From the IMG/VR virus record IMGVR_UViG_3300005002_000003: a stretch of DNA of 64,000 bases; one strand, written 5' to 3'. The position numbers and the translations under genes were made by a program. The notes under the pieces were generated by a model that saw only the letters and a program-made list of their open reading frames with translations, did not search any database and was not told the origin of the DNA. Source of the stretch: an uncultured virus (IMG/VR IMGVR_UViG_3300005002_000003) (Duplodnaviria > Heunggongvirae > Uroviricota > Caudoviricetes). Shown one piece after another: positions 1-64,000 of this stretch (positions are counted from its first letter, which is position 1; every line of letters begins with the position of its first letter).

Positions 1-121
1 CCGCATGTTCGATGATCAATTCGCGCGTAACTTCGACTTCATCGCCGAATAACGTCTGAAATAATTTCAATTGGTCCTCACAGGCCTGGAGTTTTTGTAG
101 TTGTTCGTATGTGATTTTCAT
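1..121 (-). CDS. Partial hypothetical protein (runs off the window start)
   Basis: ATG at 121 overlaps the stop of the upstream ORF (ATGA); open frame MKITYEQLQKLQACEDQLKLFQTLFGDEVEVTRELIIEHA to the edge. Confidence 0.7.
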   Translation of the reverse strand, partial: MKITYEQLQKLQACEDQLKLFQTLFGDEVEVTRELIIEHA

Positions 122-525
122 TTACGATCTCCTGTTGGCTCGGGGAGCAGGACATCTGGATTGCACATCCGATAACAATACGCAAATTGCTTTCTCCCTT
201 CTTTGTCGAGGTAGAAATACCCCGTGCGATTCTCAACTACTGCCCGTTGGTGATAGAACGTCAGCGCATCGCTGAGAATCACGGAGAGCACCCCGGCGTA
301 GAGAATTACGCCTATGAGGTTCGGCCACGGCAGGCCGATGCGACCACGCCGAAAATACTGGACGATCAGCTGGATCTGCCGCACTGGCTTGAGCCCGACA
401 CCTCCTACTGTCTTCAAGATGTCGCTGGGAAATATGAACTGCATCATGAACACAGTCAGTGCAGTGAGTGCGACGTATCCGAAGAGCTGGATGAACGAGA
501 GGGAAAGCAGATATTCCATAATCAC
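118..525 (-). CDS. Hypothetical membrane protein
   Basis: Two hydrophobic segments; coupled to the downstream ORF. Confidence 0.65.
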   Translation of the reverse strand: MIMEYLLSLSFIQLFGYVALTALTVFMMQFIFPSDILKTVGGVGLKPVRQIQLIVQYFRRGRIGLPWPNLIGVILYAGVLSVILSDALTFYHQRAVVENRTGYFYLDKEGRKQFAYCYRMCNPDVLLPEPTGDRK

Positions 526-686
526 GCAGTGAATTCTGGCCTCGTAGGGGAGTCAACTGTTTTTCCGCCTCATACTAATCCCATGTTATCCACCAGAAGG
601 GCTTCGGCCTCTTGTGAGACGGTGCGTAATATGTTCCACGGCGCAAGTCGACGTGGTCAACCAACAAAAACTTGAGGTAAAAACCT

Positions 687-1007
687 ATGACGATTTCGAT
701 CAACTCTGCAGTAAAGCCCCGCTTCATTGCGGCTACTCTTGGTGCGGCAGAAGCCGGCGCCAATAGTATCACCTTTACTATCAACGAGGGAGCCAACCAG
801 CTGGGTGCCGCGAACCCCGCTTACACCACGCCTGACTTTTTCTGCCAGGTGGAAGTAAGAAGCTCAGCAGGAGCGCTGAAGCCAGGGGTGCTTCCTACCT
901 ATGACGTACTGGGTAGCGGCGCTGGCGTGCTTACGATTGCCAAGGGCACAGAAACATTTGCAAGCGGTGACCGTGTAGTCATCGTCGGCAAAGCAGTCTA
1001 CGTGTGA
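687..1007 (+). CDS. Hypothetical, probably virion structural (beta-rich) protein
   Basis: GAGGT SD; Ala/Gly/Thr/Val-rich; followed by a terminator; CTAA motif at 575. Confidence 0.6.
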   Translation: MTISINSAVKPRFIAATLGAAEAGANSITFTINEGANQLGAANPAYTTPDFFCQVEVRSSAGALKPGVLPTYDVLGSGAGVLTIAKGTETFASGDRVVIVGKAVYV

Positions 1008-1210
1008 GACTGAGTTGCTGACTTGACTTCAACAGCCCGGGGCAACCCGGGCTTTTTTGTGCCCGGATCTGGCCGGCCATACTTGTCTTTGAAGTCCTGA
1101 ACGAAAACCGTGAGATCGACCTGCGGGGCCCCCTTCACTCTGCTTTTTTCCAGGACGATCTCCAGAACTTCTGCCAGAGACTCTGCGGTGTAGATAGATG
1201 GGATGCGCAT
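998..1210 (-). CDS. Small hypothetical protein
   Basis: GGAGG SD upstream; last gene of the minus-strand operon. Confidence 0.55.
   Translation of the reverse strand: MRIPSIYTAESLAEVLEIVLEKSRVKGAPQVDLTVFVQDFKDKYGRPDPGTKKPGLPRAVEVKSATQSHT
1034..1060 (+). terminator. Intrinsic terminator
   Basis: AGCCCGGG-GCAA-CCCGGGCT followed by a T run. Confidence 0.8.
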
Positions 1211-1243
1211 TACAGGCTGTCCTCCAGGTGGAGTAGAATTGTC

Positions 1244-1870
1244 CTATACATGCTTCCACCTAAGCCTCTGTTTCACTCTGTGGATGGTCGATCGAGAAAC
1301 ACAAAATTCCTTTGCTAAGCTATACGAAGAATCGGAACTGGATCTGATTCTCTTCACGTCTTCAGCCGTGAGCTTAGAGTGAGGCATGCGCTCACCTTTG
1401 GCGTTTCTGTTTCGTTCCACACAGTGACGCACGTTGGTAGAAGCATCACCTAATTTTAGGTGATCAGGGTTTACACATGCTGGCACGTCGCATGTATGCT
1501 CAACTAGCTTGCCCTTTGGGATCGCTCCGTATGTATTTTCATACATCCATCTATGACCTCTCAGCCGCTTATGGTTTTCTGATGTAACCAAAGGATAAGG
1601 ACTACAATGATGAGAAATGACAACCCAACAGGGCCCAAGTTCGGGTCTTATCAGTTTCTCTTCCCATTCTATTTTTCTCTTGAGGGCTCCGACAACATTT
1701 ATGCTTTTAAACCCGTTATCTTTCATTACGGTCCTGATCCGTTTCGCGTCCAGATTAAATATCTGTGCAATTCTTCGGTGACTATAGCCTAAATTCACCA
1801 AGCGTTCTAATTCGGCCAATTTGTCTCCCTTCCACGGAGAGCCCTTTACGAAAAATTCTGGTTTCATCAA
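1244..1870 (-). CDS. HNH homing endonuclease
   Basis: HRWMYE...VEHTCDVPACVNPDHL...N HNH motif with HTH-like N- and C-terminal segments; AT-richer than neighbours. Confidence 0.9.
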   Translation of the reverse strand: MMKPEFFVKGSPWKGDKLAELERLVNLGYSHRRIAQIFNLDAKRIRTVMKDNGFKSINVVGALKRKIEWEEKLIRPELGPCWVVISHHCSPYPLVTSENHKRLRGHRWMYENTYGAIPKGKLVEHTCDVPACVNPDHLKLGDASTNVRHCVERNRNAKGERMPHSKLTAEDVKRIRSSSDSSYSLAKEFCVSRSTIHRVKQRLRWKHV

Positions 1871-1873
1871 ACG

Positions 1874-2452
1874 TCATCCCTGTAGATGAACTCCCATGAT
1901 ATCCTGGGGCTTAATCGCTGTCAACCAGAGTTTCCACGGGTAGATATAGAGGTCGCAATCCGGACCTGCGGCAATTTTTGTGTGGAAGCCAGGAACCAAC
2001 CCGCTACGCACCAGTTGCCTCCAGATAGCTCCGGTCACCACGGCGAACTTGGTTTTCTTCTGGCGCCAATGCACAACCATGAGTGCGTGCTTGTTGTTGG
2101 CACTGGCGTCCTTACAGGTCTTCCTCCAGTTCTGAAGCAAGACGTTTGATTTCAGGTTATCGGCAGATATCCAGAGATCCACGGTCTTCATGGACTTGGC
2201 ATCCACATGAATCTCGTCGAAGAACTGCGGCAGGGGATGCCCCTGTAGCGGCACCACATCTCCCGTGGCGCGCACAATGCCGCCGCGCTTCAAGGCGTTC
2301 GTAGATACGCTTCCGCTTCCCGGAGCCCGCCAGCACACAAGTTCATCAGAATTTCCGGTGAACCACTGTGAGAGTTCGCGGCTGAGATCACGCTCCCAGC
2401 CGGCACCTTTGTTTCTGGAGCGTGCTTTAGCCATAGACAATACGTCTGACAT
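1874..2452 (-). CDS. Holliday junction resolvase (Hjc/PD-(D/E)xK type); start may be 2434
   Basis: SRNKGAGWERDLSRELSQW...RAPGSG...GD...DAK pattern. Confidence 0.8.
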   Translation of the reverse strand: MSDVLSMAKARSRNKGAGWERDLSRELSQWFTGNSDELVCWRAPGSGSVSTNALKRGGIVRATGDVVPLQGHPLPQFFDEIHVDAKSMKTVDLWISADNLKSNVLLQNWRKTCKDASANNKHALMVVHWRQKKTKFAVVTGAIWRQLVRSGLVPGFHTKIAAGPDCDLYIYPWKLWLTAIKPQDIMGVHLQG

Positions 2453-2475
2453 GCTGACCAGACGTCAAAGACTTT

Positions 2476-2862
2476 TCACTTGCTCTGTGCTACAGGCGGC
2501 GCCTGTCGTGTTGTGAAGTCCCAGTCCACAGACTGTGCGGAGAAATATCGAACCGTGAAATCCAGCGCGAGTTTAGGATCAAACTCCGAACACGAGAAGA
2601 CGTCAATATAGCCCTCCCGTGTGGCGTCAACCGTGTGTCCCACAATGTTACTGGTGAGAATCCACTGTAGAAATGAGAAGCCCGCAATGACGGGATTGTC
2701 TCCGAAATGGATGACCTGTGGTTCCTGGAATCTCTTCATTTGAATGATGTCACAGAGTTCCACCAGGTAGTCCCTGACGGCCTGTTCAGACGTGATCTTC
2801 TCAAGAGACATCCCGCCCAGGTTCATTCTAAGGTTGAAGCCCCATACGGATTGCACGCTCAT
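2476..2862 (-). CDS. speD: SpeD-like pyruvoyl decarboxylase proenzyme (divergent)
   Basis: FG...GFSFLQWILTSNIVGH...YIDVFSCSEFD matches the prokaryotic AdoMetDC fold, with TS at the cleavage position. Confidence 0.75.
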   Translation of the reverse strand: MSVQSVWGFNLRMNLGGMSLEKITSEQAVRDYLVELCDIIQMKRFQEPQVIHFGDNPVIAGFSFLQWILTSNIVGHTVDATREGYIDVFSCSEFDPKLALDFTVRYFSAQSVDWDFTTRQAPPVAQSK

Positions 2863-3269
2863 ACTTTTCTCCCTCTGTTGATTGTTTTAATATTGGCGTC
2901 CCGTGGCTGGAACCACTCGACGATGTCCTGAAAGCACTTCACAGTGGCCTCGGAGTTGTCTTTGCTTACGTTACAGGTAAAAAGGCAGAGCTGTACGACG
3001 CGCTCCACTGCCCAGGTGTGAATGGCGAAGTGCGACTCCCCGAGCACCACCATGCCGGTGTAGCCGCTGGGAGTTCCAGCGGGCATCTCCGGAAACTTGT
3101 GAAACAGCATATGCAGTGCTGTGAAGCCCGCCTCTTGGATGCGATCGAGGATAAACTCCTGGCTGGCGCAACTATCGGTCAGGGAGTTGAGGTCGCAGGA
3201 GCAGTCATAGAGATCGGCGATGCAGTGTGTGCCAGTGACGTAATCAATTGCGCGCGGTGTGTCCTCCAA
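2859..3269 (-). CDS. speD: S-adenosylmethionine decarboxylase proenzyme
   Basis: GTHCIADLYDC...HKF...GYTGMVVLGESHFAIHTW...LFTC canonical class 1 AdoMetDC motif. Confidence 0.9.
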   Translation of the reverse strand: MEDTPRAIDYVTGTHCIADLYDCSCDLNSLTDSCASQEFILDRIQEAGFTALHMLFHKFPEMPAGTPSGYTGMVVLGESHFAIHTWAVERVVQLCLFTCNVSKDNSEATVKCFQDIVEWFQPRDANIKTINRGRKV

Positions 3270-3302
3270 TCTCTCTCCTCTTCCTCCAGCTGTAGAAAAA
3301 TA

Positions 3303-3545
3303 CTACGATTTGTTTTTAGTAAAGTTCACGCCTCCATGTCTGGTAAATCTGATCTCGATGACCAGCCAGCGCAGGGAAATCGTGAAGCCACGAGTGGTTG
3401 TGAAGAAAGGAGATGGCTTCTGCTTGTGCTCCCAGGTCAGGGTAAGGAGCGGCAGGGGCTCAAGTCGCAATACGTTACCCTCGGGGTGGCGGGAGGTGGC
3501 GGTGCCGAACGACAGTTCGTAGTTTTCGGTTTTAAGCAGGTTCAT
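3303..3545 (-). CDS. Hypothetical protein
   Basis: GAGGAG SD, operon position. Confidence 0.5.
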   Translation of the reverse strand: MNLLKTENYELSFGTATSRHPEGNVLRLEPLPLLTLTWEHKQKPSPFFTTTRGFTISLRWLVIEIRFTRHGGVNFTKNKS

Positions 3546-3873
3546 TTTGGATCAACTCCTCTAGGCTGTAATATACTGGAATTCCGAGTTCCACTGCGCG
3601 TTTAATTTCGGCCTGCGTGCCCCGGGAGGCCTCCATGCCCTGCGCCACAACCACCATGGCGGCGCAGGCTTCCAGCCACGACAGGCTGTAGGCGTAGTAG
3701 GTCTGCAAGTCAATCTCTGCGACGAAACTGAATACGTGGTCGGCCCAGGGGCAGAAGGGCGCGTAGCCGGCTTTCAGAACTTCAACACTGAGCGCAATTC
3801 CTCGGCGCATATTGCCCAGCACGCCGATCACGTCCTCGGCGCTGTAAGCGCCCGCTACATAGATTCTCTTCAT
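3532..3873 (-). CDS. DUF4406/DUF1937-like nucleoside 2-deoxyribosyltransferase-fold protein
   Basis: RIYVAGAYS...PFCP...SRGTQAEIKRAVELGIPV. Confidence 0.75.
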   Translation of the reverse strand: MKRIYVAGAYSAEDVIGVLGNMRRGIALSVEVLKAGYAPFCPWADHVFSFVAEIDLQTYYAYSLSWLEACAAMVVVAQGMEASRGTQAEIKRAVELGIPVYYSLEELIQNEPA

Positions 3874-4196
3874 GTCTTTGCCTCTCTGGTTTTTTTCTTC
3901 GGTCTGGTCTCTGTCAATGCGCGCACGATGTCCCCGCCTTTACTCTCCAGCGCGTAGAGAAGCGCAATTGCGCGGCCGCGCCTCACGATAACTAGAGGAG
4001 ACCGCAGTCTGCGGGCCTGCGTAATGCACTGACTCAGGGTCACCTCGGACTTCAGCCCCGGGGACCAGAGCCCCGATGCGCGGGCTTCGACGATACGCCA
4101 GAACTTTTTCGCCTGGCTTCTGGCGTGTGCTCGGGCTTGCCGCAGGCCACGTAAAATGGACTGCGCGACGGCCTTACGTCCAGTCCGAGCTGTCAT
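3870..4196 (-). CDS. Basic hypothetical protein
   Basis: GGAGG SD, ATGA coupling to the next gene. Confidence 0.55.
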   Translation of the reverse strand: MTARTGRKAVAQSILRGLRQARAHARSQAKKFWRIVEARASGLWSPGLKSEVTLSQCITQARRLRSPLVIVRRGRAIALLYALESKGGDIVRALTETRPKKKTREAKT

Positions 4197-4485
4197 TCAA
4201 CCTGCCTCCGCCGCTGACTCCGCCGTCGCGGTCAAACATGGTGGAGCGCCCGAACTTGCCGTAGGCTTTGTTCATCGGTGTGAACTTACTGGGGTTATAG
4301 GTCACGCCGTCATGTCCTCCGCTGTCAGTTACGAGAGTCACGTTTCCATAATACCTACGGAACACGCATTTCTTCTTCTTTCCGTCTTCACACTCTGCCG
4401 TGATTGTCTCGGGGAAGTCTACGCCAGCGGGCTTCCTGTAGTCGATGATTCTCTGGCATTTCTCGCATTGATACGATCCATACAT
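4174..4485 (-). CDS. Small zinc-ribbon protein (FmdB-like)
   Basis: Start MYGSYQCEKC with GGAGG SD; further Cys residues. Confidence 0.55.
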   Translation of the reverse strand: MYGSYQCEKCQRIIDYRKPAGVDFPETITAECEDGKKKKCVFRRYYGNVTLVTDSGGHDGVTYNPSKFTPMNKAYGKFGRSTMFDRDGGVSGGGRLNDSSDWT

Positions 4486-4742
4486 TGTTTGTCCCTCCGA
4501 GCGCGTGACAGCTTCTTTGTGAATTTCTTGCTGGCAGGAGTTTCCTGCTTCTCTCTGTGTCTGAAATACGTGGCTTCTGTTACTCCAAAGAACGCGCACG
4601 CGCGCTCAATTTTCCAGTGAAACTTTTTGTGATAGTAAGTCACAAGCGCGATACGTTTAGCGGCAGGCAGTTCTGCACGAGGGAATTGCGGCAACTGCTC
4701 GTGACGCGCGAAAAGGCCGCGAGTCCCTACGTCTGGATTCAT
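4419..4742 (-). CDS. Small HTH-like protein
   Basis: WKIERACAFFGVTEATYFRH HTH-like segment. Confidence 0.5.
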   Translation of the reverse strand: MNPDVGTRGLFARHEQLPQFPRAELPAAKRIALVTYYHKKFHWKIERACAFFGVTEATYFRHREKQETPASKKFTKKLSRARRDKQCMDRINARNARESSTTGSPLA

Positions 4743-5104
4743 TTTGAACTCTCCCCGCGCAAAGCGGTCATCGAAATGAGGGTTGCAACCTCTGAGATCA
4801 GCTCCGTTAATAGCACTTCATCTCGAAGAATCTGATTGATCAGCTCCCCATAGGCCTTGCGATAGCGCCTGGATTTCTGCTTGCATCGATAGCGAAACTT
4901 GTCTTCGCGATAGGTATAACGTGTCTGACCGAGATAGTGAGGCTCCAGCCAGCAAAGCACCCACCGCTTGAGATGCCATAGCGATTCCGTATCTCGTTTA
5001 TCGGGGCGGGAGCTTTTCTTCCTCTGCAACATATGCGTCAGCGCCGCGCATATCGTGCTCCTGACGGTTTTGTACATTTGAGCGCGGGCGTCAGACAATC
5101 TCAT
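4739..5104 (-). CDS. Hypothetical basic protein
   Basis: ATGA-coupled to the helicase and the next ORF. Confidence 0.55.
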   Translation of the reverse strand: MRLSDARAQMYKTVRSTICAALTHMLQRKKSSRPDKRDTESLWHLKRWVLCWLEPHYLGQTRYTYREDKFRYRCKQKSRRYRKAYGELINQILRDEVLLTELISEVATLISMTALRGESSK

Positions 5105-6525
5105 AGCGCAACCGCTCCGTCGCGAGGGGCTGTGATGCGGAGTTTCGCGCCTTCGAAGTTGAACTTGCAGTACCCCATAACGGACCCGCGATCATTGGCC
5201 TTTTGAAGCGACACATACAGAATGTCGTTGAACGTCTCCTCTGTCGCCCAGCGCTCGGCAAGCTCGGGGAAGAACTTTTGCTTCCACACCAGGGGTCTGT
5301 TGCCAATGAACACCGCTCTTGCTCTGGCGCTGTAGTAAGACCCACCGAAGATATCGGCATCTGTGAAGCGCAGTTTGTCTACGTCCTGCGGTTCCGTGAA
5401 CTTCACTCTGGTGTCGCGGAGTTTATTTTCGTTCAGCTGGAGCAAGCAGAAGGCGTGAATATGATTCTTTCGAACGATGCGGTGGAACTGATCAATGTTC
5501 GCTTTGATTTCCCTGGCGTCGTTGAAACCCTCGATCATATCCAGAGAATCTACTGTGACAAACATATAGTCGTCATCAGGGAGCACGCCAGCCTGACGGA
5601 ACTTCAGCTGAGCGGCACGTATGACGGCATCGACATCTCTCAGAGTCATGGTCTCGCTGGGGCAGTAGAGGTAGTTCGGGAAATCTGTATTCAGCACCTT
5701 GTGTGCGGCGGCCTTGATCTCTGGATCAAGATTTTTCTGCTGGAGTGATTGTAGACTTACTCCTGAGTGCATGCAGATCACCCGGTCCATTGTGGAGCGC
5801 TTGGACATCTCCAGGTTCAAACTCAAGACGCAAACTTTTCTTCGTAGAAGATTGAATTCAATGGACTTCGCCATGATGCTCTTGCTCTGGCCTTTTGGCG
5901 CCGCATACACGGTAAACTCTTCCTCTGCCGCCGGCCTCGCCAGCATTTGATCGAGCGCTTTGAATCCCAGACTGCGCTGAAGCTTGCCGGCATCTCTGGC
6001 TTCCAGAACGTGCTTGTGTTCGGCCGTCAATTCGCCCCAGGTCAGAAGTTGCTGGTCTCTGCCGGTGACGAGATCAACTTCGTGTTGCATGCGGTCTATC
6101 AGAGACTGCACGTCCTCTGGTCGCAGGAAGTCTGCCTGTTTGACCCTGGATAGAAAGTCAAACCGAATGGAGTCATACAGCTTGAACTTGAGCCCGTTGT
6201 TGCGTGCCGTGGTCTTCACGAAATCCATGTTGGTGAAGTCGGTGAAGCGGTCATGGACTCCCTGTAACTGCGTCATCGGGATATCGCATTGCGACTCAAC
6301 CAGCACGGTGCGAAGCGTATCGAGATCAAAATGAAGTCCTTGCTCTTGCAGGCTCTTGATCCCTGCGTAGATTCCCTGGCTGATTGGGTCCACGAAGTAG
6401 GCTTCGGAAATCCCGAAGACCTCGGTGGGGTTACGCATTAAGAAAGAGATGAGTTTGTGTTCGTTGCTGATATTGGCGTGAGGTCTGTAGTCTTCTTCTT
6501 TTTTCGCCACCTGAAACCTCTCCAA
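5101..6525 (-). CDS. Replicative DNA helicase (DnaB/T4 gp41-like)
   Basis: LGFKALDQML, degenerate Walker A AAPKGQSKS, SLNLEMS, VDSLD, LLQLN motifs of SF4 helicases; DnaB-like N-terminus. Confidence 0.85.
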   Translation of the reverse strand: MERFQVAKKEEDYRPHANISNEHKLISFLMRNPTEVFGISEAYFVDPISQGIYAGIKSLQEQGLHFDLDTLRTVLVESQCDIPMTQLQGVHDRFTDFTNMDFVKTTARNNGLKFKLYDSIRFDFLSRVKQADFLRPEDVQSLIDRMQHEVDLVTGRDQQLLTWGELTAEHKHVLEARDAGKLQRSLGFKALDQMLARPAAEEEFTVYAAPKGQSKSIMAKSIEFNLLRRKVCVLSLNLEMSKRSTMDRVICMHSGVSLQSLQQKNLDPEIKAAAHKVLNTDFPNYLYCPSETMTLRDVDAVIRAAQLKFRQAGVLPDDDYMFVTVDSLDMIEGFNDAREIKANIDQFHRIVRKNHIHAFCLLQLNENKLRDTRVKFTEPQDVDKLRFTDADIFGGSYYSARARAVFIGNRPLVWKQKFFPELAERWATEETFNDILYVSLQKANDRGSVMGYCKFNFEGAKLRITAPRDGAVAL

Positions 6526-6542
6526 GTCACTGTGTCCCTATG

Positions 6543-6576
6543 AAAAAGGAACAAACCCCTGCGGCAACAGGGGTTC
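6543..6576 (-). terminator. Terminator-like hairpin in the helicase leader
   Basis: AACCCCTG-TTGCCG-CAGGGGTT followed by TGTTCCTTTTT. Confidence 0.55.
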
Positions 6577-6614
6577 GCTAATTTCACAAGACCATTCTAT
6601 GACGGACAAACGAC

Positions 6615-6644
6615 ATAATACGAGAACCCGATCGCAGGCGTCAA
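6615..6644 (-). promoter_or_regulatory. Sigma70-like promoter upstream of the helicase
   Basis: TTGACG-18 nt-TATTAT on the minus strand. Confidence 0.6.
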
Positions 6645-7366
6645 TGAAAATTCTCTGGCGGAGACGCTGAAATTAAGGCATAGTTCAGGTCGATCCGCGC
6701 GCGGTGCTGAAGGAGTTCCTGCTGGTGTCCCTGGGCGCAAAGCCATTCAAAACAACTGTTGAGATCGTTGTTCTGTTTCAGCATGTCTGCCAGTAGTGAG
6801 GATTTCATCCTGGGCCATCCCGGAGGGATGCCGTCTGATCGATCGCCGCGAAAGGACTTCCATATTGTTACGTGTTGTGGCGCGAAGCCATATCTGCTCT
6901 CGAAGCTCTCCGGTGTCCAGACTCGGCTCCAGTCGTACCAGTGAACTCCGTGACTGATCACGCGGCTCCAGTCGAGGTCAGCAGAAATCACAACAGCCGG
7001 CCGGCGGCACCGAGCAAGCGCGATTTCCAGAAGGTCGTCGGCTTCGTGTCCGGAGACGTAGAGCGCCTGGGCGCCGCAGGACGCGCGAAATGTCTCGCAG
7101 GCCGCGAAGAATTCCGAAGGCGCGTGTTCTCTGTGAGACTTGTAAGCAGGGTCCAGGGCTTTCCGTTTCCTTACGCCAGACAGAGGATTGTCGAAGCAGA
7201 ACAGGATGTTTGAGGTGCTGTGCAGTAATTTGTGTCGAGTCCTGGCAAGAAACTTGGAGACAGTAAGAGAAGAGATGCGAGTGGTCTGTTCGGACGTCTC
7301 GCAGGAGATGAAACACCTCCAGAGCAGATTGCTGGCATCTATAACAGCAGAGTCATACGTCAGCAT
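6641..7366 (-). CDS. 5'-3' exonuclease / T4 RNase H-like flap nuclease
   Basis: IDASNLLWR, FD, YKSHR, EADD, ISADLD, GDRSDGIP motifs. Confidence 0.92.
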   Translation of the reverse strand: MLTYDSAVIDASNLLWRCFISCETSEQTTRISSLTVSKFLARTRHKLLHSTSNILFCFDNPLSGVRKRKALDPAYKSHREHAPSEFFAACETFRASCGAQALYVSGHEADDLLEIALARCRRPAVVISADLDWSRVISHGVHWYDWSRVWTPESFESRYGFAPQHVTIWKSFRGDRSDGIPPGWPRMKSSLLADMLKQNNDLNSCFEWLCAQGHQQELLQHRARIDLNYALISASPPENFH

Positions 7367-7880
7367 CGTCAGAGTCGTAGTCTTCTGGGTCCATCTCGTC
7401 TTCTGTGTCTTCCGTGTCGTCTTGCGTTTCGACTACGGCGGCCTCGATGACCTCTGCTTCGGGAGACTCGGTAGGCTCTCCGGCAGAGTAGGTCAACGCC
7501 TCGGCTTTCCGCAGGAAGTTCAGGACATTGGCGGAAGATTTAAGGTCCAGTCTGGCGGCAGTCGGAGGCGTGATATTGCGCTCCTCTGTTGGGGAGTCGC
7601 CTGCCTGTATTTTTCCATCTGCGCCGAGAAAGAGGTTGAAGTTGAAACTTGAGTTCTGTTTGAGATAGCCGAGGACCGCGCCGATATTTTTGGCCTTCTC
7701 TTTTTTCAGTATTTCCAGAACCTTGATTTTTTCAAATGTGGTCAGACCTCCCTGATCTTCAGGCTTCAACATGAGATCCTTGAACTGCTGAACAATTAAC
7801 GACTCCAGCTCGTCGTGGGCAACAATGTTGGAGACTACGCTTGCGAGTAGTCCCTGCACGCCGTCAGATTTTTTGCTCAT
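7353..7880 (-). CDS. Hypothetical protein with acidic tail (weak resemblance to terminase small subunits)
   Basis: Helical N-terminus, NFNLFLG segment, acidic C-terminus. Confidence 0.6.
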   Translation of the reverse strand: MSKKSDGVQGLLASVVSNIVAHDELESLIVQQFKDLMLKPEDQGGLTTFEKIKVLEILKKEKAKNIGAVLGYLKQNSSFNFNLFLGADGKIQAGDSPTEERNITPPTAARLDLKSSANVLNFLRKAEALTYSAGEPTESPEAEVIEAAVVETQDDTEDTEDEMDPEDYDSDDADV

Positions 7881-8415
7881 AAATGGCCGCTAGAACGGAT
7901 TCCAGGTTCAGCTTGTGAACCTTTTCCCACATCTGCTTTTTGTTAGTCTCCAGCGCTTTTCTGATCTTGTTCACACGCTTACGCAAACTGATGAGATTGA
8001 AGTTTCGAAACGAAGCGTTGTCTCTCAAGATGACTCTGATCTCCCCCCAGGATTTTTTCTGGATCTCGTATAGATAGAAAGCCGTGGCCAGCATCCTGGA
8101 ATCCCGGCGCTCTTTCTTGGGCTGAGTTTTGATGATGGCGCCGTCGAAGTGGTCGGCAATTTTATCCAGGTCTGAGATGTTGGTGAGCAAGCTGGCAAGA
8201 ATGTGGCCGTCGCTGTCACTGTCGCTGTCGAGGTCGCAGATATACCATGCGATCTCATTCAGCACGCGTGCGGCGTTGTTCTTCTCATCCTCTGTGCTGA
8301 CTTTGAGCCGGGTAATAGACGGGATCTCTGGTTTTTTTTGTCCGGGCAAGGGCGCCGTCATCTGAGGACTATCGTCGTCCTCGATATGGATTCGACGTAA
8401 GGGTTTTCGTGACAT
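7864..8415 (-). CDS. Possible Mor/C-family transcription activator
   Basis: KIADHFDGAIIKTQPKKERRD followed by an HTH-like segment resembles the Mor family HFGGxxIYIPK pattern; CTAA 7 nt before ATG 8415. Confidence 0.45.
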   Translation of the reverse strand: MSRKPLRRIHIEDDDSPQMTAPLPGQKKPEIPSITRLKVSTEDEKNNAARVLNEIAWYICDLDSDSDSDGHILASLLTNISDLDKIADHFDGAIIKTQPKKERRDSRMLATAFYLYEIQKKSWGEIRVILRDNASFRNFNLISLRKRVNKIRKALETNKKQMWEKVHKLNLESVLAAIYEQKI

Positions 8416-8441
8416 CAAGCCGTTAGGCAGATATCACGCTC

Positions 8442-9326
8442 TCAAGCCCCGGAGTGCATGCGGTGGAGTTCGGATCGCAAAACTTCCATCGTGCGATCAA
8501 AGGCCAGCTTCCCTCTTCTCTCATGATGCTGGAAAAACCGATCCACGGCGGCCTGCCCGTGCGTAAGAAATAACAGCACGGCACGCAGGCGATACTCGTC
8601 ATCCGCACTGTTCTCTGCGAAGTCAGAAGTGTCGTCAATGATGCGCGCAAGATGTTTGAGCACGAGATCAGGGTCCACGCGTTGCTGGACTTCACGGTCT
8701 AGGTCGGTGCTCGACAATATTTCGTATACCTTCCGCGACTCGTCGTTCTCTATATCAATGCTGACTGTGCGGTCCTCACCTTTGGGCTTGTGGTAGACGG
8801 CCTGGTAGACAGTAGAATTGAGATAGGCGCCAAAACTGATCTTGATTTTGAAATCAGGATTGTTGTAGTAATGCTCCACCAGATACCAGGCCGCCATGTG
8901 GGCGTGGTAGGGGAGATCCTTCGGGTCCACTTGATAGAGATGCTTCTTCAGGATGATGCTCTGCGCATAGGATTTCAGGATGCCGTACATGCTCCCCAGG
9001 ATATGCGGTGCGCGGTCTTGCTCGAAGTACTGTTTCTGGAGCTTCATCAAATCACGCTCGGTGGGGGGCAGACAGCACATATCGACACGGCAGTGCGGGC
9101 AGATGAACCCCGACTTCACCCACTTCTTCTTCTGGATTTTGCTGTCAAACAGGATGTTCTGCGCGCAGTACTTACAGCGGTAGCGCATGGGTTTCTCGGC
9201 CGGTGCCGGCACAAGTCGGATGCCTCCTGACACCGGGGACTTCAGCGGCAGGGCGCGTTTTCTGGCGGGCACCTTTTTCCTGGAGCGTTTGGGTTTCTGT
9301 GATTTGACCGTCATCTGTATAGACAA
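8442..9326 (-). CDS. Zn-ribbon protein with sigma70 region-2-like domain; candidate phage sigma factor
   Basis: CKYC...CPHC; YNNPDFKIKISFGAYLNSTVYQAV resembles sigma regions 2.3-2.4, followed by VSID; TTG start 6 nt after CTAA. Confidence 0.45.
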   Translation of the reverse strand: MSIQMTVKSQKPKRSRKKVPARKRALPLKSPVSGGIRLVPAPAEKPMRYRCKYCAQNILFDSKIQKKKWVKSGFICPHCRVDMCCLPPTERDLMKLQKQYFEQDRAPHILGSMYGILKSYAQSIILKKHLYQVDPKDLPYHAHMAAWYLVEHYYNNPDFKIKISFGAYLNSTVYQAVYHKPKGEDRTVSIDIENDESRKVYEILSSTDLDREVQQRVDPDLVLKHLARIIDDTSDFAENSADDEYRLRAVLLFLTHGQAAVDRFFQHHERRGKLAFDRTMEVLRSELHRMHSGA

Positions 9327-9381
9327 TAATCGTTAGCCCGGGCTCCCACTTGCACACTTTTTTCCCGAAACTAACACAGAT

Positions 9382-10113
9382 ATGCCGCGCATTCAAGAAT
9401 ACGAAGACACTGACCTCCAGGTGCTTGACAGCTTTCAGCCGCAGGACCACCTGCATCCTGATTTCTGGGACCGCATGGGGCACCTGGACACTGGAGTTCG
9501 TGATGATCTCATGGAAATTGCCCGCGACTTCTGGGATTCTGTGAAAATCGACGCTCCGATTCTCGACGTACTGTTCACAGGAAGTCTGGCGAATCTCAAC
9601 TACTCGGCCTACAGCGACATCGACCTCCACATCCTGGTGGATCTCAGCCAGGTCAGCGGCTCTATGGACCTCATCAAAGACTACCTGCAAACCAAAAAGA
9701 ACCTGTGGAACAAGAAGCACGACATCAACATCAAGGGCTTCCCGGTGGAAATCTACACGCAAGACATTCAGGAGCCCGCTGTAAGCACGGGAATTTACTC
9801 CGTTCTCAACGACACCTGGGTGGTGAAGCCCACGGCTGGAGTTTTCCACCCCGACATGCCAGAGGTCAAAACCAAGACCGAGGCCCTGATGGCGGAAATC
9901 GACGCCATCATCTCCCGGGGCGGCCCGGAAGACGTGGATGACTTCATGGCGAAGCTCAAGCGCATGAGAGCGGCGGGCCTACAGAGCGGCGGCGAGGCGT
10001 CTCCGGAGAACCTCGCCTTCAAGGCCATACGGCGCAACGGCTACCTGCAAAAGCTCTCGGATTTCGAAAGCCAGTCCTACGACCTCAGTAAGTCGATCCC
10101 AAAGAGTGAGTGA
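9382..10113 (+). CDS. Pol-beta superfamily nucleotidyltransferase
   Basis: GSLANLNYSAYSDIDLHI (GS...DxD) and PVEIY. Confidence 0.85.
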   Translation: MPRIQEYEDTDLQVLDSFQPQDHLHPDFWDRMGHLDTGVRDDLMEIARDFWDSVKIDAPILDVLFTGSLANLNYSAYSDIDLHILVDLSQVSGSMDLIKDYLQTKKNLWNKKHDINIKGFPVEIYTQDIQEPAVSTGIYSVLNDTWVVKPTAGVFHPDMPEVKTKTEALMAEIDAIISRGGPEDVDDFMAKLKRMRAAGLQSGGEASPENLAFKAIRRNGYLQKLSDFESQSYDLSKSIPKSE

Positions 10114-10143
10114 CGGCATGGCGGCCGCCGGAAAACTGACGTC

Positions 10144-10353
10144 ATGTTGAAGTTGCTCACCCAATTTGCCGGCACACTCCTCGCCGACGCTCTGTATTTT
10201 CTCTATCACGAATGCGGGTGCTGTGGTATCCGCAGGTTTGACGTGCAGAGACGTCAGGGGACCGATATCATCACGGGCCAGCCTCTGCGGGATTCTTACG
10301 GAGTGCTGTGCAACGACTGCTTCCACGACCTCCATATGGAAAGCCCGGAGTGA
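10144..10353 (+). CDS. Small Cys-rich protein
   Basis: CGCC...CNDC. Confidence 0.45.
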   Translation: MLKLLTQFAGTLLADALYFLYHECGCCGIRRFDVQRRQGTDIITGQPLRDSYGVLCNDCFHDLHMESPE

Positions 10354-10378
10354 GGGTGGCCTGTCGGCCTAAAGCCAT

Positions 10379-10795
10379 ATGACTCACCTGGCTCTGGGCA
10401 TCAATTCGCTTCCACATACAATATTGGACTACGGCGATACGGAAGGTGTGTTCCTCACGCATGACGGTATTGATTACAGATGTTGCATGTTTGACGTCGA
10501 GTCTCCAGCAGTGAACAAGTATCGCGTAGCCCGAGTGGATCTCGGGAAGGGAGAAATCTGGATTCGCAAAGCCCTGGGGAAGGCCGAGAATGATCCCGCT
10601 CATCTCGTCACAACTGATGTCGAGCCAGAAGACAAAAACGGGCTTATTGAGGTCATCCTCAACCAGGGAGACGATGAACGCGACGAAGCAGGAAACCCAG
10701 TCTATTTCCCGCTTCGCGTCAGCAGAAGGACCGACATCTCCCTGCGCTTCTATTCACAAGATAAGGAGCATTCGGTCCAGGTTTGTTTTTATTGA
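10379..10795 (+). CDS. Hypothetical, possible head-closure/neck-type virion protein
   Basis: Beta-rich 138 aa ORF; CTAA-N6-ATG. Confidence 0.6.
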   Translation: MTHLALGINSLPHTILDYGDTEGVFLTHDGIDYRCCMFDVESPAVNKYRVARVDLGKGEIWIRKALGKAENDPAHLVTTDVEPEDKNGLIEVILNQGDDERDEAGNPVYFPLRVSRRTDISLRFYSQDKEHSVQVCFY

Positions 10796-10798
10796 GTC

Positions 10799-11593
10799 TC
10801 ACTCCTCCACCGGGATGGCGGCTTTGCAGGCCTCGGCTGTTGGGTGGCATTCGTCCCAGTTCCAGGTGTTATCTTTGGTATCCAGGACACCGTTTACTCC
10901 TACCAGATTAACTGTGCGCTTGTAGATTATTAGTTCCGGGATTGGATCGCCTACGTTCAGAATCAGTCTCTTGGAGGATACTGTAGCATAGAACTCCTCC
11001 CCCGGCAGAAACGGGAACCGCTTGCGGAGGGCGTCGTATTTGGCGGCCTTGTCGATAGCCTCATTTGACGGGAGGTATGTCATTGCCTTCAGCCGCTCCA
11101 CTTCTGCCCGTGCCGCAATCAGTGCTTCAGCGACATGCTGAATGGCATCGATGCCGAAAGGAAACTCGTCCGCGAGCCCGTATTCGAGCAATGCGCGCGT
11201 TTGGTGATCCGATTCCCACTCCTTCGCACAGCTTGCAACGTCCGGCGCACAGCACTTTTGATGCATGAGCCGCTCCACTTCTGCCTCTAGCTCTTTGATG
11301 CGGGCGTTGTCCTGGGTTTTCTTGCAAAGAGAGCCTGGCATGATGCATTCGCGCTCTCGCATCCACTCCCGCACAGCGTCTGCGATGACTTCTGCTTCTG
11401 CGGTCACCATGTGCGACCGGGCGCGCGGCTCGTAAAAACCCCGGCTTGCGTCCATTATCACTTGCTCAAGTGTTCGTGTGTCCATTTTGCTCTCCTTGTG
11501 GCATTTGCAATCAATCAGAGGCGCGCCGCAGTCCCGGCACTGGCCGTTGTATAGTGTGCTATCCATTGCCTTGCTCCCCGTATGGTATATCAA
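10799..11593 (-). CDS. Mosaic accessory protein (strong internal start at 11485)
   Basis: Repeated AEVERL coiled segments; AAGGAG SD before MDTRT. Confidence 0.6.
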   Translation of the reverse strand: MIYHTGSKAMDSTLYNGQCRDCGAPLIDCKCHKESKMDTRTLEQVIMDASRGFYEPRARSHMVTAEAEVIADAVREWMRERECIMPGSLCKKTQDNARIKELEAEVERLMHQKCCAPDVASCAKEWESDHQTRALLEYGLADEFPFGIDAIQHVAEALIAARAEVERLKAMTYLPSNEAIDKAAKYDALRKRFPFLPGEEFYATVSSKRLILNVGDPIPELIIYKRTVNLVGVNGVLDTKDNTWNWDECHPTAEACKAAIPVEE

Positions 11594-11756
11594 TTTGATT
11601 CAGGTCACTATGCAAATCGGGCTGTCGGGCTGGTTGTCCATGATGATCCCAACTTCGAGGGCTTGTCTTGCAGGAAATGCAGACAACATCAGTGCCCGCT
11701 GACGGTTCATGTCCTCCAAGGAATCCTTTTATTTCTGCCAATCTTTCTGGTTTCAT
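11559..11756 (-). CDS. Small hypothetical protein
   Basis: ATGA-coupled; MKPERLAEI resembles the MIPERLDEI start at 12770. Confidence 0.45.
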   Translation of the reverse strand: MKPERLAEIKGFLGGHEPSAGTDVVCISCKTSPRSWDHHGQPARQPDLHSDLNQIDIPYGEQGNG

Positions 11757-11944
11757 CTTCCACAATTCCCAATCAGAATGCCGATTGCCAGGCACCAGCA
11801 AATTGCTGTGAACAGCAAGGCAAGCATGGGTGTGCCTAAATCGTAATCCCTCGCTCGGCCAGCGATTCCGTAAAAACCAATCACTCCTACGACAAAGAGG
11901 GCAATGACCCAGTGGTACCATAGAACTGTAATCGTAAATATCAT
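11753..11944 (-). CDS. Small two-TM membrane protein
   Basis: Two hydrophobic helices, GGGAG SD. Confidence 0.6.
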   Translation of the reverse strand: MIFTITVLWYHWVIALFVVGVIGFYGIAGRARDYDLGTPMLALLFTAICWCLAIGILIGNCGR

Positions 11945-12054
11945 CCCTTACTCTCCCTTTACACATTTGATGGCGCGGATATGCTCAACCGCGCCTCTAT
12001 TGCTGTCTGTGTGTGGCTTTAGCCAGTCCAGTATCTCTTGCTTTGCGTCTTTAC

Positions 12055-12333
12055 TCACTTTGTGGCCCTCTTGTGTGGTTTGATTCTGTGAGCAATTCGC
12101 ACATCAATCCGGATGCGAGCCATGAACCGTTTTTCCGCTTTGTGCGCTTCGGAGCCAGTCAAGAGCCCCAACACTCGCAACTCAGAAATGGCTTTTGCTC
12201 TGCGCTCCCAGTGTTCGGAGTGCTCTAACACAAACCCTTGGTCCTTGAGCTGCTTCGCCAGCGGTTCGCATAGCATCCCAAATCTAAGCGAAAAGGTTGC
12301 TCTATCCCTTGCATGCTTCGCATTTTGGTTCAT
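12055..12333 (-). CDS. Hypothetical protein
   Basis: ATGA-coupled start MNQNAKH. Confidence 0.55.
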   Translation of the reverse strand: MNQNAKHARDRATFSLRFGMLCEPLAKQLKDQGFVLEHSEHWERRAKAISELRVLGLLTGSEAHKAEKRFMARIRIDVRIAHRIKPHKRATK

Positions 12334-12770
12334 TGCTTGTACCTGAGCTTTGTTACCATGATGGTTTGAGGGCCACAAGCGATTACGCTCTCCAACGCAA
12401 AGACGGCCTGAGACCATGCTTGCTGGCATCTGCCGTAATTTGCCGCATTACCGAGACTATTCATGCCGGGCTCCCCGTATCCAGCATACGCTTCAGCTTC
12501 AGGATTTCCGCCAACTCCAAATAATTCCTCTAGCCCTTTGACGCGTAAGTAGAGTTCCATTATCTCTTTTTCCAGCTCACTCGGTGCGTCTTTGTTTTCG
12601 CTGGTCAGGACTGCCGCTTGCATATCTTGGCGACCGTTCTTCTCTGCTATTTCAGCACGCGCTCGCTCGGCTGCCAGTGCCTCAGTGAGTTCGTCCACCA
12701 TGCTGTTCAGTGCGAGCCAGGACAGATTGCCCCTGCGCTGTCGTATCTCGTCCAATCTCTCTGGTATCAT
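12330..12770 (-). CDS. Hypothetical coiled-coil accessory protein
   Basis: GAGG SD, operon continuity. Confidence 0.6.
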   Translation of the reverse strand: MIPERLDEIRQRRGNLSWLALNSMVDELTEALAAERARAEIAEKNGRQDMQAAVLTSENKDAPSELEKEIMELYLRVKGLEELFGVGGNPEAEAYAGYGEPGMNSLGNAANYGRCQQAWSQAVFALESVIACGPQTIMVTKLRYKQ

Positions 12771-12773
12771 CCC

Positions 12774-12965
12774 TTACCTCTCTATGGATTTCCACGGACC
12801 AAGCTTGTGCTTTTTGAACCGGAGCGCATTCCTGTAAAACCGAATGGCAGGCACTCCTGGCTTGCGCACGCAACATGGCCCCCATGCGGCGGTTACGGTG
12901 TTCCAGTGATACTGGTCCATCTTATGCATGAGCCACCATGCGCGGATTCTGCGGAGACATTTCAT
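12774..12965 (-). CDS. Small hypothetical protein
   Basis: ATGA-coupled. Confidence 0.5.
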   Translation of the reverse strand: MKCLRRIRAWWLMHKMDQYHWNTVTAAWGPCCVRKPGVPAIRFYRNALRFKKHKLGPWKSIER

Positions 12966-13327
12966 CTCTTACTCTCCCTTACACATTTGATGGCGGCGAG
13001 GCAGAGGGCGTGGTAGGGTGCCCAACCAGGCTCTTGATCTACTGCATACCAGAACCCAGAGGGCTCCTTCTCTTTGGGGATCTTCCGAACGGAGAATGTC
13101 CCAACGCGAATCTTCTTTGCGCCTATGGATGGTAGCCATGAGCTGTGGTTCTTCTCCCATTCAAGACCGGCGGCTTGTATCGCTATGTCCACTGCGGTTA
13201 GGTCGTTGGCATAGTCGGGGAGGCACACACCCGTCTTCGCGCAAAACGGGCCACCCCCGACAGTCACCCCGTCTGGATACCCCGCCACCTCCCGCGCAAA
13301 TGCCAGTGAAATTTCAGAGGGTGTCAT
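12962..13327 (-). CDS. Phage ABA-sandwich-like accessory protein
   Basis: PDYANDLTA...APYHALCLAAIK pattern; AGGAGG SD before MTPSEI. Confidence 0.55.
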   Translation of the reverse strand: MTPSEISLAFAREVAGYPDGVTVGGGPFCAKTGVCLPDYANDLTAVDIAIQAAGLEWEKNHSSWLPSIGAKKIRVGTFSVRKIPKEKEPSGFWYAVDQEPGWAPYHALCLAAIKCVRESKR

Positions 13328-13554
13328 TTCTTTTCCTCCTTGTATGTCACCGCAAGACCGATTTCGTCCATAATAAGAAGGGGGACCCGTAACATCACAC
13401 TTGTTTGTGAATTCGCACTCCATACAGTTCCGCCCACGTTGCAGATCTTCTCATAGATGCGCCCCAGTTCATAAGCGTCCTCAGCATTCGTGGCGTGGAT
13501 ATCCAGCACTGGACCAGAATGATCGCTATTTTCAACCGTGAATTCTACTCTCAT
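13324..13554 (-). CDS. Hypothetical protein
   Basis: ATGA-coupled at both ends. Confidence 0.55.
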   Translation of the reverse strand: MRVEFTVENSDHSGPVLDIHATNAEDAYELGRIYEKICNVGGTVWSANSQTSVMLRVPLLIMDEIGLAVTYKEEKK

Positions 13555-14069
13555 TTCAGCACCCCCAGCAATTTGAGCAGGCGCTCACCGTCTGATTGGG
13601 TAGCGGGCCATGGGGCTACGCAGATAACCAGGCCTCCCATCAGCTCCTTAACTGTGATTTGTTTTGCTGTTTGGTTTTCAATCTTGCTCACTATGATAGA
13701 ATAATCGTTTCTGTGCCAGATTGGGTGCCCGCTAATACGCGCAAAGCCGCACAGCGTCGGATCGAAAGGACGATCGTCAATCGGCTCCTTCCCCGCAAAG
13801 AATGAAGTCTTCCGATCCTTGAGGAATAGCTTCAGCCTTTGGATTGCATTCCGATATGCAATATCTCGTCTCCCGTTTTCCTTTGCTCGGCGCTCTGCTT
13901 CTTCGATCAGGTCAGCGCATTCCTGGGCCAGCGGCACCCCGTCTCCTATCGGCTCCAGTGTGTGGGTGTCGAGGATTTTGCGGATGCGGTCCTCTTCTGA
14001 CTGACTCAGTGGGCGGGCGTATCTCACGCAACGCCTGAGCGTTTCATGTATCTCTTGCTTTGCGTTCAT
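13551..14069 (-). CDS. Hypothetical protein
   Basis: ATGA-coupled at both ends. Confidence 0.6.
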   Translation of the reverse strand: MNAKQEIHETLRRCVRYARPLSQSEEDRIRKILDTHTLEPIGDGVPLAQECADLIEEAERRAKENGRRDIAYRNAIQRLKLFLKDRKTSFFAGKEPIDDRPFDPTLCGFARISGHPIWHRNDYSIIVSKIENQTAKQITVKELMGGLVICVAPWPATQSDGERLLKLLGVLK

Positions 14070-14521
14070 ACATTCTCTACCCGCATGTCCATGAGGAAGT
14101 TGCGAATCACTCTGAATTCTACGTTTCGATAGGAGCCTGCCGCATAAATGCGGACCTCACGACCCAGGTTATGGCGGTCTTGCGCCAGGTAGTCTTTGCA
14201 ACCCTGCTCAGTGAAGCAGGCTGTCACAAATTCCCAGCGGTCTCTGTAGCCAACTCTGTGGTATTTGTCTTTCAGGCAGTCTTGGTCCCCGTGCTCCCAA
14301 ATCCGATCCAGACGGGCCGCAAGTCGCGGATTATTGATCACCGCAGGGTCACCGTTTTTCTGGGAAATCCATTCCCAGTTGTCCGCGTAGTCGTCATCGT
14401 ATCCGTAGTCGCGAACCTTCTGTTGGACGACGAACATTGGCGCATCTGTGATGCGGTTATCCTGCGTGCGCAGGTTCTCTCCGATAGAGAGAAGTTGGTC
14501 GAGTAGCTTTGCGTTATTCAT
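14066..14521 (-). CDS. Phage accessory protein (Ead/Ea22-associated domain-like)
   Basis: NLRTQDNRITDAPMFVVQ...FVTACFTEQGCKDYL...RIYAAGSYRN, a motif common in phage accessory proteins. Confidence 0.7.
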   Translation of the reverse strand: MNNAKLLDQLLSIGENLRTQDNRITDAPMFVVQQKVRDYGYDDDYADNWEWISQKNGDPAVINNPRLAARLDRIWEHGDQDCLKDKYHRVGYRDRWEFVTACFTEQGCKDYLAQDRHNLGREVRIYAAGSYRNVEFRVIRNFLMDMRVENV

Positions 14522-14777
14522 ATACAGTATACCCTCCCTCTTTCAAGGCATTACAATATTCTGTGAATTCGCGGGCATGGTTGCCATACTCGCATCTTCC
14601 TGTATAGGAAGATCCGTTACAGCAATGACAACGATTACGTGCTATTTTGTAGCAGACAGTATCATCCCGCAGTCGTTGTGCCTGTTCGATTGTGTCCTGG
14701 GATTTCACAACCTTGCTGTTGTCTTGCCGGGGATAACAACCAAGAACGAATACTAGAGCAACTATTAATTTCTTCAT
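14514..14777 (-). CDS. Putative small lipoprotein
   Basis: MKKLIVALVFVLG-C lipobox, Cys-rich mature part, GAGGTG SD. Confidence 0.6.
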   Translation of the reverse strand: MKKLIVALVFVLGCYPRQDNSKVVKSQDTIEQAQRLRDDTVCYKIARNRCHCCNGSSYTGRCEYGNHAREFTEYCNALKEGGYTVYE

Positions 14778-14782
14778 AGTGA

Positions 14783-15043
14783 TCACCTCGACACCGATAT
14801 ACCGCATTTCGGACCGTCATCGAATCCTCTCTGACAGAAGCATGTGCCAACAACTGTGCCGTCGGCAAGCTTTATGACGGTGAAGTCGCAACCTCCATAA
14901 CTTTCAGCTTCACGATGAAAAGTGTAGAGCAGTGAACTACGTGAACTCTGGGCCTCCAGGTTCAGAGGCGGCCAGGTCAGCGCCAGATACGTCAGCGGTG
15001 GGGTGACGAAGATTGCAAAAATCGCGAGTGTTAGTCTTTTCAT
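14783..15043 (-). CDS. Small secreted/membrane protein
   Basis: Signal-like N-terminus, GAGGTG SD. Confidence 0.55.
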   Translation of the reverse strand: MKRLTLAIFAIFVTPPLTYLALTWPPLNLEAQSSRSSLLYTFHREAESYGGCDFTVIKLADGTVVGTCFCQRGFDDGPKCGISVSR

Positions 15044-15264
15044 GTGTCACCTCTTTTCTTTCTTCTGTAGTCGTCAAGCATCTGAAGCGCGAGACGAAGT
15101 TGTTCTTCGCACTCCTCGACGTAATCTTCAAGACATTCCGTAGTTGTGGCATCAGAGCGATTCGAAAAATCGCCTTCTCCGTCCCCTGTAATCAGATACC
15201 CCGATGGATATAGAGTGTCACCTTCTGGCATCTTTTGAATGTGTGTAATGTAATGCCTGATCAT
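15040..15264 (-). CDS. Hypothetical protein
   Basis: ATGA-coupled. Confidence 0.55.
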   Translation of the reverse strand: MIRHYITHIQKMPEGDTLYPSGYLITGDGEGDFSNRSDATTTECLEDYVEECEEQLRLALQMLDDYRRKKRGDT

Positions 15265-15773
15265 ACTCTGCCTTCCCGCGCATCCCGTGCTTCTGGTGAA
15301 TTATTCCAGTCAAGATATTGAAGATCATATCCAAGAATCCTTTCAGCTTTCTGCGCATCTGCGTAGCGGGCGAATCTTACTGGATAATAGGGTACTACGA
15401 ATTCTTCTGTTCTTCTAATTATCACAGAAAAGGATGACGTTAGGTCGGTCGCAGGGCCAAGCACCGCACAGATTTTCTGTAATTTGCGGCGGACCTGAGT
15501 TGCTTTGTTCTCCCATTCCGCTTGTTCTCGTGTTTGATAGGCGTAATAATCCTGCCTGCTGGGATTGTTGTATGCTCCCCAAATACTATGACAGGGGTCA
15601 TCTAAACGCTTGATGATTGCCCACCCCGCTTCTTTATAGGGAGCAAATCTCTCATCATCGTTCTGAACAGAGGCGGCTTTCAGTGCCTCTATTTGTTTCG
15701 CCTGTAACTCAATCTGGCGTTGGAGTTCCTTATTGGACTCCTCAAGTTTTTGGATTTGCTCTTGTTGGTTCAT
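15261..15773 (-). CDS. Hypothetical protein with N-terminal coiled coil
   Basis: AAGGA SD, operon continuity. Confidence 0.65.
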   Translation of the reverse strand: MNQQEQIQKLEESNKELQRQIELQAKQIEALKAASVQNDDERFAPYKEAGWAIIKRLDDPCHSIWGAYNNPSRQDYYAYQTREQAEWENKATQVRRKLQKICAVLGPATDLTSSFSVIIRRTEEFVVPYYPVRFARYADAQKAERILGYDLQYLDWNNSPEARDAREGRV

Positions 15774-15905
15774 AGATTTCCTTCTTTCAAAATATCTTCT
15801 AACTGAACGAACCGCAAATAAGAGGACAGCTACCCATATAGTAGATATCGCTAGAACTCCAGAGATCCAACCCCAATACGGCTCTAATCCTCTTCAGGGT
15901 CTTTC

Positions 15906-16427
15906 TCATAATCCCTGACCCTCTTCGCCTTCTATGATTACGGGAATACAGGCTATTCGTCGTTCGTTGACTGATGACATGCGATCTGCTACGTATTTGC
16001 TACCATAGGCTAAAATGTCTCCATTATGCATACCCTCCGGGTAGACATTCACCCATACTTCCCGCCGGAATTTCTTACGGACTTCGATCAAGTCGAGAAT
16101 CCGAGAATCTGGGTGTACAGCACGGCCTCCCCGGGTGTACATTACGACAGAGCTTATGGTTGGTCCGTACCCTACAATCGCCACTACAGGCGTGTCTCCA
16201 GGGCCGTCATCGCATAGTATCCTGACGTTTCCACCGTCTCTGGTTGTATATTCTTTCCTAATGTCGATTGGGTTTTGGTTTTCCATGGATGCTGTTTGCT
16301 CCTTTTTGTTTTCGTGCTCAACGATCTCTTTACATATCTTTACACACTCATTGCAAATACAGGCGGCGGGGCCGCGTATGATGAGTTTTACGGCTCCATC
16401 GGTCTTCCCGCAGAACGAACATTCCAT
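15906..16427 (-). CDS. ClpX-type C4 zinc-binding domain fused to an accessory domain
   Basis: CSFCGK...[18 protein letters not shown] is the ClpX zinc-binding domain signature; no ATPase domain. Confidence 0.8.
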
Positions 16428-17210
16428 CTACTTGCACTCCTTCTTGAATGCGAACTTGCAGTCTCCTGTAGCTTGACCTGCGGCAAAGCAGGAGTAGCAA
16501 CATACATCTGCGATCTTACGCTCGTCCTGAAGTCTGGCTACAAGTTCATCTGCTGAAAGCAGGCGTGGTATGAAGCCGCCCTGAAAACACCCGGGTACAG
16601 GTAACATATCATCTCCCTTGCAGACGTCAAAACCCGGCAACTGACGGATCTCTCGCCACCAGGAGTCCTTGAGTCCTGTTACAACGTCTGCTGGACGCAC
16701 CAGCACATGAAAGCCCCCGCGCGTCTGCACGACATCCACAGCGTCCAGATTTACCGCAGAGGAGAGATTTCGAGGAAGCGGGCCGTCGAAATCAAAACTG
16801 ACAAACTTTTTTTTGCCGTGTGCCTTGTGGATTTCGGATAACGTCATCGCCATGTTTTCCCTGTATCCTCGACAAACTGCGTCTGCACAGCGCATGAGCA
16901 GGTTCCGCAGAGCCCGATCTTGATCGCGAGGGTTTGGCGTGACGTACACCGCGAGACTCTCCTCTGGCACGTCATACGCACCACGTCGGCATTCGAACTG
17001 TGCAATGCTCCGGAACATGGTTTCCTTCGTACAAGTAGTTCTGCGGATCTCGGACTCCGATTTCACCAGTCCGCGATTTTCTTCGGAACAATACTTCCGG
17101 CGCGCCAGCAGGCTCACGTAGTAGGTCTCGGAACGTTCGAGATCCGGAAGCCAGTTGATGAATTTCCGCAGTTCGTCGGCATCAAGGATGAGGTCGTGTG
17201 CTGAATTCAT
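16428..17210 (-). CDS. Probable AEP (primase-polymerase) fold protein
   Basis: FVSFDFDG (DxD) and QTRGGFHVL motifs; start coupled to the upstream stop. Confidence 0.55.
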   Translation of the reverse strand: MNSAHDLILDADELRKFINWLPDLERSETYYVSLLARRKYCSEENRGLVKSESEIRRTTCTKETMFRSIAQFECRRGAYDVPEESLAVYVTPNPRDQDRALRNLLMRCADAVCRGYRENMAMTLSEIHKAHGKKKFVSFDFDGPLPRNLSSAVNLDAVDVVQTRGGFHVLVRPADVVTGLKDSWWREIRQLPGFDVCKGDDMLPVPGCFQGGFIPRLLSADELVARLQDERKIADVCCYSCFAAGQATGDCKFAFKKECK

Positions 17211-17446
17211 TTTCTTTTCCATGAGAAAACTTCTTCTGTGATACGGCGTTTTGCCGGCGGCCGGGGCCTCGGCGGGCCTTCCGTTAGAGGACGCGAGGGC
17301 AGTAGCTCTCCCTGGGGCTGTCTGGACTCCGCACGCTGAGCCAGGGTCGCGGTCTTCGTGAGGTCGTGATACACGGGCTTGCGGTAACGTCGATAGGTAA
17401 GCACTGACAGCACAACAAGCACAGCCACAAGTAAGGGGGTTTCCAT
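17207..17446 (-). CDS. Small membrane-anchored protein, probably leaderless
   Basis: N-terminal TM helix; ATG 6 nt after the -10 box. Confidence 0.55.
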   Translation of the reverse strand: METPLLVAVLVVLSVLTYRRYRKPVYHDLTKTATLAQRAESRQPQGELLPSRPLTEGPPRPRPPAKRRITEEVFSWKRK

Positions 17447-17452
17447 GTCGCC

Positions 17453-17480
17453 ATCCTACAGACGGCCGTAACAAAGTCAA
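17453..17480 (-). promoter_or_regulatory. Sigma70-like promoter heading the accessory operon
   Basis: TTGACT-16 nt-TAGGAT. Confidence 0.6.
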
Positions 17481-17523
17481 CCTGATTTCAATTGCTGAGG
17501 GCCGCCTGCCGTCCTAACGTCGT

Positions 17524-18327
17524 ATGAAAATTTCCGACATCAATCTTGATCTCATCAAAAAAATTGCCGCCAACAACTGCCTGGATCTCAGATACCCGGC
17601 TATCGTTGTGTTCCGACATACAGGCCCTGATACGCAGGGCAACCTCCAGCGTGTTTTGAATACCGGCGCCAACCTCATGGACGTCGTGGTGGGCTGTGAT
17701 GCCAATGGCGTAAAGGTTTGCGGCCTGGGGAGGAGTATCCCGCATACAAAATACCTGGAGGAGCAAGCTCAAGGCAAGTCGAACTGCAACTACGTCGAGT
17801 CTCAATACCAGCCACAGATGTGGGTGCGCGGCAACCACCTGGGGTATACGGGCCTCGTGCAACAGGGCACCACACTGATCCACCGCACTCGTGACGCCGT
17901 GCTCGGCAATGCCGACGACTACATCCAGTACGGCGCAGAAGGTCGCGTGGGCAACAACTTTCATGGCTATGCGCCATTCAGCGCCGGCTGTACGACTCTG
18001 AACGGCAACATGAGTCGCTACCCCGCTACTGCAAAAGGTAGCTCCGCAGACTGGGCGGCTTTCGAAGCCTGGTTTGCCGCAAAGCCTGAAGACACAATCT
18101 ACGCCGGTCTCTGGCTGGAATTCGATGACCTGGTTGCCCGGCCGGCACTGCGCATCGGAAGTCGTGGCGCGGCTGTAACTAAGCTACAGACAGCACTGAA
18201 GCTCGAAGCCGATGGCGTGTTTGGACCGCAGACTTTCTTGAAAGTGAAGGCATGCGGAGTGAAGGACGGCATCGTGACTCAAGAGTTTTCAGCGGCTCTC
18301 GGAGTCAGCTTTGAGCAAACCGCATAA
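17524..18327 (+). CDS. Probable endolysin: L,D-transpeptidase-like domain plus peptidoglycan-binding domain
   Basis: NFHGYAPFSAGC (H...SxGC) and LRIGSRGAAVTKLQTALKLEADGVFGPQT. Confidence 0.75.
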   Translation: MKISDINLDLIKKIAANNCLDLRYPAIVVFRHTGPDTQGNLQRVLNTGANLMDVVVGCDANGVKVCGLGRSIPHTKYLEEQAQGKSNCNYVESQYQPQMWVRGNHLGYTGLVQQGTTLIHRTRDAVLGNADDYIQYGAEGRVGNNFHGYAPFSAGCTTLNGNMSRYPATAKGSSADWAAFEAWFAAKPEDTIYAGLWLEFDDLVARPALRIGSRGAAVTKLQTALKLEADGVFGPQTFLKVKACGVKDGIVTQEFSAALGVSFEQTA

Positions 18328-18616
18328 AACAGGATTCAGAAAATCTTTCATGAAAGTCGTGAACATCGGGGCCGCTGTGATTCTCGGCGGCTCGATGATT
18401 TATCACGTCGTCAGTGGGGACCCACAACACATGCTCAGCGACACCGAGATGTATGTTTTGCTGGCACTCATTGGCATCAACTTCGCTACTTACGGCGCGG
18501 CTCGCGCACTGCCAGGAAGTCCGGAATACACGGCTCCCGAGCACCGAGAAGCTGACACCACTCTACGACACGCAAGCCGTGCAGAGGAAAACCAGGAAGC
18601 ACCCTGGGATAAGTAG
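18311..18616 (+). CDS. Holin candidate (two TM helices)
   Basis: Two hydrophobic segments; directly follows the endolysin. Confidence 0.5.
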   Translation: MSKPHKTGFRKSFMKVVNIGAAVILGGSMIYHVVSGDPQHMLSDTEMYVLLALIGINFATYGAARALPGSPEYTAPEHREADTTLRHASRAEENQEAPWDK

Positions 18617-18856
18617 TCAGCGGTCGCGGAGTTTCTCCCAGAAGTCAGACACCGCAAGCCAGAAGCGCTCCCAGTCGGAAAGCGGCTCTGCGGGAACAAG
18701 AGGCCATTCCTGGAACACAGGCTCGGGAGATGGCGGGAGGAGCTTCTTCTTCGCAGATTTCCTGGGTTTCTTTGCGGGAGATGCTTTGGTTCGTTTCATG
18801 CCTGGCATTAGGGCGCCCGCAGACTTTGCGCGATCTGCTCGTTCACGGTCAAGCAC
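18617..18856 (-). CDS. Small basic hypothetical protein
   Basis: Overlaps the end of the HD gene on the same strand. Confidence 0.4.
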   Translation of the reverse strand: MLDRERADRAKSAGALMPGMKRTKASPAKKPRKSAKKKLLPPSPEPVFQEWPLVPAEPLSDWERFWLAVSDFWEKLRDR

Positions 18857-19466
18857 TGACCGCTTGTAGTTCGTACAGGCGCAACTCCATTTCGAGATTT
18901 TCTCTGGCCTTGAGTTCGCAGTCGCGAAAGCCGTCTACTGTGTGGAATATGCGTTTGCGCTTCAACATGCCGCGAATCCATCTGGTCCTTCCCGCCATCC
19001 AGGCACGGTCATTGTAGGCACTGTATTCTTTACGGATACCAACGAGGTAAGCGTCGTAGGGGTACGCTGGGCTGGGCGTCTTATGGGAGTTCCCACATAG
19101 CGCAGAATTTTCGATATTGAATTCTTCTGCCAGGATCGCGAGATCGAGATCAATCAAAAACCGCGCCAGAGATGACAGCGGGATATGCAGGATGGTCGAT
19201 AGAATCGCCAGCTCCACTTCTCGGGATTCTGCCTGTGGAAAATCTGCGGTAAATTTATCCACGCTCTGCCGCTCATTCACTCCGGATTCCACCCCGACGC
19301 GATACACACAGTCGTGATACCAGATGGCGTGCAGAAGCTCGGAAGTCAGGGGAAATTCCCAGTGCCTGGCGCGCTCCAGCATCCACACGATGTGCGACAA
19401 TGTGTGGTAATGCCGGTGAGGCTCCAGATAGGCGTGAGACAAATTGACTAACGCTTCTGCGCTCAT
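18849..19466 (-). CDS. HD-superfamily metal-dependent phosphohydrolase (COG4339-like)
   Basis: YLEPHRHYHTLSHI, AIWYHDCVY, NERQS, DLDLAIL, IRKEY. Confidence 0.88.
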   Translation of the reverse strand: MSAEALVNLSHAYLEPHRHYHTLSHIVWMLERARHWEFPLTSELLHAIWYHDCVYRVGVESGVNERQSVDKFTADFPQAESREVELAILSTILHIPLSSLARFLIDLDLAILAEEFNIENSALCGNSHKTPSPAYPYDAYLVGIRKEYSAYNDRAWMAGRTRWIRGMLKRKRIFHTVDGFRDCELKARENLEMELRLYELQAVSA

Positions 19467-19672
19467 GCCTGGCTCTCTTCGTAGTCACATTTTTGTGCCA
19501 GGGTAGCAATACGTGACGCAATCTGCTCTCCGGATTCGTAGAATTCGTCTTCCCACAGCAGACACGAAAGCACGCTTCTGCGCAAGAGGTTGAGGTTGGA
19601 TGTCGGTGCTCCCGGTGTGCCACCGTGTGTGACCACAGGTTCTCCGATAACTGTCTTGTTGACTGAAGCCAT
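19463..19672 (-). pseudogene. Truncated Ro60/TROVE-domain protein (N-terminal ~60 aa only)
   Basis: THGG...LRRSVLSCLLWEDEFYESG...IASRI is the N-terminus of bacterial TROVE proteins, which are normally ~500 aa; GGAGGAGG SD intact. Confidence 0.8.
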
Positions 19673-19705
19673 GCGGAAAACCTCCTCCCATGAGATGTAT
19701 GATAG

Positions 19706-19800
19706 CAGGGGCGTTTGGCGGGACTCGGACCCGCGACCTCGTCATTGGAAAATGACGTAACTGTCTCCTACAGGAATTTTTCGCGCTCTACCAGCTGAAG
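19706..19800 (-). ncRNA. tRNA-like RNA, probably bacterial Y RNA (YrlA-like)
   Basis: D-arm-like CAGCTGGTAGAGCG, insert, hairpin CGTCATT-TTCC-AATGACG, AGGTC, T-arm GCGGG-TCCGAGT-CCCGC; no acceptor stem; immediately upstream of the TROVE fragment. Confidence 0.65.
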
Positions 19801-19802
19801 CA

Positions 19803-19831
19803 ACTATATCAGGCGGTGGGGAGTCGGTCAA
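19803..19831 (-). promoter_or_regulatory. Sigma70-like promoter for the tRNA-like RNA/TROVE/HD unit
   Basis: TTGACC-17 nt-TATAGT with an upstream A tract. Confidence 0.8.
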
Positions 19832-19995
19832 CTATTTTTTCTTACCCGGATTTCAAGCTCACAGTCGCCTGCAATTCCCCTAGCGTAAAGGACGTCGGTT
19901 TCGACATCGTAGCTGTAGACATACAGGTCGTCGTTAAGCATCAAATCGGGGTGTTTCCGGAGTTCGGATACCACTGCGACGGGGTCAAATAGCAT
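19828..19995 (-). CDS. 55 aa hypothetical protein (below the ORF track cutoff)
   Basis: MLFDPVAVVSELRKHPDLMLNDD... fills the gap after the polymerase gene. Confidence 0.5.
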   Translation of the reverse strand: MLFDPVAVVSELRKHPDLMLNDDLYVYSYDVETDVLYARGIAGDCELEIRVRKNS

Positions 19996-20004
19996 GCACG
20001 GAGA

Positions 20005-22686
20005 TCATGCCGCAAGGTTTCTTGCGACTTCATCAATGTTGTCTCTGGTGACCTCGTCTCCGCTCTCCCAGATTTTCCCGATGGATGTCTCTACTACAAA
20101 AGGCACCACCAGTGAGCGGTCCTCTGCGGCATTCACGGCGATCTCGTAGACCTGCTTGATCTCCGATTTGTGGACATAGAATCCCAGGTAGTCGTGGATC
20201 ATGGCGAACATTCGAGATCGGAGATTGCGAGTCGTGAGTTCCTCATGAATACGCTTCATCGCCTTGTAGACATGCAGTGCTTCATGGCTCTGCGCCTGCG
20301 TGTTGGTGGTGACGTTCAGGAGGTTGAAGAACCGCGAGGTGTTCTCATCGTCCCCTGGAGCGTATGGCTTGCGTCTGCCTTTCTTTGACGGCACCTGAAG
20401 GAAAGGCAGGTGGCGCCTGTAGCCCGTATGCACGTCGTCAATGTAACCCGCTCGAATCCCTCGTGTGCGGTTGCTTTCAATCCATGGCAGGAGCTTCGCG
20501 TATTTTGAGAAGAACTTCCCACGTATGTCTGCGGATGCACTCAGCCACAGGTTGTCCTTGATGATCTCTGGAGAGTTGATCTCGATGTAAGTGTGAAGAT
20601 CCTCCTCAGTCCATTCATCCTGTAACTGCACGGCGAATGTTGTCTCCGCCAGGCCGAAGGAAAATCCGAAGTTAATCGACTTTGCTTTGAACCTGTAGCT
20701 TTTATATGGTTCCTGCGATTTGAGCTTCATGAACTCTTCGAGACTCATCCTGGGGAAGAACACGGCTTGCGCGGTTACGCTGTGTAGATCGCCGCTCAGC
20801 TTCACGAAGGCGTTGATCATCGCAGGGTCCATGGACTTGACGGCGATGATGCGCAACTGTACTCCAGAGAAGTCCATGTTGAGGAAATACCAGTCATCAC
20901 CCGGAAGGCCCAGCACTGGCTTGAACAGCCGGCCTTCTTCATTCTGAGCCGGGAACTGGGAGATGTTGGGGCCATAGCACTTCATGCGGCCGGACTTCGC
21001 CATGCCATCCATATATCGAGGATGGATGAGCCCATCGCTTCGTATGCTCTTCACGAGTCCTATATCGGCATCAGATTCTGTGGAGACTTCGGTGCCCATG
21101 AGATCGATATAGCTGGTGTTCGCTCCATTTGGGTCTCCGAGGAACGCCTGCCGCAGTTTGCTCAACTTGCGGTATTTGAGGAGCTTGTCGGCAATTCCGT
21201 GTCCCTGTTTGCTCCAGCGAAGCAGGATTGATTCTCCCGTCTGATAGTAGCCCTTCACTACGCGAGCCAGTGCGGGGAGCCTTACGACGTGCTCCAGGGA
21301 GTAAGCGAGTTTTTCATTCGATGAGACATCGGCAACATCAAGCTGTAGCTCAGATGCCAGCTCTGCTACCACCTGCTGTTCCTGAGCAAGTGTGTCGGCG
21401 TTGAGTTTGGAAAGATAGTCGGTATTGAGATGGACTCCTCGGGTTTCCATATCGCGGAAGGCAGGGGACGCGCCGAGGATGGTTTGATACGCTCGCCGGA
21501 TTACGGGCTGGCCCTTCAACAGCTCGTGCCCGAGGAGATTCAGCCGCAACGCGACAACCGGGTCCATGCAGGCATACGGAGCCAGAACCGACTCATCTAT
21601 CTGCGAGTAGTCGATGTCTCCATACTCATCTTTCAGTTCCTCCAGCTCGCGGTCGTAGCCTCCGACTCCAATCAACCACGCCAGGCTCTTGATACTGTTT
21701 TTCCTGCGCTCCGAGTAGAGGAGTTTGAACAGTCGCACGACGTCATCACTGAGTTCGAGATTCCTTACGCCGAAATACGCAAGCCACAGCACGTCAAATG
21801 CGCCGTTGGCGTATACCTGCTTTCTGCCATACAGAAACTCAGATAGCAGACCGACATCGATCTCGCTGAACTCCAGGTAGTATCCCGTCGTGGTGTCAAA
21901 CGCCAGAGTGAGGCACTTGATCATAGCGCCGTCTCTGAAGGGGTCGAGACCATTGGTTTCGATGTCGATGCCGATCTCAAGCTTATTGTCTTTCCACTCA
22001 CGTAAGAATGCGTTGGGGTCGGCTACAATTTCGTATCTGAACTCCGGAAACTCGGCCTCCTGCATGCCGCCGTCCAGATACGATTTGATCTTCGTGAACT
22101 GACGCGGCACAAAAGTGTTGTTCTCAAAGTTGTCCTTCCACAGGAAATCGAGATCCGAAGGCAGGGGGTACACGCGCTTGCGGGCAGTGAGTCCTTCTAT
22201 ATAGAAGAACGTTTGATTGAAATTCGTCTCGGCGAAATCTTCCCAGGTCAGCAGATCGTCTGTGCGAGTTACCGCCATGATGGCCTTGCCCAGCGTGATG
22301 ACGATATCATAGTTCTCCACGATATCCGGGGTGATGACGGCACAGGCCTGAAAAATTCGATAGAAGGGATTTGGGAGGGTCTCAACCGGGTCTTGTTTTT
22401 TTGTCTTCCTTTCCTTCTCTTCGTCGAGAGAAGGAGTCCGCGTCTCGCACTCCAGACCAACAATGGCGTCAGCCTGGACTCCTATGCCGCGTTCAATATG
22501 CTGGACAACGGCTTTCACCCAGGCCTGACCTCTTTGCGTGCGGGGCTGTTCGAAGACGATCAGCGCGCGGGATCGCTCCAGACGTATCAGCCACGGAGAC
22601 TGCGCTTCATGTACGCAGGGAAACTTCTTGTTCTTACGAAGTGCGCACCCCGCACACTTGGACTTGACTTCGAGGTTTTCAAACAT
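20005..22686 (-). CDS. polA: Family A DNA polymerase with 3'-5' exonuclease and degenerate N-terminal UDG-like domain (SPO1-type layout)
   Basis: DIETNGL, NGAFD, YACMD exonuclease motifs; SGR...PNISQFP, DFSGVQLR, DLHS, RFKAKSINFG, IHD; N-terminal CAGCAL. Confidence 0.95.
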   Translation of the reverse strand: MFENLEVKSKCAGCALRKNKKFPCVHEAQSPWLIRLERSRALIVFEQPRTQRGQAWVKAVVQHIERGIGVQADAIVGLECETRTPSLDEEKERKTKKQDPVETLPNPFYRIFQACAVITPDIVENYDIVITLGKAIMAVTRTDDLLTWEDFAETNFNQTFFYIEGLTARKRVYPLPSDLDFLWKDNFENNTFVPRQFTKIKSYLDGGMQEAEFPEFRYEIVADPNAFLREWKDNKLEIGIDIETNGLDPFRDGAMIKCLTLAFDTTTGYYLEFSEIDVGLLSEFLYGRKQVYANGAFDVLWLAYFGVRNLELSDDVVRLFKLLYSERRKNSIKSLAWLIGVGGYDRELEELKDEYGDIDYSQIDESVLAPYACMDPVVALRLNLLGHELLKGQPVIRRAYQTILGASPAFRDMETRGVHLNTDYLSKLNADTLAQEQQVVAELASELQLDVADVSSNEKLAYSLEHVVRLPALARVVKGYYQTGESILLRWSKQGHGIADKLLKYRKLSKLRQAFLGDPNGANTSYIDLMGTEVSTESDADIGLVKSIRSDGLIHPRYMDGMAKSGRMKCYGPNISQFPAQNEEGRLFKPVLGLPGDDWYFLNMDFSGVQLRIIAVKSMDPAMINAFVKLSGDLHSVTAQAVFFPRMSLEEFMKLKSQEPYKSYRFKAKSINFGFSFGLAETTFAVQLQDEWTEEDLHTYIEINSPEIIKDNLWLSASADIRGKFFSKYAKLLPWIESNRTRGIRAGYIDDVHTGYRRHLPFLQVPSKKGRRKPYAPGDDENTSRFFNLLNVTTNTQAQSHEALHVYKAMKRIHEELTTRNLRSRMFAMIHDYLGFYVHKSEIKQVYEIAVNAAEDRSLVVPFVVETSIGKIWESGDEVTRDNIDEVARNLAA

Positions 22687-22703
22687 CGAAGTCTCTCCAG
22701 CTG

Positions 22704-23258
22704 TTAAGGCGAGAAGTCTCGCGCGCGCTCAAACCATGCTTGTCGTTCGTCATCACTGATTGAACTACCGTCTACGGGATCAGTGTAGGTGTCAAGACGA
22801 TTGCTGAAAAATCTCCCCGCGAGGATCACGTTTTCCAGAACGTATTTCAATTCCGGGAATGGTCCCTTGCCCTTGATGTGTGATACATCGAGATGCGCAT
22901 TGAGGTAAAAGCCCGTCTGGCGCTCTGCCACCTGACGTTCTTCCGGTGTCAGGCATTTCCAGATTTTGCAGTAGCGCTTCCAGGATTTCGGCATGTGCTT
23001 CTCGGCTGGCACGTACCCCGCATCTCGCTTCCAGCAGGCCTCTACCAGAGCATCATACTCAGGGTCTGGATTTCCTGGGCGACCTTTATTCGCCTGACGT
23101 TTCTCGGCAGTCTTCTGGATTTTTTCCAGATACTTGCCGTGGCACTGCCGTTGCTTGCCGTCGCGCGAGCAGGTCTTGGCATTATATATCGTGTTGCGCA
23201 GACACCTCCCACGAAAGCAGGAGGCGCTGAATTGTTCGAAATCATCAACAGGCTTCAT
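22704..23258 (-). CDS. Hypothetical protein with degenerate HNH-like C-terminus
   Basis: LDVSHIKGKGPFPELKYVLENVIL. Confidence 0.55.
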   Translation of the reverse strand: MKPVDDFEQFSASCFRGRCLRNTIYNAKTCSRDGKQRQCHGKYLEKIQKTAEKRQANKGRPGNPDPEYDALVEACWKRDAGYVPAEKHMPKSWKRYCKIWKCLTPEERQVAERQTGFYLNAHLDVSHIKGKGPFPELKYVLENVILAGRFFSNRLDTYTDPVDGSSISDDERQAWFERARDFSP

Positions 23259-23260
23259 GA

Positions 23261-24409
23261 CTAGAACGGAATGTCTTCTTCTTCAGCGGAAGAAGGCACT
23301 GCTGTGTTCTCTGGAGCCTGAGCAGGAGTCGTTGAGCGGCCGTCGCGTTGCGCCTGAGCCAGAGTCTCCAGTTCAGGAAAGAACTGGCTCCCGGTCTCTT
23401 CATCAACCCTTGCGATGCGTGCGCCGAAATTTTCCAGAATGAAAATGTAGTTCGGCTGGAAGATGCGATCGAGATCGAACATCCCGTACTGCTCCTCTTC
23501 TTCTGTAAGAGGCATCATCGCAATACGATTGTTTTCAATCCGCAGATCGCCACGGAATTTCGCTCTGACTTCATCCGGGATTTCAAGATCGGTAGGTTTC
23601 CGAACTTTGTAGAAAGGCTTGGGATACTGATCGGTGGCCTTCTCCTTGCGCATGTCCTTCTCAATGCAGAGATCCATGCACCAGTGCAGGTGATGTTCAT
23701 ATGTCGCGGCACAAATTTCGTTGTAGAGAGTCGCAGAGATCCCGGCCTTGGTGGTGATACGTTCTTCGCCATCTTTGACGTAGGATTCGAAACGAGTTCC
23801 CAGAAGTTTCGAGTGCTTGTTTGTCGCGCACCAGTCGTCTTCGCGACTGATGACATTCATCACATACTGCCCGTTCTGTGACGGCATGAACGGCTTCGTG
23901 AAGCCCGCGCCGTTGGCCGTATCTTTGATCCAGCGATAACTTTCTGTGTGTTTCCAGGGGAGTGTCCAAAAACCTTTGTTCCCGGATTTCGTCGTGTGCT
24001 CGATGGTTTCATCCCACTCACCACGATCCATGACGTGCTCGTAGATGCGATACAGAATGAAGTTCGGGTCCAGTGTGCCGTCATCTCTTCCGCGTGCATC
24101 TTTGCGCTGGCCCCAGACCACGCGCTTGTGATGCGTGCCCTGATCAACTATGATATCCGACGTGAAGATACGTTTGGCATCCGTAGGGAGTTCGCGGACA
24201 GATGCCGGAAGCCCGAGGATTCGAAACGTCGTGAACTCCTTGGCGTGGTCGGCGTGGTGGATTGGTAGCACAGAAATTCTGGTGCGATCTGTGTTTTTAT
24301 CCTTCGGCTGTTCTGACTTTTTGTTCGATTCAGCCTCGGCTTGTTTTTTCTGATCAGCGGCGGCCTTGAATTTGGCCAGGAGCTGTTCCTGTGATTGTGT
24401 TGTGGACAT
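23261..24409 (-). CDS. Probable phage single-stranded DNA-binding protein (gp32-like)
   Basis: FRIL...YVMNVI pattern, acidic tail EEEDIPF, AGGAGGT SD, position next to the polymerase. Confidence 0.65.
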   Translation of the reverse strand: MSTTQSQEQLLAKFKAAADQKKQAEAESNKKSEQPKDKNTDRTRISVLPIHHADHAKEFTTFRILGLPASVRELPTDAKRIFTSDIIVDQGTHHKRVVWGQRKDARGRDDGTLDPNFILYRIYEHVMDRGEWDETIEHTTKSGNKGFWTLPWKHTESYRWIKDTANGAGFTKPFMPSQNGQYVMNVISREDDWCATNKHSKLLGTRFESYVKDGEERITTKAGISATLYNEICAATYEHHLHWCMDLCIEKDMRKEKATDQYPKPFYKVRKPTDLEIPDEVRAKFRGDLRIENNRIAMMPLTEEEEQYGMFDLDRIFQPNYIFILENFGARIARVDEETGSQFFPELETLAQAQRDGRSTTPAQAPENTAVPSSAEEEDIPF

Positions 24410-24622
24410 CTTGCCCACCTCCTGTGTTAAAGTTGAACTCATCATGAGTCCACGGTGTTAGTAGCGGAACAATTCTACCCGACGTCAACTCATAAAAGCG
24501 TTTGCTCGCGAATAGAGCTGATCTTCGTGAAAACCCCCTGGAAATGCGCGTGGCTTGCAGAATTTCATTTAAGAGTTTGCTATTGCAGTAAAAGAACTTG
24601 ACACCAGGCGCTGGTAGTAACT

Positions 24623-25753
24623 TTGATTCCTTCCGTGAGTCCTTACTCCCTCAAGCTCAAGCGATTACGGCCCGCTCACCTTGACGAGCCTCAATGCGAT
24701 GGCCTCAATGAGGTGGACCCGGAAACCGGAGAACTCCGCGTTCTTCCAGACCCCGATCCCGAGGACGAAGAAGACAGGCGCCGCAAACAATCACCTGGTA
24801 AGCAACTGGCCCCGATGCCCGGCATCCCGGGACCATTCCAATCATCCGGATTTTCCGGAGAGTTCGTGTCCAACATCAAGCTCCTCAGCGAGTCCGACAA
24901 ACACAACCTCAAGCGTATCGTAGATCTGCTATGTGTCAGATATGGTCGGCCAGGGCACCGTCGTTACGACACGAAGAACCGATCGTTGTATCTGAGGGCC
25001 TGCGAAATTGTGGGGAAAGCCAGACACGTCTACGCAGGCAATCCGCGATCAATCAGGGCAGATGTTGAGGCTCGCATCGGAGAAGTCAAGGCGCGAGCGC
25101 TGGAGAATGATGTGATGCTCGGTCTGGAATTCCACAAGCGCATCAACGAATACCATGATTTACACACCGATTGCCGCGAGGAGCACCTTCTGCTCACGGC
25201 AGTCCTGTTTCATCACCAGATCAAACACAACAAGCAGGGTTGGTGCTGGGGAGAAGGTTACCGCTACGCCCGGCAGTATTTCGCGCCCTGCGAGTCAGAA
25301 ATGTTGGCGGAGCTTGCGGATCGGCTCTACCGGCACGCGGACAAAATCTATTCCACCACACGTACTGGTACCAAACTCTTAAACAAAAAGATGTTGTTCC
25401 TAATCGCGAAAAACTGGACAAACACAAGAAGTGTACGTGTACCGAAAGCTTTCAGAAGCAGAGAATCTGAAAAATCACCTACACCTCCTTCAGGCATGCA
25501 GTGGAAATCAACGGCTTTCAAAAAGCATGACGAAAAAGAGAGTGATATATCGAGCAGTCGTAAGGCCGCACAGGCTCCTGAATCCGCCGCTCTGCCGCCG
25601 GCCGATGACGACTGGGAGGGCTGGGACGATCCTTTTGGGGGGCATGCTGTAATGGTGAACGCTCCCCGAGACACTTTGCAGGCGCATGAAGACGAGGCCT
25701 TGCGGCGGAGCCTTGAGGAAATGGATAGATTCCTCGCAGACGATAGCTGGTAG
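24623..25753 (+). CDS. Hypothetical protein at the strand-switch point (start uncertain)
   Basis: 376 aa ORF heading the plus-strand block. Confidence 0.65.
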   Translation: MIPSVSPYSLKLKRLRPAHLDEPQCDGLNEVDPETGELRVLPDPDPEDEEDRRRKQSPGKQLAPMPGIPGPFQSSGFSGEFVSNIKLLSESDKHNLKRIVDLLCVRYGRPGHRRYDTKNRSLYLRACEIVGKARHVYAGNPRSIRADVEARIGEVKARALENDVMLGLEFHKRINEYHDLHTDCREEHLLLTAVLFHHQIKHNKQGWCWGEGYRYARQYFAPCESEMLAELADRLYRHADKIYSTTRTGTKLLNKKMLFLIAKNWTNTRSVRVPKAFRSRESEKSPTPPSGMQWKSTAFKKHDEKESDISSSRKAAQAPESAALPPADDDWEGWDDPFGGHAVMVNAPRDTLQAHEDEALRRSLEEMDRFLADDSW

Positions 25754-25768
25754 TCTTCCTAACTCTCT

Positions 25769-26167
25769 ATGGCTAACAGCAAAACTGTTTATTATCGTTA
25801 CAAACTCAGAGATGACGGCATGGCTCCGGCTTCTCGTATGGGAGTTGATGGCACCAACCTGAGTCAGACGGAGTGGCTTATCTCAAGAACCCGAATTGAT
25901 CGCCTGACAAAACACGTCAGGTCTCTGAACAATCCAAAAGGGCTTGTTGAGATGCAGGAGTTTGACCCCTTCACGGGAGAGGTGTACGCCACTCCAGCGC
26001 TCACGCCGCCTACGATCATTTACACCAGAGACCAGCTTGGCGTAATGACGCGCGAGGAGTTACTGGAAATCGCGCATAAGCTCGACATCACAACCCGAGG
26101 AGCGCAGGCCGACATGCTGGTAAGGAAGATCATCCAGGAACAGCAGAAGTATCTGCCCAAGGAATAA
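25769..26167 (+). CDS. Protein with a Rho-N-like C-terminal helical domain
   Basis: MTREELLEIAHKLDI...LVRKII; CTAA-N6-ATG. Confidence 0.6.
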   Translation: MANSKTVYYRYKLRDDGMAPASRMGVDGTNLSQTEWLISRTRIDRLTKHVRSLNNPKGLVEMQEFDPFTGEVYATPALTPPTIIYTRDQLGVMTREELLEIAHKLDITTRGAQADMLVRKIIQEQQKYLPKE

Positions 26168-26170
26168 GTT

Positions 26171-27040
26171 ATGGCAAAGAAAGTCGCTCTCTCTGTATCG
26201 CCTTCGTCTCTGCGCACAACCTGGTGGCTATACTGGGGCATGGTGGTGTCGCTGATTTCCGCTCTGGCGGTGTCACTCTATCACCTGTCAGTAGCTGTTG
26301 CGGCGTATGAAGTCGCCGAGGGCTGGCTACCGCCGGGGCTCACCGCATGGATCTTCGCCATCGCGGTGGAATCCGGAGTGTTGTTCATCTCCTCCGGTAT
26401 CGCTGACCGCAAGCGCAGAGGAGAGAGTGCGCAGGGGCTCTACTGGTCCCTGGGATTTTTTACCGTCGTCAACTTCTACGGCAATGCATCCTATACGCTC
26501 GCCAACATCGCGGACGTTCAACAGCTGGTGTGGAAAGACGTGCAGATGATCGACGGTCTCAAGATTTTGTCGTCCCTGTTGTTTTCTGTGGTGTTGCCAA
26601 TCATGATCATCACGATGTCGTCTCTCAGATCACAATTCCACCAGCGTCTGAAATCCGAGGAGATGTCGTTGCGCATTCAGGAGGCCAAGCAACGCAGGCT
26701 GGCTGAGCAGAAGGCCGTAAGGGATGCACGTAAATTACAGCGTGCCGGCATGAAGGACTTGAGAGAGAAGTCCGTAACGACGGTCTCCCCCGAAGTATAT
26801 GTGGAAACGACTCCCGTGGGGGAGCCTGATGAGGAGGAACCTCATCAGGAGAATGCTCCCGCACTTCAGGTTGCTCCCGTTCGTAGTCCCAGAGTAAAAA
26901 AAAAATTCCAACGCGCAAAACAAACCAGCGCCGAAAGTAAGGCCCGCCGAACAGCGCAGGCACCGAATCGAGGCGTTGATGTCGGCGATACCCCGGATGT
27001 CTTCGAGCGAGGAGGCGGACTCCAAATTCCCACCCGGTAA
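26171..27040 (+). CDS. Four-TM membrane protein with coiled-coil tail (DUF2637-like)
   Basis: Four hydrophobic helices, AWIFAIAVE motif. Confidence 0.75.
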   Translation: MAKKVALSVSPSSLRTTWWLYWGMVVSLISALAVSLYHLSVAVAAYEVAEGWLPPGLTAWIFAIAVESGVLFISSGIADRKRRGESAQGLYWSLGFFTVVNFYGNASYTLANIADVQQLVWKDVQMIDGLKILSSLLFSVVLPIMIITMSSLRSQFHQRLKSEEMSLRIQEAKQRRLAEQKAVRDARKLQRAGMKDLREKSVTTVSPEVYVETTPVGEPDEEEPHQENAPALQVAPVRSPRVKKKFQRAKQTSAESKARRTAQAPNRGVDVGDTPDVFERGGGLQIPTR

Positions 27041-27052
27041 CTAATGCAAGGC

Positions 27053-27331
27053 ATGCGTAGCGAAGAAATCAGGTCCGTTGTAGAAGCGTGCATCCGCGAT
27101 GAGATCCGAGAACCAGAGCGGTTGCAGGAGTTCTCGGCCGGTGTGGTGAAGGCATTGAAAATTGTGGGGGGCACTGTAGCAACCTACTACATCTTCAAGA
27201 GCCTGATTCACGGTATTCTTACGGATGACAAATTTATCGCAGGCTTCAGCAAAAAAGTTGCGGATCGACTGGAGTATCTCGAACTACGTGCGGCAGAGCG
27301 CGAGAAGCGCGAGGCGAAGCACAAGATATGA
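27053..27331 (+). CDS. Hypothetical protein
   Basis: CTAA at 27041; start 27044 or 27053. Confidence 0.55.
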   Translation: MRSEEIRSVVEACIRDEIREPERLQEFSAGVVKALKIVGGTVATYYIFKSLIHGILTDDKFIAGFSKKVADRLEYLELRAAEREKREAKHKI

Positions 27332-27489
27332 TGAAAGATGAAGTATTTGAAGAGATGCTGGACTGCATCTTTGCCGAAATCAAGGACCATGTCGATGACG
27401 AAGTCAAAGCTCGAAAACTGCTCCGCGAAAGTGATTTCCTGCAACGGCTGTCATCCCGGATAGCTCAGGAACTCGACAAAAAGAAGTAG
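27328..27489 (+). CDS. 53 aa hypothetical protein (below the ORF track cutoff)
   Basis: ATGA-coupled; MMKDEVFEEMLDCIFAEIKD... Confidence 0.55.
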   Translation: MMKDEVFEEMLDCIFAEIKDHVDDEVKARKLLRESDFLQRLSSRIAQELDKKK

Positions 27490-27521
27490 ACAACCCAGGT
27501 CTCCGGGACATAAGTGCGTTC

Positions 27522-27890
27522 ATGGAAAACCTGAACCTCATCGTCATCGACGGAAATCTGACGGCCGACCCGGAATACAAACACGTCTCCAGCTCATCGG
27601 CGGTCTGCAACTTCACTGTTGCCAATAATCTCAGATCGTGGTCAGATAAGCCAGATGTTTCGTATTTCAAGGTTGAGGTCTGGGGGAAGCCCGGAGAAGC
27701 GGCCGCACAGTATTTGAAAAAAGGCAGTTCCGTGACGGTAACGGGGAGCATGGTTCAGCGGTCCTGGCAGGACCAGGAGGGCAAGAGGCAATACAGCTGG
27801 GCCCTGCGAGCCAGTAATATACGTTTCAATTCGAAACCTTCTCAGTCTGCTCGCCTTGAAGACCATGCGTCAGAAGACGAGTCGCCCTGA
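27522..27890 (+). CDS. ssb: Bacterial-type single-stranded DNA-binding protein
   Basis: NLIVIDGNLTADPE...CNFTVA...VEVWGK...YLKKGSSVTVTG...SWQDQEG. Confidence 0.93.
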   Translation: MENLNLIVIDGNLTADPEYKHVSSSSAVCNFTVANNLRSWSDKPDVSYFKVEVWGKPGEAAAQYLKKGSSVTVTGSMVQRSWQDQEGKRQYSWALRASNIRFNSKPSQSARLEDHASEDESP

Positions 27891-27900
27891 TTCTCAGACG

Positions 27901-28824
27901 ATGAACGGCAGATTTTATACGCAAACACTGTTGTTCTGCGACAGTGATCTCGACGGCACAGTGGGACGTTTGTGCTTCCAGTATTTCTGCATGCCATGCG
28001 AGATCATACAGACTCATGCCGCCGAGGTAGATGAGGTGGTGCGTAGCTCTTCTCTTGTGGGCTATGGAAGCATCGGCTTCGTGGATCTATGCGTGACGCC
28101 CGAGCACTGGAGTGATCTACGTGACCGACAGAATAAATCTCGCCTCTGGCTCTGGGATCACCATCCTCGTGCGCCAGAAATTCTCCAGAGTCCCGACGTC
28201 TTCTGGTCGGCGGAGCACTGTAGCGCAATGCTGGTATACAACTGGATGGCGGACGACACAAACCCCGTGTTACGTCGTCTGGTAGAACTCACTCAGGTCT
28301 ACGACACCTGGCAGTCGGGCAGTCCGGATTTTCGCGCGGCGCTGGATCTCAACAACATCCTGTACTTCTACACGGATCGCAATCCGGACGGTTTGAATCG
28401 TTTCGTAGAAACCCAGCTGGAGAAAGTCCGATTCCAGGACGAGTGGTATTTCACAGATGCTGAGGATTACATCATTCACAATGCTCGTCAGAAAGAAAAT
28501 CAGTCCTTTAAGCGCGTTAAGCGCACTGCTGTTATGAAAGAAGATCGCTCCGGCCGGCCCTATGTCTACATAGAAGCGGAACGCGCACAGGCATCGTTGA
28601 TGGCCTATCTGATTCAGCAGGAGTTCCTTGAGGCCGACTATGCGTGTGTGAAGCTCATGCTGAATAACGACCGCAATCAGTTCAGTCTTCGCACATCACG
28701 GCCCGATGTCGCCGTCAATACCATCGCGCGCCAGTATGGTGGCGGTGGGCACCGCGCCGCCGCAGGATTTTTACTGACAGATGAGGATTACATCGCCTAT
28801 CTGTCAGGACGAGCCAAATTATAG
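27901..28824 (+). CDS. DHH/DHHA1 phosphoesterase
   Basis: DSDLDG, DL, WDHH, SLR, GGGGHRAAAG. Confidence 0.9.
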   Translation: MNGRFYTQTLLFCDSDLDGTVGRLCFQYFCMPCEIIQTHAAEVDEVVRSSSLVGYGSIGFVDLCVTPEHWSDLRDRQNKSRLWLWDHHPRAPEILQSPDVFWSAEHCSAMLVYNWMADDTNPVLRRLVELTQVYDTWQSGSPDFRAALDLNNILYFYTDRNPDGLNRFVETQLEKVRFQDEWYFTDAEDYIIHNARQKENQSFKRVKRTAVMKEDRSGRPYVYIEAERAQASLMAYLIQQEFLEADYACVKLMLNNDRNQFSLRTSRPDVAVNTIARQYGGGGHRAAAGFLLTDEDYIAYLSGRAKL

Positions 28825-28837
28825 AAGAGGGTCACTG

Positions 28838-29008
28838 ATGAAACACAGAGAGAAACGAAAATCCGGCTTGACACCGGAACAATTTCGTAAAAACATTCAG
28901 AAGAGTTTTCTGAGCAAGCAATACAGGCAGAGCGGATATGTCAAACCGCTGGTCCTGAAGTCTCAGCGAAATAAGGAGCAAGTAAATGACAACCAAGACA
29001 CAAACTGA
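28838..29008 (+). CDS. Small basic protein
   Basis: GAGG SD, operon position. Confidence 0.45.
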   Translation: MKHREKRKSGLTPEQFRKNIQKSFLSKQYRQSGYVKPLVLKSQRNKEQVNDNQDTN

Positions 29009-29654
29009 AACACGCAAGGTCTTTCTACTAGATCCCGCGAAGTGTCGGCTCGCGCCGGAACTCGCCCGCATCCAGAAGGCCATGCCAACTGCGCCCGAAG
29101 ACAAGGAGTCGATCTTTGAGTCGATCGCACGCGAAGGCCGCGTAAGAGACTCGGTCAAGGGATATTTCAAGGACAACACGTTCTTCATTTTGTCGGGCTG
29201 GACGCGACGTGAGGGCGCCATTAAAGCCGGGATCAAACTTCCATGTGAGGAAGTAGAAATCGCCGGAGGCGAACAAAGAGCATTCTTTGCGGCGACGGAA
29301 AATACTCATCGCCGGCAGATGACCATTGAGAGCAAGCGCGGGCTCGTTAGAGCTATGCTCATGGAGTATTACATGCAGGGAAACCGGCCGATTGCCAGAG
29401 CATGCGGCGTATATCCAAAAATCGTGGAGAGCATACGCGCTCAACTCATCAAGGAACACAAGATCCCCGAGAGTCACTTCATCATGACCGCGCATGGCAA
29501 ACTTCGGGCAGTGAAAAACGTCGTGTCTCCGCAGACCATGATTCAGCGATTGACCACGCGCATCGCAGTCAATGAAGAGAGGATCGTGGCGCTTCAGGCC
29601 GTCATCAAGCAGGACCACAAGCGTATCAACGCGCTTCGTAAGGATCTGCGGTGA
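28986..29654 (+). CDS. ParB-like N-terminal domain protein
   Basis: ESIAREG...ILSGWTRREG...ENTHRRQMT...IARACGV. Confidence 0.75.
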   Translation: MTTKTQTETRKVFLLDPAKCRLAPELARIQKAMPTAPEDKESIFESIAREGRVRDSVKGYFKDNTFFILSGWTRREGAIKAGIKLPCEEVEIAGGEQRAFFAATENTHRRQMTIESKRGLVRAMLMEYYMQGNRPIARACGVYPKIVESIRAQLIKEHKIPESHFIMTAHGKLRAVKNVVSPQTMIQRLTTRIAVNEERIVALQAVIKQDHKRINALRKDLR

Positions 29655-31522
29655 TCTTCCGTCGCCTGAGTCTGCGGAGATTCAAACGCATTCCGGGGGA
29701 GGTAAACATCCTCCTCCGGCCAGGCGTGAACGTCTTGCGCGGGGACAACAACAGCGGGAAAACTTCCTCCATTGAGGGGCTCACCCTGGCTGTCACTGGC
29801 TACGCCGAGTCCAATCTGGCGGATTTCGTCAATGACAGCAGTGGAGCAAAAACCTACGAGATAGAGACAGATTTCGTCGAAGACGGAGCTGACTACGCGC
29901 TGTACCTCCAGGCCGGTGTTGAGCGCACCAAAAAAACTCTTTCGCGCAACGGAGAGTTGCTGGCCGAAGGCGCCACAGCAGTGAATGAGATTCTCGGTAC
30001 CTTGATGGATACAGACCTCGCACTGTACGGAAGCATTGCGCTCCAGCATCGCACGACATCCGTCATCTTTGATGACGCCGCGCCACGTCTTCAGCGGTTG
30101 AAGTCCGTACTGGGGATGGACACCGTAAGCAAGGCAGTTGAACTCCTGAAGGCCCGTGCCAAGACCTGCAAAGACAATGCGTCCGAAGCCCGGGCGGTCC
30201 TGAAGACCCTTCAGGCCATGCGGTTTGACGACATGCAGATCCCGGAGTCCCGGGAAGACCCACAGGTGATCGATCGCTTTCAGGAAGCGCAGAAGGCCTA
30301 CGAAGAGTATCTGAAACTCAGAGAAGAACACGTAAAGGCCATTGCGGCCGTAGACCAGAAGCGACAGGAGTTTGAGAAAGCCAGGCAGGCGCACGACAGT
30401 CAGTGCCGTGCTTACAAAAAAGCCCAGGACGCCGTGGCATCGAAGGCTTCCCTGCTGGCGTCGGAGAAAGTCAAGCTGGTTGCGATAGCGGATGTCCAGC
30501 CTCTGGAAACAGAAGAACGCACAGCCACCTTGCGCATACAGCAGATCCAGTCAGAGATCGTTTCATGTGAAACGAAGCTCAAGCTCATCGCCTCCGGAAA
30601 ATGCTCGCAGTGCGCGCAGGACTACATCGGCGATCCCCTGCCGTTGCAAAAGCAGGTTGAGGAGCTTCGCTCGGAACTCCAGGTGTTGCAACCCAGGGTG
30701 AAAGTTCTGAGTGCGGAGATCAAGACCCTGCGCGCGGCGTACGTTAAGAATCAGCAGGTGCGGGCCGTGATTCAACAAGCACAGGTTGAGCTGGAGAAAC
30801 TGCGCAAGGAATTACAAGCGCTTCCCGACCCCGGAGGTGCTCCAACTCAGGAGCCTCTATCCTATCCCCCGCCGCCGGAATTTGATATCGAAGGCTATCG
30901 TAAACTGGAAGCGCGTGCCCGTGCCTATCGGGATTTCGAACGCGAGGTAAGAGCCGCACTGGACTTCAACCTCGCGCAAGAGAAACAGCGCCTGCGGAAT
31001 GCCGCAGATATCACGCTGAAGACTGCGGAACTGGAGGAACTCACTCAGGCCCAGACAGTGGCGGAAAAATCCCGTGGCCTGCTGGAGAAAGAGTTCAGTG
31101 CCTACCTGCTGGAGTCTGGCCTGGCATTCGTGGAGAAACGTATGAATGAGTTCTTCGCGAGGTTTAGCGACCATCGCGTGAGCATCAAGCGCGACCATAA
31201 GAGCGTGGAGTTCTTCTTCAGCAGTGGAGACGGCCAGTTCACGCCAGCTGTTTTGCTGGGCGGCGCCTACCGACAGATCCTTTCCATGGCGTTCCGGCTC
31301 GCGCTCTGCGCATTGCAGGGGTCGGAATTCATCATTCTTGATGAAGTTGACGCCAGCACGACTGAAAGCAACAGTGCCAGACTGTTCGCCAATGCGGTGG
31401 CTTTCGCTCCAGGCGTCAAGCAGTGGATCATTGTGACGCATCGGCAGGACACCGTTGACATGCTGGTCTCCGACTTTGGGGCCCATGTTGTGGAGTTACG
31501 CAACGGGGAGGTTGTGGAATGA
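29651..31522 (+). CDS. SbcC/Rad50/T4 gp46-like ATPase
   Basis: GDNNSGKTS Walker A, coiled coil, CSQC zinc hook, IILDEVD, VTH. Confidence 0.92.
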   Translation: MIFRRLSLRRFKRIPGEVNILLRPGVNVLRGDNNSGKTSSIEGLTLAVTGYAESNLADFVNDSSGAKTYEIETDFVEDGADYALYLQAGVERTKKTLSRNGELLAEGATAVNEILGTLMDTDLALYGSIALQHRTTSVIFDDAAPRLQRLKSVLGMDTVSKAVELLKARAKTCKDNASEARAVLKTLQAMRFDDMQIPESREDPQVIDRFQEAQKAYEEYLKLREEHVKAIAAVDQKRQEFEKARQAHDSQCRAYKKAQDAVASKASLLASEKVKLVAIADVQPLETEERTATLRIQQIQSEIVSCETKLKLIASGKCSQCAQDYIGDPLPLQKQVEELRSELQVLQPRVKVLSAEIKTLRAAYVKNQQVRAVIQQAQVELEKLRKELQALPDPGGAPTQEPLSYPPPPEFDIEGYRKLEARARAYRDFEREVRAALDFNLAQEKQRLRNAADITLKTAELEELTQAQTVAEKSRGLLEKEFSAYLLESGLAFVEKRMNEFFARFSDHRVSIKRDHKSVEFFFSSGDGQFTPAVLLGGAYRQILSMAFRLALCALQGSEFIILDEVDASTTESNSARLFANAVAFAPGVKQWIIVTHRQDTVDMLVSDFGAHVVELRNGEVVE

Positions 31523-32616
31523 AAATCCGAGCAGAAGTTCTGGCACGAGTGGTAGCTGTGATGTCGCGCCTGGCGGATCAGCTACAGGCTCATCACAATC
31601 GTATCCGTGTTCGAGTAACCGAACAGCAATTGCAAATTCAACTGCTGTCTGCGGCGGCGATCGTGCGCTACACCGCGCCGCATGAGACCGCTACGCCGTT
31701 CGAAGCCATCTATCCGGTAGCCACCCTGGCTTCCTTGAGCCGACTGACTGATGCGCACCAGGAGCTGGTGACGCTGGGGGTGCGCGATCTGAAGTTCTCC
31801 GGAGCCACTTACAGCATGCCGGCTTTCAAGATGCGCTACCCCGAGAAGTCGTTATGTGATGTTCTGGAGACTCTGGTGCCGTTCCAGACCGACCATCTGG
31901 CCGACGTGAAGAGCCTTGCAGACCTGTTACCGTTTACCGGAAAAACGCATGGCTATGCCGGTGTCGCGCTGTTCTGCGACGAAACCGCTATTGCCAGCGA
32001 CAGCCGCACACTGGCTGTAGTCAGGCAACATACCGGGCACAAGGTGGCGCAACCCGTATTATACGGCGTGGAGATTATCAAGACCCTGGCGGCTCTGGGA
32101 CTCACGGAGTCCGTGACGGTGAACTACCTGCGAGCCGCAGACACCGTGATACAAAACTTCAGTGCCGAAGGGATGGAATTCTGGTTTCCACTTCGGCAAA
32201 CTCTTGCGATTCAGAACACGCCGGCTGACGAGCGCAGACAGATATTCGATCATCCATCCAGACTGTGTCTCTCATACGACAGCACTGTCACTGCACTTAC
32301 GCGCTTGCTGGTGGCCGCAGACAAAAGCATGGACCACCAGCTGTTTCTGACGATCAGGCCGGAAGGTGTAGCACTGGAGCATCGAAGCTCGAAATCATTC
32401 GCGTCCGAGCAGTTACAGGCCAGCGGGGATCTCGACGCGCTGACTGGTTTCGATAGAGCAATTCCGGGCCTGTATCTTAAACGAGCGTTAGGCGCCCTGA
32501 AGAAAGGGAGTGGAAACATCGTATTCCATCTTCGTGATCCCGGGCACCACATTCATGCCACACGGATACATCGAGATGATGAGAATTTTTATTTCGTGAT
32601 GGGGTTCCGCAAATGA
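31519..32616 (+). CDS. Probable sliding clamp (DnaN-like)
   Basis: 365 aa, IASDSRTLA resembles the beta-clamp VATDGHRLA motif; replication operon context. Confidence 0.55.
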   Translation: MKIRAEVLARVVAVMSRLADQLQAHHNRIRVRVTEQQLQIQLLSAAAIVRYTAPHETATPFEAIYPVATLASLSRLTDAHQELVTLGVRDLKFSGATYSMPAFKMRYPEKSLCDVLETLVPFQTDHLADVKSLADLLPFTGKTHGYAGVALFCDETAIASDSRTLAVVRQHTGHKVAQPVLYGVEIIKTLAALGLTESVTVNYLRAADTVIQNFSAEGMEFWFPLRQTLAIQNTPADERRQIFDHPSRLCLSYDSTVTALTRLLVAADKSMDHQLFLTIRPEGVALEHRSSKSFASEQLQASGDLDALTGFDRAIPGLYLKRALGALKKGSGNIVFHLRDPGHHIHATRIHRDDENFYFVMGFRK

Positions 32617-33245
32617 CACGACACGGCAAACCAGAAGAAACGCCGCCGAAAAACTCCTGGCTATCGGATGAGGCATACCTCAACTCCAGGCGCGGACTGG
32701 ATCGCGACTACCTGCAAAGCGTGGCGCACGAAGTCAAGCGATGTGTCAGCGGCTTCCCGGTTCCACTGGTAACCACCTATGACAACAGCAATCGAGTGAT
32801 CCGGTGCAATGTAGGCCCCTATACGTACGACATCAATCTGCAAGACAATCCGGCTCCTGAGGACATACACCAGAAACTCACATCGGCGTTTGAGGACCGG
32901 TTCCCGCATTATCGTGTAGACACTGGAGAAACAGTTGCTGTTCTGCTGGATGCCGCCGAACTTGCCGAGATGGTGCGCTCGGGGGAGATCCACGCTGAAG
33001 ATATCTTCAATCAAAAGCGTGAGGTGCCACGAATTGAGACCGGCCGTATTATGTTCATCTGGATGAATGATAAGTTCCTGCTGGCTCGCAGTTTCACTGG
33101 AGATGACGACAGGCAAGAGATCCGCATCGCACATCAACCCGTGATCATGTTTCTCAAGGCCGTGCGGAAGATTCAGGATGAGCGCGAACGAAGAGATTTT
33201 ATCCTGCTCAATTCAACTTTCATCAAGGCGGCAGAAGAGAGATGA
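32613..33245 (+). CDS. Hypothetical protein
   Basis: ATGA-coupled in the replication operon. Confidence 0.7.
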   Translation: MTRHGKPEETPPKNSWLSDEAYLNSRRGLDRDYLQSVAHEVKRCVSGFPVPLVTTYDNSNRVIRCNVGPYTYDINLQDNPAPEDIHQKLTSAFEDRFPHYRVDTGETVAVLLDAAELAEMVRSGEIHAEDIFNQKREVPRIETGRIMFIWMNDKFLLARSFTGDDDRQEIRIAHQPVIMFLKAVRKIQDERERRDFILLNSTFIKAAEER

Positions 33246-33673
33246 AGATTCATGCCGCAGGACGTGAATTTGATCTGGAGAAACAGCGGCTGATTCTGGA
33301 TCTCGCGTTCCTGACCGAGGACACGATTGCCGACATCATGAAGCTGGTCGATGAGCCAGGGCTGTTGAGCTTCGAGGTAAAGTTATCCAAGCGCACGGAA
33401 GAAATAGAGGACATTCAGCGCAACATCTGGTTCATGTATGTGTCCTGGGTTCTTCGCCAGCAGAATGCGCCGGTGAACCGTGCGACAGTCAACTCCTTAA
33501 GCAACGACTGGAAATGTGTTTACCTGCCGGCCAGTACTATTACCATCAACGGCAAGGAGATCCCGGTTCCTGAAGCCAGCCTGGCCAGAGGGAAGAACGA
33601 GATCAGTCCTGAACGTATGAACTTTGCACTCGCGAGAATCAAATATGACTACAGCATCCCGGACAAAATCTGA
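33242..33673 (+). CDS. Hypothetical, weakly NinB-like
   Basis: QRNIWF...WKCVYL pattern. Confidence 0.55.
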   Translation: MKIHAAGREFDLEKQRLILDLAFLTEDTIADIMKLVDEPGLLSFEVKLSKRTEEIEDIQRNIWFMYVSWVLRQQNAPVNRATVNSLSNDWKCVYLPASTITINGKEIPVPEASLARGKNEISPERMNFALARIKYDYSIPDKI

Positions 33674-34397
33674 TGAGCCCTACATCTACGAAATTGATCC
33701 CGCCACTGGCGAGACCTACTCCGCGCGGAACCCGAACTTCAATCCCCCAAAGCAATTCTACAAATCTCTCTTAGAGAAGAGCGGCATCCCGCGCGAGTAT
33801 CACAATCTGGAATTTGTAGACATCCGTAAGAATTTTGTGAAGTCGAAGCAGAGCTTCCTGCGGGCCATGAACTACATCCGCCATCTGCACGACCCCGCAG
33901 TACAGAAGAAATCCCTGTATCTCTGGGGGCCAAATAACAGCGGGAAGACCAGCGTGGCATGCGCTATCGGCCGGGGGTTTCTGAAAGCCAGCCTGAGTGT
34001 GCGCTACGTGCTGGCCGGAGACCTCGCGCTCCTCTTCCATGAGAGCTTCTCATATGAAGCACAGGATCTCAAGCAGGATCTGCGTGCGGCAGAGCTGGTG
34101 GACCTGCTGATCATCGACGAAGTCTTTGATGAAACCAAGTCGTTTTTATATCAGAACCGAAGTAAAATGATTGCGGCCTGGGACAGGATGTTGCGAAGTC
34201 GTCTTTCCAACGGTCGCCGAACGATTTTCCTCTCCAACGTTGAGCTGGAGAAATCCAGGGCGTGGTCTCGGGGGATTTTTGCGTTGCTGGACAGACATTG
34301 TCTGCCCTTGTTGTTTGAGGACGACGTCAGGTCTCTTCAACACGAGACGCAGAAGGTCATGGAAATCTTAGACAAACCGGGGAGGGCAAAAGCATGA
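33645..34397 (+). CDS. DnaC/IstB-like AAA+ ATPase (helicase loader-like)
   Basis: SGIPREY, LYLWGPNNSGKT, DLLIIDE, R...TIFLSN. Confidence 0.85.
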   Translation: MTTASRTKSDEPYIYEIDPATGETYSARNPNFNPPKQFYKSLLEKSGIPREYHNLEFVDIRKNFVKSKQSFLRAMNYIRHLHDPAVQKKSLYLWGPNNSGKTSVACAIGRGFLKASLSVRYVLAGDLALLFHESFSYEAQDLKQDLRAAELVDLLIIDEVFDETKSFLYQNRSKMIAAWDRMLRSRLSNGRRTIFLSNVELEKSRAWSRGIFALLDRHCLPLLFEDDVRSLQHETQKVMEILDKPGRAKA

Positions 34398-34753
34398 AGG
34401 TAGACGAGTTCAATGCGATACTGGACAACACTCTGAATCTAATCAATACAACCATGCGCGCTAAGCGCGGGGAATACGCGACAGATCGAGATGTCTTGCA
34501 CAATTTCAAGAATGCTCATAAGCAGTTCCCCATGGGCTCAGACGATTCCCCGGGTCAAGCTCTCATGGGTATGGCGCGCAAGCACTGGACATCCATTTAC
34601 GACATCACTACAGGAGTTACGCCAGCCACGCCTGCGGTGATCGATGAAAAATTTGGAGACGCACTGTGCTACCTGATTTTGCAGAAAGCATGGTTGCTGG
34701 AGCAAATGGGGACGGCATCGCGCGACAGCTCTCCGTTGGAGGTTGCCCAATGA
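34394..34753 (+). CDS. All-alpha NTP-pyrophosphatase-like / nucleotide-modification-associated protein
   Basis: KRGEYA...DVLHNFK...KH...EKFGDALCYLIL. Confidence 0.65.
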   Translation: MKVDEFNAILDNTLNLINTTMRAKRGEYATDRDVLHNFKNAHKQFPMGSDDSPGQALMGMARKHWTSIYDITTGVTPATPAVIDEKFGDALCYLILQKAWLLEQMGTASRDSSPLEVAQ

Positions 34754-35046
34754 GAGCCAGGGCATTCGCACGGCGCCTGTGGAAGCGGTTGAACGAGCGG
34801 TCATTTGCGCTGGAATACACAGCGGCGTCGTCTACTCTCGCGCGTGTACAGAAAACCAGAGAAGACGGGCGCTACCGGCACATTGTGCAGGCGGTTAGAT
34901 TTCAGAACTTCCCGACTTTACTGTGGTCCGAATTTCGTCGCGAGCCGATTGTTCCAGCGGTGTCCCGCAAGCCAGCTGTCAAAACCCTGAGCCAGAAACG
35001 CATCGCCAAAAGGGCGGCGCGACAGGGCAGAAAATCCCGGCGGTAG
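34750..35046 (+). CDS. Basic hypothetical protein
   Basis: GGAGGT SD, ATGA coupling. Confidence 0.55.
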   Translation: MRARAFARRLWKRLNERSFALEYTAASSTLARVQKTREDGRYRHIVQAVRFQNFPTLLWSEFRREPIVPAVSRKPAVKTLSQKRIAKRAARQGRKSRR

Positions 35047-35100
35047 TCCTCTTTCAACGTTTGAGTTTAGCTGGGTCACTTCACTACTCTCCGTGGCGGG

Positions 35101-35125
35101 AAACCTCCCGGAGAGGAGGTTTTTT
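35101..35125 (+). terminator. Terminator-like hairpin containing the next gene's SD
   Basis: AAACCTCC-CGGAGA-GGAGGTTT-TTT directly before ATG 35126. Confidence 0.6.
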
Positions 35126-35422
35126 ATGCAACTACAACTTGTTCGATTTTCCCGGGGAAACTTTGTTCTGGCGGAGCCGGTGTCGATATGCGCTCTGGAA
35201 GAAGAGTTCTATGACTGGTTGTGTGAGGTATGTCGCGGCGGCAACTCTGAGATCAAGGCCGAAGGGGAGCTGGGGTCGATCTGGCGCCCAAGGAATTTTG
35301 AAACCGTGTGGGAGGCGTTATACCGGCATCCGGAATTTTCTATCCACAACATGGATCGCTGGACATATCTGTTGAAGCAACTAGAAGCGGACCCCACGCT
35401 CTACCTCGATCTTTTCTACTAG
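35126..35422 (+). CDS. Hypothetical protein
   Basis: GGAGGT SD. Confidence 0.6.
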   Translation: MQLQLVRFSRGNFVLAEPVSICALEEEFYDWLCEVCRGGNSEIKAEGELGSIWRPRNFETVWEALYRHPEFSIHNMDRWTYLLKQLEADPTLYLDLFY

Positions 35423-35435
35423 CTTCGGGAAAGTG

Positions 35436-35463
35436 TTGACAAAATCTCTACGAGAGATATAGT
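35436..35463 (+). promoter_or_regulatory. Sigma70-like promoter, probably giving a leaderless transcript
   Basis: TTGACA-16 nt-TATAGT, ATG 7 nt downstream. Confidence 0.75.
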
Positions 35464-35470
35464 TGTTTCT

Positions 35471-36130
35471 ATGAGACGAATGAACTTCAGGATCTCAGAG
35501 CGACAAGAGACCGCTCTTCTTTATCGACTTCTGGAATACACAGCACAGCCTCAGATAGTCGCGGCCTTGCTTCAAGCAATTCAGGGGCTCTCCTATGCTT
35601 TGATTGGAGGAGGTGCGGTTTCGCTGTATTCCGGCGGACGCAGAACGATCTCCAGGAATGACATGGACCTGCTGGTTAGCGATACCGAAGTAGAGTTTGT
35701 ATCTGCGGCAATGCGCGCACAGGGGTTCGTCTTTATGCGCCACAATGACTTTGACGGGAAATCCTGGCTGGTGTTTGCCTATGGGACCAGCGGACCCGCT
35801 GACGCCACGCAGGAAGTAGACATCGCTATTGCCAGCGACTCCCTGTCTCGTCAGGGCATAGCTGATGCTCGCGCAATGTCTCTGGACGGCGCACTGGTAA
35901 AAGTGGTCGCACCAGAAGTCCTGCTGACAATGAAGATAATCGCGGGGCGCGAAAAGGATCATCGAGATATCCTCTACGTACTGAAGTCGGTAGATGTGGC
36001 AGTCATTCAGGCCGCGCGAAAACTTGTTCAGCGTTATGCGGAAGCCCGCATCGAAGAGTTCGACCAGCTTGTGGAGGACGCGAGCTTGTTTGACTTTGAC
36101 CTGATAGGACAAATGAAGGTCGAGGACTGA
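35471..36130 (+). CDS. Nucleotidyltransferase (DUF6036/AbiEii-like)
   Basis: YALIGGGAV...NDMDLLV...VDI...PEVLLTMK...REKDHRD. Confidence 0.8.
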   Translation: MRRMNFRISERQETALLYRLLEYTAQPQIVAALLQAIQGLSYALIGGGAVSLYSGGRRTISRNDMDLLVSDTEVEFVSAAMRAQGFVFMRHNDFDGKSWLVFAYGTSGPADATQEVDIAIASDSLSRQGIADARAMSLDGALVKVVAPEVLLTMKIIAGREKDHRDILYVLKSVDVAVIQAARKLVQRYAEARIEEFDQLVEDASLFDFDLIGQMKVED

Positions 36131-36134
36131 TCAG

Positions 36135-37256
36135 ATGGCCAAATTGAAAGTTGGTCAGGTATGGAGATACAAAACCCACTCGCCTCCCGTGCAGGACTGG
36201 CTGATTGTGGGGTTTGGCAGAACTGGTGTTCCTAAACTCCGCAACAATGAGGGAGAAGTATATGATTTTGATCTGCTCCAGAATTTGCAGGACCACTACC
36301 TCCTCTCTGAGTGGGACGGCAAACTACGACCGGGGCAGAGATGGGAATGGCGGCCCGGCTCTTGCGGTAACTGGGTAGAATTCACCATTGATCACTCCTG
36401 TTACCCGAAGCTTCCCGAGGGACAACTTCCTCTTGATCAGTATTCAGAGACCTCGTTGCAAAACCACTGCCGAACTCATTTACAACAGCCTCTTGAATTC
36501 CTGAGATATCTTGGAGAGGCAACGGAGAACGAAATGCGCGGACAGGCGTCTCTACGAGTAGAGAGCGCCCCGGATGATACTTCGTCTTTCGATGATATCT
36601 CTGCTTACCGGGAGCAATTATTGAAACTTGCGGGGTTGCCACTTGAATTCTGGAAAAATGACGCCTTAAACAACACTGGAGAAGACAACATGAACAGACT
36701 AAAGATCACGGAAGTAACACTGGAGGATGTCAAGCCTTCTATCATCAAAGCCAGATACGACTCACTGGCAAATGCATTCGGATATTCCGGAGAAGAAGTG
36801 GACGGGAAGATTTATTTTCGCACTCCCGGGAAACTGGTAGGAGAATTTGAAGTCACTCCGGAATCCTTAAAAGAGCTTTTCCGTAAGCGTATTACAGAAG
36901 GCGATCCAAACGTTATCACCTTCGCCATCGAGTGCGGCGTTCTTACTGGAGGTCGCTTTGTGTCACCAAGCAGTAGCTACCTTTACACCTGTAAGAACTG
37001 CGGTCAGGCCTTCTATACCGCTGGCTATCGCTGTGGCCGCTGTGGCCGCGACAGCAGACTCGACAAGCCCGCTGACGAGATTCTTCACCTCCTTACCGGA
37101 GTAGAGGAGGACTGCTACAGCAAGGCCCCAGCCCAGGTTTCGCTGTCTGTCAATCGTGCGCGGGAGCGTATCAAGGAGATCCTCTCTCAGCACATCCTGA
37201 TCCCCCGTGCTCCAGAGGATCTCGGAACACTGGAGTTTGAGGACGACCTCTCATGA
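36135..37256 (+). CDS. Mosaic protein with internal start at 36690 and a C-terminal zinc finger
   Basis: KVGQVWR N-terminus; FRTPGKLVG domain shared with 56145..56873; CKNC/CGRC. Confidence 0.7.
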   Translation: MAKLKVGQVWRYKTHSPPVQDWLIVGFGRTGVPKLRNNEGEVYDFDLLQNLQDHYLLSEWDGKLRPGQRWEWRPGSCGNWVEFTIDHSCYPKLPEGQLPLDQYSETSLQNHCRTHLQQPLEFLRYLGEATENEMRGQASLRVESAPDDTSSFDDISAYREQLLKLAGLPLEFWKNDALNNTGEDNMNRLKITEVTLEDVKPSIIKARYDSLANAFGYSGEEVDGKIYFRTPGKLVGEFEVTPESLKELFRKRITEGDPNVITFAIECGVLTGGRFVSPSSSYLYTCKNCGQAFYTAGYRCGRCGRDSRLDKPADEILHLLTGVEEDCYSKAPAQVSLSVNRARERIKEILSQHILIPRAPEDLGTLEFEDDLS

Positions 37257-37483
37257 AACGAATCGCGGTTCGCGGAGACACGTTCTGGAATGCAGAAGCG
37301 CGCCAGCGCACAGCGGAACGTCTGCGCACCACTCGCAGACAGTTACGGATCACGGATCGTTTTTATGAGCATGCCATGCGAGAAGCGAACAGGTGTGCCG
37401 TCTATGATTTGTATCTATGCGATGTAGTTGTAAGACAGGAAGCAGTGCAGAGGGTGAGAGATGCGAGTCAAAATCGGAAATAA
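37253..37483 (+). CDS. Hypothetical protein
   Basis: ATGA-coupled. Confidence 0.45.
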   Translation: MKRIAVRGDTFWNAEARQRTAERLRTTRRQLRITDRFYEHAMREANRCAVYDLYLCDVVVRQEAVQRVRDASQNRK

Positions 37484-37826
37484 AATCTATGATTCCAACG
37501 ATCAGCCCATTATGCTGATCCTATCTCCTGAAGAGAAGGCGCTGATTCGCGACATGCATCCGCAGGCCACGAAGTTCTGTAGTGCGCCTGACGGACTACC
37601 GGCGGAAGTCATATCGATGTTTATGCGGGAACTCTCCTGCAAACAGATTCTTAAAAGTGAGCTTCAAGTGGCATCGCTGGTATATGGGAAACCATTCCGG
37701 CAGTGCAGAAGAGCAGACCGCAAGAAGATGCTCCGTTATGTTATCAATACGTCGGACGCTCTGCGCAGATATCAGCAAGACATCATCAACAAGCGAATCT
37801 ATGCCGACAGGGAGAACCCGGAATGA
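37461..37826 (+). CDS. Hypothetical protein
   Basis: MRVKIGNKIYDSNDQPIMLIL; operon continuity. Confidence 0.6.
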   Translation: MRVKIGNKIYDSNDQPIMLILSPEEKALIRDMHPQATKFCSAPDGLPAEVISMFMRELSCKQILKSELQVASLVYGKPFRQCRRADRKKMLRYVINTSDALRRYQQDIINKRIYADRENPE

Positions 37827-38248
37827 ATACACCTCTAAATGAAGACGAAATGGTGGACCGTGATTACGACCGCAGGTTGCGGCTCTTCACGGAAAAAGAG
37901 CAAGCCGCACTGGAAGCGCTCAACAGGTATCTGGACCTGTCGCCGCTGTCATTGACCACGAGACTCCGCATCGGGCATGTAATCCTCGAACTGGAGACGG
38001 CCCGCGACCACTGGAAGTTGCGAGCAGAGAGCCTCGGGAAAGATTCCCCGACACCCGCAGACTATTCTCGCCCGAGCCCCTGCAAGCACTGCGGGTGCGA
38101 TGCCCGGTATGACGAAAGTTTCTGGAAGGGCTTACGCATCAAGTGCGCCAACACGTTGTGCGGCGTCTCCACTCCGTATCGCTCTACTGGCTCAGACTGG
38201 AAACAAACCAAACTCGATCTTCTGTTCGTCTGGAACCGCAGTCCATGA
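37823..38248 (+). CDS. Accessory protein with Lar-like zinc domain
   Basis: PCKHCG...IKC...CG...WNR pattern of the Lar family. Confidence 0.6.
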   Translation: MNTPLNEDEMVDRDYDRRLRLFTEKEQAALEALNRYLDLSPLSLTTRLRIGHVILELETARDHWKLRAESLGKDSPTPADYSRPSPCKHCGCDARYDESFWKGLRIKCANTLCGVSTPYRSTGSDWKQTKLDLLFVWNRSP

Positions 38249-38712
38249 CTTACAGTAACATCATCCTGAGTTCTGAGCATCCGACTCTCAGACGACAGGC
38301 CGTAGAGGTAGCGCGGCCCTGGTTCGGTGCGCCGCTCATGCGCCTGGCGACCCACATGATTACAGTCATGCGAAACGCCGGCGGCATTGGTCTCGCGGCG
38401 CCGCAGATCGGCGTACTCCTGCGTGTTGTGGTTGTCGTTCGAGCGGACAAGGCATATGTCTACGTCAATCCCGTGGTCACGCAAATCAGCGGCGAGCTGA
38501 TGGGAAACTGGGAAGCCTGCCTATCGGTTCCCGGCAAGCACGGCTGGGTGAGGCGGCGGGAGACCGTAGACCTCATGTACTACGATGTTCTGGGGGAGCA
38601 CCGCCGTGAAACACTGACGGGTTGGGATGCCACCGTGATCCAGCACGAAATCGACCATCTCGATGGCGTGCTCTACATCGACCGGGCTTCCTCAGTCCGG
38701 GACAACGAGTAG
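38245..38712 (+). CDS. def: Peptide deformylase
   Basis: GIGLAAPQIG, EACLSVP, QHEIDHLDG. Confidence 0.96.
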   Translation: MTYSNIILSSEHPTLRRQAVEVARPWFGAPLMRLATHMITVMRNAGGIGLAAPQIGVLLRVVVVVRADKAYVYVNPVVTQISGELMGNWEACLSVPGKHGWVRRRETVDLMYYDVLGEHRRETLTGWDATVIQHEIDHLDGVLYIDRASSVRDNE

Positions 38713-38735
38713 AGGAAATTTCTTTCTTTTCCTGC

Positions 38736-38763
38736 TTGACAATAACAGGTGGGCCGGTAGTAT
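38736..38763 (+). promoter_or_regulatory. Sigma70-like promoter
   Basis: TTGACA-16 nt-TAGTAT, then AAGGAG SD. Confidence 0.55.
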
Positions 38764-38784
38764 CCCTTACACAAGGAGAACTTT

Positions 38785-39147
38785 ATGCTCATCGGAGTCG
38801 TTACAACAGAACTTTTGACAGCGGACGCCAGACGGGAGATCCGCTCCACTCTGCCCGCAGTTGTGGCCAGACAGCCATTGGATTTCATCGTCATCACCTG
38901 CCAGGCGGACATCGCCCTTGTGGACATGATAGTTGCGTTCCACGGTGCCGATTACAGCGATTACGAAGATCGCATCCTGGAGTTGCGCAAGTCAGTTTTC
39001 ATCATGGGCCCGCGCCCGCCGCGCAGGATGACTCGCAGGGAACAGCGCGAGGCCCAGCAGAGTCTGTTCGACAGCGCGCTTGAAACCGTATCCGTAATCT
39101 CCCCGCAGGTAATGGAGCGTATTCCTGTGCTTCGCCGAGAGTCATGA
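38785..39147 (+). CDS. Hypothetical protein
   Basis: AAGGAG SD. Confidence 0.65.
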   Translation: MLIGVVTTELLTADARREIRSTLPAVVARQPLDFIVITCQADIALVDMIVAFHGADYSDYEDRILELRKSVFIMGPRPPRRMTRREQREAQQSLFDSALETVSVISPQVMERIPVLRRES

Positions 39148-39506
39148 GCAACGACAATAAAGCCTGGAGGCAGAGCGGAGAGTATCTGCCAAAATTCATG
39201 CGGGACTTCCACGACCAGAAGGATTTGTTCAAGACGATACATGAAGCGTATAAAAGTGAAGCCTCGGAGACCTCGATCAACGCTGTCACCTGGGTAGACG
39301 CGCATATCTACACCGTAGACTGCTTTCTCTGGTTCATGGCGAGCCACGGCTATACGCTACAGAAAAGCAGGAAGCGGGTTGCACACTACGACATCGAGGC
39401 ATCTCTGAGAGATGCGCGGAATATCAGAGACCAGAGATTCGCAGAGGCCTTTTCCACGATGATGAAGAGAGAGAGAACCCGAAATGAAACAGTATGTTGC
39501 GTTTGA
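39144..39506 (+). CDS. Conserved phage hypothetical protein
   Basis: YLPKFMRDFHDQKDLFK...HIYTVDCFLWFMA motif. Confidence 0.7.
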   Translation: MSNDNKAWRQSGEYLPKFMRDFHDQKDLFKTIHEAYKSEASETSINAVTWVDAHIYTVDCFLWFMASHGYTLQKSRKRVAHYDIEASLRDARNIRDQRFAEAFSTMMKRERTRNETVCCV

Positions 39507-39687
39507 GAAGCAAGAGTTTGTGGAGTGGTCTCGCAGGCTTCGTGCTGAAGTGTCGTGGATGTTGAAAGAGCAGATCATGCGGGACAACAATTGGACTCAA
39601 GATCAAGCTATAGACGCGGCATTTTGGAAGTTGATGACTGAGACAGGGATAGATTGTGTCCGTGCGAAGGAGCATCCTTCGAAATGA
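39484..39687 (+). CDS. Small hypothetical protein
   Basis: Operon continuity. Confidence 0.5.
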   Translation: MKQYVAFEKQEFVEWSRRLRAEVSWMLKEQIMRDNNWTQDQAIDAAFWKLMTETGIDCVRAKEHPSK

Positions 39688-40667
39688 AGGAACGACCAAT
39701 CTTATTCTCCGGGCCGATGGTCCGCGCAATTCTCGAAGGACGCAAGACGCAGACGCGGCGGATCGCAGATGATGGCTATTTCAATGACGAGGTAGACAGG
39801 TTTAATCACGGTCTGGGCTCACGCATCGTCTGCCCTTACGGCCAGCAAGGCGATCGTCTGATCCCAGCGATGGTCTTAACCGGTTACGATGCTAAGTATG
39901 CGGCAGATATTAAAGGACGATTGTGGTCGCAATCTACAGGCATTTGGAAACCAATAAAATCACATATCTCGAACTCTGGGTATGAGCGAACTACTCTTCG
40001 AAAAGGTGGCGCAGACGTAAACGTAAGTGTCCATGTTGTTGTATGTGAGGCATGGTATGGACCAGCACCAAAGTCAATAGTTAAGCCATGCGTTCGCCAT
40101 CTGAGTGGGGACAGGCTGGACAACGCCCCGGAAAACCTTGACTGGGGTAATTACGAAAGCAATTGGTTGGACAGAAAAGCCCATGGGCGAGGAATCCATG
40201 AAGACCATCATAATGCTAAATGCACCATGCAAAAGGCTGAAGAAATGCGGGTGTCCGGTAAAAGCGCATGGACTCTCTCGAAAGAATATAATCTATCACC
40301 CAAGACGATAGCCCGCATACTGAAGAATGAGACATGGATTCCTTTCGATAATAGAATAGATTGTTCGCCTCGCTGGGCATCCCGCATAACGTTAGAAATC
40401 ACTGACGTAAGAATGGAGCGCTTGCAGGACATCAGCGAAAAAGATGCATTAGCTGAAGGTCTGGTGTCCTGGCCGTGGCAGGACGGTCTGGCTTATGGAT
40501 TTGCTGGCGGCGCACCGCATGGGTATGCGACAGCTACCGGAGCCTTTCGTGCGCTGTGGGATTCAATCAACAAAGATCGCGCATCATGGGAATCAAACCC
40601 GTGGGTCTGGGTTGTGGAATTTATCCCAGTAGGAGGACTGTATGAAGATCCAAACAGACAAGAATGA
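39684..40667 (+). CDS. ASCH/PUA-like phage protein with in-frame HNH endonuclease insertion
   Basis: MKERPILFSGPMVRAILEGRKTQTRR...CPYG..GDRL and PRWASRITLEI...ISEKDALAEG...NPWVWVVEF flank an HNH region. Confidence 0.85.
   Translation: MKERPILFSGPMVRAILEGRKTQTRRIADDGYFNDEVDRFNHGLGSRIVCPYGQQGDRLIPAMVLTGYDAKYAADIKGRLWSQSTGIWKPIKSHISNSGYERTTLRKGGADVNVSVHVVVCEAWYGPAPKSIVKPCVRHLSGDRLDNAPENLDWGNYESNWLDRKAHGRGIHEDHHNAKCTMQKAEEMRVSGKSAWTLSKEYNLSPKTIARILKNETWIPFDNRIDCSPRWASRITLEITDVRMERLQDISEKDALAEGLVSWPWQDGLAYGFAGGAPHGYATATGAFRALWDSINKDRASWESNPWVWVVEFIPVGGLYEDPNRQE
39861..40367 (+). mobile_element. HNH endonuclease module inserted in frame (approximate limits)
   Basis: VHVVVCEAW...VRHLSGDRLDNAPENLDWG...EN; AT-richer than the flanks. 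Confidence 0.7.
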
Positions 40668-40815
40668 TCGAGTGCTGAATGCAAAACTGTGTCCGTTCTG
40701 CGGTAAACGACCTTACCGCTGGGACACCTGGGATGAGACTGTCAAGTGTTGCACCAAGGGATGCCCGGCTTCAGGGGTTCCGGTTACGATGAGAAGGTGG
40801 GAGGCCCGTAAATGA
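40642..40815 (+). CDS. 57 aa Lar-like zinc protein (below the ORF track cutoff)
   Basis: AGGAGG SD; LCPFCG...KCCTKGC...WEAR. Confidence 0.65.
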   Translation: MKIQTDKNDRVLNAKLCPFCGKRPYRWDTWDETVKCCTKGCPASGVPVTMRRWEARK

Positions 40816-41069
40816 CTTTGATGCTGGCGCAAGGATCTGGAGAAATGATAGAACTCGATTTCATGGTGGTCCCCGAAGAACTTTCCCGCCGTGCAGTAGT
40901 TCGCGACCCCCTGCGGATACGCATTACCGACCCGGAAGCGATATTTCTGACCGGCATCCTGGGAGAATCAGGTAGGAAGCTGGTTGCGGCTGGAGTGGAG
41001 TTTTATTTCACGCGAACTCTTGCAGAGAAATTGATAGCAATGGGCGTGGCAGAGGAGATCCGTAAATGA
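40812..41069 (+). CDS. Hypothetical protein
   Basis: ATGA-coupled. Confidence 0.55.
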   Translation: MTLMLAQGSGEMIELDFMVVPEELSRRAVVRDPLRIRITDPEAIFLTGILGESGRKLVAAGVEFYFTRTLAEKLIAMGVAEEIRK

Positions 41070-41404
41070 AGGTCGAGATGATGGATTTTCTATCAAAGCT
41101 ATACGGAAAAATGTCCGCTCTACCGGCGGACCCCAACGTGCTCAATGACTTGCTTCTGGAGTTTGTCTCTGGACTCACGACCGCAGATCAACTTCAGATG
41201 TTCAGCGCAGATCACTCGTGGATTTGGGACAAAGTCGTAATCCGTCACTCCAGCAATCCGTTATTCCGACAACCCGCCATTCTGCTGGCCTATTTCGCGG
41301 CCAAAAATCTCAGTCGAGATGATTTCAGGGATCTCTGGCCGTTGTCGGAAGCGGAGTATCAGATTATCTTCTCAGACCTTGGAATCTCGACAGCGCATTT
41401 ATGA
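41066..41404 (+). CDS. Hypothetical protein
   Basis: GAGGAG SD, ATGA-coupled. Confidence 0.6.
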   Translation: MKVEMMDFLSKLYGKMSALPADPNVLNDLLLEFVSGLTTADQLQMFSADHSWIWDKVVIRHSSNPLFRQPAILLAYFAAKNLSRDDFRDLWPLSEAEYQIIFSDLGISTAHL

Positions 41405-41435
41405 TGGTAGTAATGGGAGGACGAGAGGCTCACAC

Positions 41436-41621
41436 ATGAAGATCAATGGGAAGAACTACAGAAAAGTTTTGGATAACATAGCGAAGCAGATCGCAGATGG
41501 GGACAACGATCGCAGACAGTGCTGGTTCGAGAGCCTTAACGATATACTGGACGATATGTTAAATAACGATTTTTTCGGAACAGAGGGACAGAATGACCCC
41601 CGGGGAGATCATAGAAGATGA
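41436..41621 (+). CDS. Small conserved phage protein
   Basis: DFFGTEGQNDPRGD motif, GAGG SD. Confidence 0.6.
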   Translation: MKINGKNYRKVLDNIAKQIADGDNDRRQCWFESLNDILDDMLNNDFFGTEGQNDPRGDHRR

Positions 41622-41941
41622 CAAAACGTGAGAAGGAAATCCGAGAAGCCCACGCGCATCATCAAGAGCACGGCTTACGCTCTCATGCCGCTCATTGGGA
41701 CATTCACTTACACCGAGGAGAACTGCTGGCCGCGCTGGATGCCGAACGCGACAAATTGAGGTGGCGAGACTGCGAGACCGAGCCTCCGACTGCCAACATG
41801 ATCTGTGTAACCGTTCTGGTGCGCGTGGGCAAAACCTCCGGCGGATGGTATGAGCCCTTTACAGCCGATTACGATGGAGTTCAGTGGACAGACGTCGAGG
41901 GCTGGAGACACTACCCATCACAGTGGAGGCCGATAGAGTGA
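41618..41941 (+). CDS. DUF551-like accessory protein
   Basis: WRDCETEPP...PSQWRPI. Confidence 0.55.
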   Translation: MTKREKEIREAHAHHQEHGLRSHAAHWDIHLHRGELLAALDAERDKLRWRDCETEPPTANMICVTVLVRVGKTSGGWYEPFTADYDGVQWTDVEGWRHYPSQWRPIE

Positions 41942-42255
41942 TTGTCAGACACGAGAGAGGTGACGTGGAGGTCTGCGATGTGCATTGCCTGCATCGCAGT
42001 TGTCTGCATGTCCATCAAGACAAAGGTTCGTATTCTCCTGGTCGCGGCTATACGAGCTACCACAAGAGTCTCAGACTTGTTTGCATGACGAGAGAGGCTC
42101 GGGGCTGTCCGAATCCATTACCGAAGCCCTTGTGTTGTCACAAGCCCGATTTTCATAAAATCAAGCCCGGTGAATTCTATAAGACTTGCAGGAATTGCCG
42201 CACGCGAGTCAAAACCTCCACGGCGTTACTGATGCTCGGGACTAACACTCCATGA
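41938..42255 (+). CDS. Cys/His-rich hypothetical protein
   Basis: GTGA-coupled start, GGAGG SD, many Cys. Confidence 0.5.
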   Translation: MIVRHERGDVEVCDVHCLHRSCLHVHQDKGSYSPGRGYTSYHKSLRLVCMTREARGCPNPLPKPLCCHKPDFHKIKPGEFYKTCRNCRTRVKTSTALLMLGTNTP

Positions 42256-42665
42256 CGGCAGAAGAAACACACTACCCGGGCTACAGCGATGCGCTTCAGC
42301 ATCTCAACTCCATGACCACGGAGCAATTACTGACGGACGTCATCGACCAGCTTCAAGGCCGCAAGGGAGTAGACACCACTGACGACGAGGCAGTGAGACG
42401 TGAGGCTCTGCGGCAGTTTGAGATCGAATGGCGGTCACCAGAGGTCAGGGAGATCCTGGGGCCCGACACCAGCCTGAAGGATGTATTGAATCTCAGGCGC
42501 GGCCTGAAGTCCGTAGTGGAGCGCTGGTTGACGTCTGATGCCGGCGTGCAAGAGCTTCTGGAAGACGGCGTGCAGGTGTCGGCGAGCATTGGAGCCGTGC
42601 CGGAAAACAGCGGCGGCGTGGTAAGGATCACTACCGCGAAGAAAAAGAAGAAAAAGAAGAAGTGA
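42252..42665 (+). CDS. Hypothetical protein with poly-Lys tail
   Basis: CTAA-N6-ATG; ends AKKKKKKKK. Confidence 0.6.
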   Translation: MTAEETHYPGYSDALQHLNSMTTEQLLTDVIDQLQGRKGVDTTDDEAVRREALRQFEIEWRSPEVREILGPDTSLKDVLNLRRGLKSVVERWLTSDAGVQELLEDGVQVSASIGAVPENSGGVVRITTAKKKKKKKK

Positions 42666-42697
42666 TTTCAACGCCCCGGCGTCACTAATCCCAGTAT

Positions 42698-43441
42698 ATG
42701 AAACCTGTTCTTACTACCTGGATATCTCTGTTTGCTGGCGGCAAGCTGTCGGAGAACCTCAGCTTCTACAAAGAAGCCGGAGTCGGTTCTTACACCGTAG
42801 ACGGCAAAGACAAAGCCGGCACGGGCGCCGACGCCTCAAACTTCGGCAAGAAGGGTTCGGCGGAAAAACGTGCCGTTACTGGCGCCACGGTCCAGACCCG
42901 AGCAAAAACCGGTAACCGCAGTCCGCGCCCCGGTGTGAAACTCAAGCCCCATAAATACCAGTCCGCCATGGCGACAAAGGTTCGCAACTATCCCGGCATG
43001 CCGGGCATGAAGCACCAGGGCGAGCTTCCCATGATTGAAGCCGCAGGCAAGCGCTACGTTCTGGTGGAGCAACACGCTGAGGACTTTGACCTCGATCAGC
43101 AGGATGACTTTCTTTCCGACGACCAGGACATCGGAGTGGGCATGGAGTCCGAGACCGGAGACCTTGCTCCCGAAGGACAGGAAGGCGAGCCCGGCGCAGA
43201 AGGCGAAGAAGGCGAAGAAGACGCCGAGCAGGAAAGCCAGCGCGTAGAGGCAATTGAATTCTTGAAGTCCCTGAGCGATGAAGAGCGCAAAGCACTTCTC
43301 GACGAAGTCGAAGAAGAGTCCAAGGAAGGCGAAGAAGAGGAAGAGTCTGAAGAAGGCGACGAATCCGAAGGCGAAGAGGAGTCTGAAGACGAAGAGGAAG
43401 AAGGCGACGAAGAATCCGGAGACGAAGGAGAGCAGGAATGA
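42698..43441 (+). CDS. Highly acidic late protein (scaffold/internal head protein candidate)
   Basis: Basic N-terminal half, Glu-rich C-terminal half; CTAA-N9-ATG. Confidence 0.7.
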   Translation: MKPVLTTWISLFAGGKLSENLSFYKEAGVGSYTVDGKDKAGTGADASNFGKKGSAEKRAVTGATVQTRAKTGNRSPRPGVKLKPHKYQSAMATKVRNYPGMPGMKHQGELPMIEAAGKRYVLVEQHAEDFDLDQQDDFLSDDQDIGVGMESETGDLAPEGQEGEPGAEGEEGEEDAEQESQRVEAIEFLKSLSDEERKALLDEVEEESKEGEEEEESEEGDESEGEEESEDEEEEGDEESGDEGEQE

Positions 43442-43857
43442 GAGTTCATCAAAGACGTCACGTAAAACCATCTGGATCAGCACCGCGTAAGCCCCAGGCA
43501 AACGCACCAGCGGCGAAGGTCAAGGAAAACGATCAGAGCTACAACGGCTGGAAAAATTACGAAACCTGGGTCATGGCCATGGAGGTAGGTGGCAACTACG
43601 ACGGCCGTGAGACGTATGAATTCTGGCTGGAAGAAGCTCGCGCGGTTCTCGCTAACATGGATGACCCCGCACACGAAGGCAGAGAAGCAGAAGGCGTGCT
43701 TGCCGATCAGCTGAAGTCACACTACGACACAGACGCTGAGTTGCCGGAACTTCCAGGCGTCTATCAGGATCTGATGAATGCCGGTCTCAGCCAGGTTGAC
43801 TGGTATGAAGTCGCGCGCAGTATTCTGGAGGACGTCTCCCAGGAAGAAGGAGCGTAA
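43438..43857 (+). CDS. Conserved phage domain protein
   Basis: YNGWKNYETW...LSQVDWYEVA motif. Confidence 0.7.
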   Translation: MRVHQRRHVKPSGSAPRKPQANAPAAKVKENDQSYNGWKNYETWVMAMEVGGNYDGRETYEFWLEEARAVLANMDDPAHEGREAEGVLADQLKSHYDTDAELPELPGVYQDLMNAGLSQVDWYEVARSILEDVSQEEGA

Positions 43858-43879
43858 GCGCTTTTTTTCTTACTTTCGC

Positions 43880-43912
43880 AAAAAGCCGCGTCCCACAAGG
43901 CGCGGCTTTTTT
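43880..43912. terminator. Bidirectional intrinsic terminator between convergent genes
   Basis: AAAAAGCCGCG-loop-CGCGGCTTTTTT. Confidence 0.85.
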
Positions 43913-43915
43913 ATT

Positions 43916-44497
43916 TCACAGCAGGCCGGCGCGGATCTTCCTGACGTAGACTTCAATTGCCTGGCGTATGGATTTCTCCATCCTGCCGTGGTAGGGCACC
44001 AGAACGCCTTGCTTTGCCACGAGGTGCTTGGCAAAGAAGCTCGCTGACACCGGACCCACCTGGAGGTACACGGGAATTGCGGCACCGCGTTCGTCTATAA
44101 AGTGATCCACCAGCAGATCACCTTCCCCCAGGCTCACGGGGTTCTCCAGGTATTGACCCGAGATCCGCAGAAGGAATTCGATGGGCTTCTCCGGGTCTTT
44201 CACATTCAGGCGCGGACTGGTTTTCCCCGGGGCTTTTCCGAAGGCTTCGATCTTATCGTAGCCGTTGTAGTTGATGATGATGTTGTCGATGATTGCGGCG
44301 CCCACTGCGCGCTCATCGGCGTCGCCAAAGACATCGCGCTTGCCGTGTTCCGATGAGTTGCCTGCCCAGGCGTCTACTGTTTCTTTCTTGATGCGCACCA
44401 CACAGGTTTCGGTTCCCGTGAGGTCGATCTCAAAGTCGCCCATGGTGCGGATAGCCGGTGCCAGGTAGGCGGAGAGTTTGTCCAGAGCTGACTTCAT
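43916..44497 (-). CDS. Hypothetical late protein
   Basis: ATGA-coupled; ends at the terminator. Confidence 0.7.
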   Translation of the reverse strand: MKSALDKLSAYLAPAIRTMGDFEIDLTGTETCVVRIKKETVDAWAGNSSEHGKRDVFGDADERAVGAAIIDNIIINYNGYDKIEAFGKAPGKTSPRLNVKDPEKPIEFLLRISGQYLENPVSLGEGDLLVDHFIDERGAAIPVYLQVGPVSASFFAKHLVAKQGVLVPYHGRMEKSIRQAIEVYVRKIRAGLL

Positions 44498-44775
44498 GTC
44501 GTTCTGATCACCCGCAGGATGAGGTCATTGCCTTCGCGAACATCGGCGCTGTTGTCTGTCGGCCTTGTCATCTGGATCTCTTCATCACTGCTGTCGAGAA
44601 TGCTGTTGCTTTGCAGAATGCCGCGCAGACTGTCGTCGTTCTCAAAATCCGCGCGTGTCATGGTAATGGCTCGCTTCTTGTTTCTGCGGATGTCAAGAAC
44701 CTGTGTGCTGATGACGTCCTGCCCCTGGCGGCTGTCGTATTCATAGAGAGGTGAGTGGATTCGCACAGTTGACAT
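44494..44775 (-). CDS. Hypothetical late protein (start MSTVRIH)
   Basis: CTAA-N5-ATG; avoids overlap with the upstream gene. Confidence 0.6.
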   Translation of the reverse strand: MSTVRIHSPLYEYDSRQGQDVISTQVLDIRRNKKRAITMTRADFENDDSLRGILQSNSILDSSDEEIQMTRPTDNSADVREGNDLILRVIRTT

Positions 44776-44788
44776 GCTTGTTAGTCCG

Positions 44789-45907
44789 CTACGGTGCCGT
44801 GCTGAAGCCAACGACAATACTGTCTGCAACCGGCCTGCCCCAGTAGTTCGTCGTGCCCTTCTTGTTGCCGGAGGGCCCGGGGAACGTGAAGGTGTAGGTG
44901 GTGCTGGCGAGGAGATTTTCCTGCGGCACGTAGGACAGCGTGAGGTGGTCATCACTGTAGCTCACATCGGCTTCGATAGCAGGGCTCACGGTGGCGATTT
45001 TCACAAGTGCCGCCATGTCCATGGGCTGGCTGAAGACAAAGTCGATGCTCGCGGGGTTCACAACAACAGCTGTGGCGCCGTTCGCCGGATTGGAACTTGT
45101 GAGCACGGGTTGCTGGGAGTCGATCGTTGTGCTGAACGTCAGCAGATCCGCCGCACCGGTGTGCATTTCCCAGAGGTTCAACATGATGTCGTTGATCGTT
45201 TGATCTGCCAGGTAGGCGCCGAAGTTCAGATCGTAGAAGCGTATCTTGATGTCATGCTTGACGTCCCAGATTTTGTTCTTCGTTAGATACGCCTGGAAGT
45301 CGTAGGCATAGTCTCCCTGGGAGATTTCGATGCTGATGTCGATAGGAAATTTCGACAGCCGTTTGGCCTGCTTCTGCGGGCTCACGGCATCGAGTTCTTT
45401 ATTGAACACAATTGGCACATCGAGTCTTGTCAGCACGGAGTTGCTGAAGCGCAGTGCGTTGATAGCCGTGTGGTAATCGGCTTCGCGCGCGAAGAACGTC
45501 ACCATGGGAAACGTGATGGTTCGGTGGATTGCGCCGCCATAGCGGCCGATCTCGTCAATCCATACCGTGCCGCTCTGCGCCAGCCAGTTCTTGATCTCAC
45601 CGTCTTGCTCTTCCGCCACACTGTAGGCCGTGAAGGGGAAGACGTCGTTTTGCATGAAGTTGTCGAACTGTGCTACGGCAGTTTGTATGGGGTCCAGCGC
45701 GTTGGCCTCCACGCTTCTTCTCATATGGAAGTCATTGCCGCCCTGCATGGACGACGCCATGACGCGCTTGTTGGCCCGGCAGTCGGGATTGCTGGGGTCG
45801 TATTCAGATGGATACAGCACTTCGGCCACGAACAGCAACACGCGGTAAAGCACGAGTTTTACGATCTGAGGAGTCTGGTCGGAATCCGGGTAGTATCTTT
45901 CAGCCAC
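44789..45907 (-). CDS. Probable virion protein with C-terminal Ig-like (Big_5) domain
   Basis: PVLTSSNPANGAT...FVFSQPMD...LLASTTYT; CTAA-N6-GTG. Confidence 0.75.
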   Translation of the reverse strand: MAERYYPDSDQTPQIVKLVLYRVLLFVAEVLYPSEYDPSNPDCRANKRVMASSMQGGNDFHMRRSVEANALDPIQTAVAQFDNFMQNDVFPFTAYSVAEEQDGEIKNWLAQSGTVWIDEIGRYGGAIHRTITFPMVTFFAREADYHTAINALRFSNSVLTRLDVPIVFNKELDAVSPQKQAKRLSKFPIDISIEISQGDYAYDFQAYLTKNKIWDVKHDIKIRFYDLNFGAYLADQTINDIMLNLWEMHTGAADLLTFSTTIDSQQPVLTSSNPANGATAVVVNPASIDFVFSQPMDMAALVKIATVSPAIEADVSYSDDHLTLSYVPQENLLASTTYTFTFPGPSGNKKGTTNYWGRPVADSIVVGFSTAP

Positions 45908-45983
45908 AGCGTGTTAGTCCCGGCAGATACCGGCTTCAAAAACCGATTGCCAGAGCGGATTATGGCGCCAGAACTGACGGCCA

Positions 45984-46526
45984 GTGCGGAAGAAAATCTC
46001 AACTCCTGAGCTTGAGCTGGCCGTCGTTGGCCTCATAGGTTACCGTCGTCAGACCATCGTACCCAACGTCTCCTGGGGACTGGGCTTTCGGCACGAGTGT
46101 GATCTCGTGGTGCTGAATCCCGACAGCGGCTACCTTGCGGAGATCGAACTCAAGATCAGCGTTGCGGACTTCCGCGCCGACCTGAAGAAAAACCACAGCC
46201 ACGACAGCATCTATCTCCGCAAGTTGTCGTATGCCATGCCGGAAGACGTAATGGAGAAAGTCCGCGCTGATGTCCCGGAGCGGGCCGGCATCATCTCTGT
46301 GAAAAGAGATTTTCGCGGCATATGCGTCGCGCGCTGGGAGCGCCAGGCAAAGCTGAACCGCAACGCAGTGCCACTGCCTGCGGATATGAAGGCGCATCTC
46401 TACCATCTGGCGGCCATGCGCATCTGGAGCCTGAAGGCGCATCTCAACAACCAGCGATTCTCGGCTTTGCGCGAGGAGTTACAGGAGTTGCGGCGACACT
46501 ACGCCCAGAGTCAGCCTGAGCCCTAA
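45984..46526 (+). CDS. MmcB-like PD-(D/E)xK nuclease
   Basis: HECDLVVL...EIELKISVADFRAD..K...YAMP...GII. Confidence 0.75.
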   Translation: MRKKISTPELELAVVGLIGYRRQTIVPNVSWGLGFRHECDLVVLNPDSGYLAEIELKISVADFRADLKKNHSHDSIYLRKLSYAMPEDVMEKVRADVPERAGIISVKRDFRGICVARWERQAKLNRNAVPLPADMKAHLYHLAAMRIWSLKAHLNNQRFSALREELQELRRHYAQSQPEP

Positions 46527-46532
46527 GACCAG

Positions 46533-47852
46533 GTGCCCGTCAACACTCCCAAGACACAGCTCAACGCGCAGGGCGCAACGCTACGCATAGGCACCGGCGC
46601 GCGGTTTGGATTTATCGACGACCCCGACTACTTCTTCTTCAATGATGGAGAGGCAGGTCTTTTTACCGAGGCGTCGTTCTCCGACAGCATCTACAGGGCC
46701 GATGGCTTCCCGTTTCCGCACGGCACCCTGCTTCTGCGGGACGCCACCGGCGAGCTGGCAGAGAACTGGCCGTTCATCGAGTCTCTGAATCTCGGCGTGA
46801 TGTTCGGCAAACTGCGCTACAACCAGAGCATCAGCCACGACTTCTACTGGGCGACTTCAGAGATTCTCGATACCGTGGCTTCCGATCACATCTCCGGATC
46901 TCAGCTGTGGACACTGCTGTCGCGCTACCGCAAGCTAGATGGCGGCCATAGTCGAAGTTTTGGCTACAGCAGTGCGTCGGCTCTCGGCACACCATTGAAG
47001 ACCGTCATCAACACCATCGTTTCTGACTACGATTTCTCCAAAGTACAGATTGACGGCCTGGGTAATCCCGGGGGCATCCTGAACTCCGATCTCTGGTATC
47101 AGTGCAACGAATTCGATTTCGAATTTCTCGCCAGACATGCAGATATCGCCGTGAACTCCAACAACAGCCCCTACCTGACATTCATAAATCTTCGGGGAGA
47201 GTTCTACTTTGATTCGTTGAAGAATCTGGAGAGCCAGAAGGTCATGCCGCAACTGCGCTACAAGATGAGCATCACGCCTGACCGACAACTCGACACCTCA
47301 CAGATCCAGGAATACGGTGTGGTTCACGCCGGCGTTCCCTTTGGCGAAAGCGTGTATCGGTCGCAATTCTACGCCCTGCGGCCGGATGGCGGTTATGAGC
47401 TGGTCGAGGCCACTCCGAAGACATCCTACGTGGCGCCCACGGTTCAGCCCCGGGAAATCGGCACCAGCGATCGCACCTACATGGTGCGCAACACCGATCT
47501 CGGGCTCCTCAGAAACATCGAGACCTATGGCGTCCTGGACAACAAGAACCACCAGAAGAACTACGAAGGCTGGATGGCGAGCCGGCACCTGTCGGCGCTC
47601 ACCGCGCACCGTCTGCGGGCAGTCGTGCATTTCAACCAGGAAGCTGTTGCGGGCCGCACGATGGAAATCGACATCAAAGGGCCCTCCGGAAAGCACTCCA
47701 TGTACGCCGGCAAATGGCTGATCGGCGCGAGCCGGCATGTCTTCACCGGAGACCAGCGTCTGCTGATGACGCAGATGGAACTCGTGCGAAGTGGCATGAA
47801 AATCAACACCGGCACCCGGACGCTCGCAAAAATACAGCAAGACCTCGTCTAG
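46533..47852 (+). CDS. Probable baseplate hub/tail protein
   Basis: QCNEFDFEFL and C-terminal YAGKWLIGASRHVF...TQMELVR typical of hub proteins; next to the portal. Confidence 0.6.
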   Translation: MPVNTPKTQLNAQGATLRIGTGARFGFIDDPDYFFFNDGEAGLFTEASFSDSIYRADGFPFPHGTLLLRDATGELAENWPFIESLNLGVMFGKLRYNQSISHDFYWATSEILDTVASDHISGSQLWTLLSRYRKLDGGHSRSFGYSSASALGTPLKTVINTIVSDYDFSKVQIDGLGNPGGILNSDLWYQCNEFDFEFLARHADIAVNSNNSPYLTFINLRGEFYFDSLKNLESQKVMPQLRYKMSITPDRQLDTSQIQEYGVVHAGVPFGESVYRSQFYALRPDGGYELVEATPKTSYVAPTVQPREIGTSDRTYMVRNTDLGLLRNIETYGVLDNKNHQKNYEGWMASRHLSALTAHRLRAVVHFNQEAVAGRTMEIDIKGPSGKHSMYAGKWLIGASRHVFTGDQRLLMTQMELVRSGMKINTGTRTLAKIQQDLV

Positions 47853-47884
47853 TCGTGATTCCCGGAGGCCTCACTAAGACCTCA

Positions 47885-50104
47885 ATGGCCTCTGTTGAAA
47901 ATAAGCGTACAATCCTGAACCGCATTTTCAAGTTTTTCAACCTCGGGCTGGACAAGAGCCGCAACGAACTGCGCCCCACGCAGAAGACGACTGACGGCAA
48001 CAATGTTGGCCATACTACGTTTTTCGACCTGCCGCCACAGACACAGAAGTTCTATGACTACTGGATGAACAGCTGTCATGACGACGCCGCGAGTTTCGAG
48101 AACCGCGAACTGCTGTACAGCGACATCGACATGATCTATCTCAACAGTCCGATCCTGTCGCGCGGGATTGACATCACCAGAGATGAATCCTATCAGGCTG
48201 ATGCGAATTTCAAGACCATCGGCGTAGACGCAAGTCCAAGAGTAAGAGACTTTCTTCTGGAGCACCACGACAACATCGGCCTCGAACAGCACATCCCCGA
48301 TGCCGCAGATAGTATTGTCAAGTACGGAAATCACGGCTGGGTGCTGGGGACCAACGACACCGGAGTCTCCAAGATCATCCCCATCAATATCTTCGATCTC
48401 GTGGACCGCATTGAGTTCAGCGCTCATCATTTGAGGCAGAAGATCAAAGACACGAAATCCAACATCTATCGCATGACGAACTCACAGAAGATGAAGATGC
48501 TGATTGACAACGTGCTGAAGACCACGAATGTCGAGACATATCTCGAAACCTACCTGTTCGGATTCCAGGTAGGAGACTTCATTCTGCCGCCATGGAAGTT
48601 CATTCATTTCCGCAATCTCATCAACAACAGCCCCTTTGCGCCCTTCGGTCAGCCGATGTTTCTGCACGCCATCGCTCCCTATCGTCAATACGACGCCGCG
48701 ATGACGCTTCAGGTAGCCGCGAGATCCGCCAGGTTTCCAATCTTCAAGCACGAAATTGATCTCCCCAATGTGCCGCCCAGCGACAAACTAGCGCATGCCG
48801 TGAGGTTCGTGAATCTTCTTCAGCAGTCAGGTATGCTGGACAGCAGAAAAGAAGAGCCCGGAGTAGGAGAACACGTTGTTACAATCAAAGGCCTCTACGA
48901 CTACACGCAGGAGACGCCTGACATCGACCTCGGCAGAATGGATGACATCGAGGCCCTGCTGGACGGACTCGACATGGCTACGGGCTTGCCACGCAGTTTC
49001 CTCGATGCCAACAAAGGAAGCTTCGGAAATTCGGGATACGCTCTGGCACAACAGTTCCGGCCATTCGGAAGACGCGTCTACAGAGTCCAGCAAATCCTTC
49101 TCGAAGGCATTTCGCAGATGGACAAGATTCATCTCATCCTCAGCGGCAAATTCAAGGAAGAAGAAATTGAATTCCAGCTGACGATGCCGTACCCCGAGTC
49201 ACAGATTGACCGCGACATGATCGGCGCGCAGGGTGACCTGTTGGACCTCAGCAACAAAATCTTTGATATGGTTGGCCAGCGTATTGTTGGCGACCCCAAT
49301 GCCTTGCTTCCTCCGGATCTCGTGCGGCAGGTGCTTACCAAGATCCTGCCATGGGACGGCGACACCATCAAGCGCTGGATGAACTCCGCTCTGGTGTCCC
49401 GCATTGATCTCGGTGACCAGCCGGCCGCAGGCGGCGCTCCGGCGCCACAAAGCGAACCCCTGGGAGGCGGAGGCGGCGGAGGCCCTGCACCTGCGGGCGG
49501 CGCAGAAGCCCCGCCACCTGGAGAAACTCCAGCTCCTGAAGGCGAACAGCCGCCGGAAGAAGCCGGAGCGCTGGGACTCGGCGGCGAAGCGCAGGAGAGC
49601 ACCAGAAGCAGAAGGCCGACGCAGAAACAGATCCGCAAGTTCTTCGAGACCGTTGACCCCGTGATCTTGAACGAAGCCGTGAGTGAAGAAGTTTTCAAAG
49701 CCAAGAACCGCGTGATGTCTGAGGGCAGTATAGGCGGCCGGCACTTCTATTCCTCGCGCAACAAACCCGTGGGGGGCTTCGATCCCAAAATGCTGTGGCA
49801 GTTCAAGGATGAGCGCATCGCCAGGCTGACTGAAGAGCACCGCCTGGCCGCGCACAAACGCGATATGTGGATGTTCGGCCAAGAGGTTGAGAATCCCCTG
49901 GAAGACGGCAAGCGTGAGTATATCGACGTCCTGAAGAAGCGTAGCGCCAAGCTCAGAGAGGCCAAAGAGGCCAGGGACCGCAAACTAAGGGAGAACCGCG
50001 AAGCCCGGGACCAGCAATACCGTGAGACATACGCGGCCAGAGGGGAGGGGGAACCCACCATCCCTCCGGATACCCTGTCTCCGGACCCCAGTCTGGACTC
50101 CTGA
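47885..50104 (+). CDS. Portal protein (T4 gp20-like) with long C-terminal extension
   Basis: KYGN, FIHFR...PFGQPM...YRQ...RSARFP...IDLPNVPP, LAQQFRPFGRRVYRVQ; start MASVENK after CTAA-N7. Confidence 0.85.
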   Translation: MASVENKRTILNRIFKFFNLGLDKSRNELRPTQKTTDGNNVGHTTFFDLPPQTQKFYDYWMNSCHDDAASFENRELLYSDIDMIYLNSPILSRGIDITRDESYQADANFKTIGVDASPRVRDFLLEHHDNIGLEQHIPDAADSIVKYGNHGWVLGTNDTGVSKIIPINIFDLVDRIEFSAHHLRQKIKDTKSNIYRMTNSQKMKMLIDNVLKTTNVETYLETYLFGFQVGDFILPPWKFIHFRNLINNSPFAPFGQPMFLHAIAPYRQYDAAMTLQVAARSARFPIFKHEIDLPNVPPSDKLAHAVRFVNLLQQSGMLDSRKEEPGVGEHVVTIKGLYDYTQETPDIDLGRMDDIEALLDGLDMATGLPRSFLDANKGSFGNSGYALAQQFRPFGRRVYRVQQILLEGISQMDKIHLILSGKFKEEEIEFQLTMPYPESQIDRDMIGAQGDLLDLSNKIFDMVGQRIVGDPNALLPPDLVRQVLTKILPWDGDTIKRWMNSALVSRIDLGDQPAAGGAPAPQSEPLGGGGGGGPAPAGGAEAPPPGETPAPEGEQPPEEAGALGLGGEAQESTRSRRPTQKQIRKFFETVDPVILNEAVSEEVFKAKNRVMSEGSIGGRHFYSSRNKPVGGFDPKMLWQFKDERIARLTEEHRLAAHKRDMWMFGQEVENPLEDGKREYIDVLKKRSAKLREAKEARDRKLRENREARDQQYRETYAARGEGEPTIPPDTLSPDPSLDS

Positions 50105-50132
50105 AAAGCCTGGCTAGCGGCGGAGGTCTGCC

Positions 50133-50750
50133 GTGTCCAAGTTCCTGCTGGGAGTCGATACCGGGATGCCGGAGCGCATCTACGACATGCTGGAGTTCAG
50201 GAAAACCGCAGTCATCCGGCCCTTCGAAGACACGGGGTTCCGCGAGCTGTTCGACGCCTATCTGCGGCGCACAAAGCGCAAGATCCCCGATCGCACGCGC
50301 AGGCTCCGGAACCTTCGGGAAAAATTCCGCATCGTCGTGAAGCCGGACGTCGAGCAGTCCTGGTGGACAGCAGAGACCCTGGAACACGAGATCATCCTGT
50401 ACCGGGGGTTCTTTGTCAGACGTAGAGCGCGGCGCGTGCAGATCCTTGCACATGAACTCGTTCACATCGTGCAGTTCTTGCTGGCGCGCAAAGATGAGGA
50501 GGCCTCACGGCCCTATGGAGGCGACACTCTGGTGCGCACACGGGCGTATTTTAACGACCGCGATGAGGTCGAGCCCTGGACGCAGGACTTCTTCATAGAC
50601 ATCCTGCGCCGTCGCGCCCAGGGGAAACTGAAAACCGAATCCGCAGTTGTAAAATGGCTTTACAGCTCAACGGAGTTCCGGCAGTTCTACAAACGGAACC
50701 AATCACGTATGATCAAAAAAATCCTGTTCAATCTGCGGGGCAGAGCATGA
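50133..50750 (+). CDS. HExxH metallopeptidase-like protein
   Basis: ILAHELVHIVQ...YFNDRDEVE. Confidence 0.65.
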   Translation: MSKFLLGVDTGMPERIYDMLEFRKTAVIRPFEDTGFRELFDAYLRRTKRKIPDRTRRLRNLREKFRIVVKPDVEQSWWTAETLEHEIILYRGFFVRRRARRVQILAHELVHIVQFLLARKDEEASRPYGGDTLVRTRAYFNDRDEVEPWTQDFFIDILRRRAQGKLKTESAVVKWLYSSTEFRQFYKRNQSRMIKKILFNLRGRA

Positions 50751-50989
50751 CCAGAGTAGACAAATACGTCGCGCTGACATTTCGTAGTCGCAATCTGCCC
50801 GATGATGAGCGAGACAGAGTAAATGATTTACTGGATCGGCTCTGGCTTGCATTAACCCCCGCAGAGATTTGCGAAGCCAACCGCAGACTGGCAGATTTAC
50901 TCTTCACAGGAACCCGAGATGAGCGCAAACAAACGAAAATTCAAGATGTCACAGCTCCACAAGAAGCTGGAGAACGACCAGTGCTTTGA
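50747..50989 (+). CDS. Small hypothetical protein
   Basis: ATGA-coupled. Confidence 0.45.
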   Translation: MTRVDKYVALTFRSRNLPDDERDRVNDLLDRLWLALTPAEICEANRRLADLLFTGTRDERKQTKIQDVTAPQEAGERPVL

Positions 50990-51131
50990 CTACGACTGCA
51001 CCCACGAGTCACGCTGGAAAATTCGCTATCTCAATGAGGACGGCCTGCGTACCGAAACCCGCCTCTGTGACAGGCACGCAGATGAACTCCTGATTGGCAT
51101 CAAGCGCCCCTGGGTGGTTGTCTCCCTGTGA
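50919..51131 (+). CDS. Small Cys-containing protein
   Basis: CFDYDC...LCDRH. Confidence 0.45.
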   Translation: MSANKRKFKMSQLHKKLENDQCFDYDCTHESRWKIRYLNEDGLRTETRLCDRHADELLIGIKRPWVVVSL

Positions 51132-51138
51132 AAAAATC

Positions 51139-51167
51139 TTGACAAAAATAGCAGGCAGTTATATAGT
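51139..51167 (+). promoter_or_regulatory. Strong sigma70-like promoter
   Basis: TTGACA-17 nt-TATAGT with an upstream A tract. Confidence 0.8.
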
Positions 51168-51222
51168 CGCAAGTGCCCCATGCGGGGAGGAGGGTAGCTA
51201 TATGAAGAAATGATATATCCTC

Positions 51223-51600
51223 TCAAACCGAGGGAGAGCTGTCCGCCTGCGGAGGCTCTCCCTCTTTCCTTGCTCGCCGTCGCGCCAGGTAATCCTGTGC
51301 CTTCCAATAGCGCGTATGGCGGATCTTCTGGATAAATGACATCTCCGGATGGCGGTAGTTCTTCAGGGAAGAAGGGATAGAGACTAGTTTCCTGCGCGCC
51401 GTAGCGCGCACCTGCCATCCGTCGATTCCCGTCAATTCCGTGAAAGCATGCCCATCGAAGGCATGATCAAATTCGTGGAGCAATTCCGCCATCCGTTGTT
51501 GCCAGGTCTCTGGCATGTCCTCCATAAGCACGCGAGGCATTACGCAGAAGGAGGCGTAGGACAGTCCGAACCACGTCCCCAGGTCTTTGTGAATACGCAT
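51223..51600 (-). CDS. Conserved phage hypothetical protein
   Basis: WFGLSYASFCVMPRVLMEDMPETWQ...NYRHP motif. Confidence 0.7.
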   Translation of the reverse strand: MRIHKDLGTWFGLSYASFCVMPRVLMEDMPETWQQRMAELLHEFDHAFDGHAFTELTGIDGWQVRATARRKLVSIPSSLKNYRHPEMSFIQKIRHTRYWKAQDYLARRRARKEGEPPQADSSPSV

Positions 51601-51711
51601 ACCGTCAACCTGAAGAAAAAAGTCACAGGCGTCGATAAAAATAACATGAAATGCAAGTCAGGCCGTGGTAGCCTGGGGAGACATGAAAGCCGGGAGTCGG
51701 CCTAATGTGCC

Positions 51712-51861
51712 ATGGGAATTGTATTGAAAGAAGGCGATCAGAGTCGGGAGATCAGCGAGGACGAGCTTCGGGCCCTGCGGGAACGCGAGGCACAGAGTGA
51801 GATCCGGCTGGTACAGGAAGACGACGGCGGGCTTCGCAAACTCGATAAACTGAAGAGCTGA
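51712..51861 (+). CDS. 49 aa protein (below the ORF track cutoff)
   Basis: CTAA-N6-ATG; MGIVLKEGDQSREISEDELRALRERE...; fills the gap before the HU-like gene. Confidence 0.6.
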   Translation: MGIVLKEGDQSREISEDELRALREREAQSEIRLVQEDDGGLRKLDKLKS

Positions 51862-51875
51862 GGCTCGGGGAGCAG

Positions 51876-52241
51876 ATGACGATAAAGTTGAACGATCTCG
51901 AAAAACACGTAGTGGAGTCTGTCTGCATTGCGACGCGTCTCACGCAGGCACAGGTCAACTCCGTATTCATGGCACTACTCTTCGAACTGTCGCAGAACAT
52001 TCAGCGCGGCACCAACCAGGTCAGCATCCCGTTCTTCGGGGACTTCAAGCTGGCCTACGAAAAGATTCCGCTACAGAACGGCGAGTTCGAAGTCGCGGAG
52101 CAGATATTCGTCAAGCCCAACACGCTGGTATCCAGCGTGCTCCACGACACCCTGGCGGGCCGCGAGACTCAGGTGAAGAAGTATCTCAAGGCGAAGATCA
52201 ACGGGAATTTCGCAGAGCGTCTGGCGTCCGCCGACGTATAG
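51876..52241 (+). CDS. HU/IHF-like DNA-binding protein (divergent)
   Basis: Helices then VSIPFFGDFK...FVKP. Confidence 0.6.
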   Translation: MTIKLNDLEKHVVESVCIATRLTQAQVNSVFMALLFELSQNIQRGTNQVSIPFFGDFKLAYEKIPLQNGEFEVAEQIFVKPNTLVSSVLHDTLAGRETQVKKYLKAKINGNFAERLASADV

Positions 52242-52245
52242 GCAG

Positions 52246-52698
52246 ATGGAATACATCATCTGCCAGCAAATGCCCAGAGGCGGGCTTGTGCAGTACCAGA
52301 CATCTGACATGGAGTCTCCAGATACTCTGCCCTACTGGGAGTTCTTGAGGTTCCTGCAAACCCACTTCTTCGTGGCAAACTTCTGGGGCCTGAAAGACGC
52401 GGTAGACAGCTTTGAGAAAATCACTGTGCTTCCGGACGGCTCCTGGGAAGTTGAGCCGCCGCCGGACTACCGCGCCACAACTCTTGCCACCACGCTGGAT
52501 GATCTGCTGAAGATCAACCCCAACATCAAACCCGGGCAGGCGGAGATCGAGCGCATACGTCGGGAGAACGCTCCCACTGCGTTTATAGATAAGCTTCGTG
52601 CCCGGCTTACGGGCTTTGACCCGCTCCGTGTTATCCACGGAAAGCGAGGGAAGGGCAGAGACAAGAATAAACCCAGGCCTCACACCTGGTTTCCGTAG
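52246..52698 (+). CDS. Hypothetical protein
   Basis: Operon continuity. Confidence 0.6.
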   Translation: MEYIICQQMPRGGLVQYQTSDMESPDTLPYWEFLRFLQTHFFVANFWGLKDAVDSFEKITVLPDGSWEVEPPPDYRATTLATTLDDLLKINPNIKPGQAEIERIRRENAPTAFIDKLRARLTGFDPLRVIHGKRGKGRDKNKPRPHTWFP

Positions 52699-52723
52699 GC
52701 CTGCTTTGTAACTAATTGCCGTA

Positions 52724-54412
52724 ATGGCACGTAATCTTCACCGCGCAACCCGCGATCTCAGTCAAACCCAGCTTGAAGCCGCAAGACAGATATTGCGTGG
52801 CTACCGTGGGCGAGTATCCGGCGGCCACAGCCTGCACAGCTATCGCGGCGATACCGACTTCAACCGCGTGGTGTTTCTCTGCGAAGGTCGGAAGGTCGCG
52901 GTGGACTTCCTTCCGCATGGCAGAACGCCATTCAGGATCGCCGAACTCCAGGACGGCCAGCGTGTTGCCACCCGCAAGATCACTGAAGCATCGGGGGTTT
53001 CGGGGTTTGTGAACAACCTCCTGGGAAAACAAAAAGCCGCCGCAAAGGATGCCGCAGTCGAGCCCGAGCTTCCTGTTCTGAAATCCGACGCCTATGCGAA
53101 GGACATTTTGCGCGGTAGCGATGTCTTCAAGGATGCCGAGCGCAAGATACGACTGTTCCTTCGAGGAGCAGGAGGCCTTGGCAAGCAACAGCTGTTTGTA
53201 CTATACGGCCAGGCTGGCGTGGGTAAGTCGATTGCGGCACGCGAAGCTCTGCTTGCGGAGTGCGGAGCAGAGACCAGCAGTGCGGAAATCCACAAACGTC
53301 TCAAACAATCCATCGCATTTGATCCCGAGGACTTCAAGGTCAGAATGGCCGCCAACCAGGCACGAGATCAAGCCCGTAATCTCTACACACGTTATCTGCA
53401 CAACTACACGTTGTCGAGAAAAGAAGACACACTGGTTCCGGAAACCGATGCCGATCTCAAGAACAAAGCTCTGGAGAAGGTGAAGGACGTCCTGAAGGAT
53501 CAGCTCTATGGATATGAACTTACGTTAGACGACGTGGAAGGTCACGGAACTCGCGTCAAGAAGACCGCAAGCGATCCCGTGGAGAAACTCAAGAAGCTCA
53601 GCGGCGACGACGCCAAGCAACCCTACCACCAGGAGAATGGCTGGATGGAAGCTCCAAACGAGATGTCCAATGAAGACCTCTACTTCCAGTGCTATGTCAG
53701 CAACGCCGCTACGACATTCATCGACGAAGGCGACTACTTCCTGTCGAAGTCCAACCCATTGATGAAGATCGTCACCGATAACAAGCAGTTCCGCCGACTG
53801 TCTTCCGGCAGTAAGTCGGGCTTTGCGGAGATCAACGGCTTCATCCTGCCCGACAGCTTCTGGTACTCCGGCCGCATGGTGATCACCACCAACCTCACTC
53901 CCAGGGATTTCGACGACGCCATCCGCACGCGCTCGGCGTCTTACGGACTCTATCTCTCGCTGGATCAGCTGTTCGACAGACTCCGGGATATCCTGCCAAA
54001 GATTCAGAGCAACGACCTGCCGCACCTGCCACCTGTTGTGCTGACTGGCATCCGCAACATCCTCAAGAAGTTCTCCGACCAGGGAGAACTCAAGCAGTTC
54101 GACTTCCGGACCTTCGTATTGCTTGCCGATGAATATGCGCTGATGATCGAAGACACTGTCAAAGAAGCCCGGGCAGAGAACCCCGAGTTTCCGGAGTTCT
54201 CCCCCTACGTGCAGAAAGACGAGACTCTTGATGCCGCTGACGAGAGGTTCCGTAACTGGAGACAGACTCCAGAGGGCCAGCAGATCGCACAGCGCGTTGG
54301 CAAGAAATTCCGCAAGATCATCCTGAATCAGATCCAGGCGATGAACCGCGCGCACGACAGAGACGCCAACATCGTGGAACTCAAGCCCAAAGCAGACGAG
54401 GAAGCGGCGTGA
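52724..54412 (+). CDS. AAA-type P-loop ATPase
   Basis: LYGQAGVGKS, FIDEGD, GRMVITTN, AIRTR; CTAA-N8-ATG. Confidence 0.8.
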   Translation: MARNLHRATRDLSQTQLEAARQILRGYRGRVSGGHSLHSYRGDTDFNRVVFLCEGRKVAVDFLPHGRTPFRIAELQDGQRVATRKITEASGVSGFVNNLLGKQKAAAKDAAVEPELPVLKSDAYAKDILRGSDVFKDAERKIRLFLRGAGGLGKQQLFVLYGQAGVGKSIAAREALLAECGAETSSAEIHKRLKQSIAFDPEDFKVRMAANQARDQARNLYTRYLHNYTLSRKEDTLVPETDADLKNKALEKVKDVLKDQLYGYELTLDDVEGHGTRVKKTASDPVEKLKKLSGDDAKQPYHQENGWMEAPNEMSNEDLYFQCYVSNAATTFIDEGDYFLSKSNPLMKIVTDNKQFRRLSSGSKSGFAEINGFILPDSFWYSGRMVITTNLTPRDFDDAIRTRSASYGLYLSLDQLFDRLRDILPKIQSNDLPHLPPVVLTGIRNILKKFSDQGELKQFDFRTFVLLADEYALMIEDTVKEARAENPEFPEFSPYVQKDETLDAADERFRNWRQTPEGQQIAQRVGKKFRKIILNQIQAMNRAHDRDANIVELKPKADEEAA

Positions 54413-54810
54413 ACTACTCTCCGGGAAAACCACCAGCAGATTACAAACCCGTCTTCGAAGCCAACGGCGGCAGTCGCAAGGAGTCCGTGCAGGACTTCAG
54501 AGATCGTTTCTACATCAGAGTTGATCTTGAAGACAAGAGAGCCGCACGCCAGCTCATTGGCAGTGCTGACGAGGAGCGCAACGTACACGACAAGGTTTTC
54601 TTCGTGTTCTACGACGACAGCAAACGAGATGCGGCTGTGGCGGCGCTGTCCGGCGCCGGAATTGCGAGCAAATCCGGACAGGACGTGCAACCCGAGCTTG
54701 TCGGCGCCCCGGAGCCCAACAGCAAGCCAGATGCCGTGGCACCGCAGTCAGCGATGAAGAAAGCCGTTACACAACCCCGGGAGCAGTTGAGCCTCTTCAA
54801 ACCCGACTAA
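54409..54810 (+). CDS. Hypothetical protein
   Basis: GTGA-coupled. Confidence 0.6.
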   Translation: MNYSPGKPPADYKPVFEANGGSRKESVQDFRDRFYIRVDLEDKRAARQLIGSADEERNVHDKVFFVFYDDSKRDAAVAALSGAGIASKSGQDVQPELVGAPEPNSKPDAVAPQSAMKKAVTQPREQLSLFKPD

Positions 54811-54833
54811 GACAGAAGAGAGGTGATGTTGTT

Positions 54834-55133
54834 ATGATGGAAAAACTGAAAGCCGTAGGTGCGAAACTCGAAGTAATGTTGCACACCGTTCTTGACTGGG
54901 CAACAGCGCAGATCAAGCGCCTTGATACGCCGCAGGAAATCGCAGTAGCCGCGACGCTTGTGATGATAACAGCAGACGCCGTGACTATCGGACGCTTTGG
55001 TGTCATCAAGTTCTTGATTGGCGTAGGCAAAGAAGTTCTGGAGTTCGTCTCCACTACTGCGCAGTCAGGAGGCTGGGTCTTCGTTGTCTGCATGCTGGTG
55101 TGCTACCTGATCGTAAAAGAAATCAGAAAATGA
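54834..55133 (+). CDS. Small membrane protein
   Basis: GAGGTG SD, hydrophobic segments. Confidence 0.6.
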   Translation: MMEKLKAVGAKLEVMLHTVLDWATAQIKRLDTPQEIAVAATLVMITADAVTIGRFGVIKFLIGVGKEVLEFVSTTAQSGGWVFVVCMLVCYLIVKEIRK

Positions 55134-56107
55134 GTTCTGTCGGCAAACAGAAACCCAGGGGCTTATTCAAGACCCGGGAAGACCTGAATTCTCTGGATGA
55201 ACTCCTGAAGGTCCAGCTCCGCGACGGCAACTGGAACTACGACGACTACATGGTGGGCCTCACCAACGGCATGATCCTCAGTCGTCACGTAGTTGCAGAT
55301 GACCCCGGGGAGCCAGCGTTTCGCAGGGCTCCCACACTCGAAGACGCAAGACAACTCCGCGACACCCTGGGGCCGGCCTACGCCGACATCTCGCTGGCTC
55401 AGCTCTGGCAAGGCATCATGGCAGAATTGAAGGAGCACGGCGACACCGCAGGAGACCTGGACGTAATTCCGGGCCGAGGCAGTGAGGAGTGGCTGACCGC
55501 CGCGAGGATCGCCGCCTCACATCTTCTGGAGAACCCCATCTACTACACAGAGATCAAGAAGATCGAGGAGTTCACGATATACGACTTGCAGAAGCGCGTC
55601 AATCAAGTCATCAAGCGCACCGCAGGCGAGCGTCGTAAGATCAAGGGCGTGATGGAGCGCGGCTTGCAGTTCGTGAACTTTGATCCTCTATTGGGGATAG
55701 CGTATTTCCTCGCAGAGCCTACCAGGAAATTCAGTGCCGACGAATTGGATTTTCAAGGAAACCCAAAAGGAGCGACTTCGGCTTACACACTCGAAGTGCG
55801 CTTCGTAGATTTTAAATCCTGGTTTGAGGACTGGCGCAAGGTAACTCTGGAGGAGTTTAAGGACTTCCTCAAAGTCTGCGACGTGCAGTTCTTCTGCTCG
55901 TGTCCTGCCTGGCACTTTATGCTGAAGTATCAGAACACACAGACCAATACAGCGATCTACAAGACCAACATTCCTGATCCAGTTTGGGCTCAGCGCAGTG
56001 GACAACCGCGCGGCGCCAATCTCTGCAAGCACGGCATGGCGATGACAACCAAGCTCACTCGCTATCCCGGACAGCTTCTGAAGGACATCCAGAGCAAACT
56101 GAAATAG
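55130..56107 (+). CDS. Multidomain protein with DUF5661-like segment and SWIM zinc finger
   Basis: GIMAELKEH...IAASHLLENPIYY; FFCSCPAW...LCKH. Confidence 0.7.
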   Translation: MSSVGKQKPRGLFKTREDLNSLDELLKVQLRDGNWNYDDYMVGLTNGMILSRHVVADDPGEPAFRRAPTLEDARQLRDTLGPAYADISLAQLWQGIMAELKEHGDTAGDLDVIPGRGSEEWLTAARIAASHLLENPIYYTEIKKIEEFTIYDLQKRVNQVIKRTAGERRKIKGVMERGLQFVNFDPLLGIAYFLAEPTRKFSADELDFQGNPKGATSAYTLEVRFVDFKSWFEDWRKVTLEEFKDFLKVCDVQFFCSCPAWHFMLKYQNTQTNTAIYKTNIPDPVWAQRSGQPRGANLCKHGMAMTTKLTRYPGQLLKDIQSKLK

Positions 56108-56109
56108 GG

Positions 56110-56138
56110 TTGACAAAAAACCACGGCGGAGATAGGGT
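56110..56138 (+). promoter_or_regulatory. Sigma70-like promoter, probably giving a leaderless transcript
   Basis: TTGACA-17 nt-TAGGGT, ATG 6 nt downstream. Confidence 0.65.
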
Positions 56139-56144
56139 GTCCGC

Positions 56145-56873
56145 ATGGATTACACCTCTCACCTCCCGCCTCGTCCTGATAAAGTCGAAGTCGGTCAGGT
56201 CTGGCGGGAGATCGTCAAGCACTCCCGTTATGACGAGCTTACTCTCGATGTGATATGGCTAGTTTTATCCGAGGTCTCTATCATGCGACTTGGTGGTAGC
56301 TATGGCCACCCTACTCCAGCAGGCGGCGCGCTGGTCTTCGAAGTCCCCACGAAATCGGAGGTGTGGCAATTACTATCCCTCCCACGCATAGAATTCAAAC
56401 CCGGACAGCTCTGGTATAACAGAGCTACCATGAAGCTGTTCCGCGCAGAGAGCAAACGAGGTACATTCTATCTCAGCGGTGACTGGCACCTCATTGAGGA
56501 TGCGCCATCTGACGCGAACCTTAATCTATCTGAAACAAAAAATAAAGGAGAAAACAAAATGTTCACACAAACACACAGGGTTTCAGACGTGGTGCTGAAG
56601 CAGATCGATCGGGAAACCATTGCAGACTCGGCGCAGGAGCTGGCACAGTTGTTTGGATACGTATCCGTTACCCATGACGACAGACTGACTCCTCGTTTTC
56701 GCATACCGGGTAAACTTGTGGGAGGTATCGACGTCACCCCGGAAGAAGTAGAAAAATTGTTTCGCGACCGCATTGTGGGCAACTCCGATCTCACAGTTCT
56801 CAACGCCGCATGCGGCTTTGGGATTGTGGAAAGAGTGGTCTTCGAAGAAATCAAGGAAGGAGATCGCCGATGA
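56145..56873 (+). CDS. Mosaic protein with internal start at 56559, paralogous to 36135..37256
   Basis: EVGQVWR; FRIPGKLVG domain; AAAGGAG SD before MFTQ. Confidence 0.7.
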   Translation: MDYTSHLPPRPDKVEVGQVWREIVKHSRYDELTLDVIWLVLSEVSIMRLGGSYGHPTPAGGALVFEVPTKSEVWQLLSLPRIEFKPGQLWYNRATMKLFRAESKRGTFYLSGDWHLIEDAPSDANLNLSETKNKGENKMFTQTHRVSDVVLKQIDRETIADSAQELAQLFGYVSVTHDDRLTPRFRIPGKLVGGIDVTPEEVEKLFRDRIVGNSDLTVLNAACGFGIVERVVFEEIKEGDRR

Positions 56874-57184
56874 AAGCAATCCGTAAACTCCTATTGCGCT
56901 TGCTCCAGAAGGAGCAACGCTGGGTAAGCGGCATGATGGAAGGCTACAACACCGAGGAGCCCGCAGGAGAACCGTCGCTTACCATATCATCGCCCTTCTC
57001 GATCTCCTCTTGCTCCAACTGTCCCTTTCGTATCATAGACCCGGAACACGTCTTTTGTGGATTACCGGGTTCCCGTCGTGACAAGAATGTCACGAAGTTT
57101 TATGACAACGATACACTGCCTAAGTGGTGTCCTCTGCCAGAGTCTCTCGATCGTGATCTCGTAGTGCAGAGATATAAATCATGA
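56870..57184 (+). CDS. Small Cys-rich protein
   Basis: ISSCSNCPF...LPKWCPL; AAGGAG SD. Confidence 0.6.
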   Translation: MKAIRKLLLRLLQKEQRWVSGMMEGYNTEEPAGEPSLTISSPFSISSCSNCPFRIIDPEHVFCGLPGSRRDKNVTKFYDNDTLPKWCPLPESLDRDLVVQRYKS

Positions 57185-57609
57185 AGCACTACCATTACAC
57201 ATTTGATGTGGACTTCAAGGCGGCAGGCGAGGACAACGACTTCAGCCATGCGCAGAAGCTATACGCTGTTTTGATGGAGGCTTTCGAAATTCTGTTGGGT
57301 AGGATTCGATACCATCAGCCTTTTGCTTACCCGCTCTTTGCGAATATCGAAGTCTCGCCCCGTGTGATGACCTATGTCAGAAAGCTGGCGTGCTACAAGA
57401 AAAGCGAACTCAGGTTGCCGCTTCCCGTGGTTGCGACAAATGTTATCGTTCTTCCTGAAGATTCGTCCAGTGAGATTCATGGTTATTACTCCTTTGTTAT
57501 GACAAAGCATCGCAGTTTGAATCGCGGTCTTGACGAGGGAGATAACGAGGCGGGATTTTCGATATATCTGGAAAACTACGATACTGTCTATCCGGGAGAA
57601 CCTCAATGA
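57181..57609 (+). CDS. Hypothetical protein
   Basis: ATGA-coupled. Confidence 0.6.
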   Translation: MKHYHYTFDVDFKAAGEDNDFSHAQKLYAVLMEAFEILLGRIRYHQPFAYPLFANIEVSPRVMTYVRKLACYKKSELRLPLPVVATNVIVLPEDSSSEIHGYYSFVMTKHRSLNRGLDEGDNEAGFSIYLENYDTVYPGEPQ

Positions 57610-57663
57610 GTGAAACCCATGACACGAACTGTGGGCCCCTCAGAGCACAGCAGGAGAAGAGTA

Positions 57664-58095
57664 ATGAAGCGTGATTACAGTCTGTTACGAGCAGTGATCT
57701 ATTTCGCAGAGCAGAAACTCAGGGAGACCTGGTGGCTCTGGCTCTATATCGGGATATTGATCCCCGTAGAATACATGGGGAGCGAGCTAAAGTGCCCCAA
57801 TTGCGGAGACTCGGGTTGGCTGGAGTTTCTTCTCCTCAGAGTGCTCTTGCTACCAATCGTTGCCACCCTGATCTTCAGCATGTCGGTCCTTGCACTACTC
57901 GCCGTGCTCCTAGTGAAAGACTTCTTCCCTGGCTGGATCAGGGAGTTTCTTCTTTGGATAAAGAGGAACTGGGCGCAGGCAAAAGTCAGGGCGAAGTATA
58001 ACTCGCCGGTAGAAGAATCCCAGTCCGTACCGGGCCCCGTAGTGAAGGTCAAGCGTGGGAGAGCGAGACGTTCCTCAGCAGGAGAGCCGAAATGA
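57664..58095 (+). CDS. Membrane protein
   Basis: AGGAG SD, two hydrophobic segments. Confidence 0.6.
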   Translation: MKRDYSLLRAVIYFAEQKLRETWWLWLYIGILIPVEYMGSELKCPNCGDSGWLEFLLLRVLLLPIVATLIFSMSVLALLAVLLVKDFFPGWIREFLLWIKRNWAQAKVRAKYNSPVEESQSVPGPVVKVKRGRARRSSAGEPK

Positions 58096-58889
58096 AATCT
58101 TTCTCCCTGATTGTGTTCCTTGCGCTGTGCATAACCTGTCAAGAGGAGCCCGCAACGGCTTTGACTTGCAGGGAAACCGAGACAGCTGACAGCGTGATAT
58201 CACGGCGCCAGTGGATTCTGGATTGTGTGAAGACTCAGACGTCATCACTGCAAACCTCAGCGGCTCAGCTGGAGCAGAAAGAAGACATCATTGATGAGTG
58301 CGCAGACCATTCCTTGAAGTTGCGCGTGACTACCTGTGAGCCTCAACTCGAAGTCTATGAATGGCGCAGGCTACAGGGACTGCGCGGGCTTCAGCGAGAA
58401 ATCCGTACAGGGGCAGGCCTGCGGCCGCGCGCGACTCTATTACGAGTCCACGGGAAGGCTTCCCCGTGGAAAGGAGTCGGCGAAGAAATGAGCAAACCCG
58501 GAAAGCCCAGTCACATAGATAAGTTGCACGCATTGCAGGAGTCCGGCTTGTTGCAGGAACTCTGTGACTATGCGGACTTCGCCCCCCAGAAGCTGGTAGC
58601 CGCCTACCGGGCGGTATCGCAGAGTCAGTTGCCAGCGGAGGCCTTGTTGACATCGCTTGACGCACTGGACTCCGAATGCCAGCGGCTGGGCCTGGAGTTT
58701 GATCTCGGTCACACTATGTTTTGCGGCCAGCGGATGAGAGATTTCCACGTCAGGAAGTCTGACCAGACCGGCGACCCCATCTGGTTGTCAGTGGAACAAC
58801 GCAGTGAATTCCAGCACGGACTTGCGGGCCTGCTGATTGCCATGACGTGTGTGTTAACCTGGCGGGGGTCTAAGCCTGACTGGGAATGA
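58092..58889 (+). CDS. Apparent fusion of a putative lipoprotein and a second gene starting at 58488
   Basis: Signal peptide ending in Cys; AAGGAG SD plus in-frame ATG at 58488. Confidence 0.6.
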   Translation: MKSFSLIVFLALCITCQEEPATALTCRETETADSVISRRQWILDCVKTQTSSLQTSAAQLEQKEDIIDECADHSLKLRVTTCEPQLEVYEWRRLQGLRGLQREIRTGAGLRPRATLLRVHGKASPWKGVGEEMSKPGKPSHIDKLHALQESGLLQELCDYADFAPQKLVAAYRAVSQSQLPAEALLTSLDALDSECQRLGLEFDLGHTMFCGQRMRDFHVRKSDQTGDPIWLSVEQRSEFQHGLAGLLIAMTCVLTWRGSKPDWE

Positions 58890-58914
58890 GGGCGCCTCCT
58901 ACTCCTAATGATCT

Positions 58915-59055
58915 GAAAACCTCCGCGCTATGGTGCGGAGCGCGAAATTCCACGCCGGGGTTTCTGCTGTCGTCGCCGGAGATTCTCCGGTCCCCTCGGG
59001 GTTACGACCCCGGGGATGTTGTCTCCGCCCGCTAGACATAGCGGGCATTTTTTTT
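58915..59055 (+). ncRNA. Candidate structured small RNA
   Basis: CTAA at 58905, three GC-rich hairpins and a terminator in a non-coding gap. Confidence 0.55.
59027..59055 (+). terminator. Intrinsic terminator
   Basis: GCCCGCTA-GACA-TAGCGGGC-A-T8. Confidence 0.88.
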
Positions 59056-59070
59056 GCCCACTAAAGCTAC

Positions 59071-60564
59071 ATGCCATTCCAAGCCTCCCGCGATCCGGGG
59101 AAAAACATCTCTCATCTCAAACACAGCAAGCACGGGAAGAAAATGAAGCCCGAGCAACGCCTGGCGGCGGGCCTCACCATGGCGCGTAAAGCCGGCGCCG
59201 ATATTCCGGAGAAAGTCGAGGAAAGTCGCACGCTGTTTATCGACGGCCGGCAGGCTTTCAATGCCAGGGGCCAGAAGATCGCAACTCTGGAGTCCCTTCA
59301 GCACGGCTTTGAGATCGCCGCCATGCGGGGCTTCTCGGAGGTTGTGGATGTCCGAAGCAAGGCGCGATACGTGGAAGCCAAAGGAAAATTACAGGAAGGC
59401 GGCGGTGCCGGCGTCCAGGTGTTTTTCAAAGCGCACCTCACGCCAGCTGGTAAACCCGACACTTACTCCATGCGAGGAGAAATCCAACTGATATCTTACA
59501 ACGATTCAATCTCCTCAGAAGACGAGAGGAACGACGAGATTGACCTCGGCACCATCAAAGTCAAATTACATCCTGAAGTTGTGAAAGAACTGCGCCAGAA
59601 AATGCGTAGCGAACAGCAACTCACCACAAAGAAGTTCAGCCAGACTATTCGCATCACCCATGCTGAGTCGCATGGCTTCGTAGTGAGTGGCGGCTGGATT
59701 CGCAAGCCACTTCCCGACAGTGTCTCTACGCCCGGTGGAAGTACTTCTTCAGCATTTCTCTCCGTGGAAGTAACCTACGGGCACGACATGATTGTTCAGG
59801 AAGAATCCAACTTGTGGACTTGGTATCCATCCGAAGACGTGAAGGGACTGTACGCAGTCCTCGATAGTTTTGATGACGAAGAGGAACTTACTGAGAGCGT
59901 GCAGGACACCAAAGTAGAGGAAAGTCGCACACTGTTCATGGTCCAAAGCAAGGCGCGATACGTGGAGGCTCATGCAGATGTCCCTGCCTTACAGAAGCGC
60001 ACAGCAGACGCGGTCCAGAAATTTGGAGACCTGGCGGCAACCGCTGAGAAACATCTGGCAGACGCCACCTCACAGCCCACTTATGTAAGTGAGCTGGAAA
60101 CCGTTTATCAGGCAACTTCAGAACAGTTTCTGAAGGGCGTTACACTTATGGAGCAGGCCTCAAAAGGGCTCTATCGATTTCTGTATTCCCCTGATGACGT
60201 GAGCGAAATCATGTCATCTCTCACCGAGAGCGCGCAGGACACCTTGAAGAAAGACGTCGTGGCGTACTTCACAGCGAAAATGCCAGAAGAAGTCCAGCAG
60301 GCCTGGGCAAACGCCAGCGCCAATCTCATGCACGGTCCCTCCGCCGGAGAGGGCACCTTCCAGAGCAACACGGCAATTGTCAAGGAATGGGCAGACGCCA
60401 ATATCTTCGATGTCTATTACGACGAGCAAACCGGAGAAGTAATGACCGACGAGCCGCAAGGCTTCGAAGACGGCGATGAGTGGGTTGAGCCCGGAGAATA
60501 CTGGCAGATTGACGGCTATGATGCCAAACGCTGGGTATTTGGCGAACTTGCGCGTTACGTATGA
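59071..60564 (+). CDS. Multidomain late protein, probable internal head protein
   Basis: CTAA-N6-ATG; internal duplications KVEESRTLF, SKARYVEA, LTES.QDT. Confidence 0.75.
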   Translation: MPFQASRDPGKNISHLKHSKHGKKMKPEQRLAAGLTMARKAGADIPEKVEESRTLFIDGRQAFNARGQKIATLESLQHGFEIAAMRGFSEVVDVRSKARYVEAKGKLQEGGGAGVQVFFKAHLTPAGKPDTYSMRGEIQLISYNDSISSEDERNDEIDLGTIKVKLHPEVVKELRQKMRSEQQLTTKKFSQTIRITHAESHGFVVSGGWIRKPLPDSVSTPGGSTSSAFLSVEVTYGHDMIVQEESNLWTWYPSEDVKGLYAVLDSFDDEEELTESVQDTKVEESRTLFMVQSKARYVEAHADVPALQKRTADAVQKFGDLAATAEKHLADATSQPTYVSELETVYQATSEQFLKGVTLMEQASKGLYRFLYSPDDVSEIMSSLTESAQDTLKKDVVAYFTAKMPEEVQQAWANASANLMHGPSAGEGTFQSNTAIVKEWADANIFDVYYDEQTGEVMTDEPQGFEDGDEWVEPGEYWQIDGYDAKRWVFGELARYV

Positions 60565-60872
60565 GAGAGACTATGATCGACTCCAGATACGCCGCAGACA
60601 TGCGTTTCCTTCGCGAGGGAGATACTGACCGCGAGATGCGCGCACTACGCGAAGGCGTAATGGATTACAAACATACGCCAACCAATCTTCAGAACTTGGC
60701 GTCCAAAAATCCACTAGCTTCGCCGCGCACATCAGGCGTCAGCGATGACGACTATCTGCGAAAGCACGGCGCCAGATTGCCGGCCCCACGCCAGGAAGAC
60801 AATCTGCTCGCCCCGGCCAACAGGCTCTGCAACTCGCGATTAAGAAAGGCCTGGTGCAGGGACACTTTGTAA
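60561..60872 (+). CDS. Small hypothetical late protein
   Basis: ATGA-coupled; MRxLREG twice. Confidence 0.55.
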   Translation: MRETMIDSRYAADMRFLREGDTDREMRALREGVMDYKHTPTNLQNLASKNPLASPRTSGVSDDDYLRKHGARLPAPRQEDNLLAPANRLCNSRLRKAWCRDTL

Positions 60873-60915
60873 AAAGGGCGTGACAAATCACGATGAGGGT
60901 TCGCACTAAACCTCT

Positions 60916-62517
60916 ATGAACTTCAGTCATCTGTCGTCCGAATTCCAACAGCCCCTTAAAGACGAACTCTGGGCACTCCAGGAACGCAAGCTTATCGAAG
61001 GCCAACACAGTCACTACACTCTGGATGAACTCCGTGCCATGCCTACTCTCAGTCAAAGTCAGGCCGACAATCTGAAGTTTGATGATGGCAGGACTCGTGT
61101 GTGGCTGTCGCGCATGAAGAAAGCCGATGGCGCGCCTTACAACAACCAGGTTACGGTAGAGGTTCTACACAATGGCCGCTGGGAGACCAGCGAAGAATAC
61201 CCGGCTGGACAGGCCCTGAACTGGGATCGGAAACGGAAGCGTCTGGATGCCAAATACGACGCAGAAGCACGGAGGCCCTCTGTTGGCGGCCATGCTCCGT
61301 ATCCGCGAGGAAGTCGTGCCGCGAAGTGGATCGGAGAAGCACGCCGGAGCACAGACATTGGCGACGGATTCTACATCCACGACAGTGGATTCGATGTCAA
61401 TGGCAACTGGCGCGTAACGATTTCCAAAGGCGCCAACCGCGCAGTGGGCATCCAGACCAACGGAAATGCAGATGCCGCACACCACAAGTCGATTCCGGAG
61501 ATCGCCGCAGACCCCAGGGCCGTGCAGGAACTCAAGGACTTCTACATGAACTTCATCCACAAGAAGAACCGCAGTAGAGGTGGCGCGGCTCAGCGCACAC
61601 TTCCAGCAGGTAGTGATGACTGGAGCGGATTCCAGGAAGCCGATGACAAGAAAGTCACTGCGCTTCAGAACCGGATCTCTGGTCTCCTTGGCCCCCAGAA
61701 CCTCAAGGCAATTGTGGAGCCCAACACCGATAAGCAAGCCGTTGTGAAGCCCGCAGAAGCACTGGAGCAAGCGGAAGAGAAGACCTGGGCGGACAAAGTC
61801 AAATCTGTTCTCACCACAGCGAAGCTGAAGTTCCAACCACAGGGAACCGCTTACTTCATCGTAGACTACCCCGAGGATCTGAAGGAGAACCGCCGGGTGT
61901 CACAAGCCGATCTCGAAGACATGATCGCGAGGTTCAATGCGGAGGGCTCCGACTTCCGTCTCGCTGGCTCCTACGGATATCTCGACCTCTGGACAAAGAC
62001 TCCAGACGGTAAGGATGTTCGCCTGGCGTCGGGAAGCCGCAAGGACATCTACGACGCTCTTGTGAAGAACCGCTTCAAGTTCCGGGAAGCGTCTCCAGTG
62101 GATACGCTCTATATCGACCTGGATAACGCAATCGACTTTCTGGAGCGTACGTTTTTCAACGAGGACGACGTCAGCTTTGAGTTAAAGAGTGCAGGCCATA
62201 ACAAGGAACTCGGTCTGCCATTCGCGATCATGAGCATTCAGATTCAGCCTTCAGGGCTAGGGCCTAGATTTGCTCCAGTCGAACTGGACGTCAAAATTCA
62301 GAAGCTACCAGGAGGCGAGATGCGATACAGTCTGGAAGCGTTACCCAGCACTCGCTTACCGCAATGGACAGCAATCATTCAAAAGAATGAAGGTGCAGTC
62401 AATAATCTTGAAGATCGCCTGGTTATGGCCGTGAAGAAAGTCCGTTCTGTCTTAAACAAACTGCTCAGTAAGACAGAGTCCAGCCGTCACGCCAAGTTCC
62501 GCGAGGTCCGAAAGTAA
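60916..62517 (+). CDS. Multidomain late protein, probable internal head protein
   Basis: CTAA-N6-ATG; small domains separated by hydrophobic-x-E motifs. Confidence 0.75.
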   Translation: MNFSHLSSEFQQPLKDELWALQERKLIEGQHSHYTLDELRAMPTLSQSQADNLKFDDGRTRVWLSRMKKADGAPYNNQVTVEVLHNGRWETSEEYPAGQALNWDRKRKRLDAKYDAEARRPSVGGHAPYPRGSRAAKWIGEARRSTDIGDGFYIHDSGFDVNGNWRVTISKGANRAVGIQTNGNADAAHHKSIPEIAADPRAVQELKDFYMNFIHKKNRSRGGAAQRTLPAGSDDWSGFQEADDKKVTALQNRISGLLGPQNLKAIVEPNTDKQAVVKPAEALEQAEEKTWADKVKSVLTTAKLKFQPQGTAYFIVDYPEDLKENRRVSQADLEDMIARFNAEGSDFRLAGSYGYLDLWTKTPDGKDVRLASGSRKDIYDALVKNRFKFREASPVDTLYIDLDNAIDFLERTFFNEDDVSFELKSAGHNKELGLPFAIMSIQIQPSGLGPRFAPVELDVKIQKLPGGEMRYSLEALPSTRLPQWTAIIQKNEGAVNNLEDRLVMAVKKVRSVLNKLLSKTESSRHAKFREVRK

Positions 62518-62825
62518 TGAAAGCCCTGCTTCTTACCCTGGCGCTGTTGTGGCCTATGGCCCTCAGCGCTCAGGAGGAACCCCAGGACAATCACGACTGG
62601 TTTGTGTTCAACGGAAAGACAGGAGAATGTATCCCCGCAATGGCGGGCACGAAGAAGCTGTCTCCGGCTCACGCGCTCAATGGCTTTCGGTGTGACGTCA
62701 AGGCCTGGGACTGGAAAGCCGGCTGGGTGGTGTTGCAATGCAATGACGCCAAGATCCAGGGCCTGTTGTTTTTCTCGCTTGACATAAATACGTGTCAGGC
62801 TATAAGGGAATCTCTGCTGTTCTGA
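62517..62825 (+). CDS. Small secreted protein
   Basis: Signal peptide MKALLLTLALLWPMALSA, four Cys. Confidence 0.65.
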   Translation: MKALLLTLALLWPMALSAQEEPQDNHDWFVFNGKTGECIPAMAGTKKLSPAHALNGFRCDVKAWDWKAGWVVLQCNDAKIQGLLFFSLDINTCQAIRESLLF

Positions 62826-62861
62826 CTACGATCTCCAGCGGCAGAAGGAGACTAAACCAGC

Positions 62862-64000
62862 ATGACTCCCTCTACTCGTGACCCCCGTGATCCTCAATAC
62901 CAGAGATACCTTCGTGCTGTAGCCGGCGCTCAGCGCGTGCTACAAGAACGCCAGGTGGTGGAAAATCTTGAGTCAGGTCAAACCGTTCAACTCTACCTCT
63001 GCTACATCGGCGACGGCTACCTGTATGGCGTCAGCGACAACGACGCCGCAAGATCCCCCAGCTACTGGGCCGGGGTAGATGAAGGCATGGACATCGTGCA
63101 GGCCACGTTCCCTGCGGCCATAGCACAAGACCTTCTGAGCTTCACGAACTCCGAGGCCTCCTCCAGCGTAGGCGACGGCTACGAGGCCGCTGATCTCGCC
63201 GCAAAGCATATGCAAAACGACACCGTCATCTACTCCAGCAAGGGCGAAGCAGAAGACGGCATGATGGAATCCGCTAGAGTGGCACAGTCTCCGGCCCCGC
63301 GATGGAACGAGTCACTGACGCATGTTCAGCAACAACTGAGTTCAATTGACCCCGCTGAGTTCGAAGCCCGCATGAACGCGGCAAAAAACTTCAAGCAACT
63401 CTCCGCAGTTCTGGATGACTACGGCATTGATATCAACCTCTCCAAACAGGGTGATACTTACCAGTGGCAGATTGCAGGCGCTCCGAAGATGTCAGCAAAT
63501 GGACGCGGGTTCCAGAAAGCTCGGACCTCCATCACTTCGCAATTGAAGCGGGACATGGTTCCCTCCGGCGCGCGGGTTAACGAAGACGGAGACAGACTCT
63601 CTGGTGATGATCCATCCTCGCTTCAGGAATCCGTAGAAGGATCATCCTTACTGATCAAAGAAGTAGCACGCGATCTTATTTCTATGTCGGTAGCGGATGC
63701 GCTGGAACGCGAAAACCATGACGCGCTATCCGATTTTGTCAGGTCTCAGGAAGACATTACGGAAACTGTGCCTATAGGGTTGCAAGAACACGGGATTGAC
63801 ATAGATAGTTACATTGCGCCAGTCGAAGAACTCGTGAGACAAATTGCAGAACAAATTGGCTCCGAAAACCTGGGCAAACTCCAGGACGTAGATGATCGAG
63901 CACTGTGGTTGGTAATAATGGGTCCGATCCTCAATCATGGCGTAGGCCCTACAGATGATCCCGCTCTGGCAACGGTTTACAAGGAGGTGGGTTCTCCTCG
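62862..64000 (+). CDS. Partial acidic multidomain late protein (runs off the window end; absent from the ORF track)
   Basis: CTAA-N6-ATG at 62862; frame MTPSTRDPRDPQYQRYLRAV... read as open to 64000. Confidence 0.75.
   Translation, partial: MTPSTRDPRDPQYQRYLRAVAGAQRVLQERQVVENLESGQTVQLYLCYIGDGYLYGVSDNDAARSPSYWAGVDEGMDIVQATFPAAIAQDLLSFTNSEASSSVGDGYEAADLAAKHMQNDTVIYSSKGEAEDGMMESARVAQSPAPRWNESLTHVQQQLSSIDPAEFEARMNAAKNFKQLSAVLDDYGIDINLSKQGDTYQWQIAGAPKMSANGRGFQKARTSITSQLKRDMVPSGARVNEDGDRLSGDDPSSLQESVEGSSLLIKEVARDLISMSVADALERENHDALSDFVRSQEDITETVPIGLQEHGIDIDSYIAPVEELVRQIAEQIGSENLGKLQDVDDRALWLVIMGPILNHGVGPTDDPALATVYKEVGSP

Follow-up and report, generated by a model that had tools for sequence, protein, structure and literature searches.

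A CTAA element before start codons as the probable core of a phage-specific, non-early promoter with predicted leaderless mRNAs

In the window (the whole stretch of 64,000 nucleotides of uncultured phage DNA that was analysed), the tetramer CTAA recurs a few nucleotides before start codons, which raises the question of whether it is a residue of stop codons, a signal to ribosomes, or a promoter element that begins the mRNA at the start codon. The late promoters of T4 are -10-only elements read by gp55, and a sequence-only reading had proposed for this phage a bare four-base, -10-only late promoter and a late programme of leaderless mRNAs.

Position of CTAA before start codons

Both strands of the phage record (G000; 73,074 nt, 51% complete) were scanned for CTAA, with spacers written so that CTAA-N6-start has six nucleotides between motif and start codon. 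The 18 coordinates and spacers listed by the sequence-only reading are all exact, and two further near-start sites lie outside the window, at G000 65456 (N8) and 71530 (N6). The features are as follows.

8423..8426, minus strand: CTAA, N7 to ATG 8415 of a conserved 183-aa gene
9333..9336, minus strand: CTAA before the sigma-like gene, N6 to TTG 9326 or N18 to ATG 9314; divergent from 9371
9371..9374, plus strand: CTAA, N7 to ATG 9382; nucleotidyltransferase-like
10369..10372, plus strand: CTAA, N6 to ATG 10379
17514..17517, plus strand: CTAA, N6 to ATG 17524; endolysin-like (weak TIGR02869 match, E 0.024)
24458..24461, minus strand: leadered CTAA, Y|R at N6; heads an operon of 394-aa, 184-aa and DNA polymerase genes
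25759..25762, plus strand: CTAA, N6 to ATG 25769
27041..27044, plus strand: CTAA, N8 to ATG 27053
42242..42245, plus strand: CTAA, N6 to ATG 42252
42685..42688, plus strand: CTAA, N9 to ATG 42698
44781..44784, minus strand: CTAA, N5 to ATG 44775
45914..45917, minus strand: CTAA, N6 to GTG 45907; Big_5 Ig-domain protein
46523..46526, plus strand: CTAA, N6 to GTG 46533; tail protein; TAA is also the stop of 45984-46526
47874..47877, plus strand: CTAA, N7 to ATG 47885; T4-like portal, PF07230
51702..51705, plus strand: CTAA, N6 to ATG 51712; 49 aa
52712..52715, plus strand: CTAA, N8 to ATG 52724
59027..59055, plus strand: hairpin plus T run resembling a terminator; its end is 5 nt upstream of the CTAA at 59061
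59061..59064, plus strand: CTAA, N6 to ATG 59071
60906..60909, plus strand: CTAA, N6 to ATG 60916
62852..62855, plus strand: CTAA, N6 to ATG 62862; sole near site with a strong SD upstream

CTAA is scarce in G000 (97 copies on both strands, observed/expected 0.57, with 66 copies within genes) and stands 5-9 nt before a candidate start in 21 of 113 genes where 1.47 are expected, the gene list being hand-assembled and, as it includes small genes named by the earlier reader, not fully blind. Its ratio of 14.3 is the highest among the 256 tetramers (second, 3.5), and counting only the first possible start leaves 16 genes with CTAA versus 0.37 expected. Local base shuffles gave a mean of 7.6 and a maximum of 20 in 5000, a weaker control because it ignores the avoidance of CTAA; positional enrichment, on which the sequence-only reading had hinged its proposal, is thus found against expectation, stop-codon tetramers and shuffles alike. 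Near-start spacers peak at N6 (n=12), with three at N7, which is the position of a -10-type element 6-7 nt before the start and resembles the TANNNT promoters of this genome. Base profiles of the 20 near sites give (A/C)CTAA (MCTAA) with variable bases 3' of it, and relatives have TACTAAT(A), so that the CTAA core stands and the bare four-base form does not. The 20 sites show a weak upstream bias (G 17 nt before the C in 13, a pyrimidine 12 nt before it in 18), and a search for a -35 element found no upstream consensus among 61 sites of relatives; no clear -35 box is seen, as had been stated, but "-10 only" may be too strict because of this bias.

The TAA within the motif could be an artefact of stop codons, either because at N6 or N9 it is in frame with the start or because it terminates an upstream gene ahead of reinitiation. 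Such is the arrangement at 46533, rightly flagged earlier as a weaker case, where an in-frame N6 TAA ends a 180-aa gene; this is the only one of the 20 near sites at which TAA is the stop of a listed gene, three others ending ORFs of 68-90 codons that are absent from the gene list. Several CTAA sites are situated between divergent genes, the N5, N7 and N8 sites are out of frame, and GTAA, ATAA, TTAA, CTGA and CTAG are not enriched before starts (ratios 0.3-1.2), by which this explanation is largely refuted and its probability brought close to nil.

Evidence for a promoter rather than a translation signal

An SD of -5 kcal/mol or better precedes 1 of the 20 near-site starts, compared with 39 of 55 other starts that were hand-picked, partly by SD; the earlier remark that no SD fits between CTAA and the start agrees with this, as does the lesser weight given there to 62862. 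The near-site start codons comprise 16 ATG, 3 GTG and 1 TTG, and the first 40 nt of these genes are more weakly folded (-2.6 versus -4.9 kcal/mol, p 3e-4). Homologues of the GTG-initiated gene at 45907 align from residue 1. At 9326 the N6 spacing is as described, but the TTG is doubtful as the real start because the protein on record has 290 aa, matching ATG 9314.

Spacers of N5-9 equal those of an SD and the near sites lack one, so CTAA might instead be a translation-initiation signal that substitutes for the SD on long polycistronic mRNAs, recognized by an unusual anti-SD or a phage protein. This is made very improbable by sites that are remote from any start. The motif lies 108 nt before the major capsid gene, whose leader is thus about 100 nt long and contains the SD-like AAAAGG, and it lies 3' of terminator-like hairpins at 59061 and G000 67401; the match of a related strain to this DNA begins at 59058, adjoining the former site. 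A pyrimidine-purine (Y|R) step occurs at N6 in 11 of the 13 intergenic CTAA sites that have no near start, the leadered capsid site among them (background 0.24, p 7e-6), as compared with 0-7 of 13 at other offsets and with 4/20, 7/18, 4/18, 5/23 and 6/25 at N6 of control 4-mers; the frequency in near-start sites is just 11 of 20. In relatives the step is commonest at N5 (73 of 147), which is also where their near-start sites peak.

The relatives, some 70 AT-rich contigs, share the T4-like portal of this phage, and their TACTAAT sites fall into a near group at N4-9 (27 sites, 1 with SD) and a far group at N10-45 (151 sites, 104 with SD), with 3 sites at N11-15 in the gap between. Because of this two-group spacing with its SD split, TACTAAT fits a -10 element of a promoter and not a ribosome-binding signal; its occurrence 15-45 nt upstream alongside a normal SD speaks against the latter. 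Control 7-mers of similar composition have no N5-8 peak. TACTAAT precedes 28 of the 190 genes of the complete genome G001 (2.8 expected) and 23 of 55 portal genes of relatives, at N17-79. Within the clade, homologous genes occur in leaderless as well as SD-led form: TACTAAT is at N6 (L010, L053) or N28 (L098) for the 8415 gene, at N5-8 or N21-101 for the 46533 tail gene, and at N28 with an SD for the G001 homologue of the 25769 gene. Two divergent starts in G002, 26 nt apart, have a common TTAGTATACTAA palindrome. In a portal tree (FastTree, 73 rows), G000 and the leaderless-rich G002 and L055 branch separately from one another and outside the large AT-rich group; the backbone is too poorly resolved for the direction of change between leaderless and leadered forms to be read. 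No GC-rich sister locus is readable either, because no close relative of G000 turned up in single-sequence scans of viral contigs. Searches of 50,697 phage records with tblastn gave one weak match for the portal; the tail protein, the portal of a relative and the sigma candidate had no match, and searches for relatives of the polymerase among cultured phages found distant ones only. One relative is in a Bacteroidota-labelled bin, which may be mis-binning.

Contigs assembled from RNA runs span nearly the whole stretch, some crossing CTAA sites, and possibly include DNA; as assemblies they cannot give transcript starts or levels. Their comparison covered four of the seven listed runs (all but X4, X6 and X7) in window positions 42001-62000 and 40 of 340 difference rows. 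Runs X3-X7 hold small shares.

Genes served and limits of the leaderless reading

By hand classification, 7 virion or lysis genes are recognisable and 6 of them have CTAA near the start, compared with 0 of 18 replication or metabolism genes. It precedes portal, tail, Ig-domain, protease-like, terminase-like, endolysin-like and capsid genes and also some non-virion operons; the set is therefore rich in virion functions, as had been noted, but operons that hold DNA polymerase and exonuclease are also headed by CTAA, for which reason "non-early" is a safer term than "late". The capsid protein is gp23-like and the portal T4-like, and nothing meaningful in the PDB matched the terminase-like profile. 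A clamp-like gene (phrog_947) is found at 31519 in G000, and a RecA-like assignment for the gene at 24445 was rejected as having no family support.

The capsid gene, with its leader and SD-like sequence, is also an exception to leaderless expression of the whole late set. The host-type promoters of the genome provide a ruler for leaderless spacing.

35436..35473, plus strand: TTGACA-16-TATAGT, N7 to ATG 35471
56110..56147, plus strand: TTGACA-17-TAGGGT, N6 to ATG 56145
17444..17480, minus strand: TTGACT-16-TAGGAT, N6 to ATG 17446

Since 4 of the 15 TTGACA-N16/18-TANNNT matches place ATG at N6-7, leaderless starts would not be a late-only device. Eight of the 20 near sites are at N5 or N7-9, so that their mRNAs would carry short leaders; short leaders lower leaderless translation in Caulobacter, and those predicted here count against the leaderless reading. 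A CTAA promoter with +1 at or near the start codon is nevertheless supported as likely by spacing, SD absence and the N6 step; what falls away is an exclusively late, leaderless programme.

Comparison with known promoters and the candidate reader

T4-type late promoters (PMC1524935) have TATAAATA at -13..-6 read by gp55, and the Aeh1 variant is CTAAATA from -12. The present element is likewise short, would lie in the -10 region with no clear -35, and precedes virion genes; the relatives' TACTAATA agrees with TATAAATA in 6 of 8 bases, and CTAA is common to Aeh1. Unlike T4, the core is MCTAA here and TACTAAT (TACTAATA) in relatives, CTAA would occupy -10..-7, and the start codon would lie at +1, the N5-6 starts leaving no room for a +1 at N7-8. 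Two sources (bioRxiv 10.64898/2026.04.20.719267; PMC3594737) describe most middle and late transcripts of the Thermus phages phiYS40 and Lalka27a as leaderless, -10 boxes that obey TANNNT, and, for Lalka27a, many late promoters with a distinct -10 TAGGGT, a start 6 bp downstream and divergent pairs, but no encoded sigma; compared with these accounts, the motif here is not TANNNT, sigma-like genes are present, and homologous genes of the clade are leaderless in some members and SD-led in others. The late promoter of Bacillus phage AR9 is given in PMC5312081 as AACA-N6-TA/G, used by a phage multisubunit RNA polymerase with leaders of 26-491 nt, and shares a four-base upstream element with a pyrimidine-purine start at a fixed distance. 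Leaderless genes of Deinococcus-Thermus (PMC12340547) have TANNNT 6-7 bp upstream of the ORF, the same start-codon spacing without SD, but the element is a host sigmaA consensus as opposed to a phage-specific one. The phiKZ TACT motif was rejected as a match, since it lies at -22. Among the matches listed in literature searches, no paper treats the CTAA/TACTAAT motif or the clade.

The Lalka27a precedent, the failure to find gp55 and the weak upstream bias would suit a promoter read by the housekeeping sigma of the host once a phage activator has remodelled it, the mechanism proposed for TAGGGT; this is unlikely, given that the motif departs from TANNNT in all registers compared (counting from the T of CTAA, only 3 of 20 sites have T as the sixth base) and that the clade encodes sigma-like proteins. 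For a phage-specific promoter, the phage encodes one candidate reader.

8442..9314, minus strand: candidate phage sigma factor, 290 aa, with zinc ribbon, predicted sigma2 and helical C-terminal domain

The protein is conserved in relatives and has an N-terminal CxxC..CxxC zinc ribbon. A sigma2 fold is predicted at aa 82-178, where the model aligns with SigC (Z 9.4, rmsd 2.8, 88 aa); among helical domains a Z under about 13 may stem from a common arrangement, and the structure model has pTM 0.37. Foldseek gave no row at E 0.001 or better; in structural realignment of its own matches, the 50 listed rows were all sigma-containing entries, and the atlas gave Sigma70_r2 clusters at 0.94. Support by sequence is weak (HHalign sigma match E 5e-4; best of 30 column shuffles 0.057). 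The C-terminal helices align, at high rmsd, with the C-terminal region of full-length sigma factors, and, as to a sigma4 helix-turn-helix, there was no Pfam match. By sequence comparison the protein is not recognisable as gp55, although a very remote kinship may exist: it had no match to gp55 families, and phrog_234 (gp55) had 0 matches at E<=1 in the incomplete G000 and five relatives including the complete G001. In its zinc ribbon and C-terminal helical domain it departs from the T4 system. This protein is the most likely candidate reader of CTAA, at a chance somewhat short of even. The alternative is an ECF-like sigma encoded near a terminase-like gene in relatives G001, G003 and G004, which was not found in the G000 contig; as this contig ends in its own terminase-like gene, such a sigma may still be encoded beyond it.

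The best explanation, with a probability of roughly 0.8, is that (A/C)CTAA/TACTAAT is the -10 core of a phage-specific promoter, non-early and mostly late, that would not require a -35 box. Host RNA polymerase with a phage sigma factor would open DNA at CTAA, and +1, 6 nt after it, would be the start codon or 1-3 nt before it at most sites; the mRNAs are therefore predicted to be leaderless. Ribosomes would load straight onto the 5' AUG or GUG, operon-internal genes would use ordinary SD initiation, and the capsid gene may keep its long SD leader for high output. A wider reading is speculative and rather doubtful: that in an undescribed clade of T4-portal phages of about 150 kb a non-gp55 zinc-ribbon sigma reads a 5-7-base, -10-only promoter, that homologous virion genes flip between SD-led and leaderless forms, that nearly all promoter-proximal late genes of the GC-rich lineage except capsid are leaderless, and that leader presence sets virion protein output. 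The CTAA promoter would be a new version and not a new kind, because leaderless late mRNAs are already known from Thermus phages. Phage promoters would gain a new class and sigma factors a candidate new family, and there would be a natural set of cases in which homologous genes stand behind one promoter, some with a 5' leader and some without one, making the origin and cost of leaderless genes directly testable; and in a clade most of whose proteins have no family match, the motif would help in practice to locate gene starts and probable late genes.

CTAA before start codons

The virus genome (G000) is a linear record of 73,074 nt, 54% GC and about 51% complete, and the window covers its positions 1-64,000. 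Its products include a T4-like portal (PF07230) and, from a gene just beyond the window, a gp23-like capsid protein (PDB 9ukm, E 6e-6), together with a DNA polymerase, a helicase, an exonuclease and a clamp-like protein. The window also holds a tandem pair of S-adenosylmethionine decarboxylase-like genes (2476-3269, minus strand), a peptide deformylase (38143-38712) and an HU-like gene (51876). The prohead-protease, terminase and endolysin labels are presumptive, drawn from recognised motifs and weak matches. CTAG (observed/expected 0.26) and GTAC (0.33) are strongly avoided in the whole of G000, possibly as host restriction sites.

All 18 CTAA sites from which the sequence-only reading had proposed a -10-only late promoter making leaderless mRNAs are in place, and the feature is real. 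The tetramer is tied second-rarest in G000 (97 copies). Of 113 genes, 21 (1.47 expected) have it 5-9 nt (N5-9) upstream of a candidate start; the gene list is not fully blind, as it takes in small genes named by that reading. Restricted to first starts the count is 16 (0.37 expected); a local shuffle control gave a mean of 7.6 and a maximum of 20 in 5000, compared with the 21 observed, and no other stop-containing tetramer was enriched before starts of the 113 genes. The spacer is N6 in 12 cases, and 8 of 20 near sites (CTAA at N5-9) use other spacers. A or C stands immediately 5' of CTAA at 25 of 26 chosen sites versus 24 of 71 others. A strong Shine-Dalgarno sequence (SD) is present at one of 20 near sites, versus 39 of 55 hand-picked other starts, as scored with an assumed anti-SD string. 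Database entries agree exactly with these starts for six of ten near-site proteins checked and disagree for the other four; the TTG start proposed at 9326 is doubtful, the true start probably being ATG 9314.

The longer motif of the relatives

Portal homologues led to 75 loci of relatives (23-39% GC, some redundant), including one complete genome (G001, 155.6 kb); these contigs share kinship and are not independent samples. No cultured relative was found by tblastn against 50,697 phage records. TACTAAT precedes 28 of 190 genes in G001 (2.8 expected), 12 of 141 in G003 (2.1 expected) and 16 of 99 in G004 (1.7 expected), and lies at N17-79 upstream of 23 of 55 portal genes. Over all relatives' loci its distance to ATG is bimodal: 27 sites at N4-9, with an SD in 1, versus 151 at N10-45, with an SD in 104, sites being few in between (three at N11-15); none of seven control 7-mers shows a peak at N5-8 in these loci. 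Tail gene homologues differ in form: in five relatives the motif lies at N5-8, in eight at N21-101. The near-start share of motif sites is 0/28 in G001, 8/16 in the relative G002, 4/6 in the locus L055 and 18/31 for intergenic CTAA in G000. Such placement, either at variable distance together with an SD or directly on an SD-less start, is the pattern expected of a promoter -10 element.

As for a -35 box, 61 motif sites of relatives show no upstream consensus, and the bases upstream of CTAA in G000 are weakly biased. A terminator-like T run ends 5 nt before CTAA at 59061; going by the match boundaries, two RNA-run contigs from a related strain align to G000 DNA from 59058 onwards, and what precedes this point in them is unrelated. 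One palindrome is common to two divergent starts 26 nt apart in G002. Contigs X1 and X2, assembled from RNA runs, have a joint that skips 1071 nt within window 59865-60937, which suggests strain variation among large CTAA-headed genes.

Predicted transcription start, timing and the capsid leader

Transcription commonly starts at a pyrimidine-purine step. The N6 offset of the predicted +1, derived from the ATG peak, was tested on 13 intergenic CTAA sites with no near start; the step occurs at N6 in 11 (background 0.24, p 7e-6), compared with 0-7 of 13 at remaining offsets and 4/20 to 7/18 at N6 of five control tetramers. In relatives it is highest at N5 (73/147), coinciding with their near-start peak. 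RNA-run contigs (four of seven runs) were uninformative on transcript starts and possibly contain DNA. Start-less sites with the step at N6 lie at window 6578(+), 12022(-), 15799(+), 34898(-) and 58905(+) and at G000 70526(-); some start-less intergenic sites are oriented against the genes beside them, where they may give rise to antisense RNAs. ATG lies at N6-7 of 4 of 15 TTGACA-TANNNT matches in G000, which serve as an internal ruler for CTAA spacing; this suggests that leaderless mRNAs of early genes, too, are translated in the host. The 8 near sites with spacers other than N6 tell against the leaderless reading, and short leaders reduce translation in Caulobacter (10.1101/2020.05.06.081141).

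Near sites precede 6 of 7 recognisable virion/lysis genes versus 0 of 18 replication/metabolism genes (hand-classified, p 4e-5), the seventh being the capsid gene, whose CTAA site is farther upstream. CTAA also heads the polymerase and exonuclease operons, so timing is something we infer and 'non-early' is the safe term. The motif lies 108 nt before the capsid gene in G000 and 130-200 nt in three relatives; in G000 a terminator-like hairpin, CTAA and a leader of about 100 nt follow one another (L001:7340-7513, G000 67340-67513). This leader may be structured and is a possible regulatory RNA. Nearby, two elements with matching ends CGGAATTATCCC (L001:9100-9800 and 10480-11430, G000 69.1-71.4 kb) carry truncated transposase-like tails, presumably IS1595-like, and cargo ORFs that share an N-terminus and have ACTAAAGATAC and a short SD-like leader upstream.

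Candidate sigma factors and known systems

The gp55 profile phrog_234 matched neither G000 nor any of the five relatives searched. The zinc-ribbon product of gene 8442-9314 (minus strand), kept in relatives, is a tentative candidate for the sigma that reads CTAA, at slightly under even odds. It aligns with a sigma profile (E 5e-4) and scores 0.92-0.94 against Sigma70_r2 clusters in the atlas, as a lead only; its predicted structure (pLDDT 69, pTM 0.37) superimposes on sigma2 domains (Z 9.4, rmsd 2.8, 88 residues), and a Foldseek search with it gave no row at E 0.001. CTAA lies upstream of this gene in G000; TACTAAT is absent before its copies in three relatives. Relatives also encode an ECF-like sigma, which may be the reader instead:

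ECF-like sigma genes (about 205 aa) near a terminase-like gene in relatives' loci
L086:6127-6765, ECF-like sigma
L077:1126-1758, ECF-like sigma
L078:1378-1986, ECF-like sigma

A second recurring motif in G001, TTCTATATATTATA, upstream of many plus-strand accessory genes (L081-L086), is likely to mark promoters of an early or middle class.

The CTAA element resembles the late promoters of T4 and Aeh1 in mode of action (PMC1524935, PMC3121705) but is unlike T4-type late promoters in the 8-mer and in gp55. It shares its predicted leaderless output with the Thermus phages phiYS40 and Lalka27a (bioRxiv 10.64898/2026.04.20.719267, PMC3594737), whereas their promoters are TANNNT; AR9 also has a four-base late element, but its leaders are long (PMC5312081). 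phiKZ has no leaderless transcript early in infection. No description of the motif or clade was found in the largely open-access literature searched. CTAA/TACTAAT is likely a clade-wide phage promoter (probability about 0.9), and at most G000 sites it probably yields leaderless or near-leaderless mRNAs.
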